Below the pieces are notes generated by a model that saw nothing but the letters and a program-made list of their open reading frames with translations, made no database searches and was not told the DNA's origin. DNA of 64,000 bases from Strigamia acuminata (lineage: Eukaryota): assembly GCA_949358305.1 (NCBI GenBank), contig OX442314.1:28210001-28274000 (forward strand), written 5' to 3'. The position numbers and the translations under genes are program-made. Position 1 is the first letter of the stretch, and every line of letters starts with the position of its first letter. Below, piece after piece: positions 1 through 64,000 of the stretch.

Positions 1-149
1 ATAGAAAATTTTGAGCAGGTAAAATCATCTAATCATGCTCCTAGGTTGACAAGCAATTGGTCAAGAGGCCCTAGAGTTATTCAGTTATCCATCTCTTAGA
101 TATTAAAAGTAATGCCAGCCTGTAGACACAACGCCTGTTGATCTAATTG

Positions 150-1080
150 TACCCGGTGACCCAAAATCAAACCGGCAAAACAACACAAGTGTCTGAAAAA
201 AAATTATACATTGTTCAATTAAATATATCTTAATTCTTTTAGTTGTGGGCAGTTTAATTACTGTTTCTAGGGCGGTTTTTCCGCTCTTTTGTTTGGTGTT
301 TAGTTTTTGACGAATCGAGCATTCGTTCTCAAGATTTTGCACTTTTAATCAATTTTTATCCCAATTCACTAAGTTTGATTGTACTAGTCATTCCTGAATT
401 TCAGATTTTGGGGTACTTTTGTGGATTTCTTCAGCGGTACTAATGCTTATATAGTTGCAGTGAACTTTTCAAAAAATACAGCATTTCGTGGTGGTGCTAC
501 TGTACCTATATCCCATTTTTGGTGTCATTAGACATCACATTAGCAAAAACACAAAAATGTAGCAAAATCTCACAAAATCTAGCAAAATCTCACAAAATCT
601 AGCAAAATCTTAGAAAATCTTGGAAAAACTTGAAAAATCTTGGAAAATCAAGAAAAATCTCGCAAAATCTTGAAAAATCTTGCAAAATGTTAAAAAATCT
701 CGCAAAATCTTGAAGAATCTCGCAAAATCTTGAAAAATCTCGCAAAATCTAGGAAAATCTCACGCCATCTCATGCCGGTACATTTGAAGATATCCACAAA
801 ACTACTGCTGAATTACCATAAAATCTAAAATTTAGGAATGACTAGTACAGTCAAACTACCGGTAGGCGAATTGGGACAAAAATTGATTAAAATAGCAAGA
901 ACAAAAGCTCGGATCGTCAAAAACTAAACACCAAACGAAAGAGCGGAAATAACTGCACCAGAAACGTTAATGAAACAACTCTGTCCACAAGTAATCAGTA
1001 ATACCGTATATATTTAATTGAACAATCTATAAATTTTTTTGAGACCCTGTATTGTCGGTCAGGTTATTTGGGCTACCCGA
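150..1080. mobile_element. Foldback/MITE-like element: ~290-bp imperfect inverted arms around a 10-bp satellite
   Basis: ~150-433 is the diverged reverse complement of ~785-1080 (e.g. ttttgtggatttcttca vs tgaagatatccacaaaa; ctagtcattcctgaattt vs aaatttaggaatgactag). TSD not resolved. Confidence 0.65.
558..760. repeat. 10-bp tandem repeat (consensus ~GCAAAATCTY / GAAAAATCTT)
   Basis: About 20 consecutive NNNAAAATCT units are visible. Confidence 0.9.
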
Positions 1081-1154
1081 AAGCATTTGTTTGTCATTTT
1101 AAATTTTAGTAGTATAAAGAATAACTACATTTGAAATTAAATCTGAATTCCAGC

Positions 1155-4100
1155 TTGGCCATTACACTTGCATGCCAGTTGAAAACAAAATTGTTGTATT
1201 TGTGATCCATGAAACACGAAAAACTGGAAATCTTAAGAGTGATCTAGATCTGCACTTATTTCAGGATCTCATCATCTGGAGACAAAATAAAGTTTACTTA
1301 CTGATACATTCTAATCACAATACTGTACGAGTGAATCGTCTAAAAATATGCGCAAAATGTTTATCTTGTTATGAATGAACATAATAATGCTTACAACTGT
1401 AATGGATACTTGGTCAATATGTTGGCAAATTCGTCCTGATCACATGGGTCCAGTAATATGTTAGAACAAATTCTATAAGCTAAAAATATATTATTTTTAT
1501 TTCTAAGAAGATTAACATTCAGTGTATTTGATCTTCATACTTTTAGTATATTAAAAATAAAATCACTGCCACTTTATTTTTTTTTATTTTATATCGTAGA
1601 ATTCAGGCTTATTTGCATTGGAATACCGATTTGAGGAGCACATTTTTTTAAAAACAAACTTAGCCATTAATTGCTTAGAACAAATAAAATGTCAATTTGA
1701 AATAATTTCGCAGACAACATTATTGTTGAAAAAAGACAATTTCACTGTAGGAAAGGTGAATTGATCATGTTATAATCTAGTACAGTCGGACCCGGAAAAT
1801 TTGTAATAAAAGTTCGTTATAACAAACAACACTGATTAATTTTCAAAAATCGTTGTAACGGGCTTGTTGGTATTAGTGTTCCCAAAAACTGGATTGTAAA
1901 TAACGAACAATTCGTTATATTAAAATTTGTTATATCAAATTTTTTTTACATGGTCTTCTATGCTGACTAACCAAATAATTCGTTATACCAAAAATTCGTT
2001 ATACCAAAAATTCGTTAAAACGCGGTTCGTTATAAAGTAATAAACGAGGTTCGACTGTATTGCAAATACCGCTACTGCATTACCTTCCTGCAATTGTTGC
2101 AAATTTTTCTACTGCGTAGAAAGAAGTCAACACAAAAGTCAAATACAAATTACTTTACCATGAAGTCCTAAAGGATGTTCTGAATAAAATGAGTAACTTT
2201 TGGTAAACAAAGTTCATTCTAAACCACTTTTCACTAAACTGACCAAACTTTAATATTTTTGTAGCTCAATAGTCATTTTTACATTTGAGAAAGCTGAAAA
2301 TGCAATAAGAAATCTGAAAAACAAAGTACATCAAAATTAAGTATAAATCAAAAAGTTATGATATCGGCTATAACGGTGCATTATCTCTATTACTTATTAG
2401 ACATGGGATGTCAACACAGTGGGCTTTTTAATTACTTCAGAACGTACGCTCATCTTTGACTTCATAGTCGTTCCAGTCAAATCAGACACACTTGGATTAG
2501 TCGTGCGACAAGACAGCAACATCAGAGATTATTTGTGGATGACATTTTTCAAACCATTTCCCCCGACTGTTTGGTTATGTATTTCGTTTACCTGCGTGTT
2601 CATTGAACTCTCTCTGGCTTTGATAAGCAAATACTACAAACACCCGGCTTCAACTTCAGGTAATAACGCTTCAATTTGATTGAAAATCAATTCACAGGCC
2701 ATTTTTTATAATTCCTCAAAGTTCATACAATTACGGGAGCGAGAAACTTCTTTCTTTTGCTAATTATGGGAAGCTACAGTGTGGTATTGTACGCATCACT
2801 CACTGTTACAACATCACGGCCTCGATACAACAACATACAAGACATATTGTTGGAAGACAAAATAAACTTATACGCCTTTCGAGGTTTCGGTGCTTACACG
2901 ATTATTAAGGTAATAAAGGAAAAAAATAAAATGACAAATTGTTGTAGGTAATTTTAAGACATGGTAACATAACATCATGAGAGTAATGAGATTCTGCTCG
3001 ACATCAACAAGTCCTGCGGTTGAAACGTTTTAGTTTTGCATAAAAAGACTACCGTATCTGTTTGCTTCATCTACAAAGTGCCATTATTTCAGAAATTAAT
3101 CATTTTTGCCCCTGAGAAGTGCACTTTTGAGCCTTAAAGAAAACACTTTCTTGATTTCTGCATAAAAAGTGCATTTATTAAAAAAATATAGAAATATTGT
3201 CTACAGCTACGCAATATTGTCATCTTTGGCAGGTCACTGGAACTTTAGGAACGTCCTTTGCAAGAAAAGATGGCTGCATATTCAACCAACCTTCTAATGA
3301 ATTTTTATTTCATTGGCAGAATGCAAAAACAAATCTTACACGGGATCTTTGGGACCAGATGGAAAAAAACTCCAGACAAGGGAACATTTCGACGGAAGAA
3401 GCTCCTCAACTGCTTTTACATGATTACAATGCCATCGTTCATACGTACGATTCTCTGAAACATTTATACGGATCAAACTGCACGTTCAGTTTTATAAAAA
3501 TCCCGATCACCACGGCTTCTTACTATATGTTTAATAAAAAATCAAAATATGTAGACTTATTTAATCAGAAGTAAGTATTGGGACGAGCAAATTTACAACG
3601 ATTTTAAAATTAAACTCCCGGAATTCATTTCAGTATTTTGGCGCTAAAAGAAAGAGGAATCATGAAGAAACTTTCCGATAAGTACAAAACACCAACCATC
3701 TGCGAAACAACAAATTATGACCAAAAACCCATTTCTATTTATCACACAATCACGGCATTCGTAATTGTCATTGGAGGAGTTTTCGTTTCTGCAATAACAT
3801 TTCTCACGGAATTTCTTTCGTACAAAGTTTTAATCTGGCACCATGCAAACATAATAGAATTGCTGCGTCTACCCACATTAGCAAATATAATTACATATCA
3901 ATATAACTACCATTCCATTTCATTGAAATCACGGATTTTCTTGGAATTTCAAAACAGCAAAGATCAAGATCAATTGGCAACAAGCGAGTCCGATTATCCT
4001 ACTGACACGTTTTGTCAAGAGGGGGCGGTAGCGCCCCCATCAACCCCCACAAACCTAACCTTATAAAAAAACAAAAAAAAGGAAACTTATTTAATCAGAA

Positions 4101-4365
4101 GTAAGTATTGGTGCGAGCAAATTTACAACGATTTTAAAATTAAACTTTCGTAATTCATTTCAGTATTTTGAAGTTAAAAGAAAGAGGAATCATGAAGAAA
4201 CTGACCGATACGTACAAAACAACAACCATCTGCGAAACAACAAATTACGACCAAAAACCCATTTCTATTTATCACACAATCACGGCATTTCTGATTCTCA
4301 TTAGAGGAGTTTTTGAGTCCGGAATGGCATTACTCGTTGAATTTCTTTTTAGGACCAAGTTTTAA
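1155..4365 (+). CDS. Divergent ionotropic receptor (IR/iGluR-like chemoreceptor), multi-exon; 5' end may lie outside the window
   Basis: GT-AG exons at ~1599-1755, 2119-2202, 2265-2326, 2401-2659, 2722-2909, 3320-3570 and 3634-. They encode S1 'ITSERTLIFDF', pre-M1 'FFKPFPPTVWLCI', M3 'IMGSYSVVLYASLT', S2 'FNQ.ILALKERGIMKKL' and M4 'PISIYHTITAFVIVIGG'. The last exon is duplicated at ~4164-4365. Confidence 0.8.
1781..2059. mobile_element. pogo/Tigger-type MITE in an IR intron
   Basis: Termini TA-CAGTCGGACC ... GGTTCGACTG-TA with internal TTCGTTATA repeats. The same terminus (aacgaggttcgactgta) recurs at ~39581 and ~62916. Confidence 0.7.
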
Positions 4366-5075
4366 TGTGGCGGCTGTGTAAACAAAACCACCTAATCAGC
4401 ATTGTAGTACATAACAAGGTCCGGCATTGAAAAAATCTTTACAACATGATAATTCAACAGTACTTACGTTTACACATTTACCGATTTACCATTGACTCGC
4501 ACCTTACTAACACTATTGTTCTGCTGCCAAAGACGAATAACATTGAGACAAAAACCAATTTACTTACGAATTAAGATTCTCTTTTGCTTCGCATCGAACG
4601 GTTGATTTGGTTGGCTCAATTATATTGATGGTTTGATTTTGTTCCAGCTGCAGCATGTTTGAGGTCTGTCAAAGAGTTTTTTAATCTTGAAAAATTAAAC
4701 GAAATGAAAAAAAAACCACGTACAAATTACTTCCGGCTGATCCAAGGCCGCCATTTTCAAACGAGCACTGTTCTGTGGCTAGAAACCTTGAGATTTACGT
4801 ATGGACACCTTTGACGATTGTAGCGCCAGCTATGGATTTTGAACTTACTGAATATTTGAATATGTACTTTATTTTCTTGCTTGCCAAGTGCAAAAATAAA
4901 TTACAGACTAAGAAAATTGCATAAATTAACATTAATAGTTGCAAAACAAATATTTTTAATAAAAAAAAGGCAAAATAAAATGCAAAAATAACAATAAAAA
5001 TTTGTGATAATGTTTTTACAACTGCCGCAGATAATTCAAAATGATGAGTCAAGTTTATTAAATCACTTTTAACAT

Positions 5076-8000
5076 TTACAGATACAAACTAGCCGTAAAA
5101 ACTATGTCCCGTTTAATCAGTCGAATTCCTTCGGCAAACTTATTTTCCAACTCCGCATTTCCAATTGCTTTGGACGCTTGGCACATTTGCCTCAAAAGTT
5201 CCTCCAATCTCCGTATACAACGAATAATACTCCCTGGACATTAAAAAATAAAAATAAATAAATAAGTAATTATTTTAACTAGTCGGCACAACATCCGACC
5301 GTCATAAAATACCTTCAAATACGTCGGTCATTTTACAGATCTCACTGAAAGGCGAATTCTTGGTCCAGGCGTACACGACATCCATGAGGTGCGGTCGAAA
5401 ACTTTCAACGTATTCATCTTCCTGCAACTCCAACCTCGACTCAATGCTCACTTTAGCGATGTGTCTAGCTATTTCCTACAAGAAAAAATAAATAAACATC
5501 TGTATTGCAGAGAAGCATTACATATTAGACTTCTAAACCCTGTCCCTTTGTCCCTAAATAAAACACCGTAATAAAAGAAAATAAAGTAATTAAAAAATAA
5601 TAATTTTGGCCAATATAAAGCAACAACAAACAAAATCCCACCAAAATTTGATCAAAAATGATCAAATTCGCGTAAGATAGTCAACAACAGCCATCAGCGA
5701 CTGTCAGCGCCCCCGACAACTACTCAAACCAATCGAAGACGCTCTTACCTGCATCTGACGCAGCGGCCCGCTCAATTCATTCGTCAATTTGGACAATTCA
5801 TTCGACTTCTCCTGAAACACAAAGCACGACAACAACGCTGTGCACTGCGGCACGCTCAAATCGTTGAAAACTCCGTTGAAAAGTAGTTCCGTAATCAACA
5901 GCTCGTCTCCGCTGCTTATCTCGCACGCAACCCGGCCCTTCACGTCGATCACATCGGCCGCGTTGCAGTATCCGAGTCGGCGCAAGATCCTTTTGCGACA
6001 CTTCAGCTCGTCCATCTGCAGCAAGGACTTGGCTTTCTTCAGCTCGTTCTTGGCCGCCTTCAGTTCTTCCATCAGCTCCAACTTGTGATTCAACTGTTCC
6101 AACAGCTCTGTCTTATTCTTCTCCTTGTGCAGCGAGTGCGCGCGCGTTTGCTTCTCCAGCGCTTCAATGTTTCGAACGAGCGCTTTAAAACTCTTGTGCG
6201 TGATGCCCATGTCTTCGATCGGGTCCAGCAAAGGCACGCCATTCGGATGCCGCCGTTGAACCTCCTCCAAAGACTTCAGCACGCTCATCCGGTTGTCCAA
6301 CGGCCGCAGATCTTGCGGGTAGAATATACGAATGGCGCTCACTTTCGAGATCAGATTCGTCATGACAGGAACCACCTGGCAAAATTAAATACAACTTTAT
6401 TTAGCAGCCCAGACCCCTTCAGTGGGGCCCATTCAGTGGGGCCCATTCAGTGGGGCCCATTCAGTGGGACCCATTTAATGGGGCCCATTTAGTGGGGCCC
6501 ATAGAGGGGCCCATACAGTAAGGCCCATATAGTGGAACCCATAGAAGGGCCCATACAGTAAGGCCCATATAGTGGGGCCCATTTAGTGGGGCCCATAGAG
6601 GGGCCCATACAGTCAGGCCCATATAGTGGGGCCCATTTAGTGGGGCCCATTCAGTGGGGCCCATTTAGTAAAACCCATTTAGTGGGGCCCATTTAGTGGG
6701 GCCCATTTAGTGGGGCCCATTCAGTGGGGCCAATTCAGTGGGGCCCATTTAGTAAAACCCATTTAGTGGGGCCCATTTAGTGGGGCCCATACAGTAAGGC
6801 ACATACAGTAAGGCCCATACAATGGGGCCCGTTCTGTGGGGCCCATACAGTAAGGCACATACAGTAAGGCCCATACAATGGGGCCCGTTCTGTGGGGCCC
6901 ATTCAGTGGGGCCCATAAAGGGGCCCACAATGAGGCCCATTCTGTGAGGCCCGTTAAGAAGGGCCCATACAAAGGGGCCCGTTCTGTGGAGCCCATTCAG
7001 AAGGGCCCATTCAGAAGGGCCCGTTCTGTGGGGCCCGTTCTGTGGGGCCCGTTCTGTGGGGCCCATAATGGGGCCCGTTCTGTGGAGCCCATTCAGAAGG
7101 GCCCGTTCTGTGGGGCCCGTTCTGTGGGGCCCGTTCTGTGGGGCCCGTTCTGTGGGGCCCGTTCTGTGGGGCCCGTTCTGTAGGGCCCAGAAATTTGGAG
7201 TTACAACGTCACCTGCATTTCGCCTTTTTCTCCGGGTGAACACGGCTTCAGCGTTGAAGTTCTCTTCGTGTTTATGCTGTCCGCACTCAAATGCAAAAGC
7301 ACTTCGACTATGTAGATGGATTCGCTGTCCTGCGAGTTGTTCTTCGCCACTGATTTCTTCTTGTAATTCACAACGATGCCCCAGCCGAATTCGATTCCAC
7401 CGCTGCAAATCTTGAAAAAATTAAGAAATGAAAAATAATTTTTAAAATAAATTTAAAAATAAATTGATTTTTTGTTTAGTTTTACTTTGATCATGCGCCC
7501 AGGTTGCAAAAACGGAACCAGGTATTGCGGTTTGATCAAATAAGCGCGAAATTCCTTGGCGAGTTCCTCCATTTTGTTATTTATGTCGTGGTAGCTCGAC
7601 ACCACGTCCTCGTTCTCGATTTCGACGCCGGACAATTTATCTCTGATTTTTTCCATTTCTAAATCGAGAAATTTTACATTTATTCGTCGATTTGTTTTGT
7701 GTTAAAAAGTTAAGTGTTCGCTCACTTTCGAACAACGTCGGAATGGCCGCGTAGTTTTGGAATTGGAAGAAACAGCGCTCCAGCATGTACTCCGGGTTGA
7801 TTTCTTCGACGCGTAGTAAGTTGAGGACCATGTTGTAAGTCAAGTGAAAGGCGCTGTTGATCGGGTCGGCGTGACCCTTGACGAGGTTTTTGCCAACGGA
7901 TGGACTCATTTTCTCGTCCACCATTAAAATGACGATTCCTTTCTCGTCCAAACCTCTTCGGCCGGCCCGACCGCTCATCTGAATGTATTCGCCAGACGTC

Positions 8001-11000
8001 ATCTACAATATTAACTCGCAAATGTTAATTTTTATGCGAAAAAAGACTATTAAATGTTTGCACGAAATTTTATAAACTATTCCTGACGAAATGTGTGAAT
8101 TGTTACCGATCTGATAATGAAAAACAGCAAAAAAATGCATTTTTACGCAAAAATGTAGTTTTGCAGCTTTTTTTTAATGCAAAAATGCAGTTTTGCAGTT
8201 TTTTTTAATGCAAAAATGCAGTTCTGCAGTTTTTTTTAATGCAAAAATGCATTTTTTTTAAAATGCAAAAATGCAATTTTTTTAAAATACAAAAATGCTT
8301 TTTTTTTAAAATGCAAAAATGCATTTTTTCTGATTTGATGATGCAAAATGGCACTGATTGCTACATTTGTACATTTCGAGATGCGGAATGTAGTAAAATA
8401 CAATACGTTTGCAAAAATGCATTGTTTTCACCACGGAAAATGGCAAAAAAAATAGATTTTCCGCACAGTCTTCATTGAAAACATTCAAAACCTTCACCAC
8501 AATATTTCCAACCCAAACATTTACCCATCTAAAATCCTTTCCATCAAACTTCCTCGCATTTGTAAACAAAACCGTCCTCGCCGGCATATTAAGCCCCATC
8601 GCAAACGTCTCCGTCGCGAACAAAGCCTAAAACAAAATTTAAAAAAAATAAACAAAACAAAAACTTAAAAAAAATTATAAACAAAAAAAAATACGACCAC
8701 AAATACCTTAATCAATCCTTCCCCGAACAAAATCTCAATCGTTTCCTTCAAAATGGGCAAAAGACCCGAATGATGAATCCCGATGCCGCGCATCAACAGC
8801 GGCAAAACATGTTCCACTTGCGGCAACTTCTTATCGTTGTCCGACAAGATGTCCATCGCGTTATTGAACACTTCCTCGACCAAAACCTTCTCGTCGCTCG
8901 TGTTAAAATCCAGCTTGGACATCTGCAGCGCGTACGCTTCACATTCCTTCTTGCTGAAACTGAACACGATGACCGGTGCAAAATTCCTCTCCATCACCAT
9001 CTTCACTATTTTGTAGCAATTCGAATCGTTCCCTTTGAATCCGCCTTTGCGTCCCTTCTGGTCGCCCTTGGCCGCGTCCCCGGCATTCTGCAAAACCGCC
9101 ATCGCCTTGTTGAAATTCTCTTCTCGGAATTCGCCCTAAAAATCGAGAAAATTTAACGATTTTCTGCGAAAATTTCATTATTTTTCAACGAAATTTTACA
9201 TTTTCGTCCACGACCAAGTGCAGGCCGTCGCCACCTGCCGGGAAAATGTAGTGTTGGAGGGGCACGGGCCGGAAATCGGTGTAGACGACGTGGCAGGGTT
9301 GTTTGTGCAAGTGGCAGATCCATTCGGCAAATTGGCGCGCGTTTGGAATGGTGGCAGAGAGAAAAACGTAGCGGACGCTGTCGGGTAGGAGAATGATGGT
9401 TTCTTCCCAAACTACTCCTCTGTCTGTAAAATAAAAAAAATTAATATATACATTTTTTTTATTGTTTATAATATAAATAACCTTTGTCTCTCATGTAATG
9501 TATTTCGTCGAAAACGACCCAACCGACTTCGCGGGTGACTTCCGAACCACGATACAGCATGCTACGTAAGATCTGGAATCAAATTCTAATTTATTCTTAT
9601 TTATTTAATTCTTCCTTAAGCTTAAACATTTATTTTTACGCTTAAAAATGTATTTTTACGCTTAAAAATTTATTTTTACGCTTAAAAATGTATTTTTTAC
9701 GCTTAAAAATTTATTTTTACGCTGAAAAATGTATTTTTACGCTTAAAAATTTATTTTTACGCTTTAAAAATTTATTTTTACGTTTAAAAATTTATTTTTA
9801 CGTTTAAAAATTTATTTTTACGCTTAAAAATTTATTTTTACGCTTAAAAATTTATTTTTACGCTTAAAAATGTATTTTTACGCTTAAAAATGTATTTTTA
9901 CGCTTAAAAATGTATTTTTACGCTTAAAAATGTATTTTTACGCTTAAAAATGTATTTTTACGCTTAAAAATGTATTTTAACGCCTTAAAATACATTTTTA
10001 TGCTTCCAAATAGTTTCTAAAATTGATATATATGTTTAAAAATGTATTTTCTTTACTTAAATATGCATTTTTACGCCTAAATATGCATTTTTACGCCCAA
10101 AATCTGCATTTTTACGCCTAAATTATAGATCTTAACTACTATTAAAATAAATTTTAACTAGAAAAACTGTTTTATTTGTTCAAAAAGAAGCTTAGGTATA
10201 TTTTCTAACCAATTATTCGTCTGTATTCGTATAAATGATCGTCAAACTATCGTTTATTCACTCACAAACAACTTTGTCCAGCAATAATTACCTCTGTGGT
10301 CATTATCAAACAACTAGCTGACGGATTAATCGTCACATCACCAGTCATCAAACCGACATCTTTAAACTCTTCATAAAATTCACGATACTTTTGATTACTC
10401 AACGCCTTAATTGGCGTCGTATATATCACCCGCTGTTTGTTTTTCAGCGACATAGCCACCGCATACCTAAAATAAAAAATTAAAAAATAAATAAATACAT
10501 TCAAAGTAAAAAAAAAAATAATAATAATAATTTTTATATTACTCTGCGACAACAGTTTTTCCAGCTGATGTGTGCGCCGATACGAGAACAGATTGATTAT
10601 TTTCCAAGCACAAAATCGCTTCCTTTTGAAACGGATCGAGAATAAATGGATATTCTCGGATCGGTTTATCAGCCGACAACCTCAACGGAGTATAAACATC
10701 ATCAGGTGGCAGCGCAACCTAAAATAATACACTTTTATGAATAATTTTTAAAATTTTAATAATCTATCCACGTTTTTTACTTCGTGCGTGCAAGCTTCGA
10801 CGGTTTCGACCGTGTGAATTTGAATTCTGGGCATACTGTCCGTTAAACTGACCAAAAATCATGCATTTAATGTTTAATTTTTAATCAATAAATTTATCCA
10901 AATGTTTACTTCAAATCATTCGACGCTTTTTTCTTCGTCTTCTTATGTTTTGGACTTTCACTCGCTTCATTTTCGGACGTTTCTTGCGTTTCCAGTGATC

Positions 11001-11214
11001 TTTTTCGGTTGAGTATTTCATCAATCACTTCTTTAGCTCTGAAACAAGTTGAATAAATTTGTTTTTAGGATGGATAATAATTTAAAATCACGTGTTCAAC
11101 TGTATAAAACCTAGCTACGGCTTCTGGGTCTTCCGTTTCGTCTATTTTCTTGCATTTCGAAGCTGGCTCGCTATTAAAAACATCAAAGAGATGATCACCA
11201 AACACTCCCGCCAT
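5076..11214 (-). CDS. MTR4: Exosome RNA helicase MTR4 (MTREX/SKIV2L2), multi-exon
   Basis: ATG at 11214 ([13 protein letters not shown]). Motifs include [79 protein letters not shown], the arch/KOW exon, [14 protein letters not shown] and C-terminal [11 protein letters not shown] (TAA 5076-5078). Confidence 0.97.
6410..7190. repeat. ~14-bp GC-rich minisatellite (CAGTGGGGCCCATT and variants) filling an MTR4 intron
   Basis: Dozens of units with a palindromic GGGCCC core, lying between MTR4 exons at ~6376 and ~7213. Confidence 0.95.
8125..8330. repeat. Degenerate TGCAAAAATGCA/poly-T tandem repeat in an MTR4 intron
   Basis: Repeated aatgcaaaaatgca units separated by T-runs. Confidence 0.8.
9626..10120. 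repeat. 20-bp minisatellite (TKTATTTTTACGCTTAAAAA) in an MTR4 intron
   Basis: About 17 near-identical units, degenerating toward 10120. Confidence 0.95.
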
Positions 11215-11939
11215 TTTGAATGCTCCTTTACGGTAACCTGGTGGCGACATTTCAATTACACCAAAACTACGGAAGCCAGACAGAACCGTGCAAAAAAAAT
11301 AATAAAAATAAATCAGATTTCTTTTTTTTTTTATTTAATTAATACTTTTCTCATTTTATTGGATTTTTTTTATACTATTTTTACGTGTGAACACATGAAA
11401 TATGCAACACAATTTAGACAAAAGATGATAATACTAATAAATTTCAATTTCATGACATCAACTCGAACGATCCACACACACGTTTTCGAATTCCTGGCAA
11501 CTGCTAAATCACGCGTTGAGGGATATCCACATACCGCGGAATTTTGCACTTGAATGTTTTACTGCTATCAACTAAAATAAACAAAACAAAAATAATAATG
11601 TATAAAAATAAATTAATTAATACACTATGCCCGGAAAAAAGGGCGCCCATATGTGCTAATTATGCAAATAACTGGACAATTTTGCTAATGGATAGCTGAG
11701 TGCCCCTCAGGTTCAAAATTTACAAAATAAATATTTTATTTGTATCGAAATTTTGTGCAAATTTATCACATGGGCCCCAAAAGTCACAATACGGCCCTGG
11801 TACTGCAAACGCTGTTCAACTGGACCAAATTGGAATATCGTAGTTTTCTTATTCCAAAATATTTATTCGTTTTAAAACATGTAAATAACTTTTACATCAT
11901 CATTTTTGCTGTGTTAATTAAATCGTCTGAAGCTATAAC

Positions 11940-12240
11940 TACTGTTCGCGCCCGGTATCTTGATGCTAAATTCGTACTGCGCATCCCATTTTGCGCAGAC
12001 GAATATCTAATTCCAGTTACCGTATTTAGCAGTATTATAAGCCTAATATAAGGCCTAATAATGCTAAAAGTAATTTACAGCGTAGTACCAAAATATGTTT
12101 ATTTATTTACTTTAATTTTAGCATTATTAGGCCTAATATTAGGCTTAATACTACTAAATAACAACTGGAATTAGAAAATCGTCTGCGCAGAATGGGATGC
12201 GCAGTAGGAATTTAGTATCACGATACCCGGCACAAACTGT
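11940..12240. mobile_element. Palindromic MITE-like element (~130-bp imperfect arms), possibly nested in a Tc1-like shell at ~11621-12390
   Basis: tactgcgcatcccattttgcgcagacga pairs with tcgtctgcgcagaatgggatgcgcagta, and aggcctaataatgctaaaa pairs with ttttagcattattaggcct. Confidence 0.7.
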
Positions 12241-12419
12241 GACGCAAAAAATACTCGGTCTTGTGCACCAAAAAGGTCAAAAGGTGATGTCATCATCACG
12301 AATTTTTTTGTTACAACGGTGAATATTTAGGCCTACTAGTTATTTTCGTCAATACGATAGGGGGCCCTTATATCCGGACACGGTGCAGTATAGAATATTT
12401 AAAAAAACCAATCAACCAA

Positions 12420-14905
12420 TCACATAAACAAACCAGTCCCCGTTCTTCCATTACTGTTTCTCGTAGTGGAAGCACCGGAAAACGATTCAATTCCCTTCGC
12501 CATCTTGTCTTTGGTCGTCGGTCGCGGTACTTTCGTCGGCGGGCGCACCGCCACCAATTTCCCGTTGATTTTGCGCATCACGACCGGCAGTTTGAAAGTT
12601 TCGCTGATTTTTGCCGACATCTCTACCATCATGTCGTTCGTCGACGTTTTCCGCGCCAGCGGGATCGGCGCGCTCAACTGCTTATCAGGACTCACGGCGC
12701 TCATGTTCACGATCTTAATATTAACCTTCTTCAAACGAGCGTTGGGAAACGACACGGGCGCCGCCGTCTTGAGCGGCGGCGTGTACCTCTCCTCCGGATT
12801 GATCGGCAGCTTCCCCAAATCCAGAATCCTCTCCCGAATTTGCTTCCGGATCTTCTCCGGCGTCAGCGACCCGCAATTGCGCGATTTATTCCCGTTTTTG
12901 TTGCCGCCGCCGCCGCCGCCGCTGCGAGGCTTCTCCGGCTGAATCTTCTCCGGCTTGTCGACCGACGGCCCCTTGGTCGGCTCCTCCGCAGCGCACGCAT
13001 CCACCGAGGGACTCACGACCCTCTCTCTCGGCGACGGCCACATTTTCTTATGCAAAACCACTTTCTTCAACTTTTCGAACTCGGAAAACTTTGAAAAATC
13101 GTCGTTGGCGCCTTCCTTGACCACCGCGCCGTCCTTCGTCACCAGATTCGCGCCGCCGTCTATCAGTTTGATCCTGCACGGGTTGGCGCTCGACTTGTTG
13201 CCGAACACCGCGCCCAGTCCGTAGTTGAAGTCGGGCAAACACGACATGGGGTCGGATTTGCACGAGCCCGTTCGACTCCGGAACTCTTCATTCATTTCCC
13301 CCATCTTGTTCGCCTCGACCGACGACGTGGTCACGCTGTCGTTGGTCAAGCTGGTCAAGAGCGAGCCCGACGGCACGAACGACGCGTGGTGGTGGAAAGT
13401 GGACGACGTCAACGACGGCACCGCCCGTCTCACGGACGGCGAATCGTACCCGCTCTGGCCGGTCCCCCGTCCGACCGTCGACGGGGGGTTGATGACCGGG
13501 TACGGCAACCGGTTCGGCTTCAGCAAGACCGCCGGGTCCGAGTACTGAGTGCTGCTGCCGGCTAGCGAAATGTCCACGGTGGACGACACTTGTTCCCGGG
13601 ACTCGGTCTGCGTGCAAATGCTCTGAAAGCAGTGCTTCCGGTCAAACTTGACGCACTTGGACGTGGGCACGTCGTGCGTGGGCACCGTCTGGAGGTTCGT
13701 CTCGCGCCGGAAGGTGGCGCCGTTCGGGGGCAGGTTCTTCGAGTAGTGTCCCACCTGTTTGGCCGGGTTCGAGGCGGGAGTGTTGTTGTTCTTGAACCGG
13801 GCGGCTTGGGCTCTGTGAGGGGTGTTACTGAGGAATGTGGGGACGCGGTTCTGGTCCCACCGGTTGTTCGTTTGACGGCACCGGTTGCTGAACGCCATGG
13901 GTCGACGTGACGAGTGTGGCGGTTGGTGTCGGCCGTTGACGGCTGAGGGGAGCGTGTCACTGTACGTCGAGGAGGAACCGTGGTTGGTTGAGGCGTGCTG
14001 AGGAGGTCGGGACCGGTGCGTTCGGTGGGGAAACTGAGGCGTTACGGTGGCTTGGTAGCGATTGTAGGTACTGCCCGGATTGTAGTTACTGCCCGGCTTG
14101 GGCGGAGGCTGGCTGCACTGCGGGTGGTAATGTTGTTTGTGGGCGATGTAGTGTTTGTTGTGATGCGCAGGTGACGGCTTCGCGTTGTTGCCTGTGGAGT
14201 GGAGATGTTGTTAAAACGGATCGACTGTTTACTAATGAAGCAACGGACTCCCATTGCAAGTTCACACTTGTGTTCAGGCCGTGTGGCAATGTGACTGGAT
14301 GTAGCAAACCTAAATAACGGGATTTTGGGATTTTACGGGCCAGTCATCAGTATGGTGTCAATTCTCGAGCGTTAATGGATTTATAATTAACATTATCTGA
14401 CAATCTCTGCAGTTTGAATGCGTTTCCGCCATGAGCTTCGAGAATAACATACGGGCCGTCCCGTTTATCTGATAGACCAGCGTGTATTTTCTTTTCGGCG
14501 CTGGATAGCAGATAAACAGGACGGCCGTATGTTATTCTCGAAGCTCATGGCGGAAACGCATTCAAACTGCAGAGATTGTCAGATAATGTTAATTATAAAT
14601 CCATTAACGCTCGAGAATTGACACCATACGTGCCCGATTAACATCTCAGGTATTCCGCGCATGACCATTTCGTCTGGTTCTGCTCCAAGTCTGGAGATCG
14701 TTAGCGCGACTGCATCTAAGAATTGATTTCCGGCTTTCCATGAACCATCGAATCTCATTAGTTGTAGTACCGACCATTTGATATTCATATCTTTCCGAAT
14801 GTACAGCCACGAGACGTCCAAGATCAGACCAGGTTCTCCTATACTATGTTTACATGCGTGGAGTATTTTGAGTGAGATGAAGTATTCCGTGTGCACAACT
14901 GTCAT
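12420..14905 (-). CDS. Uncharacterised protein: large GC-rich exon (open 12420 to ~14210; S/P/K-rich, likely disordered) with probable upstream exon(s) to ATG 14905
   Basis: The 492-aa ORF has strong GC3-type codon bias against an AT-rich background, and its frame stays open ~100 codons upstream of Met 13898. A promoter-motif cluster lies at ~14970-15000. Upstream splicing is not resolved. Confidence 0.6.
14353..14626. mobile_element. Near-perfect palindromic MITE (~118-bp arms, TA flanks)
   Basis: TA-TGGTGTCAATTCTCGAG...CTCGAGAATTGACACCA-TA. The arms differ at only ~2 positions around a ~40-bp spacer. Confidence 0.85.
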
Positions 14906-14969
14906 GTAAACAGGGAATAATCCCTGGCAGAAGGTTGTTTAATTCGAGTGAATTCGAACTGTTTTTATT

Positions 14970-15000
14970 GCGCATGCGCGCGTCACTTCCGGTACTTCCC
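14970..15000. promoter_or_regulatory. Promoter-like motif cluster: NRF1/Ewg palindrome (GCGCATGCGC) next to an ETS site (ACTTCCGG)
   Basis: gcgcatgcgcgcgtcacttccggt, ~65-95 bp upstream of the minus-strand ATG at 14905. Confidence 0.5.
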
Positions 15001-15404
15001 CATTGGTCGATGACCGAAAGTGATCACGAATTATTTTCTGCATGTAAACACAAATTCGATTTTCCACCACTCAAATTATTCACCACTCGAAATATTCGGT
15101 GCTTGTAATCGTAGTACTAGTTTCGTAACCGAGCGCCTTTCAACCGCAGAGGTGCGGGCAAACAAAAAGTTTTTCCGGGTGAAAGTGGTTGGGAAAGCGT
15201 TTTTTGCCCGGCATCCCGAGAAACAGAAAATCCGGAATCAAAAATCCCGGTTATAAAAAGATGATCCGGTATTGGATGTCTTATCTGTATTGCAGATAAT
15301 GCTCGCGGTTGAAGCATATATTGCCAAAAAACGTTAGAAGTGGACCACAATTCGATCCATGGGTGAAAATAAAGGAAAATTTCTTGTAGAACCCAAAATA
15401 ACTA

Positions 15405-15882
15405 AAGGGTGTCACAAAAGTAACGCAAGATTTGAATTAGCCGCCATTTATGCAGTAAATTGTTGGCAACCCTGAAATAACAAAGATTTGACAGCTGAGA
15501 GTTTAGGGTTCTTTCTGCCGAAATTGGATGATATTGATGTGGCCAATATGTGGTTTCAACAAGACCCATACAGCCCGTGAAACAATTCAATTACTTACTG
15601 CATGAGACATCACCGGTTTCGGTGATCAGAACTAGCCCCCTAGATCGTGTGATTTAACACCATTAGATTTCTTTTTATGGGGTTATTTGAAGTCAAAGGT
15701 CTATGTCAACAAGCCAACAACCACCCGTGCATTACAGAAGGAAATTAAACGCTGCACCAACGAAATTCAGCCACATTTGTGCAGTAATTGAATTGTCAAA
15801 TCGTTGTTGTTTCAGGTTTGCCAAGAATTTACTGCACAAATGGCGGCTAATTCAAATCTTGCGTTTCTTTTGGGACACCCTT
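15405..15882 (+). mobile_element. Internally deleted Tc1/mariner-superfamily element
   Basis: TA TSDs, ~55-bp TIRs (AAGGGTGTC...GACACCCTT), and transposase C-terminal remnant PPRSCDLTPLDFFLWGYLKSKVYVNKP at ~15635-15750. Confidence 0.9.
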
Positions 15883-15962
15883 TATAAGCAGACTGTCGTC
15901 AAATGATAATCTAGAGTTCCCGTCGCTTTCCTAGTTCCTGTTTTGTCATTTCTGACGTGTTC

Positions 15963-17225
15963 TCACGCATTTGGAGTCTCCAGCCATACAGAACACACGT
16001 GTGGACTACATTTAGTGGTCAATGGGAGATGAGTTGTTGCTTGTTTGGGTTCCACAAATGGCACGTCACATTTTTTGTTAATACTATCGTTCAGTTTCTG
16101 CATCACAAACTCCAATTTGGAAACACTTTCCGTCAGTAAAAGCCGTTTAATTAAATCGCATAAGTCGTAATATCTTTTAGCTACATTTATGAAGAAAAGA
16201 AGAGAAAATATTATTATTAATCTTTGCATATTTCATTGTGTCACGCACATAAACGATCTTGATATTCGAGCCACTGGTCATTGAAAGACTCTCCTTCCTC
16301 AGTTTTCGAATCAACTAAACAAAATAAATTAATGTGTCAAAGACTACAACTTGTTTCAATGCGCACTAACTTGCTCTAATTACCATATTCATTTCCATCG
16401 TCCCATAAATGTCCTGTTCCTATTACCGCGGACCCACGCTTCGTGGAAGGGACGGATGCTGGACACAAAATGCCCATTCAAAAACATGATTTATGGTACA
16501 ATACATGAAACTAAATCCATCGTACAGAGTTTGAAACGCCATTTTTATGTCTGTAAAATTATATCACTCGGTTGGGTTCCTTCGCTCCACACACGCATGC
16601 GATGAAGCGCCGTGGCAACAAAATGGCGCTGGTTGACTAGTCTAGTCAAAATGGTGGCTAAGAAATAAGCGTATGAAAATATTCAGGTTTTTCTAACCGA
16701 GTGATATAAATTTACAGATACAAAAATGGCATTTCAATATCTGTATAATGGTTTTAGTTTCAAAATGCTTTTCTAATCGCCGAAACACTTTATTTACCGA
16801 CTGTAAACGTTCGACCGATCGATTCCTGATCGAAATTAGATCCTCCAGAATTGCAAACATTCTTTCGCGTTTGATCTCTCGCATGCTGACGGTGCCAAGC
16901 TAGAAAAATCAAAACAAAAATTTTACAAAAACAATAAAGAATAATAAATTATATCCAACAATAAAACCACCATTTTTCAGTACGTCCTTCTTGCGATTCG
17001 TTTTCTTTGCTCTACCGCTGCCTAATCGGTCGTTTGTATTTCCTGCTAAATCGTTCCGAAATGTATAGAAAACTACAGAACAAAAAAGAAAGAAATTTGA
17101 GCACTCACTGATTGCGGTTTCCACATTTTTCTGTGTTTGTAATCGAATTGGCATCGGTTCAACTATGGCATGCTCCGACAACTTTTTAAGCAAATCTAAT
17201 GCAACGTGGGTTGAGTTTTTCGACA
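15963..17225 (-). CDS. Putative small multi-exon gene of unknown function
   Basis: Phase-compatible GT-AG exons at ~17225-17108, ~17045-16984 and ~16899-16798 read MSKNSTH...ETAI-TGNTND...RKKD-LGTVSMREIKRERMFAILEDLISIRNRSVERLQS. The 3' exons (16460-15963) are ambiguous. Confidence 0.35.
16505..16765. mobile_element. Small inverted-repeat element (~70-bp arms)
   Basis: gccatttttatgtctgtaaaattatatcactcggtt pairs with aaccgagtgatataaatttacagatacaaaaatggc. Confidence 0.6.
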
Positions 17226-17809
17226 TCAATTTATTGTGATACAATGCGAGTTAACCTGAAGTCTGAAGATACGGCCGAATCTTAAAAGATGATGATCTAT
17301 TAGGAACATATTTCTTGATTGATGGCGGCGTGTAAATTTGGTTAGAGCCAAATGGCCGACTGTGATCCATCATGGTCTCTGCGCGTCATAATTGCAACAA
17401 GTGTTTGCGGGTTCGAGTTATATTGTTATTATTATGATTATCTCAACTTACGATCCACCTTAAATATGAACAAGTCGTCCCAGTGAACACCCCTGCGAAA
17501 ATTGCAATATTTCTACAATTTTGGATTGAAAAATGTAAGACTGAATCACCTAAACATTGGCCGACTTAAAATTTTTTTGTTTTTCATTTAAATTGCTTAA
17601 AATTTAGACTGAACCGCCAGCCCCAAAAGAACCCGTCGAACATTTACATTCTCAGCTTGATTATCATCTTTTATTTTTCCTGTTTAATAATTCGTCATGC
17701 ACGCTCGGAGAAGAAACGCAACAATGCGTTGCGCTCTGCTCTTGTTATTGGCTTCTGTGGATTGTATACTTCAGGGATTAATTGATGCTTAATTAGGAAA
17801 ATAAATAAA

Positions 17810-18790
17810 TTAAATGCACTGTAAATCCGTAAAAATTCATTGTAAATCCATGAAAAAACATCGTAAAAACATGAATACACGATAAATCCATAAAAATACA
17901 CTGTAAATCTATGAAAATCCATTGTAAATCCATGAAAAAACATAGTAGAACCATGAATACACGACAAATCCATAAAAATCCACTGTAAATCCATGCAAAA
18001 ACATCGTAAATCCATGAATACACGATAAATCCATGAATGCACAATAAATCCATAAAAATCCATTGTAAATCCATGAAAATCCATTGTACAGTACATCCAT
18101 GAAAATCCATTCTACATCCATAAAAATCCATTGTACATCCATAAAAATCCATTGTACATCCATAAAAATCCATTGTAAATTCATGAAAATCCATTGTAAA
18201 TCCATGAAAATCCATTGTAAATCCATGAAAATCCATTGTACATCCATGAAAATCTATTGTACATCCATAAAAATCCATTGTAAATCCATGAAAATCCTTT
18301 GTAAATCCATGAAAAAGCATCGTAAAACCATGAATACACAATAAATCCATAAGAATCCATTGTAAATCCATAAAAATCCATTGTAAATCTATGAAATCCA
18401 TTGTAAATCCATGAAAAAACATCGTAAAACCATGAAAAATCATCGTAAAACCATGAATACACAATAAATCCATAAAAATACATGGTAAATCCATGAAATA
18501 CACAGTAAATCCATGAAATACACAGTAAATCCATGTAAATCTATAAAAATACACGGTAAATCCATGTAAATCTATAAAAATACACGATAAATCCATGTAA
18601 ATCTATAAAAATACACGGTAAATCCATGTAAATCTATAAAAATACACGGTAAATCCATATAAATCTATAAAAATACACGGTAAATTCATGTAAATCTATA
18701 AAAATACACGGTAAATCCATGTAAATCTATAAAAATACACGGTAAATCCATGAAATACACAGTAAATCCATGTAAATCTATAAAAACACA
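17810..18790. repeat. Minisatellite with ~20-21-bp and ~31-bp units (TAAATCCATGAAAATCCATTG family)
   Basis: About 1 kb of tandem AAATCCAT-based units. It explains all the overlapping ORFs called here. Confidence 0.95.
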
Positions 18791-19172
18791 CGGCGAATGA
18801 ATCAAATTATTCGGTGCCAGTGTCCAGAGCACCCAAATACCACATGTTTCTCTATTGTTCCGTTCTTGTGCAATTTTTGCTCATTTTTATCCATCAAACT
18901 GATAATTGTATTAATCTTCGACTTGTTTTAAAAGTATAATTCTTTAATACTACACGGAAACGTGCAGCAACAAAAAGCCTTGCTAATTCACGTTTGTGTA
19001 ATTATAATATGCACGAGTTGATGCATCATTTCCGTCTAGATATAATTGATTAATCGATTAATTATTAATTCTCAAGTCTGCGAGTTAAATAAAGTGAAAT
19101 AAATAATTTATTGACTAGGATAATCCGACTTAAATAACACGACTAGATTGTGGTAATAACAATTCGTTTGGT

Positions 19173-20981
19173 TTAGGTGTAACTAGTTTGGTAAGCGAGT
19201 TGAGGTTGACCATGTTGCCAATAGACGTCGTTCGAATTCTCTTCCGGATTGACGATCGACTGAGAATGATACAACTCAACTTGCTCGGAAGATATCATGG
19301 GGAAGTGAGATGAATAACCGAGAGGCTGAAATTTAAAACCAAATAGAAATTGTTATTATTATCGTGGCGTCAATCAGCTAAAAACAATAAATGATTTGAT
19401 GTTTATTTTATTTGTACTTGGCCTGTCCAGTATGTACTGCCGTCTAAAGACCAAGTTGTGGCGGTTGGATACATGGGATCGAAAATTGCCATGTCGGCTG
19501 GTGCTGCGAGCACATGCTGGAGGTGGGCAATGTAGCGGATCGCGAGCCTACATGGAATTAATCAATTAAATAATTGCATAAAAATTTGCGATTTTAATTT
19601 TTGCGGAATATAGAGTATTTTTTGGACCGTGTCCATCGGGCAATGATGACTGATGGGACCAGGGAGAAATTAAGGTATTGGTTTTCGGTGAAAAATGCAT
19701 TTTCAAGCAAAAAGAATGAATTTTTAAGCAAAAAAATGCATTTTTAAGCAAAAAAAATGCATTTGCAAGCCAAAACAATTATTTTCAAGCAACAAAAATG
19801 CATTTTCAAGCAAAAAAATGCATTTGCAAGCAAAAAAAAAATGCATTTTCAAGCAAAAAAATGCATTTTTAAGCAACAAAAGTGCATTTTCAAGCAAAAA
19901 AAATTCATTTTTAATCAAAAAATGCTTTCTAGATAGAAAAATGCGTGTCAATACGGCAAAAAAGGCCTATTAAGACATAATACAATGGATTTCAAGGCCA
20001 AAATCTGCATATTTTCTGCAAAAATACATGTTAAAGCAAAAAAAAGTCTGCTAAACTAAAAAACAGTTTACATTTTTAACTGCAAAAATGCATTTTCTAA
20101 GCGTTAGAACGCGTTTCATTTCAGCCAAGTGTCATCCTTTCCCACACAAAAATACCGTGCAACAATTTCGTGAACATTTTTAGATTAAAAAACTTCCAAT
20201 CATTGACAAATAAAACTAAAATGTATCAATTCCACTCCCCTCAAGTCCCCTCCGCCCCCACCCTGGCTTCATTCTACCTGAGTGATTCGATTTTGGATAA
20301 TTTCTTTCCAGGTGGTTTGCAATACGGCAACTTTTCCCTCAACAAGTCGAAAGCTCTGTTCATATCTCGCATTCTCGTCCGCTCTCTGTCGCAAGCGCTT
20401 CGGCGATAATCTTTGAACAAAGCTAACATAAGTGGCGTATAAATTGACAATTTCGACCGAATAAATCATCTCTTACCTTTTTCGGTTTTCGGCTCACTAG
20501 ACGCTTGAGTTCGGAACCAAGTTCGTGGAATATTACTCGCGGCGCTCCTCGGCGGAACCATACAGACTTGCGAACCAGATATCGGTGTTTCCAACGTTTG
20601 GTACTTGAGTTCAGTTTCGTGCTGCCATTGAGTTACTTGGCTCGATTCGAGCTTTTTCGTAAATAAATAAATACTTCTTTTTGTGTTTATTTATGTATAA
20701 AAGTGTTTGGATTTACCTGTTCCGGAGTCGTTGCGGTCAAAACGAGAAGAGTGCCGGTCGATTCGTGTTTAAATTCCAATTCTGGTTCGTTTTGCGAGGG
20801 CGACACGGTTGACGGCGGTTTGGTCGGGGAAAATAAATCTTCGGTGTCTTTCTGGTGAATAGAAATGTGTGAGTGTTGTGTTAATTGAAGTTGGAGAAGA
20901 CAAAAAAATATGCAGCCAGTTGTTTACGGGAGATATTGCGAGTTTGGTTTTTCTGCTTTTTCCATTATTTTTTTGTTCCAT
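19173..20981 (-). CDS. sage: Mesp/sage-family bHLH transcription factor (~259 aa, 6 exons)
   Basis: Exons 20981-20928, 20851-20717, 20651-20477, 20410-20278, 19547-19418 and 19325-19173 join in frame. The b[61 protein letters not shown] matches the Sage signature [13 protein letters not shown]. Confidence 0.9.
19690..19930. repeat. ~21-bp repeat (AAAAATGCATTTTCAAGCAA) in a sage intron
   Basis: About 11 tandem units. Confidence 0.85.
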
Positions 20982-21769
20982 ATTTTTCCACCTGTAGATT
21001 AGTCAAACTGTTATTCCACAAGTGTTCTTTCAAAGATGTACAGGTGTGTGTGGAATGGACCAAAAAATTGTTTGGGGGGTACGACGAGTGGCGGCCATTT
21101 TGTTGTTTCGTTTCGTTTGCTCGCAATAAATATGTTGGGAAATATTTTTTTTTGTCCTAATTAATTTTTTTTTTTTTAAATAATAATTCGCTGTTACGAA
21201 AAATTGTTTGTTTTTATTTTTTATTTCGTTTTTATTTTTATTTAATGTTGTCTAAATATTAGAAAGGATTAAGTGATTAAAGTTTGAAGTTTTGTTTGGA
21301 ATGTTTTGATAAATGGTAAAATTTGTAAAGTAATAAACCGTTGAAATAGAAAATGTGTTGTCGTGACTAAACATTTAATTAATACACCTGTTGGATGTTG
21401 AATGGATGTGTTTTGTCTGGCACGAGTCGGTTCACTATTTGGTGCAATGCTTGACTGATGATGTGTAATCAGTTGGGAGCCACCTGATGAATAACTTATG
21501 CATTAATAGTTCGTGTGTTTTTGTGTGGAGTGTTATTTGAACGTACATTATTTGTAGAGAGCTAGATTTGCACCTTTTTGGTGCATTGCTCACCTAAAAT
21601 AATCATTATTGGTTAATTTTTGTGTCTAAAAGGGCATCTTGGTTCATTTCTGCACATAAAAAGTGCATTTTGGACCGTTTTTGCACGTACAAAGTGCATT
21701 TTGATTAGTTTTGCATATACAAAATACTTTCTAATTAGTTTTGCACATTCAAAGTGCATTTTAATCCAT

Positions 21770-22170
21770 TTTTAGAAAGAAAAATTAATTTTTTTAAAAA
21801 AAAAAATTTTAGAAAGAAAAATTAATTTTTAGGAAGAAAAAATAATTTTTAGGAAGGAAAAATAATTTTTAGGAAGAAAAAATAATTTTTAAGAAGAAAA
21901 AATAATTTTTACAAAGGAAAAATAATTTTTAGGAAGGAAAAATAATTTTTAGGAAGGATAAATGATTTTTAGGAAGAAAAAATAATTTATAGGAGTAAAA
22001 AATAATTCTTAGGAGTAAAAAATAATTTTCAGGACGAAAAAATAATTTTTAGGAAAGAAAAATAATTTTTAAGAAAAAAAAATAATTTTTAGAAAGAAAA
22101 AATAATTTTTAGAAAGAAAAAATAATTTTTAGGAGTAAAAAATAATTCTTAGAAGTAAAAAATAATTTTA
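21770..22170. repeat. 20-bp minisatellite (AATAATTTTTAGGAAGAAAA)
   Basis: About 18 tandem units. Confidence 0.95.
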
Positions 22171-22533
22171 GGCCAAAAAATTATTTATTTATTTTTAAAA
22201 AAGAGTGCAATATTGAACCAAACAAAAAAAAATGAAAAATTATTCAGTAGTGCCCAATGAGCTGCAGAAGACGCAATGACCTCGTACATGTATGCTTTCT
22301 TGCTCGTCACAGCCCACACATGTTCAAAACCATTGATCTACAACTCACTAATAACCACACCAAAATATCTGCAGTGAAGCAAAGAATTTTAAAAAAAAAC
22401 ACAAAATAAAATACGTGAAACATTTTATGCGCCAAGCTCAATTCCAGCAATATTTAAATCACATTGACAAATCGCATATTTAAATCACATTGACAAATCG
22501 CATATTTACACATAGTCCTACACAATCAAAGAG

Positions 22534-23208
22534 CTACGACCACATCTCGCGACTGCCACTATACGAATATCTTCCACTCGACTGCCTCGTTCTCGACCTA
22601 CTCCTCGTCTGTAATTCCTTTTCTTCACTTCCAAACGGCCATTTACAAACGGAATTTACAAACTCTTTTTCCTTCTCTCGATCCACCCAATTAATCACAA
22701 AAGGCTTGTGTCCGGTCGAAATGACCAACGGTGAACAATCTTTCCTCGTCACTTCAAAAGGATCGTACAATTCCGGGTGAATATAGTCCACACCAACAAC
22801 ACGTTTCACGCTATTCGTATAGTCGAGGTATTTCTGATATGTACTCCGCCTGGTGTAACCCATACTCTGCATGTATTTACTCGTGATGTGCTTATGGATT
22901 GAACGTTCCAGGGGTGCAGTCACGTGGAACACCCATGCTTTCCAAGCAGCGTGCTTGCGGTGAGCCAAAATACGTTTATTCTCTGCGAGTAAGGATTCGA
23001 TTTCTTCGCGTAGTATTAAATCATTCATGGTCCATTGGGAAGCTGATTTATTAAATCGGTCCTCGCTTAAATTTCTTTCGATTGACGACGATCTTTTATT
23101 AGCTAGTCGATTATTCGGTAATTCGGTAATTTCTGTTATTTCTGTTGAATCCTCAACGTTAGGCCTCATTTTTTTGTCCGGTTTGTCGTAGAAAGACAAA
23201 GATGCCAT
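22534..23208 (-). CDS. FAM228-like protein, intronless paralogue 1 (ORF also open to 23292)
   Basis: Pattern W..HV.APL..SI....K......R..YQKYLDYTN......D...P..YDPF.....DREKEK, recognised as the FAM228A/B core. Confidence 0.7.
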   Translation of the reverse strand: MASLSFYDKPDKKMRPNVEDSTEITEITELPNNRLANKRSSSIERNLSEDRFNKSASQWTMNDLILREEIESLLAENKRILAHRKHAAWKAWVFHVTAPLERSIHKHITSKYMQSMGYTRRSTYQKYLDYTNSVKRVVGVDYIHPELYDPFEVTRKDCSPLVISTGHKPFVINWVDREKEKEFVNSVCKWPFGSEEKELQTRSRSRTRQSSGRYSYSGSREMWS

Positions 23209-23772
23209 TGTTATAACAGAAGTAAATAAACTGCGTGCTGGCCGCAGTTTATTTACTTCTGGTATGATGATAAGCGCGGGCGTGCAGCACATGCACGCTT
23301 GGTGCAGATCGGGGGAAAAATGGAAGCAGTTCCGCAGTTAATTTTTAAAATGGCTGATTTTAATTACAATATTTTGAATCAGTAAATCACTCAAATTTAA
23401 ATAGCGATGGAAATTAAATTATATCGTATCACGTTTCATTTTTCTCAATTTTTTAAATAAAATTTGCAACCGTCGCATATCTACGTTAGCTCGGTACGGG
23501 CGTACAAACCCTCTGTACGGGTGTACCGACGCTCGGTACAGTCTATTTTTTTAATTTTTTTAATTCCATCAACTGATTTTACCACAAAATAGCCAAAATT
23601 GTGCACCATTAAGCAAGTTTCAACTTTTCTTCTGCTATTTTCTGCTCATTTTGCTTCTTTTCGTGTAATAAAATTTTACAAAACTATTTCATCAAATAAT
23701 AAAAGCTGCTAAAACGATTACATCATCATTTTATTTATTTTTATTTAAAAAAAACAACAGCATACAACTCCT

Positions 23773-23897
23773 CCCTCAACAACGGACATTTTCAAAATTT
23801 CTCAACAAGAGTCGCCCATTAGACCGGACAGATATGCATGGCTCCATCTAATGTCCGCTTTTGAAGGATTCCACTCATTTTATACACAAGCATACTC
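23773..23897 (-). promoter_or_regulatory. Conserved stem-loop element just 3' of FAM228-like paralogue 2
   Basis: Homologous to 25096-25235; closing stem CGGACATT/AATGTCCG with flanking pairs. Confidence 0.5.
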
Positions 23898-23917
23898 AAG
23901 CAGAGACAAGCACACAA

Positions 23918-24544
23918 TCAGATCGCTCCGGCAGCACCCCGCAACATTCTCTTCTTGCAACATCCTCTCCTCGACGTCTTCTTCATCTTTCCTTTACTTT
24001 CATCTTTTCCAAACGGCCAAATCGAATTCGCGAACTGTTTCTCCTTTTCCCGGTCCAGCCACTCGACCACAAAATGCTCGTGCAAAGGTATCGTCACCAC
24101 ACGACGGACGGAACGATTCTTCTCGCGTACAAAAGGGTCGAACGAATCCGATTGACAGTTTATACGAGCAACATGTTTCGGGTTATTTGTAAAATCGATG
24201 TATTTCTGGTACAACTTCCGATTGGTCCTGCCCACTATCTCCATGGGCGTGTTCTTTATGTGATTACGCAGCGAATCTTCCAGCGGCAAAGCCATGCGGT
24301 AAACCCAAGCCTTGTAACGAGCTTCTTTGCAGTTTTGAACAACTCGTTTGTGCTCGGACATGATGGATTCTATTTCCCCGCGCAGTTCTGCCTCTCTGAT
24401 CATCCAATCCCTGCAGGTGTTGCGGATGAAATAGTAGGCTGCTGTCGGTGTGCTTCTGAAGCCTGCTACTTTCTGTCTTTTGGCATAACTTCCTGTTTGC
24501 CGTTCCAGAAATTCGTCCACTCCTTCATCCGATCTAAACTCCAT
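23918..24544 (-). CDS. FAM228-like protein, intronless paralogue 2
   Basis: KAWVYRMALPLEDSL...YQKYIDFTNNP...FDPF...WLDREKEKQFANSIWPFG aligns with paralogues 1 and 3. Confidence 0.7.
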   Translation of the reverse strand: MEFRSDEGVDEFLERQTGSYAKRQKVAGFRSTPTAAYYFIRNTCRDWMIREAELRGEIESIMSEHKRVVQNCKEARYKAWVYRMALPLEDSLRNHIKNTPMEIVGRTNRKLYQKYIDFTNNPKHVARINCQSDSFDPFVREKNRSVRRVVTIPLHEHFVVEWLDREKEKQFANSIWPFGKDESKGKMKKTSRRGCCKKRMLRGAAGAI

Positions 24545-25095
24545 TTTCTTTGGCAGTATGAATGCAATTAATGTGAGCTATTGCTGAGTTGTTGGCATAA
24601 CAATGCGAGAACTGTCAGGAATTGTTGAGTGTTTGACAGCACAAATTTTAATCTTATTTTTGGTTTTTTGGGTTTTTTCAATTAAAATTTTAATCAAAAT
24701 CCTTTAATTTTCACTTCTTTCGACCGAAAAACCAAAATTTTAATCAAAATCTCTTTATTTTCACCTCTTTCGACCGAAAAACCAAAACTTGGCACAAACT
24801 ATTGTCGTTTCTATTTTTTCCAGATTTTCCTATCCATTTCAACCACCAAAAACATCCAAAACAGAATCCTCGAATGCCAAAATACGGTATCAGATGCTGC
24901 GCAGTGAAGCGAAGGGGCAGCCTTTTCCAATTCCCAACAACAAAAAATTCAACACGAAACATTTATTAGCTCGAAATACAAGTTTCCACTTCAGTCTCCA
25001 GTTGAAATCGAAATCGTATATTCACATCAATATAATCCGTTTCACATTTTTTTTTTTCTTATAAAATATATTTATAAAATTAAAAAGCCACGCGT

Positions 25096-25235
25096 CCCTC
25101 AAGATCGGACGTTTTCAAAATTCTGCCTACGCAATTCCATCGACACCAGGCGCCCAAATAGACCGGACATTTGTGCCTGGGCCCATCCTACGTTCGTCTT
25201 GAGGGGTTTCACTACATTTCCACACGAGCGTGTAA
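25096..25235 (-). promoter_or_regulatory. Conserved stem-loop element just 3' of FAM228-like paralogue 3
   Basis: Homologous to 23773-23897; closing stem CCCTCAAGA.CGGACGT/ACGTTCGTCTTGAGGG. Confidence 0.5.
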
Positions 25236-25880
25236 TCACACAACGACACCCTGCGACATCCTGCAGTAACACGGACGATTTCTAAACCTTTTCCTCAACA
25301 TCGCTGCTCTTTCCGCACCTCTAGGCGGCCAATCAGTGTCCAGCAAACGTTTCTCCTCATCGCGGTCCTTCCACTTCATCTCAAAAGGCCCGCGCAGAGC
25401 CGACACGACCACCCGTGTACCACGTAGTTCGTATGGGTCGTACCCATCTTGTGGTTTCGAGTCCAGAAAGGTCACATGGTTCGGGTTTCTCGTGTAATCG
25501 AGATACTTTTGGTGATTTTCCCGCTTGGTTCGACTGATACTGGCCGGGCTTTTGGTGTTCATGTGCTTTTTGAGTGATTCTTGCATAGGTCCGGCTACGT
25601 GGTAAACCCAAGATGTCAACATAGATTTTTTGTGGGCTTGAACAATGCGTCTGTTCTCGGAAACTATGGAGGCCATTTCCGCACGCAGTTTTGCCTCTCT
25701 CGCGTACCATTCGGAACTCCTGGCGCGAAGTTTGACGTGTTTAGCGGCTCTTTTTTCGTTACGTGCTTTTTCACGGGCTGTTTCGACCTCGCAGTTGATG
25801 CTTCTAGTTCGAGGTTTAAATATATCGTTCCAGGATTCGGTCGGTTTAGGGTCGGCATCCAACGGTGGAAATAACGACAT
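25236..25880 (-). CDS. FAM228-like protein, intronless paralogue 3
   Basis: SWVYHVAGPMQESL...HQKYLDYTRNP...YDPY...WKDRDEEKR aligns with paralogues 1 and 2. Confidence 0.7.
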   Translation of the reverse strand: MSLFPPLDADPKPTESWNDIFKPRTRSINCEVETAREKARNEKRAAKHVKLRARSSEWYAREAKLRAEMASIVSENRRIVQAHKKSMLTSWVYHVAGPMQESLKKHMNTKSPASISRTKRENHQKYLDYTRNPNHVTFLDSKPQDGYDPYELRGTRVVVSALRGPFEMKWKDRDEEKRLLDTDWPPRGAERAAMLRKRFRNRPCYCRMSQGVVV

Positions 25881-26582
25881 TGTTGTTGTTATTGTGTCCT
25901 ATTGCTTGCTGTTACCGAGGTAATGGTAGATGGTAAATAAAGTTTGTTTGTTTTGGGTAATAATGTGTAGTTATATGCAGCACGGGCCTTGTTGTTTCGA
26001 GCAATGTCGCAGATGTGGATGAATAGTCGATCGAATCTGGAGCTTCCATCAGTGATGGTAATAATACTTAAAATACTTCAAAAAAATACTTCAAAATTTA
26101 TTTTTTATTTATTTTAGAGCAACTACAGGTGTCCACTGTCCAGTGTGTGCAGATGAAGTGACAATTTAATGTTAGAAATTATTTAAATGTGAGGAAATTG
26201 TGTACAAATTGCTTTTTAAAATCTCATTTGCATAAATGTGATTGTTCTACGCTCGTTTATGCAAAATTAAAACCAATTATCAACCCAATAAAGACCAATA
26301 CACTTGTATTACTAAACATTAACCAAGTAAACTAAACTAAAACATAAAATTCAGCCAAAAAATGTACTTACAAACGGCCCATTGATAATCAGTTGTGATG
26401 AAGGTCAAATTTTCCGACTCGCAGGTAGCGCCAAACAATAATTTCATTCTAAATTCACAAATAAAACCCACAATCGCAAATTATTTAGACGTAAATAAAT
26501 AAACAAAGCACAAAACCACACCTAGATCTGACATTCCCACTCGAAAAAACAAAAATTAAACAAAAATTAATTAACTCCTTCC

Positions 26583-27101
26583 CTAATGGCACACCCATCT
26601 TCCAACTAATTTTCCAAGCATCCCAAACCAAAACCACAAAATCTTTCCATTAAAACATCGAAAAAGCTCATTTGAAAGCGCCACTGCAGTCGGGCGTCTG
26701 AGTATAAGTTGGTTCGAGTAAAACGGAGGGTGCAAATACCCGGCTGAGAGAGCGAGGGGGTTTGGCTGGCCTCCACAGGGTCCTGTATACGTGCTGTGGT
26801 GCGGAAAACGAGTGTAGAGTACAATGTGAGCACAATGAGCCCCATCAAAGACATCTCTGTTCATTGGCCACATCATTAACCTCTTTGAACACATTTTTTG
26901 CGCCTTCTTGTGGGTGTCATTGAATACTTGCGCCGCGTATTGCCCTCGTGTAGGCGTAGCTTTCTGCTTTCTCGTGTTTACACGTTGGTTGATCGGACTG
27001 GGAAAGTCCGGCCATCCGGAATGAAGCAGATTGGTTCTTCCACAAAAGAGAGAATGTAAAAAAGTCTGTTGTGAGAGATACTGATCACCCTGTCGCTGCA
27101 T
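26583..27101 (-). CDS. Unassigned 172-aa ORF in a locally GC-richer island
   Basis: Open frame and base composition only; no recognisable motif. Confidence 0.2.
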   Translation of the reverse strand: MQRQGDQYLSQQTFLHSLFCGRTNLLHSGWPDFPSPINQRVNTRKQKATPTRGQYAAQVFNDTHKKAQKMCSKRLMMWPMNRDVFDGAHCAHIVLYTRFPHHSTYTGPCGGQPNPLALSAGYLHPPFYSNQLILRRPTAVALSNELFRCFNGKILWFWFGMLGKLVGRWVCH

Positions 27102-27319
27102 AGCGTCTGTTATTTCTTAGCTGCCCAATGTATCAATTTGGAGCCATTCGAGCTCCGCCATGCGGAAAAATGTAAAATATTAGGGTCACTGAAGAATGAC
27201 ACACTGTAATACACTTCGGTTTTGTTAAATGGAAACGTGCACTCAATAAACGCAGTTTTTTTTCCGTGTTTTATATGAAAAGTTTTGTGGATTTAATTGA
27301 TTGATGAATAAAAACTCTA

Positions 27320-27780
27320 AAAGATGCATCTTGAGTGCTTAAAATATCAAAAAACTGCATTTTTAGTGCTTAAAATGTTAAAAAAAAGGCATTTTTTGTG
27401 CTTAAAATCTTACAAAATTGCATTTTTAGTGCTTAAAATCTTAAAAAATGTATTTTTAATGCTTAAAATCTTACAAAAGTGCATTTTTAGTGCTTAAAAT
27501 CTCAGAAAATTACATTTTTAGTGCTTGAAATCTTAAAAAATGCATTTTTAATGCCTAAAATCTTACAAAATTTGCCTTTTTACTGCTTAAAATCTTTAAA
27601 AAAAATTGCATTTTTAATGCTTGAAATCTTAAAAAATTCATTTTTAGTGCTTAGAATTTTTAAAAAATTCAATTTTACTGCTTAAAATCTTAAAAAATTG
27701 CATTTTTACTGCTTAAAATCATAAAAAAAAGCATTTTTAGTCCATTAAAGTCTCAAAAATTGCAATTTTAATGCTTATTT
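27320..27780. repeat. ~30-bp repeat (TGCATTTTTAGTGCTTAAAATCTTAAAAAAT)
   Basis: About 15 degenerate tandem units upstream of Wnt2. Confidence 0.9.
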
Positions 27781-28340
27781 TTTTTTTAAATAAAATCATA
27801 AAAGTGATTAATTTATAAAATTTACTATAAACAACTAATAAAAAAAACTTGTTTGGTAATTATTAGAACATAAAATTGCAAATAATTCATCAACAAACTC
27901 AAATTATTTCCGTTTTTACGTGATTACCGGTTCAAATTCTAGTGTTGTGCACTGTCGCCTCACTAAAAATCAGTTGTCACATCACATTACCCTCAAGTGA
28001 CCCACCTGGCTACTTACTAGTACCCTTGAATGTTACAAATTCACTCATTCATTCACTACAAGTTTGGCACAGTTCAGACAGATGTGTTAAAAATCAAGCT
28101 CTTTCTAAAAACCAAATTCTTCTTTTCCTTTTCCTTTATTCATCCTTTAATTAATGAAAAGAATCACAACATTTTTTAAATCTAATTTCTTCAAAGAATT
28201 TTAGCTTGTTCTGCCATAGGCTAATTAATGCGGTGTCATCAAAGAGTTGAGACGCAAATGTATGCACCCAATCAGCATCAAGCATGCTTTTAAGGGTGGG
28301 AGGTGTAGGCAAGAGGGGGATCCATCTCATACTATTCCCA

Positions 28341-30686
28341 ATGTTGCTGGATGCCATGCTTAGACTTGTGATGTATATCTCACTCGTGGTCGTCTTTGGA
28401 TGCTATGAAATCGAAAGTACTTGGTGGTAAGTTTGAATAGCAACTTTTATCTTTGCATTGGGCGATGGGACAAGTTTTGCAAATTGAATAAAATCAAATT
28501 ATGCTAATTTTTATTTTATTTTATTTTATTTTTTTTAAAATTTTTTATTTTATTTAAATTAATGAATTCGGAGGCCGGTAAAAATGGTTTATTGTCATTA
28601 GCGGGTTTTTAATTGATGTTATTAGTGATTCAAAGCGATTTTTTGTAATTATTTAATCGGAAATTTGCAATTTTCGTGCCAATTTCACGCGAGTTTTATG
28701 AATATGAAAATGAGAGCAATGGCGCTACAACAACGCACCGATGAGGAATGACGAATTGATGATGAAAGAAAAATTTCAAAGTTGTGATGCTGATTTTTGA
28801 TGATATTAATTTCCAAGTAAATCACTGAAAGCAATTTTCATTTATATCCATCAAAGTTAAACCGACAAATGCGTGAAACTTGAGTTTACATGCGTTTTTT
28901 AATTTTTCTTTTCACAATTACGACTCTTCCCGTGCAGGTTTCTCAGTCGCTTGCAACTGTCTTCATCAGCCGTAGGTATCCGCATTGTGTGCGATAATAT
29001 ACCGGGATTAGTGCGACGACAGAGGATTTTGTGCCAGCGACATCCGAATGCGATGCTGAGTGTGAGCGAAGGCGCTCGAATAGGAATTAGCGAGTGCCAG
29101 TACCAGTTTCGCCATCACCGTTGGAACTGTTCCACTTTGGAGCGAGATGCGTCCGTGTTTGGCAAAGTTCTACTCAAAAGTTAGCTTCGGTTTGATGTGA
29201 TTTGTTTAATTTTGTATTTACTTATGTGTTTTGTTTGATTTATTCAGTAGGTAGTCGGGAGGCTGCGTTTGTTTATGCCATTTCTTCGGCGGGTGTTGTG
29301 TACGCCATAACAAAAGCGTGCGCTAAGGGTCAACTTTTTCATTGTGCTTGTGATGATAGTAAACAAGTAATTTTGTGTTTTTGAAAGTTTTTTGAGTGAT
29401 TTTTTTTAGATTTTTTTTTTGGAATTTATATTTTTTTTTTTACTTTAGGGGATGCATCGTGACTCGCACGGAACGTTTACGTGGGGAGGATGTTCTGATA
29501 ATATTCGATTTGGAAATGATTTTGCAAGGAAATTTGTTGATGCTAGGGAAAAACATCAACGGGATGCTCGAGCACTGATGAATTTGCACAATAATCGAGC
29601 AGGACGACAGGTATTTAGGACTAAAAGAGCAAAAGTTATTTTTATACATTTTAAATACACATTTTTAAACCTAAAAAGTTCATTTTTACGTGTAGAGAGT
29701 CCACTTGTGCACGTAAAAAGTGGATTTTCGGTCCGGAGAGTTTATTTTTGCACGTAAAAAGTACATTTTCGCTCCGTAGAATATATATTTGCACGTAAAA
29801 CGTACATTTTCGCTCCGTAGGGTATATTTTTGCACATGAATAGTACATTTTCGCTTCATAGAGTAAAAATTTGCTCCTGGGACGTTCACATACTCAAATA
29901 TAGTAATTTCTCTGCGAGAAGTCGGTGTGAAAATTGTCAATTTTCAATTGTTTACAAATAAGCTTTCCTGCACTTCACAAACAAGTGAGATTTACCTTCT
30001 TACTAAGTTGGATCTAACGCAAGTGTGGGAAATTTGCTATCCCAACAATTTTAATGAAAACGTATTAAATTGTTTAATTTTCCATTCGAATTATTAAAAC
30101 TTCTAATTTCGTAGGCCGTTGCAAAACATGTAAAATTAGAGTGCAAATGCCACGGTGTCAGCGGCTCGTGCACAGTGCGGACTTGTTGGCAAGCCATGAT
30201 GGATTTCCGACGAATAGGAAACTACCTAAAAAGAAAATACGACGGTGCATCGGAAGTGACCATGAACCAAGCGGGAACGCGACTCGTCGTGGCACAACGG
30301 CATCACAAGAGGGCGACGCGCTCAGATTTTGTTTACTTCGAAGCTTCACCCGATTACTGTTTCCCAGACAACGAAACAGGTGAAAAAATAAATAAAAAGA
30401 ATACCAACAATAGTTTTACATTTTAATTTTTAATTTTTTAGGGTCTTTAGGCACTGCGTCACGAATATGTAACAACACAGCTCAAGGTAGCGACGGTTGC
30501 GATATCTTATGCTGTGGTCGTGGATACGACACGATCCGGAATTTGAAATTGGCAAAATGTGATTGCAAATTTCAGTGGTGCTGCTACGTGAGGTGTAAAG
30601 AATGCCGCAAGTGGGTAGACGAGTTCACATGTAAAGAATACAACCAAGCGGATAGTTTTATGAGAAAAAGGCGATATGATGGATAA
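28341..30686 (+). CDS. Wnt2: Wnt2-subfamily ligand (6 exons)
   Basis: Exons 28341-28426, 28938-29179, 29248/29251-29366, 29449-29610, 30115-30379 and 30442-30686. Signal peptide ending [100 protein letters not shown]. These are Wnt2-type signatures. Confidence 0.93.
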
Positions 30687-32600
30687 ATGTGTACGGAGTT
30701 GAAGAAACATAGATTATTATTTATTATGTACCATGTTGGTATACAAAGAATACTATAATTATTCAAATAGATATACCGGTAGCTTATTTATCACTTTTTT
30801 GATACATTATACAATTATTATTATTATTATTATTAATTAGACTTATAAAATTGCAGTGTGTAGATTGGCTTATTTAATATTTATTTTTTAAAATGTAAAG
30901 TATTTAAATATAATCAGTTTTTTTATTTTTATTATTTTTATACATAATTTATTCAATTGTCATATTTATTTTCATCATCTTCAAAATAAATGTGAGTTCT
31001 TCACAGATGATTAATATTTATTTATTAAATGTTTAATGACAACTTCAAACCATTAATTTTTTTTAAAAAATTTCTTTATGTAATTTTCAAAAAAAATAGT
31101 TTATGGGATGAGCATTGTTTAAGATGCTCAAGTTTGAAAATAATAAACCTAACATCCAATCAAACGTTAAAAATTTATTTCAATTACAGTATAAAAATTA
31201 TGTATTCTTCAAAATGTAAAAATAAATTTATTCCACAAGGAGTTTAAGATTAGCATGAATTAATGTGCCCATAAACAACCATTCATTGTCAAAAAACTGC
31301 CTCAATTAATTTAAACAACGTTTTTGAAGTAATGAACAGGAAAGTAACATCAATAAAAACATGAAGAATTATACGAGTAAATATTTACGTGTTTAGAATT
31401 TTAAATGATTGGATAGGGATAGACATTAAAATTACTTAGATTAAAATTACTTAGATATTAAAAAGTTAAAACAACATTCTAGTTTTATAGAAGCAATGCA
31501 GTTAAGTGTAACACTTCAAAAAGTAAGGTGTTGTACTAGAACTGTAGTGATTTTTACCTACAGATTGTATCTATCAGTGCAAGTAGATAAATACTGGCGT
31601 TCTTTTTGCCAGCATTAAATATTTTCAGCGTTTTAATTAATTTTAATTTGATAAAACTCAATTTTAATTTGTCGGTTTTTATTAAATTACTATTTGCGTT
31701 CTTATTTATCAACTCCTAGACATATTTAACCATTCTTTTCAGGACTAGCAGGATTAGCATCCGAACTGTGGATTTAAATCCGGATCACCGCAAAATTAAC
31801 ATTGTATTTACACACTTCAATCTTTCTTAATTTCTTCTTAATTTCCTTAAGTGTGCCTAGAGCCTATGAATAAAATGTATTTTAGCTTATGAATTATGTG
31901 TGTCCCATAAGTGTCATTATTGTGTTAAGTAGAATAATTAAAAGAAAGTGATTACAATAGTAATATTTCACGGAGGTACTGACAATGTTCAGGTTTTAAA
32001 GAATAAATTTAACTAGAACTTAAATGTTAACAATTTTTAAAAACTTATTTTAATTAGTAAAAATAGTAAATTTTTCAAAATGAAAGAGTAAATAAATTCA
32101 ATAAGTAGTTTAAGACTAGCATAAATCTAATGTGACTCTAAACAAACATTCAGCACGTCTAAATTGATGAATTAAACAACGTTTTAGCGTCAATTAACAG
32201 AAGAAAAAAAATCTATCAAAAAATGAAGAAATATAGAAATATAAAAGTGAGTAATTATGTGTTTAAGATCGTTCAATAGGGAATTACAAGGAGCATTCAA
32301 ATTGGTTAGGCAAATACCTAAAGTTTTCTTTCATGAATAAAAAGGTAAGTTAAAGGACTGACACAACCCCCTTGCTTAAAGTTAATCAAAATAAATGGAC
32401 TAACTTAAGTAAAATACGACGTAAATTACGTCATGTGCGAAAATACATAGTCAAGCAGATTTTTCTAAACGCGCCTACTTAAATTTTAAATGATTAGACA
32501 GGCATTAAAATTCTAACGATTTCTCACACTGTGCAAATACAGTAATTGATTATTAATTGGAAAGCTGCATTTTAGGTAACTTCAGATTGAATGCTCTGAA

Positions 32601-35600
32601 TTAGTTTCTGGCTTTTTTAACTCGAGAAAATGATGGGAGGTTTGCATGAATGGTTATAAACTGATCAACTATCTTTTGCAATAGTTCTGGAATAGCAAGA
32701 ATTGAAAAGCCAAGCATTAGTGCAAAGGAATTTCCAATATCACAGCACAATGCAACTGTAGTGTAGGATAAAATTTGGGTAATCTCTTCAATTATGTTAT
32801 TCGTTGGAAATATACCGAGAATCTTGACTGGGAATGCGTCTGGATGTTGAAAGAAAACGTAAGTGTCAAATATTTGTTCTTCGCAAGGTGGATCACAACC
32901 ACAATCTTTCGTAACATCAACTTTTATAGAATTCTTCATAAATAGTTGTACCGAAGAAATTGCTTCTTCAGCATTTGCACAGGTGTTATTTGTTACATTG
33001 GGCAGAAATGGTAACCTAAAATTATAAACTTTCATTATGACCTATGTTGAATTATTACTGTTGAGTAATATCTCTAGAAATGATGTTACCCAGTGCAGTA
33101 ACTCTTTTCTGTCACCCCCTTCGATTTCCCCCGTAGACCTCTTTCAAGCAGTAACATGCTCACATTATATTTTATGAAAAATTACTACTCACTTGCATTG
33201 AACAAAATTATAAACCTTTTTTTCATAGCAATCATCTTGGCATCGTTTGTATTTGTCAGAGGCAAGGCAACGTTGAGCTCGCAAGTTTAATCGAACGGTC
33301 TAAATTAGAGCAAATGTTAGAAGAGGTTATGTGTATGTAATCATCCGATGTATTACTTTGAGCATTTTAAATGTAATAATGATGAAAGTGTCATCTAAAA
33401 CAGTTCTTCTACTTCTGAGAATTGCTGGTATTGGAGCTTTATTTTGTTGAAAGTATACCTAATTTGTAAAAAATTACGATTTACCACAATTTCTACTTTT
33501 CTACTTATACTGTACCTAAACTTGTAAGTTTACCATATCAATGACTTCACTAGAAAATTACATTACTTTACCTATTCCAAATACTCAGTGGTGAAAAATA
33601 TAACAGAAAACAGGCCGAACCAAGCAGCCACATATTCAGTTTTAGCAGTTACTTACTAGTATTTTCCACTAAACTGTGTGTTAATACAGTCCCTATAGGG
33701 TGGACCAAAACTCACAAACCGGTCTGAAATCTAAATAACTTTTTTTTAAATAATTTTTTAAAAATATTTCTTAAATTGGGAATTTTACTATCAAAAGCGA
33801 AGGACAATTTTGACCCAATGAGCAAATCAATTATTAGACATTTGATTGTTAGACGTTTGATTGTTGGATGTTGGGTTAGCAATATTGATCCTCGAATTTG
33901 TTAGTAAACTAACAATTTGCATTCTCTGTTTGGTCGTGAATTTTTCCACGATTAATCTTCAAAGTCTTCTTAACAAAATAGTTAAAGTTTGTGACTTTTG
34001 ACCCACCCTGTACTATTCTACTAAACTGAGTTACTTGATACTACTGTATTCAAATAAACTGAATAAAAACTACTACCACTACTACTACTTCACTTGACGT
34101 TATTTGAGTTTTGATGTCAACTCAAGTGATACTACTAAATCACTTGTCAAAAGTCAATCTTGATGTGCAATAATTGACGTTTAAACAAATTCTACATTAC
34201 GTCAAGCTCATGCTGATGACATATTTGACTTTTCGATTGTTGTATACCAAAAAATATTACTGAGGCAGCTCCTGCGTATTTCAATGGACCTGCAACAAGA
34301 TAATGCTCGTATAAATATTTTTTATATAATTTTTGTAAAATGTCTAGTTAAAGGTCATGGGAAGAGAAAAATAAAAATTGAGGAGAAGATTGTTTGTGTC
34401 ATTATTAGACCAAATCCATTGTTGAAACGTGTTCAATTGTTTCGAGAGTGTTATATCGTTCGTTTAAACGTTTGAAAATTCTCAAATGTCCTCCATTTTT
34501 AGTTTTCGAAAGTTTCCAAAAGTTGCCGTTGGTGGCGCTATTTATGACGTCATCGGCGACAAACAAGCAGCTTTTTAGCATGGGCTTGGCTTCATTTAAG
34601 AGCTACAAAATTTTTTTTCCAAATTTGACAACACTGTTAGGTTATTGGGATTTTAATATTCAGTAAATATTCCAATTTGCTATTTGTTGCAAGTGTATAG
34701 GTTCAAAAGAACTAATAATAAATTTTCGTAGCTCTTAAATGAAGCCAAGCCCATGCTAAAAAGCTGCTTGTTTGTCGCCGATGACGTCATAAATAGCGCC
34801 ACCAACGGCAACTTTTGGAAACTTTCGAAAACTAAAAATGGAGGACATTTGAGAATTTTCAAACGTTTAAACGAACGATATAACACTCTCGAAACAATTG
34901 AACACGTTTCAACAATGGATTTGGTCTAATAATGACACAAACAATCTTCTCCTCAATTTTTATTTTTCTCTTCCCATGACCTTTAAGTACCGATGTCAGA
35001 TTGATAGCATGTTCCAGTGGGCATAGGTATTTTACTCCACAATGCATTAGCTTTTACTCCAGCACCCTGCAAAGACATTTATGATTAACTTTCAGTTAAA
35101 TTGCCATAACATACATTTGCAAATTAAACAATTGCATATATTCTGTAGATAAAAAATTCAGGAGTTCTCATTGTTTGAATACAAGTACTCGACCACCAAA
35201 CTGACTGCCTGGCCCTTGCCCTACAATGGCCGATCCCCTGGTGACCCTCGTGCAACTTTGCCAAAATCTCTCTTCGCAGGCCAGTCGGAATAAAAATTTG
35301 ATTATTCTTCAGGATCAACCCCTTCTACATGGTCAGGTTAAGTTTGCCCAAATGGTTTGCCATTCCCATCATCGTCGCACGCCCGACACCAAAGTCGGCT
35401 TCCCCATTCCCACAATCGCCGCCACCTTCTCCTGGTCTGGCCGCACTCCGTGTTCGCTGATGTACACTCCCAGGAATCTAATGTCTCGCCTGCAAAACTC
35501 ACACTTCTCCCGGTTCAACTTAATCCTCGCCTCTCGCAATCTCCGCAAAACCACTCGCTTGTCGTGTTCCATTCTAGTCCGGATATGTACCAAGATGTCA

Positions 35601-38600
35601 TCGATCTGACACTCACACCCTTTGCATCCCTCCAAAATCTCGTTCATGCACTGTTGGAAATATTCTGGTGCCGACGTTATGCCGAATGGCAATCGGTTGA
35701 AACAAAATCGTCCAAAAGGCGTAATAAACGTTGTCAACAATCGGCTGCTCTCTGTCAATGCCACCTGACAAAATCCGTAAAAAGCGTCTAATTTCGTGAA
35801 AAACTTTGACCCCGCCACTGAGGCCAAAGTGATATCCACATCAGGCATCACAGTTCTGAACCTTCTCACGCCCTCATTTAGGGGTATTAAATCAACACAT
35901 GTGCTGTCATAAATGTCAACTTGCTATCCAGTTGTAAAGTCTCGAACCGATCCCGCACCAACTCGTCCTTCAAACTCGCATAGGCGCACGTCTCTATCAA
36001 TGCGACAAGCGACTAAATCCTGACATCCACCTCGCTCTTGATTAGTTCATATTTTGATTGTTGTGTTTCAAAATGGCGCATAGTGATCAAAAACACAAAA
36101 TGGCGCATAGTGATCAAAAACACAAAATGGCGTCAAAAATGCATCAACCGTCTCGCCCGGTTCCTGCTTCCTGCGATGAAATTGTGCATGTTCATAAATT
36201 ATATTACGCTTACCCACGAAATAGTCCTCAAATATCTGTTTCACACTGGCGTATTCTTTCTTCTTCTCAGCCGTCAAGCTCGTTGCCGCCAAAATGTCCT
36301 TCGCTTCGTCGCCCAAACAATAAATTAACGTCGTCATCTGTCTCCATTCACTAGCAATGTTCAGCTCGGACAACTCATGGTACCGCTCGAATCTTCGGAT
36401 CCATTTTGGCCAGCCCTCAGCGCACTTGAAATCGAACGCCGCCGCCATCTTTGGCGCCCGACAAGTCGCTAAAACGCCGCTCTCAACCGTATCCTCCCTT
36501 TCCTCCACCTTGACAACACTCACGCACTCTTCCCACATCCACAAACAATCAAAACCCTCATAAATCACTCAGAAATTCACTTCCGGCACCACGTCGCGAG
36601 TCGTAAACAGAGACCCGTGCGTACGTGTCGGCTAGCTTTATGAACTGTCGCTATCGCGCGCCTATCGCCACCTAGTGGCAAACACCACAGTTCATTTTTG
36701 AAAAATTTAATGCATCGGTAGATGAAGTGGGCGCGGATGATCGCCTTGCTTAAAAGTGGGTTGCGATGCTAAACAGTTTGGGAACCCCTGTACTACAGTA
36801 ACTTATTTGGTCGCGTAAAAACTTCTGGGGCAAAAAGGAGTCGCTAGGAAAATGATTGAGAAGCCCTGGGCAATACTTACAGTATTAGCAGTGTCCATTG
36901 CTGCTTTATCCATCAAAGGGGTTTGGTATCGCCACACTTCTTTTATTGACGGTTTTTTGTTGTTTTTAGTCATATTCATTAAATTGATAAAATGAACATC
37001 ACATTCATTTTTGCCTATTTCTATTGCATATGTCCTCCTGTAACGAGTCATTAATGGTCCATCCTTACATGCGATTAAATTGGGCAAATATAATGTGTTA
37101 TTTTCTTGAATAATTACTACATATCTTGTTGGTTCACTGAGATATAATGTGATTCTTTCTTTGCTCACATAAACTGCCAATACTGCAGAAGTAAATATAA
37201 GAAATAAATTCACTGCAGATTGCAGCAGAAGTTGTATTGGAGGCTGCTGTATCATAACCCGTGAAACACTTTTCTTTTTCTCAATGGCCAAATGTATTTG
37301 CTTAGTAATTTTCTTTTTTATGCCGGCTTTAAATTGAACAGGTCTGACAAATTTAGACAAAATGAGCATAAACATTTGTCCAATTTCAATCAAAGATAGA
37401 AGAGAAAATCCCAAAGAGAATCCCAAATTGCCCCCAAAATCGACCACCAAGTTTGGAATGGTGTAAATGTAGACTTCTGTCATTCTGACAAACAATTCTT
37501 CCAATACTTTCAAATTTAGGCTAAATAGATCTTTGCCATTTGGTTCATCTTCAAAATCTATCAAAAACATTAACAATCTGTTAATTATGCAACAAAATAA
37601 AAGAGATTATAGTTTAACTTGTATCAGTATGCATTATAAACAAATAAACACTCTGTTCACAAGGTCTCAAGCAACCACATTCTTCCGCTGACAGTGTAAT
37701 CGCTGCAAATGCTTTGACATACATTTCAGCCACAATTGATTTGTTTGGTTCTAAACTGCAATCCATCAAATTTTTGTTGGACATATAAGGTAACCTAAGT
37801 TAAAAATCTATGAGTATATCAATGTTGCAATGTTTAATGCAAATCTAACCTGCATCGTAGAGGATTTTTTCTTGTCATACAGTCTTGGTAACATTGGATT
37901 TCTTTTTTCTTATTCGGTTCGCAAGAAGGGTTTCTTGAAGATAAAAATTGATACTGCAATAAAAGAAATGCAGCATTACTATGTTTTGCTGAGCAATCAC
38001 ATAATAAATAAGATGTATGATAATGTTGTTTAATGTCCATCATAAATAAAGAGCACGCACTTAACCCTCTAGATGTTGCCTTTATTCTTGGCAAAGCTCG
38101 AGTGACAACTTTTACTCTCTTACACCTGTAGGTCACAATTCCCAAGTCGCGCCCTCTGGCGTCAGATTACAACATTAAAGGCACAACACGACAAGACGAA
38201 TTAGTGATATCTGATACACTTACTTTTCGAATGAGAAATTGCGTGTCTGATTCAATTCCTGACATCACGGAAAAAGTATATTTGTATGGCATGAGGTCAG
38301 TTAACACAGCCATCTAATATTCAATTATGTAAAAATAAAAGTATAAGTTCACACTGCATAGTAATAAAATAGTAAAAGCAGAGATTTCTTACCGAAATCT
38401 GTGGATTTTCACAGCTTCCATTCTTTTTAAGAATCATATGAATTTTCATATACTGCACTAATTTTCGATCTATAAAGGTTTAGCCAAAACTTTTTAAACT
38501 TAAAACCAAAATTGATTTTTTTTTTATTTTTCTAACCAGAATTAAGGACCAATGATTTTCCACTTATGTAATCTCTATAACTTAGTGAAATTTCTGTGTT

Positions 38601-39211
38601 ATCTTTTCTAGAAATTCCTTCTTTAATTGTTGTTTCATGCAATACAGTTTTACCCTGAAATTACTTGACCAACATGATTCCCATCCAATTTTATGAAAAC
38701 AATAGAAATTAAATACCTGTCTTATCTTTATGTGTTGTAAATTGCTTGAAATGTTGCTTTTCAGCCAGAAATCCGTATAATTCTCAACATTGATTGCTTC
38801 AGAAATCATTCCTTTCAGTGGTAGATAACAAACAAAAAACATTTGAAGCTGGCTTTTCCCTATCGAACCTTCAGCTAATTTATCCCAGTACTCCGATAAA
38901 GATTTGGTATCGAGGCCAAAGTACATCAGTTCCGGGAATGTCAGTTCACCTATTGGAACATATTCAATTTCAACTTTGAAATGTCCAGCAATGTAGTATT
39001 GAATTCTTTCCATTGTTTGGTAACAACAGACGGTGAAACAGACGATCAAAACAACTAACCATACCGCACGGATTAAACCACTCTTTTTTTTGTTGAAAAC
39101 ATTGTCAATAAACTTCAAACTATCTTTGTCTGACAGGGAAGTTTGCACTTCTTGATGCACAAGACAACGGATATGGCTTCGACGAAGCCTAAAAGCATTC
39201 ACCACAGTCAT
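32601..39211 (-). CDS. Tandem two-subunit DEG/ENaC (pickpocket-like) channel protein, copy A, ~837 aa, 12 exons
   Basis: Exons 39211-38717, 38654-38537, 38457-38393, 38313-38224, 37953-37850, 37794-37619, 37557-36881, 35066-34991, 34289-34201, 33458-33357, 33299-33193 and 33015-32601 join without stops. There are two TM1+FP/LP motifs, two Cys-rich thumbs (CGCLRPCEQ, CGCDPPCEE) and two TM2s (DFGGNLGFSLGFSLLSLIE; DIGNSFALMLGFSILAIPE). Confidence 0.88.
34352..34982. mobile_element. Non-autonomous TIR element with TTAA TSD and AG termini (Kolobok-like)
   Basis: TTAA at 34348-51 and 34983-86, with ~255-bp identical TIRs starting AGGTCATGGG. The empty site is present in copy B at ~53674. Confidence 0.85.
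35124..36690 (-). mobile_element. Deleted Ty3/Gypsy retrotransposon remnant in an intron of copy A
   Basis: gag (WPKWIRRFERY...LIYCLG...RKQEPGETVD), RT (FTKLDAFYGFCQ, TPFGRFCFNRLPFG, QIDDIL) and integrase Zn-finger (LHEGHQGI...ARQSVWW) fragments. Confidence 0.9.
38024..38174 (-). mobile_element. Probable solo LTR (151 bp) in an intron of copy A
   Basis: TGTTGT...ACAACA termini and internal AATAAA; absent from the homologous intron in copy B. No clean TSD. Confidence 0.5.
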
Positions 39212-41779
39212 TTTGCATCAAAATCTACCGTGATAATGTGAATGACAACCTTGGACAAACTCATATCAACGCTCAAACTACAATTTTTAATTATAGTTCA
39301 CATTTCTGTTTGAAAATGAATATAAATAATTAATTTCTTTTAAAATTCAGCTGCCTTGAGAACACGAATTGAAAATTCACAGAATTGATTTTTTTTATAG
39401 CCAGTACATGAATTACTAAGAAACTGTATTTCTTCGAATTAAAGTCGTCCTCGATTACAAGTCAAGAGAAAAATTCAGTTTGTGGAATACAAGTCACTGT
39501 CGATTCAGAATTTCACAAAAACAATTACTTACTGGTTGATGTAATTTCTTTTCTTTCTCGGTTCCCTTGCCATTCGTTGTAACGAGGTTCGACTGTATAT
39601 CGTACAAGTGAAACACAAAATTTTATTAATTATAGTGAGTGTGTAGGTACATAATGTAGGCAGTGATCGATTGTTTATCAAAAATTAAAATTTAAATTAA
39701 AATTTTTTTCTACCAGAAACGTAAAAAGTAATAATTATACGCTAAAGTGCATATTTTAATTTTGTCACAAACATCGGAGATAATTATACAATATCATAAT
39801 TATGAGTTTTACACACGAGAGAGATCGGTGCCACCAATCTCCGCTCACCTCCCAGTCAGCCAATCCCGTCGCTCCATCTATTTATTTCCACCACCAGACC
39901 GCGCGAAATTCAATTTCGCCATTTTTGGTGCATGTTTTTTATCGCCGTTAACACGTGTCGTACTGATTGAAAACAACTATTCAAGGTAAGATCCATTTTT
40001 TTTATTATATTTTCTCATTTTTTTAAATGAAATTTTCGTTTCTTTGATGTTGTATTCAATTACATTTCAATTTTTGAAAGAATATTAGATTTTTTTATCT
40101 GGTCACGAATGCATTAATGTGGGTGAAACTCGAAACGAAACGGATGATGAAATGTCAGCTCCAGTAGAACTAGCCCCAAATAAGCCGCTACAGTTACCGA
40201 CATTATCACCCCCGTTTATATTGCAACCTTTATTACCGTTGACAATGTTGCCTGTAATCAAGCCACCACTGCCAACAACCCCAAAACCAAGACAAAGTCC
40301 AGTCCAACTAAGTCTGAAGGCAAATCTTTATATGTTTTGTGGCCAATTAAAACGATTGTCTGTTTTGACATTTAAGTGTAAATTATTTTCCCTAGACAAA
40401 CTAAAGCCGCTGAGTAGAAGACCTGTGCATTAAATGTTGTTAATTTTGGCCAAGAGTTCAGACAAGAGTGTTGTTGTGTATAACTTGAATGATTATTACA
40501 TTATCTATTGTGGTGATCTCAATATATTTCACCAACTTAGAAGATAAATTAATTGTGTCTTCTAATTAATTTGACTGTGGCACTCGCCAAGTCAGATCAT
40601 GTGACCGAGGGGAGAAATCCTCTCTAGGCCCGTATCACCTCAGGTTGTCTGGGGTAAAAACGGCATTGGCCGTTATGGTGCAATATGAGCATTATGGTGC
40701 AATAATCCTTTGTTGCACCAGTTTTAGCTAATTGCGCAGATTATCTGCGCAATATTGAAGCGTGCCGGGCTCGCGCCCTAGCTTCAATCGGGACTCTTGA
40801 CTAAATACACAAACCACAAACATCACTGCTTTTCTGCTCCTGACAAAAAGTATTGATCGTGGACCGTGTATTCCAAGTTTCACCAGCTTGCTTTGTATAA
40901 AATACAAAGCCAGCAATCCTGCTTGAATTAGTCGCAGCTAATTCCAGCTATCGTATCGAGAAGTAGAAGTTCCCGCGTTCAACGTGAACCATCGCCGAGA
41001 CGAGTGCGCGAACACCCGCCGACGCCATCGTACCGAGACCGGACGCCTGTAGACGTGAACCACCGCCACCGAGCCGTCGTACGAGCTACAGAAGGACCCA
41101 CGAGAACCATCGTCGCCAGGACCATCGTTCGTGAGTCGTTTAACGAAGACATCGGCCTTCGTAACAACATTTGTGTTGTCAAGCACCATTTTGACGCTTT
41201 TAGCTTGCAACAGTCGTTGCAAGCCCTTCCATTGTTTCCCCGCTCTTTTATTACCCGACTTGTCGCTTTTTATTATCATATTTTAACTAGTCATTGTAAT
41301 TAAACCGAATAAAACATTTGTGTGATTTTTATATTAAAAACTGTCTTTTTATTTTCCATTAAATTAACCCTAGATAATTTGTGGCCGCGATATAAGTCTA
41401 TTTTAGCATTCACCTGCGGTTGTGAGCATATTATTTAGTAATTTGCCCACGAATAACCCGGATCGCAGCACAATCAATTACTTCAATATGTATATTTTTA
41501 CATGTCATACAAGTAAACAAATGTAAACTCACATGACACATGATAGTTTTATGTAAACCACGTCTAGTGACATGTCTCAAAAACTTAACTTGATGACATG
41601 CAAATAAAATGACTTTGCGCCCTTCTTCAACTTAGTTTTGAGCGCTACTTCAACTGGATGAAGGACGCAAAATCATTTTGACTTTGCGCCCTCATTCAAC
41701 TGGGTTGAATTTCAAAATAAAATTTCCATTGCGCGCTCCGTCAATTTTACTTTTCGCGCTATTTTAACTTGACTTTCCG

Positions 41780-42620
41780 CGCTAATTGAACAACAGCAGA
41801 ATAAACACAATTTTGGATTGAACAACAGCAGAATAAACACAATTTTGAATTGAACAACAGCAAAATAAACACAATTTTGGATTGAACAACAGCAAAATAA
41901 ACGCATTTTCGAATTGAACAACAGCAAAATGAACACATTTTCGAATTGAACAACAGCAAAATAAACACAATTTCAAACGTGCGCACAATGGAATTAACGC
42001 GCATCTGACGTGCGCTCGATTGAAGGTATGCCCAACGGACGTGCGCAATAATTGAAGGAACGAGCAATGAACGAGATTGGAGCATGTGTCCTACCAACCA
42101 TGATTACACTCTGCTGCAACAGGGCCAACCACCACGGCGCGCACGAGCACTAAAGTATGCATGGAATGACATCCGCATCCGCAATATAGTTGCACGATTT
42201 AAGAATGGTGTACTTTCCATTCCTCAATTCGCTGCATTTGTCCCCAGGTGCCCCACATGCCGGGCTGAGGTCGACTACATAATAGTTGCTTTCATTTAAA
42301 TTAAAATTAAATTAAATTAAAAACACCAAAACACCAAGTAATAACATTGAATAACAGCAAAACACCAAGTAATAGCATTGAATAACAGCAAAACACCAAG
42401 TAATAACATTGAATAACAGCAAAACACCAAGTAATAGCATTGAATAACAGCAAAACACCAAGTAATAACATTGAATAACAGCAATTAAAACACCCAAAAT
42501 TATAGTTGAATAACAGCAAAACATTAAAAATTAATGTTGAATAACAGCAAAATACAAAAACTTAAAATTGAACAACAACAAAATATCATTAAAAATCAAA
42601 TGAATAACGGCAAAACACCG
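41780..42620. repeat. TTGAAYAACAGCAAAA-based ~30-31-bp tandem arrays flanking a degenerate transposase-like fragment (42084-42299)
   Basis: Arrays at ~41783-41975 and ~42320-42620. Between them, GQPPRR...KY...D.RIRNIVARF resembles a MULE-type transposase C-terminus, followed by a RING-like CPTCR. Confidence 0.6.
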
Positions 42621-42688
42621 ACTGAATAACTGCAAAATAGCCAAATTATAAATTGAAATCCCGGACGTCTTCGTCAACGAGACCCACC

Positions 42689-45600
42689 TGTTTCCAGCAA
42701 CATGGAGTGTCATGAGCCAGTCACTTGTCTGGACGTTAAATCATTAGTTCCTAGAAAATAAAATTCATTGTTTTTAATTTACAATCTTAAATTAGATTTA
42801 AAAAGGGCTCTTATCTGACACAGTCCAGTTGCAATCCCAGTGATTCTTTAAGTCTCTCAGGTTTTCCTCATGAGTTAATTTTATAATTAACTAACCAATT
42901 AATTTGTATTAATTGAGGAAGCCATTTTGGTGTGATACAGTCCTGATGATTGTTTACATTTGAAATAAGACAAATACCAAGGGTTTTAGTATTTGATAAT
43001 TGATTTGTTATTAATAAGAAAATATTAGAACATATTACAAAAGTTTTTACTTGGATTGGAGTTTTTAACTATTCATTTGTCTAATTAGTATCGGTTGTAA
43101 TGGAGTGATGCTTTCCTATTGGCTGGCTTCATTTCCAAATGCTTTGAGGATGTTTTAAAAGGATTAAAACATTCCTGTTATCTGTTGAGTTAACTGTTAA
43201 TTTAAAATACCTTTTGTGGTCATTATGAATCACTTCATTTTAAGTTATCTGTAGTTTCTCTTGTGTAATTCTCTTTGGAATTTCTGTGCACCTTATACGG
43301 TAGCCTATAGTGTCTATCTGTTTGGTTAAAAATACTGATGTATGGAAGTTCATGAGAGCTTTTCTGAATTCTTCTCTATTTAGTTGATTGTTCAGGAGCA
43401 CACAAGATTGTTGTGAGTGTGCTCTCGGCTTGTTACAAAGAAAATGGATGATTAAACACCTTTTTTATATCGCTGCTGCTTTTATTATGCTCGAGGAGTA
43501 AAACAACTCGCTTTCCCACCGGTGCGTTGTTGGCCCAGCTGGATGTTGTCTCGATTTTGGATCCCAAGCCACTCGTAATTTTTCACCACTATACGATCAG
43601 CCATCGCTCAACCATCATGACAGCAACACAAGGTTTTTTCTGGTGCCTTCTTTGACCAGGATTAAGTCAGATTGCCAAGATCAAGTCAGTTTGTCAGGAT
43701 TACTCCAGATTCCCAGGTTTCCGCCATTATTTCGTTTGTTAAGTCGGTGAATTCAGCAAGAAACGTGCTCGTGTCTACTGGGTCGTCATCAGTGCATGTG
43801 CCGTGCTTGTATGGTCTTCAGTGAAGTGCGCAGCTAGTGTGTGTGTTAATCGGTCGTCGGATAGTGCGTGCAGTTCTCGCCAGGCGTTCAAGCGTCGGAG
43901 TTGTGCCGTACCAGTGCAGTGCAAGAGCAGTGCAAGAGTCATCCGTGCGTCCAAGGTTGTGCATCACCGGAATCCATGGGACATCCAAACACAACGCAAT
44001 CCACAATGGGACACCTGCTTGAAGATGCATTATTATTGTTATTTTTCATTCCGATTAAAAATAAATAATTTGTGCAACTTTTGGGGGTGCAATCAGGCAA
44101 TATCCAGGAGTCAAAACGTTCTCAGTGGGTTAGCTTTTAATAAGTTAGTGTAAAATAAATCGTTTTTGCAGTAATTAGTCAATTAATTCAGTTTAAAAAA
44201 AAAGAGAAAATTCTAGAGTTCTCTTCATTTAAGGAACTGACTCTGGATAGAGGTTTGACTGCAATTGCTCGCTATAACCTCACTAGGAGGAGAGCAAATA
44301 TAAAGTGTTCTTTACATAGACTAGCCACTACAGGAGTGACTGTGGGTGGGGTCAGTGTAGATTACTAAGCAATTCATAGGAGTGTATGTCACTAACATTA
44401 TACTCAATTGGGATCAGTTTTTGCGGGTCCAGGTAGATAGTACCGAATCCCTGACCAGTCACCAGGGACATCCTTGTAGCCTAGCAGACCAGGTGCGTAC
44501 AATATTGATTAGGGACTCCCCTGTGGGTTGCCTTTACCTTTACACACGTACCTGCAAGACAATAAGGATTTTTCACAAAGAATTAAGGACTAATATATCG
44601 AATTACATATTTGAAGATGGCTTCCACTTCAGTTCCAGTTAATCATTCTCAAGAACAATTAGAAGAACTGGCATTTACATGGGAGACAAGAGCAGAGATT
44701 CTCGAGGACATGCTGGACGTCTCCTCAAACCAAACGAATGCAGGGGAACTCGAGGCTTCCTACGAAGCAATACAACAGCAAACTACTACTGTCATCGATG
44801 ACCTGTCAATTCTCCAACCACACCTAGATAGGAAAACTTATTTGGGTTACGTAGTCCGATTGGAGAGAATTGGTGCAAGGCTGATTCACTTGCGGAAAAG
44901 AATGGAGGTAGCCAGCAAGGCTGTAAAGCTGTTGGGTAATGGTGTTGGTCTGCCACCAGCACAGAACACTGGTACCTTTATCGGCTCCGGACGGAAAAGC
45001 AACATGAGGTTGCCAAAGTTTGACATGACGAAATACGATGGAAACCCTTTGCGGTACCAAACATACATGGACATGTTTCAAACTTCCGTGGATGAGAATC
45101 CCGATTTATCTGCAATTGAAAAGTTACAATACTTAAAAGTTACTTGTACCGGCGAGGCGGAGAAAGTCGTGGAATCTTTTCCATTAACCAAAGAAGCCTA
45201 TCCATTGGCTTTAGCCGAATTAAAGCGCAAGTATGGATCTGTAACCACTCAAAAGAATGCATTGATAAAAGCTATTCGAGATGTTAAGGCGGTACCCGAG
45301 TTGTATCCAATAGGTCCTGTGAAGAACTTGCTCACTGCAGTCTCATCTTCAATAAGAACCTTGGAGCAGTTACATGTTCCTGTTCGCACCGGTGGAGCAT
45401 TTTTGGTTCCAGAACTCCTCAAAAAATTTCCCGCTAAAATTTCAAAACATTTTCATCGACAACATGAAGAGGGGACAGAGAATCTCGTACAGTTTACTGA
45501 GTTTGTAGCCGAAGAACTTCGCTTAGCCGAGTTGTCCGAAGAGGTGGTTCTTGCGCATCGCTCTCTCACTAAGAAGACTGACAAGGGGAAATTTGAACAA

Positions 45601-48600
45601 GATTCCAAAGACAAGAAGGGTAGCATGGCTTCTTGCACGTCTTCGCAAGGAGGAAGTCCTCGATCCAAGTCTAGTCCGAAAGCACAAAACTCAGAAAAGC
45701 GTACAAACTTAGAGTGCGTGTTCTGTGAAGGCAAGCATTTCAACGCTCAATGTGATGCAAAACTTGATGCTGCTGCTCGAGTTGAAATAGTAAAACGCAA
45801 AAGGCTTTGTTTTAACTGCTTGCGTCGCAACCATTCAGTTAAAGACTGTACCGTACACTTTAATTGTCGTACCTGTGGAGGAAGACATCATACGATAATA
45901 TGCATGAAGAAAGGGATTGATTCGGAAGTTACCAAACCTGCACAGCAGAAGGACGAAGGTGTAAGTGCGAATGTATCGTTAGCTGTTTCAAGTGGTCTGC
46001 AACTTCGGATCTTTACTGCAAATCTTATCAGGAATTCCGGGGAGCCGTACGTAGTACGCGGACTTATCGATACCGGAAGTCACCGGTCATACATTACTCG
46101 TGCCCTCGCGTCTCACCTGAAATTAAAGAAAAAAGGTTCGATTTCTACCTCAATTCAAAGAGTAGATGATGTGAATCCTCAAGCCACATTTCACGACATA
46201 TTCAAGATTGATTTGAAGTCAAGACATGGTCCGCAAAGAGTCAAGCTGGACATTCTTTGTGCTAATACGCTACCTGCCATTCGTTCAACTAACAATCCAA
46301 AGGTCATTGCACAAGTCCAAAAAATGGGACTTGATTTGGCTGAAGAACTCCCATCTAGTACAAGCGATATCGATATTATTCTAGGAGAAGATTGTTGGTT
46401 TGATGTTGCGTTAGCAGGCCGGAAGAAAGTCAATGAAAAACTCGAATTATTTCAAACGATATTCGGTTGGGTTTTACATGGAAAGACGGGAAATGTCGAC
46501 CTTTTCGAAGAATCACAACAAGTATCTGGTTGCTACGTCTCGTGTTTGGCAGTCGGGGATCCCTTGGAGAAGATTTGGTCACTTGAGTCCATTGGGATCA
46601 ATCCAGGAGAGAAGACAACCGACTTCATACGTGACAGATTCGAGAATAGTTCCAAACGATTGGAAGACGGTCGTTATGAAGTTGTCTTACCGTTCAATGA
46701 CCACATCAACGAGCTCGATTCCAATTGGTCCAATGCACTTCATCAATTAGCTGCTACTCTAAGGAGATTGGATGGTCATCCAGATCTTCAGAAGAGATAT
46801 GATGATGCGATGAATGCTTACCTCGAAGCCAACCATGCCGAGGTGGTTCCTGTTGACGAGATTAACCAAGAATTATTGTATTATATCCCTCACCAACCCG
46901 TAATTCGTGAAGACCGCGAAACCACAAAATTTCGTGTGGTTTTTAATGCGTCGTCATCAAAGAAGGGCTATAGGTCCCTCAACGAGTGTCTGTATCCCGG
47001 GCCGTCGTTAAATCCAGACCTGATTGTCGTGCTCATCCGATTCCGCTTGCATTTCATAGTAGTGATAGCCGACATAAAACAAGCCTTCTTGCAAATAGCC
47101 ATTGCCTTAGGTCATAGAGATGTACTTCGATTTCTTTGGGTTAAGCCGGAATTTTTCCAACAACCATTCAGTTGGGCCAACCTATGGAAGAATCTGATCG
47201 TATTAAGGATGAAAGTTGTACCTTTTGGCGTCATTTCATCGCCTTTTCTACTTTGCGCTTCCATTAGACAACAGGCCAAGCTATTCCAAAACGAATATCC
47301 CAAGGAAGCTGAAGCATTGGACAAAGCCACTTATATGGACGACCTTACAAGTGGGGCAGGTACTCCTGACGACACAGTTGATCATTGCGAGAAGCTCAAG
47401 ACCATCTTGGATGATGCACAGATGCCCTTAGTCAAGTGGGCTACTGGAAACGACAATGTTCACACACAGTTGAAAGAGAAAGGATTCCACATGCGCTATG
47501 AAAGAATAGAAGACGCAGAGTATATTAAAATGCTCGGAGTCAAGTGGGGCGTTATTGAAGATAACATCATGTTTGCGATTGTAGATCGTCAGACTAAGGT
47601 TCAAACGATGCGGGAAATTCTATCTGCGGTTGCATCGGTATTCGATCCGTTGGGACTTTTAGCACCCATCATACTGCCAATGAAGTTGCTGCTTCAGAAA
47701 TTATGGAAAGAATCTGCCAAATGGGATGTACCACTTTCCGAAGAGGATGGAAACGTTGCCGCCCAATGGATCCAAGACATCCAAAGCCTGAACACATTGA
47801 AAGTCGAGAGATGGATGCAAACTCATTCCGGACAGGAAGTTACCGTACACATCTACTGCGATGCTAGTCCGTTAGCATACGGTTGTGCGGTCTATTTTGT
47901 CGACGATGTCAGATTTCGAAGGCTTTTGATGAGTAAATGCCGAGTAGCACCTGTAAAGAAAATAACGTTGCCGAGATTAGAACTAACTGCTGCCGTTTTA
48001 GGAGCTCGTATTGGGAAATACATCAGAGATAATATGAGCACAGAATTTCCAATTAAGGAGATTTCTTACTTTTCTGACTCCATGATTACTTTAGCGTGGA
48101 TACATTCTCCTAAGAACCAATGGAAGCCCTATGTGTCAAATCGGATCTATGAAATAAATAGTCTGTCAAAACCAGAAGAGTGGCATTACGTATCGACACA
48201 AAACAATCCAGCTGACGCGCTAACTCGACCAATGACTTCTGAGGATTTGATAAGTCACCCTCTTTGGTGGAGTGGAAAGATATCAGAGATTGAAGGGATC
48301 ACAAGTGATGTTGTTTTTCCTGCAGAAGAATACAAGGCCGATAACGTCAATCTAGCCACCATAGACACAGGACAGCTGCATATTTCCAATTTCATTCGGA
48401 AATTTAGCTCTTTCCAAAAACTCAAGCGAGTCGTCTCTTACATAATGAAGTGGAAAACACGAAACTTTCGCGCGGGAGAGATCTCGACTGACGAGTTGGA
48501 GTGTAGCGAAGCTGTATTACTCCATCTGTCTCAAGAATTTTATTTTAAAGACGAAATAACCGAGTTGAAAGGCGGAAGAGTAATTGCAAGGAAATCATTG

Positions 48601-50845
48601 ATCAGCAATCTAAATCCGTTTCTTGATGACAAAGGATTTCTTCGACTAGGTGGTAGACTCAAACAGTCGTTCTTAACCTATGAAGAAACCCATCCGATAA
48701 TTTTACATCCGAATTGTTGGATTTCTCGATTAATTATTCGTTCCGTACATGAAACTCTCAAACACGGAGACCAGAGTGAGACATTGTATCGAATCAGAGA
48801 TCGTTTTTGGTTGCTGCGAGCCAGACGGACGATCAAGTCTGTGATCCGGAACTGTCCGATATGCCGAATCGCTAAGTTGGAAAGGAATCAACCTATGACT
48901 GGAGACTTACCTGAGGAAAGAATGAAACCATCCAGTCCTTTTACTCATACGGGTATGGACTATATGGGTCCTATTTATGTCACAAAGGAAAAGAAGCAAC
49001 TTAAAACATACATCCTTCTTTTCACATGTCTTGTCACAAGAGCATTGCATCTGGAGGTTACCGAGGATTTATCAGTACCTAAGTTTCTGATGGCGTTCCG
49101 TCGCTTTGGCGCCCGATATGGTTATCCTACTCTATTATGTTCTGACAACGCTCGAACGTTTGAACGTGGTAACATAGAGTTGGAATCCTGGGGTCAATTT
49201 TTGAAACATTCAGACGTGAAAACGCTGTTTGCAGATCGGAAGATTGTCTGGAAGTTCATACCGCCCAGATCGCCCTGGATGGGAGGTGCCTGGGAACGTC
49301 TTGTGAGATCTGTAAAAGACAAGTTACGTCGCATATTCCAAAAAAGGAAAGTCGATCTTGAAACCCTTCAAACTGTGACATTGGAGATCAGCTCCGTGCT
49401 AAACTCTCGTCCGCTCTCATACGTGTCAGAAACACCAGACGGCGGTTATGTCTTATCTCCAGAACATTTCCTCACGGGTGGAATGTCGAAGATCTTGCTG
49501 AACAAAAACCCAGAAGCGATAAAACGACGTGACCTCGTCAAGCTAGAAAAATCAAGGAGAAAGTTGATTTCAGATTTCTGGGAGGTCTGGAAGAACAGCT
49601 ATCTGAAACAACTGAGAAACGTACACGAAGTCAACGGAGATCCTTCTTATCAAAATGTCAAGCAAGGACAAGTCGTACTACTCGAAAGGGTAGGCCAGAA
49701 TCCATACTTTTGGCCCATGGCGAGAATAACCGAAGTCTTTCCCGGCGAAGATGGTTTAGTACGTGTGGTTAAGGTGGTCGATCCACAGGGAAAAGTTTTG
49801 GTTAGGTCGGCACGTCATGTGCGTGTCCTAGAAATGGATTTGTAAACGATGCTAAGTGTTCTCGTTAAGTGAAAGCTGTAGAAAGCATCTGTTACGCGGG
49901 AACGCTGTTTCCAGCAACATGGAGTGTCATGAGCCAGTCACTTGTCTGGACGTTAAATCATTAGTTCCTAGAAAATAAAATTCATTGTTTTTAATTTACA
50001 ATCTTAAATTAGATTTAAAAAGGGCTCTTATCTGACACAGTCCAGTTGCAATCCCAGTGATTCTTTAAGTCTCTCAGGTTTTCCTCATGAGTTAATTTTA
50101 TAATTAACTAACCAATTAATTTGTATTAATTGAGGAAGCCATTTTGGTGTGATACAGTCCTGATGATTGTTTACATTTGAAATAAGACAAATACCAAGGG
50201 TTTTAGTATTTGATAATTGATTTGTTATTAATAAGAAAATATTAGAACATATTACAAAAGTTTTTACTTGGATTGGAGTTTTTAACTATTCATTTGTCTA
50301 ATTAGTATCGGTTGTAATGGAGTGATGCTTTCCTATTGGCTGGCTTCATTTCCAAATGCTTTGAGGATGTTTTAAAAGGATTAAAACATTCCTGTTATCT
50401 GTTGAGTTAACTGTTAATTTAAAATACCTTTTGTGGTCATTATGAATCACTTCATTTTAAGTTATCTGTAGTTTCTCTTGTGTAATTCTCTTTGGAATTT
50501 CTGTGCACCTTATACGGTAGCCTATAGTGTCTATCTGTTTGGTTAAAAATACTGATGTATGGAAGTTCATGAGAGCTTTTCTGAATTCTTCTCTATTTAG
50601 TTGATTGTTCAGGAGCACACAAGATTGTTGTGAGTGTGCTCTCGGCTTGTTACAAAGAAAATGGATGATTAAACACCTTTTTTATATCGCTGCTGCTTTT
50701 ATTATGCTCGAGGAGTAAAACAACTCGCTTTCCCACCGGTGCGTTGTTGGCCCAGCTGGATGTTGTCTCGATTTTGGATCCCAAGCCACTCGTAATTTTT
50801 CACCACTATACGATCAGCCATCGCTCAACCATCATGACAGCAACA
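42689..50845 (+). mobile_element. Full-length Bel/Pao LTR retrotransposon
   Basis: 940-bp LTRs at 42689-43628 and 49906-50845 (TG...CA, no differences seen), 5-bp TSD CCACC (42684-88, 50846-50), PBS-like TGGTGCC at ~43641, single gag-pol ORF. Confidence 0.97.
44617..49845 (+). CDS. Bel/Pao Gag-Pol polyprotein (~1742 aa)
   Basis: LPKF...DGNP gag, three Zn knuckles, protease LIDTGS, RT ADIKQAF/YMDD, RNase H YCDASPLAYG, integrase GMDYMGP/SDNA/GGAWERLV, in PR-RT-RH-IN order. Confidence 0.97.
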   Translation: MASTSVPVNHSQEQLEELAFTWETRAEILEDMLDVSSNQTNAGELEASYEAIQQQTTTVIDDLSILQPHLDRKTYLGYVVRLERIGARLIHLRKRMEVASKAVKLLGNGVGLPPAQNTGTFIGSGRKSNMRLPKFDMTKYDGNPLRYQTYMDMFQTSVDENPDLSAIEKLQYLKVTCTGEAEKVVESFPLTKEAYPLALAELKRKYGSVTTQKNALIKAIRDVKAVPELYPIGPVKNLLTAVSSSIRTLEQLHVPVRTGGAFLVPELLKKFPAKISKHFHRQHEEGTENLVQFTEFVAEELRLAELSEEVVLAHRSLTKKTDKGKFEQDSKDKKGSMASCTSSQGGSPRSKSSPKAQNSEKRTNLECVFCEGKHFNAQCDAKLDAAARVEIVKRKRLCFNCLRRNHSVKDCTVHFNCRTCGGRHHTIICMKKGIDSEVTKPAQQKDEGVSANVSLAVSSGLQLRIFTANLIRNSGEPYVVRGLIDTGSHRSYITRALASHLKLKKKGSISTSIQRVDDVNPQATFHDIFKIDLKSRHGPQRVKLDILCANTLPAIRSTNNPKVIAQVQKMGLDLAEELPSSTSDIDIILGEDCWFDVALAGRKKVNEKLELFQTIFGWVLHGKTGNVDLFEESQQVSGCYVSCLAVGDPLEKIWSLESIGINPGEKTTDFIRDRFENSSKRLEDGRYEVVLPFNDHINELDSNWSNALHQLAATLRRLDGHPDLQKRYDDAMNAYLEANHAEVVPVDEINQELLYYIPHQPVIREDRETTKFRVVFNASSSKKGYRSLNECLYPGPSLNPDLIVVLIRFRLHFIVVIADIKQAFLQIAIALGHRDVLRFLWVKPEFFQQPFSWANLWKNLIVLRMKVVPFGVISSPFLLCASIRQQAKLFQNEYPKEAEALDKATYMDDLTSGAGTPDDTVDHCEKLKTILDDAQMPLVKWATGNDNVHTQLKEKGFHMRYERIEDAEYIKMLGVKWGVIEDNIMFAIVDRQTKVQTMREILSAVASVFDPLGLLAPIILPMKLLLQKLWKESAKWDVPLSEEDGNVAAQWIQDIQSLNTLKVERWMQTHSGQEVTVHIYCDASPLAYGCAVYFVDDVRFRRLLMSKCRVAPVKKITLPRLELTAAVLGARIGKYIRDNMSTEFPIKEISYFSDSMITLAWIHSPKNQWKPYVSNRIYEINSLSKPEEWHYVSTQNNPADALTRPMTSEDLISHPLWWSGKISEIEGITSDVVFPAEEYKADNVNLATIDTGQLHISNFIRKFSSFQKLKRVVSYIMKWKTRNFRAGEISTDELECSEAVLLHLSQEFYFKDEITELKGGRVIARKSLISNLNPFLDDKGFLRLGGRLKQSFLTYEETHPIILHPNCWISRLIIRSVHETLKHGDQSETLYRIRDRFWLLRARRTIKSVIRNCPICRIAKLERNQPMTGDLPEERMKPSSPFTHTGMDYMGPIYVTKEKKQLKTYILLFTCLVTRALHLEVTEDLSVPKFLMAFRRFGARYGYPTLLCSDNARTFERGNIELESWGQFLKHSDVKTLFADRKIVWKFIPPRSPWMGGAWERLVRSVKDKLRRIFQKRKVDLETLQTVTLEISSVLNSRPLSYVSETPDGGYVLSPEHFLTGGMSKILLNKNPEAIKRRDLVKLEKSRRKLISDFWEVWKNSYLKQLRNVHEVNGDPSYQNVKQGQVVLLERVGQNPYFWPMARITEVFPGEDGLVRVVKVVDPQGKVLVRSARHVRVLEMDL

Positions 50846-51427
50846 CCACCTTTGTTCCCGAGTATCTCGACGTGATTGCCAATCTACCAAACGTTCCAGT
50901 AACAGGGACAAGCATAGTAACGCGGACCGAAACCCGCATTCACTTTGACGTAAAAAGAGAAATTCCGGCCGTCGCTCAATCCGAGCGCATCGACGTGATT
51001 TGACAGCTTTGCGTGGAGTCAATTGTCGTTCTCACTAGTATTTTCCTTCTTATTTCATTCTTTCTGTTAATCGTTTATTTTATATTTAAGCCGTATATTA
51101 ATTAATCACCCAAACTGTATTAAAGTCGAGAAAGTCACTCGCATTGTAACTATCGAATTCTATATCATTATTGTAAATTCATATTTCATTACTAAAAGTG
51201 TTATTAAATTTAAGAAAGTTTAAATTGAGAAAACTTGGTTATTAATAATAACCAAGTTATTATATTATTTATGTCTTTTAAAAAGCATCCGCGTTCTTAG
51301 TTTCTTATCAATTAAAGATTGAGGAACACAACAATGCAAATAGATAAATACTGTGCAAATAATTCATAATTAATAATTGCATTTTAGGAAATTTCAGATT
51401 TGACGCTTTAAATTAAAATCTGACATT

Positions 51428-54400
51428 TTAAACTCGAGAAAATGATGGGAGGTTTGCATGAATGGTTATAAACTGATCAACTATCTTTTGCAATAGTTCT
51501 GGAATTGCAAGAATTGAAAGGCCAAGCATTAGTGCAAAAGAATTTCCAATATCACAGCACAATGCAACTGTAGTGTAGGTTAAAATTTGGGTAATCTCTT
51601 CAATTATGTTATTCATTGGAAATATACCAAGAATCTTGACTGGGAATGCGTCTTTATCTTGAATGAAAACGTAAGTGTCAAATATTTGTTCTTCGCAAGG
51701 TGGATCACAACCACAATCTTTCGTTACATCAAGTTTTAAAGAATTGTTCATAAATAGTTGTACCGAAAAAATTGCTTCTTCAGCATTTGCACAGGTATTA
51801 TTTGTTACATTGAGCAGGAATGGTAGCCTAAAATTGTAAACTTTCATTATGACCAATGTTGAATTATTACTGTTCAGTGATATCTCTAGAAATGATGTTA
51901 CCCAGTGCACTAACTCTTTCGTGTCACCCCCTTCGATTTTCCCCGTGCACTTCTTTCACGTCCTCTTGGCCCAAGCAGTAACATGCTCACATTAAATTCT
52001 ATGAAAAATTACTACTCACTTGCATCGAACAGAATTATAAACCTTTTTTTCATAGCAATCATCTTGGCATTGTTTGTATTTGTCGTGGTGAAGACAAGGT
52101 TGAGCTTGCAAGTTTAATCGAACGGTCTAAATTAAGCAATTGTTAGAAGAGGTTGTATGTAATCATCTGATGTATTACTTTGAGCATTTTAAATGTAATA
52201 ATGACGAAACTGTTATCTACAACAGTTCTTCTACTTCTGAGAATTGATGGTATTTTAGCATCATTTTGTCGAAAGTATACCTAAATTGTAAGAAATAACG
52301 ATTTACCACAATTTCTACTTTCTACTTATACTTAAACTTGTAAGTTTACCATATCTATAGAGAGTTTGCGGGATGCATTTTTCCCTTATTTTGCTCCATG
52401 GTACACTATTTTATCGTAAGGAAAAAATCTTTAGTGTATCGTTTTCAACACTAAATTAAAATATAGCGTAGCCAATCAGAATTGAGAACACTATATTGTT
52501 AACTATATTGTTAACTCCGCCCATTGCAAATGGCGATTATTTTGTTGTCCCGATCAAAGACATCACAGTCATAGGTACGTAGATTGAATGATAAGTGAGG
52601 CCCAAAACCATACTTTATAGGCATAATAATGGCATTTTATGCAGAAATTTGCACATTTACGCCCCCAAATTGAATTTTTAGGCCCAAAATTACTAACTGT
52701 CAGTAGTTGGCTGAAATAGTGTAGCGATAAGGGAAAAGTGCAGCCTGCAAAAACTTAATTTATCATTTTTCCCTTACGCTATTTTTCTACCGTATAGTCT
52801 TTAACTGTAAGGGAAAAATGCATCCCGCAAACTCTCTAATAACTTTTCTAAAGAACACCTTACCTATTCCAAATACTCAGTGGTGAAAAATATAGCAGAA
52901 AACAGGCCTAACCAAGCAGCCTCATATTCAGTTTTATTGTTTCAATTTGAAGGCATTACGACTTTAGACTTTAGACTTTAGACTTAAGATTTTAGCAACT
53001 ATTTCGCCACTAAACTGTGTGTTAGTACAGAACCTACAGGGTGGGCCAAAAGTCACAAACCGGTCTGAAGTCTAAATGACTTTTTTATAAATAACTCACG
53101 ACCAAAACAGTGAAGACAAATTGAGAATTTTACTACCAAAAGCGAGGGTCAATTAACTCAATTTTGACCCAATGAGCGTATCAATTATTAGACATTTGAT
53201 TGTTAAGACGTTTGATTATTGGATGTTTGTTTAGGATTATTTTAGTAGAATTTAACTATTTTCGTTCTCTGTTTGATCGTGAACTTTTTCATGATTAATA
53301 TTCAAAGTGTTCTTAACAAAATAGTTAAAGTTCGTTACTTGTCCAATCCTGTATTATTCTACTACATAAACTGAGCTGGTTGACACTACTGTACTCGTAT
53401 TCAAGTAAACTGAATAAATACTACTACCACTACTACTTCACTTGTTATTTGAGTTTTGATGTGCATTAAACTACTGTATTTAAGTCAACTAAGTGCAATA
53501 ATTGACGTTTAAACAAATTCTACATTACGTCAAGCTCATGCTGATTACATTGACTTCTCAATTGTTGTACACCAAAAAATATTATTGAAGCAGTTCCTGC
53601 ATATTTCATTGGAGCTGCAACAAGATAATGCTCGTATAAATATTGTTTATATAATTTCTGTAAAATGTCTAGTTAAGTACCGATGTCAGATTGATAGCAT
53701 ATTCCAGTCGGCATAGCTATTTCACTCCACGATACATTAGCTTTTACTCCAGCACCCTGCAAAAACATTTCTGATCAACTTTGAGTTAAATTGAATACAA
53801 GTACATGTATGTGCAAAATTTGAGCTAGGCGATTAGAACATGTGACGGTTACGAATCGATAGTACATAAATACTTAATTTTGTCAATAGATGGCGCTGTT
53901 TGCAAATAGCGCCAAATTCAAGCTACGAGTAAGATAAAGAAATATATAAATAAACTTATTTATTTATTTGCCAGATTTGATATAGCTTTATATCAGTAAT
54001 AAATCAAGATTTATATGCAATACATACAAGAATAACTAATTTCCAAGGAAATTAGTTAAACTTGGCCAAAAGAATTAACAAGGGATTATGTCACCCCTCA
54101 CACCTACACAGGTTAAGACAAAAGACTTAATCTGAAATTGTCCTGTGTATCCAGTTTCTGTTCTCTTCTAAAAGAGAACTAGTGTCCTGTGTATCCAGTT
54201 GCTGTTCTCTCCTAAAAGAGAACTAGTGTCCTGTGTATCCAGTTCCATCAATACACTCGGTGCAATATTCGCGTAATGTCGATTTCATGTGAAACTGACA
54301 TATGAACCTTATTCTGAGTTTTGGATTTAGATTTAGATTTTAGATTTATATTAATGTCTAAAACAACTCCTTTATTTGTTTAAAAATATATTTTTATATT

Positions 54401-57400
54401 TAATACCGAGAACTATCAAGTTCGTATTCGAATTTACCGCTAATATACTCTGGCCATGTGTAAGTTTGGTCTAACTCCGAGCCTCATAACTCACTTTGTG
54501 CTGCCACCAAGAAAAATAGTTCATAGTTTATTGCTTGCTTCTTCCAGAAACCAAAACAATTTTAAAATTTATTATTGATTGTTAAGTCTGAAACAAAATG
54601 GATACCACTAACTCTGGCAGTTGGATCTATTTTCTGGTATCACTACACCAGAGAAAAGGCTCGGAGTTAGGCCAAACTTACACATGGCCAGAGTATAGCG
54701 GCAACATGTAGCATTGACAAATGCGGGTTTTGCCGATAAATTTTCATAATTCGGACGAGTTAATAATAAATAACACTTTTAATTTGTCACAATACTTACA
54801 GAAATAGCCATCTTCATTGCTGTTTTATCCCTCGAAGGCGTTTGGTATCGCCACACTTCTTCTATTGACGGTTTTTTGTTCTTAATAGTCATGTTCATTA
54901 AATTGATAAAATGAATCTTGCATTCATTCATGCCTATTTCTTGTGCATATCTCCTCCTGTAGCTAGTCATTAATGATACATCCTTACATGCAATTAAATT
55001 GGGCAAATATAATGTGTTATTTTCTTGAATAATTACCACATATCTTGTTGGTTCACTCAGATATAATGTGATTCTTTCTTTGCTCACATAAACTGCCAAT
55101 ATCGCAGAAGTAAATATAAGAAATATATTCAGTGCAGATTGCAATAGAAGTCGTATTGGAGAGTGCTGTATCATAACCCGTGAAACACCTTTCTTTTTCT
55201 CAATGGCCAAATGTATTTGCTTAATAATTTTCTTTTTTATGCCCGCTTTAAATTGAACAGGTCTCATGTATTTAGACAAAATGAGAAGAAAGATTTGTCC
55301 AATTTCAATCAAAGATAGAAGAGAAAATCCCAAAGAGAATCCCAAATTGCCCCCAAAATCGACCACCAAGTCTGGAATGGTGTAAATGTAGACTTCTGTC
55401 ACTCTGACAAACAATTCTTCCAATACTTTTAAATTTAGACTAAATAGATCTTTGCCACTTGGTTCATCTTCAAAATCTATCAAAAACATTAACAATTCTG
55501 TTAATTATGCAACAAAATAAAAGAGATTATAGTTTAACTTGTATCAGTATGCATTATAAACAGATAAACACTCTGTTCACAAGGTCTCAAGCAACCACAT
55601 TCTTCCGCTGACTGTGCAGTAGTCGTTGCAAATGCTTCGTCATACATTTCAGCCACAATTGATTTGTTTGGCTCTAAACTGCAATCCATCAAATTGTTGT
55701 TGGACATAAAAGGCAACCTAAGTTAAAAATCTATGAGTATGTCAATGTTTATGTTTCAATGTTCAATGCAAATCTGACCTGCATCGTAGAGGATTCATTC
55801 TTGTCATACAGTCTTGGTAACATTGGATTTCTTTTATTTTATCCGGTTCGCATGAAGGGTTTCTTGAAGATAAAAATTGATACTGCCATAAAAGAAATGC
55901 AGCATTACTGTGTTTTGCTGAGCAATCACAATAAATAAGATGAATTAAATTAGTGATATCTGATACCCTTACTTTTCGAATGAGAAATTGCGCGTCTGAT
56001 TCAATTCCTGACATCACTGTAAAAGTATATTTGTATGGCATGACGTCAGTTAACACAGCCATCTAATTTTCAATTATGTAAAAATAAAAGAATAAGTTCA
56101 CACTGTAGTAATAAAATGGTAAAAGCTGAGATTCTTACGGAAATCTGTGGATTTTCACAACTTCCATTCTTTTTAAGAATCGTATGTAATTTCATATACT
56201 GCACTAATTTTCGATCTAAAAAGATTTAGCCAAAAAATTTTAAACTTTCAACCATAATTGATTTTTTTTTATTTTTCTAACCAGAATTAAGGACCAATGA
56301 TTTTCCACTTATGTAATCTCTATAGCTTACTGAAATTTCTGTGTTATCTTTCCTAGAAATTCCTTCTTTAATTGTTGTTTCATGCAGTACAGTTTTACCC
56401 TAAAAAAATAATACATCTGTAAGCCTATATGTGATTCAACAAATTATAAGGACAACGTAAATGAATATTGATGAATAAATAAATATTTTTTATATCCGTT
56501 TGATCTTACGTCATTTGTTGTGATCCCAAATATTCCCGTAATATTTGGGTGAATTTTAATGTATACAATATATAAATAGGGGATTTTATGTAATTATTGC
56601 ATGCATTTTATTTCACACCTGCTACTGCTCTCAGCTGTTAAGGGAAAGCCATTGCTCGTTTCTTAGTATCAAAACTGCCAAATTGGGGGGTTGCTATAGC
56701 AAACTCCTAATGAGCACCGTTGCTAGGCACGAAGTGTGCCAGGCACCCTCACCACTTTCACCACACTGTCCACAGCTCTGCACTCAACACACAGTTTACA
56801 ATTAACAGCTAATAGTATACAAGGTGTCCCAAATGAACGAAGCCGGTCAAATAACGAAAAGACTATTTGAGTGAGATGAATGAAACAAATGTAGTACTAG
56901 TAAACTAAGTGAGGGCATTTCAAAAATGTGAAAAAATTTGACCTCTGACCTTTTCTTCAAGGTCATTCCAACTCTAACTTTTAAACTAAGACTGGTAGAG
57001 CAAAATTCTCAATTGAAAAAAGAAAGAGCACCTTCTGTTTAGTAGAAAACTGCTCATCAAATTTACTCCGACACAATAACAAATAAAATTACGAAAAAAA
57101 TAAATCATGAAAAAGTCTTGATCTTGGTTTTCTTTTTTGTATATTTTAACTTTTTCATAATTTTATTTGTTAAATATCATTTAAAATACTAGTTAAATTC
57201 ATAACAATTCATGACTGCATAGTAATTGAATACAAAAAAGTCAAAAAATACAAAAATGAAAACCAAGATCAAGACTTTTTCATGATTAATTTTTTTCGTA
57301 ATTTTATCTGTTATTGTGTTAGAGTAAATTTGATGAGCAGTTTTCTACTAAACAGAAGGTGCTCTTTCTTTTTTCAATTGAGAATTTTGCTCTACTAGTC

Positions 57401-60400
57401 TTAGTTTAAAAGTTAGAGTTGGAATGACCTTGAAGAAAAGGTCAGAGGTCAAATTTTTTCACATTTATGAAATGCCCTCACTTAGTTTACTAGTACTACA
57501 TTTGTTTTATTCATCTCACTCAAATAATCTTTTCGTTATTTGACCGGCTTCGTTCACTTGGGACACCTTGTATACCTTACTAATTATTATTCATGTGGAA
57601 GGTGGTCAGAAATAACGAACAGTCTTGGTAAGGTTAAACTAACAAGTGATTTTATTAATATGCAAAATACATAGGTGGCGCTGTGGGTACAGCGCCCAAA
57701 GAGAACATGGCAGTCACTACACACAAACATGCAGTGAAGCCGAACACAGCATCATTCCCCATTAATGGAACATTAATCAACTTACAAAAAACAATTAATT
57801 GAATTAAGACTAGACAATGAACCAAATCAATAAAAGACATAAAATTACACTCAATTTCTTGCGTCGTATCCGTAGAATTCTGTCGGATTGCGCGTGCGAT
57901 GGGGACGTGAATACGGCACAACAGGAGTACGGACTGGGACGGGAGGAAGAGTAGGAGCTGGAATCACGTCCCGAACATTCGGTGGGTTGGGTGAATTGGG
58001 AGGAGCATCAAACACTTGCGGTTGGGCAACAGGCGGAGTGTTTACAGGAATTAAATCCACGTCAAGGAGCGGAAAATGCTTACAATTTCTCCCCCCCTCC
58101 GAAGGCTGAGTGCTCAGGGTCTGGCGCTTTTGTAGTTGATCCGCGTGTCTGTTTCACATCACGGCGTTTCTGACGGTCACATCGTAAGTGGTTGACGAAG
58201 TTTTGGAAGAGATTACGCCAGGAACCCATCTTGAGGCGTGCAAATAGTCGCCCGCGAACACCAATTCCCCAGGCTCGAAGGAACGTCGCGTTTCTACAGT
58301 TGTTGGTTCCGGCATTAAGCGCGGATTGAGCAGATATAACCTAGTTCGTACAGTTCGTTGTAGGAATGCCTCGGACGGCGTAGTCCGTGTAGAAACATGC
58401 GGCGTCGAGCGATAGGCGATTAAAAACTGGTAGACAGCTTCTGCAATGTTCAAATTTAGGTTTAAAAACTTTCCGACTTGGTTTTTGAAGGTCTTCACGA
58501 AGCCTTCCACGGCTCCATTTGTGGCTGGGTGGAAAGGCGGTGAGCGCGTGTGGCGAATGCCGTTTTGTGATAAGAAGTTGACAAATTCCGCCAAGATGAA
58601 CTGCGGCCCGTTGTCCAAGTGAATGTGAATCGGCAGGCCGTGGCGTTTAAACCAGCACTTTAAGACAGCAATCGTCGCTTTCGAGGTAGTAGTGGGCATC
58701 GCTCGGACTTCGCACCACTTGGTCCGCGCATCCACAGCTAAAAGGAACATTTTGCCATGGAAAGGACCGGCGAAGTCGAGGTGAACGCGCCCCCAAATTT
58801 CGTCGGGAATGGGCCAACGCATGTCGGATGTCTTTGGTGGATCCGGCAGCGCGCGCTGGCAAACGTCGCACGAGCGCACCATCGTCTCGACGTCACGGTC
58901 GATGGACGGCCACCAAACTGTTGCACGAGCGAGCGACTTGGTGCGGACGATTCCGAAATGTCCTGCGTGTAATTCCGTCAGGACTGCACGGCGAAGCTGC
59001 TCTGGCACGACCAAACGCTCCGACAAGAACAAGAATTGTCCATGTGTAGAAAAGGCGGACCTGTGCTTATAAAAGTTCATTAATTCGGGCGTTCTCAATT
59101 TCCAGCCGTCTCGAATGCACTGCAGGACTGCTTGCAACTGGGCGTCTGCGTCGAAGGCTGCACACAAGGCTGTTTGAGATACAGGGAACTGTGAAAGAGA
59201 AACAGAAAATATCTCGTTAACATGCCTATCGAGGTCTTCTCGACCATCGATCACTGGCTGGGGATTGCGTGACAATCCGTCTGCGATTTCGTTGTCGGCA
59301 GCCGGCACATGCTCGATCGCATAATCGTAGGCGCTTAGAAATATTGCCCACCAGTGCAGGCGAGCGGCGACAATTTGATTGCATCCTTTCTTTTTTCCGA
59401 AAATAGCTACCAGCGGTTTATGGTCAGTTTGCAAAATAAATTTTCTTCCAAATAGGTGATGGTGGAATCGGCGGACGCCATAAACGATCGCAAGACCTTC
59501 GCGGTCAATTTGCGCATAATTTTTTTGCGCGCTGGACAAGAGGGAACTGGCGAAGGCGATTGGACGGTGGATTCCTCCTTCCAAGTGGGAAATGAAGGCA
59601 CCGACACCAACCGGCGAGGCATCAACGGTCAAGTAAAGCTGTTTCTGGGCGTCGTAGTGTGCCAACGCTGAATCGACAGTCACTGCAGCCTTGACCTTCG
59701 TCCAGGCCTTGTGCTGTTCCGGTCCCCATGTCCACAGAGTGTCGTCGCGCGTCAGGCGGTAAAGCGGCTCTAATAAAGTGGATAAGTTATGAATAAATTT
59801 GCCATAATAGTTTATGAGCCCCAGGAACGACTTCAGTGATAACACGTCGGTGGGCTGCATGTAGGGTTTCTCAAAAACGCACTTTTTGAAAAACCGGTAT
59901 TTCGGTATTCAATGTCCAAAAAAACCGGTAAACCGGTAATTTTCGGTAATGAAGTAAAATAAAATATTTTTATTTTTATTTTCCTTTTTTATAAAGTAAA
60001 ATTTTAAAAAATATTTTTTTTTCTGAAGATTTTTGTCACATTTTGGATACGATCTTTAATACACTTCATGTTCTGATTTAAAAAAAATTATTTTCTGGTT
60101 AATTTGTCTGCTTAAACCAGTTAATGAAACAGAATTCAGGGTCAAGTTAATAACACACTTCTTCAATTGGGTTTGTAATTTTGACGCCATTTTAAAACAT
60201 ACAAGAAAACTTTCAATAATTTTGAGAAATTTTTTTTTTAAATATGGTAATAACAATAATAATTATAAATAATAATAAAGTAGAGAAGTTTTTTGTAAAT
60301 AAATTTCTTGCTCTTTTAAATCCGAATCAAACAAGGTCAGAGAAAGGGAAAGGGGAACCTCAGTGAGTCAAACCCCTCAAGCACGTGCCTCTCACATTCC

Positions 60401-62514
60401 TAAAAATATTACAACTACTATTGGACCAAATTTTTACTCAAAAAAAATATAAAAAACAACAATAATAATTAATTGAAAATAAAAATAGTTAAAAACCGAC
60501 CATTTCCATCCCTAAAATGAAATATTTTGGCGGTGTTTTCCCTATTTTTCTCCCAATAAAAACCGGTAAAAATACCGAAATAAAGACGGTATTCGGTATT
60601 CGGTTTTTTTAAAAAAAATACCGGTTATTGATACCGGTAAATACCGGTAGAGAAACCCTAGCTGCATGGCGTTGCAAAGTGGGGCCAGTTTTGAGTCCAC
60701 GGGCGTGATTCCTTGCTTGGAAATGTTCAGCCCTAAAAACTGCACGCACGCACGCAAAAACTTGCACTTTTTCCTATTTAATGTTAAATTGGCCTTATTA
60801 AATGCACCCAGGAGTTGGTCCAAGTTGCATAAGTGAGCTGCATTCGTGGCACCAGTCACAGCCGAATCATTGATGAACGGCTGCTTGCTCTCGACTTTCG
60901 CGGTCAGTTTGTCCATCTCGCGCTGGAAAATTGCTGGTGCACTTGAAATCCCATAAAAAAGACGATTTACTGTAAAGAGACCCAAGTGGGTATTAATTGT
61001 ACACACTTGTTTGCTCTCTGCATCCAACTCGAGCTGATTGTAGGCGTGATTCATATCTAAAGTAGAATACGTCTCATGTTTGTTAAAAAATTAAATTAAT
61101 TAATTAAAGTTTTCTAAAAACAAACATAAAATTACAAACATTAAAATTACTGCTAAAAAAATTAAAAAATAAAAGTAAAAATTTTCACACACACACACAC
61201 CAGGATTTGAACCTGTGTTGAAAGATTCCTAGTCCATTGCCTTAACCACTGGACCACAACTACAAACTATTATTGTCTTCATGAAGACAGTCATAAAATT
61301 CCTGGATGTAACCATGTGACCAGAAAACAACTCCAGAAAAAATAGTTCTGGATTAGTGCTCCAGAACTATTTTCCTGGAGTTGTTGCTCAGCAACCAGTT
61401 GTTTACCATATCCCTACACACAGCCTTTTCACTCAAAATGTCTACTAGAGCCCCAAAAGAGTACAGATTTGGGATAATTACTATGGTTAATCAGCTGACC
61501 AGGGAGATTTAAAAATTTAGGCAATTATTAAGCTCACTTTAGACATCATTTGGCCAAAATTTGGCCAAAATCTAAAATAACTTATTCATGTGGTTCCCTT
61601 GTTAGTATATACCTTACTAATTATTATTCATGTGGAAGGTGGTCAGAAATAACGGACAGTCTTGGTAAGGTTAAACTAACAAGTGATTTTATTAATATGC
61701 AAAATACATAGGTGGCGCTGGGGGTACAGCGCCCAAAGAGAACATGGCGGTCACTACACACAAACATGCAGTGAAGCCGAACACAGCAGCTAACTTTTTT
61801 TTCTCTAAAAAAATCAAGTCTAAAAGTGTGGGGTGCGTCTTAGAATCGGGTGCGTTTTAGAATCGATACTGTAATAACAATTTTTGCATGGGTATGTACA
61901 CTAGTACTTTTAATGACAATGGTGTCTGTAGAATGCTGGACTCCAGCATTACAGTAACCAATTACTTGACCAATACATGATTTCCATCCAATTTTATGAA
62001 AGTAATAAAAATTAAATACCTGTCTTATCTTTATGTGTTGTAAATTGCTTGAAATGTTGCTTTTCATCCAGAAATCCGTATAATTCTCAACATTGATTGC
62101 TTCAGAAATCATTCCTTTCAGTGGTAGATAACAAAGAAATAATATTTGAAAATCGCCTTTTCCTTTCGAACTTTCATCTAGTTTTTGCCAGTAGTCGGAC
62201 AAAGAATTGGTATCGAGGCCAAAGTACATCAGTTCCGGGAATGTCAGTTCACCTATTGGAACATATTCAATTTCAACTTTGAAATGTCCAGCAATGTAGT
62301 ATTGAATTCTTTCCATTGTTTGATAACAACAGACGGTGAAACAGACGATCAAAACAACTAACCATACCGCACGGATGAAACCACTCTTTTTTTTGTTGAA
62401 AACATTGTCAATAAACTTCAAACTATCTTTGCCTGACAAGGAAGTTTGCATTTCTTGATGCACAAACCGACGGATATGGCTTCGACGAAACCTAAAAGCA
62501 TTCACTACAGTCAT
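51428..62514 (-). CDS. Tandem two-subunit DEG/ENaC channel protein, copy B, ~832 aa, 12 exons
   Basis: Exons 62514-62020, 56399-56282, 56203-56139, 56062-55973, 55882-55779, 55717-55539, 55476-54800, 53756-53681, 53614-53529, 52280-52179, 52126-52020 and 51827-51428 join without stops. Same architecture as copy A. Confidence 0.88.
52359..52837. mobile_element. MITE with ~30-bp TIRs in an intron of copy B
   Basis: AGAGAGTTTGCGGGATGCATTTTTCCCTTA...TAAGGGAAAAATGCATCCCGCAAACTCTCT; absent at the homologous site in copy A (~33540). Confidence 0.8.
54444..54697. mobile_element. MITE with ~40-bp TIRs and TA flanks
   Basis: TATACTCTGGCCATGTGTAAGTTTGG...CCAAACTTACACATGGCCAGAGTATA. Confidence 0.8.
56820..57570. 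mobile_element. Tc1/mariner-type MITE with ~330-bp TIRs inserted in the Gypsy 3' LTR
   Basis: TA-CAAGGTGTCCC...GGGACACCTTG-TA with long near-perfect inverted arms. Confidence 0.9.
59862..60660. mobile_element. Non-autonomous hAT element inserted in Gypsy pol
   Basis: 8-bp TSD GCTGCATG (59854-61, 60661-68), TIR TAGGGTTTCTC/GAGAAACCCTA, subterminal ACCGGT repeats. Confidence 0.92.
61196..61262 (-). mobile_element. tRNA-derived (SINE-head-like) fragment
   Basis: Minus strand reads GTGGTCCAGTGGTTAAGGC...GGTTCAAATCC (A and B boxes), runs into (TG)n, and has no acceptor stem. Confidence 0.55.
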
Positions 62515-64000
62515 TTTGCATCAAAATCTACCGTGATAATGAGAATGACAACCTTGGACAAACTCATATTAACGCTCAACCTACAATTTTTAATTATAGT
62601 TTACATTTCTGTATGAAAATCAATTGGTGTCTTTTGCATAAAGAAATCAATAAATATAAATAATTCATTTCTTTTAAAATTCAGCTGCATTGAGAACATG
62701 AATTGAAAATTCTCAGAGTTGATTTTTTTTTATAGTCAGTACATAAATAACTAAGAAACTGTATTTCTTCGAATTAAAGTCGTCCTCGGTTAAAAGTCAT
62801 GACAAAAATTCAGTTTGTGGAATACAAGTCACTGTCGATTCAGAATTTCACAAAAACAATTACTTACTGGTTCATGTAATTTCTTCTCTTTCTCGGGTCC
62901 CTCGCGATTCATTGTAACGAGGTTCGACTGTATATCGTACAAGTGAAACACAAAATTTTATTAATTATAGTGAGTGTGTAGATACGTAATGTAGTCAGTG
63001 ATCGATATGTTTATCAATAATTCAAATTTAAATTTAAATTTTTTTCTATCAGAAACGTAAAAAGTAATAATTATACGCTGAGGTGCATATTTTAATTTTG
63101 TCACAAACATTGGAGATAATTATACAATATCATAATTATTAGTTTTACACACGAGAGAGATCGGCACCACCCATCTCTGCTCAGTGCTCACCTCCCAGTC
63201 AGCCAATCCCGTTGCTCCATCTATTTCCACCACCAGACCGCGCGAAATTCAATTTCGCCATTTGTGGTGCATGTTTTTTTATCGCCGTTAACACGTGTCG
63301 TATTGATTGAAAACAACTATTCAAGGTAAAATCCATTTTTTGATTATATTTTCTATTTTTTTTTTCATGATGTTTCACAATTTTTTTAATGAAATATTCG
63401 TTTCTTTGATGTTGTATGCAATTTCATTTCGATTTTTGAAAAAACATTAGATTTTTTTAATCAGTTTACGAATACATTAACGTGGGTGAAACTCGCAACG
63501 AAACGGATGATAAATCAGCTCCAGTAGAACTACCCCCAAAAGAGTCGCCACAGTTACCAACATTATCATCTCCGGTTATATTGAAACCTTTATTACCGTT
63601 GACAATGTTGCCTGTAATCAAGGACATTTAAGTGTAAATTATTATCTCTAGACAAACTAAAGCCGCTGAGTGGATTAATGTTGTTAATTTTGGCCAAGAG
63701 TTCAGCCAAGAGTGTTGTTGTGTATAACTTGAATGATTATAAACTCACATGACACTTAATAGTTTTATGTAATCTCTAAACCAAGTCTAGTGACATGTCT
63801 AAAAAACTTGACTTGATGACATGCAAATAAAATGGCGACTGCCAGGTAATAGTTTAATTTATCCTGTGTGGATACTTCTATAACATGAAAGATGCCGATC
63901 GCGACTGGCGTAAACACAAAGATGGCGCATACTTTTATTTACTGCCCTTTCGTGGCATTTGTTTCGAGGGTATGCCAAAAACGTATGCTCATACATATAC

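What the first reader, a model, noticed from the sequence alone, without database searches (positions are those of the whole stretch)
32601..62514. Natural head-to-tail double DEG/ENaC: two channel subunits in one polypeptide, kept intact in two gene copies
Seen: one 677-bp exon (37557-36881 in A; 55476-54800 in B) encodes TM2 of a first DEG/ENaC module (DFGGNLGFSLGFSLLSLIE), a ~40-aa basic linker (KAGIKKKITKQIHLAIEKKK) and then TM1 and the post-TM1 motif of a second module (...ERITLYLSEPT...LYLPNLIAC). There is no stop or intron between them, so this is not a splice-model merger of two neighbouring genes. Both modules have TM1, a Cys-rich thumb and TM2, and both 12-exon models are open. Known: DEG/ENaC/ASIC/pickpocket subunits have two TMs, cytoplasmic termini and assemble as trimers, and linked subunits are normally engineered constructs. 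Inference: this is a 4-TM pre-linked heterodimer that fixes subunit order and needs a third partner (2+1), or cross-links trimers. I do not know of a characterised natural example, but could not search.
Basis: partly seen in the sequence, partly recalled or inferred. Interest (0 to 1): 0.9.

Follow-up and report, generated by a model that had tools for sequence, protein, structure and literature searches.

The report
Two ion-channel subunits in one chain
This animal gene, present here in two intact copies, encodes two complete sodium-channel (DEG/ENaC) subunits joined head to tail with no stop between them, so it likely makes one four-helix protein that would need a third subunit to complete the usual three-part channel.

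Summary
In both copies one 677-bp exon runs without stop or intron from TM2 of a first DEG/ENaC module through a ~40-residue basic linker into TM1 of a second. Both 12-exon models are open (841 and 836 aa, 96 kDa; all introns GT-AG, 52 nt or longer), and a one-module profile hits each twice, full length. It is a family: 18 of 24 database hits span the same junction, all predicted proteins of the centipede Strigamia maritima, one 59% identical. In a quick tree first and second modules sort by position, pointing to an old fusion and later gene expansion. A model of one relative folds as two whole subunits, closest to the centipede sensory channels BRTNaC1 and PDPNaC1. Separate three-module proteins occur in a shrimp and in unnamed contigs. 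Most likely the two modules sit side by side in one trimer and a third subunit completes the pore; this is inferred. No RNA run was available, so the transcript is unproven. One unphased variant in a distant paralogue may be a stop in the linker. Ten literature searches found no natural example.

The parts
38717..39211 (-). Copy A exon 1: start codon, N-terminus without HG motif, TM1 of module 1, post-TM1 motif
   Evidence: ASC 15-69, E 3.5e-7; in-frame stop three codons upstream of the ATG
38537..38654 (-). Copy A exon 2 (module 1 extracellular domain)
38393..38469 (-). Copy A exon 3
38224..38313 (-). Copy A exon 4
37850..37953 (-). Copy A exon 5 (thumb cysteines, module 1)
37619..37794 (-). 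Copy A exon 6 (thumb cysteines, module 1)
   Evidence: profile 282-334, E 1e-8
36881..37557 (-). Copy A exon 7, junction exon: TM2 of module 1 (about 37447-37355), basic linker (about 37354-37238), TM1 of module 2 (about 37237-37160), post-TM1 motif and finger
34991..35066 (-). Copy A exon 8
   Evidence: matches the end of relative P0001
34201..34289 (-). Copy A exon 9 (corrected acceptor)
33357..33458 (-). Copy A exon 10
33193..33299 (-). Copy A exon 11 (thumb cysteines, module 2)
32601..33015 (-). Copy A exon 12: thumb, TM2 of module 2, stop
   Evidence: (ASC 332-453, E 2.5e-8)
62020..62514 (-). Copy B exon 1 (TM1 of module 1)
56282..56399 (-). Copy B exon 2
56139..56215 (-). Copy B exon 3
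55973..56062 (-). Copy B exon 4
55779..55882 (-). Copy B exon 5
55539..55717 (-). Copy B exon 6
54800..55476 (-). Copy B exon 7, junction exon (TM2, linker, TM1)
53681..53756 (-). Copy B exon 8
53529..53614 (-). Copy B exon 9 (corrected acceptor; intron 8 is 66 nt)
52179..52280 (-). Copy B exon 10
52020..52126 (-). Copy B exon 11
51428..51827 (-). Copy B exon 12: TM2 of module 2, stop 5 codons earlier than in A
34345..34989 (.). Miniature inverted-repeat element inside intron 8 of copy A (273-nt arms, 4 mismatches, TTAA at both ends); absent from B

Best explanation
Each gene copy encodes two complete, different DEG/ENaC channel subunits in one reading frame, which is likely made as one four-helix protein whose two halves are predicted to take neighbouring places in a single three-subunit channel, with the third place likely filled by a one-module subunit or by one half of another double. 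Shown: one open frame, two full modules, a single-exon junction, a family of relatives with the same junction, position-specific divergence. Inferred: an old head-to-tail fusion of two copies of a BRTNaC1/PDPNaC1-like gene fixed the order of two subunits; the short basic linker lies in the cytoplasm; module 1 keeps the canonical pore helix, while module 2 carries larger residues at the upper constriction and so makes the pore asymmetric; the product is a sensory cation channel whose tuning diversified as the family expanded.
For: Single-exon open junction in 2 of 2 copies. Two full-length profile hits per model. Modules 24% identical over 372 columns, with the same run of intron phases 0,1,0,0,2, two of the five at the same alignment column (made on the earlier exon-9 acceptor). 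A versus B: 87% identity, dN/dS 0.68 (p 0.019 against 1), about 11.7 stop changes expected at the synonymous rate against one, 5 codons from the end. 18 of 24 hits span the junction, all S. maritima; in the 18 aligned rows the linker is 30-56 residues with 8-15 K+R. Quick tree: 9 second modules group at support 96, 12 first modules plus one second module at 87. AlphaFold2 model of relative P0012: pLDDT 66.6, pTM 0.61, four membrane helices; its halves match whole single subunits, 423-786 to BRTNaC1 at Z 20.1 (rmsd 5.1, 335 aligned) and 51-381 to PDPNaC1 at Z 18.7 (rmsd 3.8, 312 aligned). Both modules keep 8 thumb cysteines, the TM2 aspartate and G-x-S. Three-module relatives have junctions about 20 residues shorter than the shortest double (anchor distance 70-72 against 90-116), which suits neighbours in one channel. 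Engineered ASIC trimers joined by 19-residue spacers (plus their own tails) are functional (PMC10329638, passages).
Against: No transcript or protein evidence for these two genes. The S. maritima relatives are automatic gene predictions whose exons I could not see; many are fragments. Two does not divide into three, and no call identified the third subunit. Module 2 shows dN/dS 0.88 between A and B (p 0.33), not different from neutral, against 0.50 for module 1. Module 2 departs from the canonical TM2 at two glycines across the family, which could mean it does not line the pore. One of 40 listed variants in paralogue contigs (37300; 54 more were hidden) would be a stop in the linker if it stood alone. 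The tree is the quick one with long branches; the first-module group has only 87 support. The fold is of a relative about 25% identical, not of the window's protein.
Confidence: 0.55

Rival explanations
1. The chain is real, but only module 1 forms the pore: three chains give a module-1 homotrimer and the three second modules sit outside as sensors, scaffolds or regulators.
For: Module 1 keeps D-x-G-G-N-x-G across the family; module 2 has Asn or Ser at the second glycine in most doubles and Ala, Ser or Gly at the position of PDPNaC1 Gly378. dN/dS is 0.88 in module 2 against 0.50 in module 1.
Against: Module 2 keeps the TM2 aspartate, G-x-S, all 8 thumb cysteines and the cysteine pair that module 1 has lost, and folds as a whole subunit. 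The difference in dN/dS rests on 95 and 73 changes and was not tested between modules.
Confidence: 0.15
2. Doubles assemble only with each other: three chains make two trimers tied together by the third chain, or longer strings, so the fusion clusters channels in the membrane.
For: No one-module DEG/ENaC lies in the window (six-frame scan of 1971 open pieces). The linker is 30-56 residues and has low model confidence, so it may be flexible. P0002 and P0003 hold three or more modules.
Against: Centipedes have one-module relatives that form homotrimers (PMC12714832, PMC9974506), so partners can exist. The model draws much of the linker as a helix continuing TM2.
Confidence: 0.15
3. The gene yields separate one-module subunits, by cleavage in the basic linker, an internal start before the second TM1, or an early transcript end; the fusion only couples their expression.
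For: The linker is rich in Lys/Arg and A, B and P0001 have a Met shortly before the second TM1. Variant 37300 may be a stop in a paralogue.
Against: Met in the linker is not enriched (14 of 18 rows, 11.9 expected). No AATAAA/ATTAAA lies in the linker of A or B; the only one is at 36947 in A alone. An early end would leave module 1 without a stop. Gaps in one paralogue contig across the linker sum to 12 nt, in frame.
Confidence: 0.1
4. The copies are decaying or unexpressed duplicates, and the fusion has no function.
For: Three introns carry transposable elements; dN/dS is high overall (0.68).
Against: Both frames are open with all splice sites intact; about 11.7 stops expected against one near the end; the junction is kept in a relative at 59% identity and in 17 more distant ones.
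Confidence: 0.05

Closest known systems
Centipede BRTNaC1 (PDB 8ymr/8ymw/8ymx; PMC9974506) and PDPNaC1 (PDB 9jf7; PMC12714832)
   Same: Best matches by profile (E 1e-41 and 6e-37, next 4.5e-18), by Foldseek and by VIA-align (Z 20.1 and 18.7). Compact extracellular domain; PDPNaC1 also lacks the HG motif.
   Different: They are single 431- and 421-aa subunits with two membrane helices; PDPNaC1 is a homotrimer. Here two such subunits, about 20% identical to them, share one chain. Heat or proton gating was not tested.
Uncharacterised multi-module ASC proteins of Strigamia maritima (UniRef T1ITA9 = P0001, T1JD34 = P0012, T1ITL7 = P0011, T1J963 = P0004 and others)
   Same: Same TM2-basic linker-TM1 junction, collinear along both modules.
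   Different: Automatic predictions without a description; P0001 is a 346-aa fragment; one subgroup (P0002, P0003, P0009, P0015) has recent repeats and at least three modules.
Engineered ASIC concatemers (PMC10329638)
   Same: Subunits joined from C- to N-terminus through a cytoplasmic linker, fixing order and number.
   Different: Artificial, three modules, full tails kept; this one is natural, two modules, tails merged into about 40 residues.
Internally repeated channels of other families: two-pore channels, K2P, four-domain Nav/Cav (recalled, no call)
   Same: Subunits of an oligomeric channel fused into one chain, with the repeats diverging by position.
   Different: Those channels are four-fold, so two or four repeats divide evenly; a double in a three-fold channel does not.

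Membership tests
DEG/ENaC superfamily (each module) | Pfam ASC (PF00858) match | tested here: met
   6 of 6 exon translations above the curated cut-off; the spliced chain could not be sent to Pfam, a local profile gave two full hits
DEG/ENaC superfamily (each module) | Two membrane helices around a large extracellular domain | tested here: met
   hydropathy; model of relative P0012
DEG/ENaC superfamily (each module) | Cysteine-rich thumb and post-TM1 proline motif | tested here: met
   8 thumb cysteines per module, A: 271-340 and 679-748; motif aligned
DEG/ENaC superfamily (each module) | TM2 aspartate and G-x-S motif | tested here: met
   G-F-S in module 1; G-F-S (A) or G-L-S (B) in module 2
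DEG/ENaC superfamily (each module) | Pre-TM1 His-Gly motif | tested here: not met
   absent before both TM1s in A and B; PDPNaC1, a working member, also lacks it, so it is not required for membership
DEG/ENaC superfamily (each module) | Hand-like subunit fold | tested here: met
   on relative P0012 only: both halves match solved subunits, Z 20.1 and 18.7
Canonical DEG/ENaC subunit (whole chain) | One module and two membrane helices per polypeptide | tested here: not met
   two modules and four helices per frame; the canonical form is stated in PMC9822975 and PMC10148893 (passages)
Canonical DEG/ENaC subunit (whole chain) | Assembly as a trimer; cation current | not testable with these tools
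   needs expression, structure and electrophysiology
BRTNaC1/PDPNaC1 group of centipede channels | Shared clade in a tree | not tested
   closest by profile and fold, but their sequences were not in the tree
BRTNaC1/PDPNaC1 group of centipede channels | Heat or proton gating, antennal expression | not testable with these tools
   no RNA run, no assay

The most novel reading that the evidence does not exclude
DEG/ENaC channels have been concatenated by nature more than once: centipedes carry a large family of two-subunit chains that work as fixed scaffolds with one exchangeable third subunit (a 2+1 sensory receptor code), and shrimp-type proteins carry all three subunits in one chain, a single-polypeptide pseudo-trimer that is to ASIC/ENaC what Nav/Cav are to tetrameric potassium channels.
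Probability: 0.45. Interest if true: 0.9.

Novelty: new variant of a known kind. Interest (0 to 1): 0.78.

Why it matters
Reviews define the DEG/ENaC subunit as two membrane helices and the channel as three separate chains. A natural two-subunit chain breaks that rule and poses a counting problem that a trimer must solve. Because each position is encoded separately, these genes show how the three places of a trimeric pore can specialise, which in ASIC and ENaC work needs engineered concatemers. The family is large in a centipede genus described as blind, and its closest solved relatives are antennal heat and proton sensors, so it is a candidate for an overlooked sensory receptor expansion. Multi-domain DEG/ENaC gene models are easily taken for annotation mergers; the single-exon junction here shows that some are real.

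Tried and rejected
1) My first model gave copy B a 12-nt intron 8 with an in-frame stop and suggested a pseudogene, or a transposon-rescued intron in A. Rejected: the family alignment puts the acceptor 54 nt further on. The dN/dS values are superseded. 2) No whole genome is held, so paralogues and one-module partners could not be counted. 3) No RNA holder listed. X1-X3 cover introns like DNA; X6 (kind unknown) covered 6 of 30 bins, repeats only; X4 and X5 laid nothing. None of this is evidence on expression. 4) Word-indexed protein searches: junction exon against longer proteins, 0 of 1382 candidates; alignment A1, only P0012 among 7988; P0008, 2 of 3790. They are too insensitive to give the family's range. 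5) The fold of three-module P0025 from 4 rows failed (pLDDT 29.4) and was not searched. 6) The Atlas lacks the window's exon; for P0012 it listed only ASC clusters with representatives of 376-485 aa; a second look-up did not complete. 7) No complex prediction was sent: a double plus a third module exceeds 1000 residues, and trimmed modules would tend to pass by likeness to solved trimers. 8) The careful tree did not finish; the quick tree is reported. Of the 18 junction-spanning relatives P0022 was left out, as were pieces under 200 aa. 9) Earlier scan notes: none. 10) The midge protein P0007 (three close modules) is not counted as support: it may be a merger of tandem genes.
Full report
Observation. 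That frame holds the end of one DEG/ENaC module and the start of another. Pfam ASC matches the TM2 end of the profile at its first 60 residues, the start of the profile in exon 1 and the end again in exon 12, in both copies. A self-comparison shows two head-to-tail duplicates on the minus strand, about 32.5-41.6 kb and 51.4-63.8 kb, with an LTR element between them.

Gene models. I built both models from the sequence. Taking the first AG after the donor of intron 8 gave B a 12-nt intron, which looked like a broken gene. The alignment with relatives showed that the 18 residues after that AG are extra and that the next in-phase AG restores the family spacing. With it, A has 841 aa and B 836 aa, both 96 kDa, and all 11 introns of each copy are GT-AG and at least 52 nt long. 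An in-frame stop lies three codons before the start codon and exon 12 ends in a stop, so the chain has two modules and no more; a six-frame scan of 1971 open pieces found no further DEG/ENaC exon in the window. A profile made from 20 modules of other proteins hits each model twice, without overlap and nearly end to end.

Selection. A and B are 87% identical. dN/dS is 0.68 over 835 codons (p 0.019 against neutrality), 0.50 in module 1 (p 0.006) and 0.88 in module 2 (p 0.33) (simple codon counting). About 11.7 stop-creating changes would be expected at the synonymous rate; the only one seen shortens B by five residues. The two short exon indels are whole codons. So both frames have been kept open, but module 2 is either relaxed or diversifying.

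Relatives. A search of 1.84 billion representatives with the junction exon gave 24 hits; in 18 the best stretch runs across the junction. All 18 are uncharacterised predicted proteins of the centipede Strigamia maritima. P0001 is 59% identical over the whole exon, so the window most likely comes from a related centipede (inference). The alignment held 16 of these 18 plus the two window exons; in these 18 rows the linker is 30-56 residues and basic. The other six hits are two three-module proteins of the shrimp Halocaridina rubra, one three-module protein of a midge, two ordinary single subunits and one fragment. I could not see the exons of these predictions, so each alone could be a merger; the window's single exon and the shared junction make that unlikely for the group. 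DNA contigs show a third close copy at equal depth (around 54820-54834) and many more distant paralogues over the junction; one 818-nt contig crosses it with gaps that sum to 12 nt. Of 40 listed variants, 9 are silent, 30 change a residue and one (37300) would be a stop if alone; 54 more were hidden and the codon cannot be phased.

History. The modules of A are 24% identical and share intron phases 0,1,0,0,2, two at the same column. In a quick tree of 46 modules, nine second modules including A and B group at support 96, and twelve first modules plus one second module at 87. This fits one old fusion followed by duplication of the whole double. A separate Strigamia subgroup (support 100) mixes positions and has three or more modules, so repeats arose again there. 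The nine shrimp-type modules sort by position (95, 95, 82) and lie apart from the centipede rows at only 80 support; independent origin is likely, not shown. P0025 and P0026 are 1015-aa three-module proteins called on unnamed contigs of 4409 and 3990 nt and align along their whole length with the two shrimp proteins at 26-29%. A 3-kb coding region on a 4-kb contig most likely comes from a transcript or an intron-poor gene (inference); it is the best sign that a triple is one reading frame.

Structure. The window's spliced protein could not be folded with these tools. Relative P0012 (791 aa, about 25% identical) gave pLDDT 66.6 and pTM 0.61 with four membrane helices and two full extracellular domains. 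Its halves match whole subunits of BRTNaC1 (Z 20.1) and PDPNaC1 (Z 18.7), ahead of ASIC1 (14.4). The output does not show how the two halves pack. Against PDPNaC1, module 1 keeps the glycine that the paper names as the upper constriction (Gly378), and module 2 has alanine there and asparagine at the preceding second glycine; both keep the aspartate and G-x-S. Larger residues at 378 raised sodium selectivity in PDPNaC1 (PMC12714832, section 10). Neither module has the HG motif, which PDPNaC1 also lacks.

Mechanism. Shown: one frame, two complete and different modules, an old and expanded family. Inferred: the chain is made whole and crosses the membrane four times with the linker inside the cell; the two modules take neighbouring places in one trimer; a third subunit completes the pore. 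I put this at 0.55. That the protein is made as one chain I put near 0.85; the rest of the doubt is about assembly: module 2 outside the pore (0.15), doubles only with linked trimers (0.15), separation into halves (0.10), no function (0.05). A sensory role rests only on the closest solved relatives.

Literature. Ten full-text searches listed no paper on a natural fused or multi-module DEG/ENaC; two searches returned none at all. I saw passages only of PMC5203786, PMC8438182, PMC9822975, PMC7067487, PMC9974506, PMC10329638, PMC4244043 and PMC10148893, and passages plus section 10 of PMC12714832; the other papers only as listings. The Strigamia genome paper has no occurrence of pickpocket, degenerin or amiloride in its main text. 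PMC8438182 cites Vizueta et al. 2020 for PPK-like sequences in Strigamia; I did not read it. No supplements were read, and they or subscription journals may mention such models. The comparison with two-pore, K2P and four-domain channels is recalled.

Verdict. A real feature and a new variant of a known kind: each half is an ordinary DEG/ENaC subunit, the two-in-one chain is not described in what I could search.

Noticed in passing
P0025, P0026 (unnamed contigs); P0008, P0019 (Halocaridina rubra): Three DEG/ENaC modules in one chain, sorted by position in the tree, with junctions as short as about 10-15 residues; in P0025 and P0019 the middle module has a much reduced extracellular domain (about 210 aa). 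Candidate single-chain trimers.
   Followed up: partly
P0002, P0003, P0009, P0015 (Strigamia maritima): A subgroup with recently repeated, near-identical modules and at least three modules per predicted chain.
   Followed up: partly
P0007 (Polypedilum vanderplanki, 1460 aa): Three close pickpocket-like modules in one prediction, the first junction short; a real triple or a merger of tandem genes.
   Followed up: no
window 37300 (variant in contigs of runs X1, X2): A change that would put a stop in the linker of a divergent paralogue if no second change lies in the codon; such a gene would encode module 1 alone.
   Followed up: partly
window 42688-50857: BEL/Pao LTR retrotransposon between the two copies: 953-nt LTRs 99.6% identical, one open frame of 1752 codons (44587-49842), so a recent insertion.
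   Followed up: no
window 56400-62019: Intron 1 of copy B holds a 5.5-kb insertion: a Gypsy-type element with 181-nt terminal repeats (57571-57751, 61608-61788, 98%) beside a 341-nt inverted repeat; the splice acceptor of exon 2 differs from A's and seems to come from the insertion's end.
   Followed up: no
window 34345-34989 and 35067-36880: An inverted-repeat element at a TTAA four bases after the intron-8 donor of copy A, and reverse-transcriptase fragments in intron 7.
   Followed up: partly
window 28903-30423 (+): Wnt family gene, several exons (Pfam wnt E 3e-17 and 8e-31).
   Followed up: no
window 5707-10681 (-): Exons that read like an MTR4/SKIV2L2 RNA helicase (recognised from the translation, not searched).
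   Followed up: no
window 2401-4362 (+): Pieces that read like ionotropic-receptor genes, apparently repeated; Pfam gave only a weak hit (E 0.07).
   Followed up: no
window 22537-23337 and 25239-25898 (-), and a similar frame nearby: Single-exon frames of 220-270 codons that look alike by eye and have no Pfam match above cut-off; a small unnamed gene cluster.
   Followed up: no
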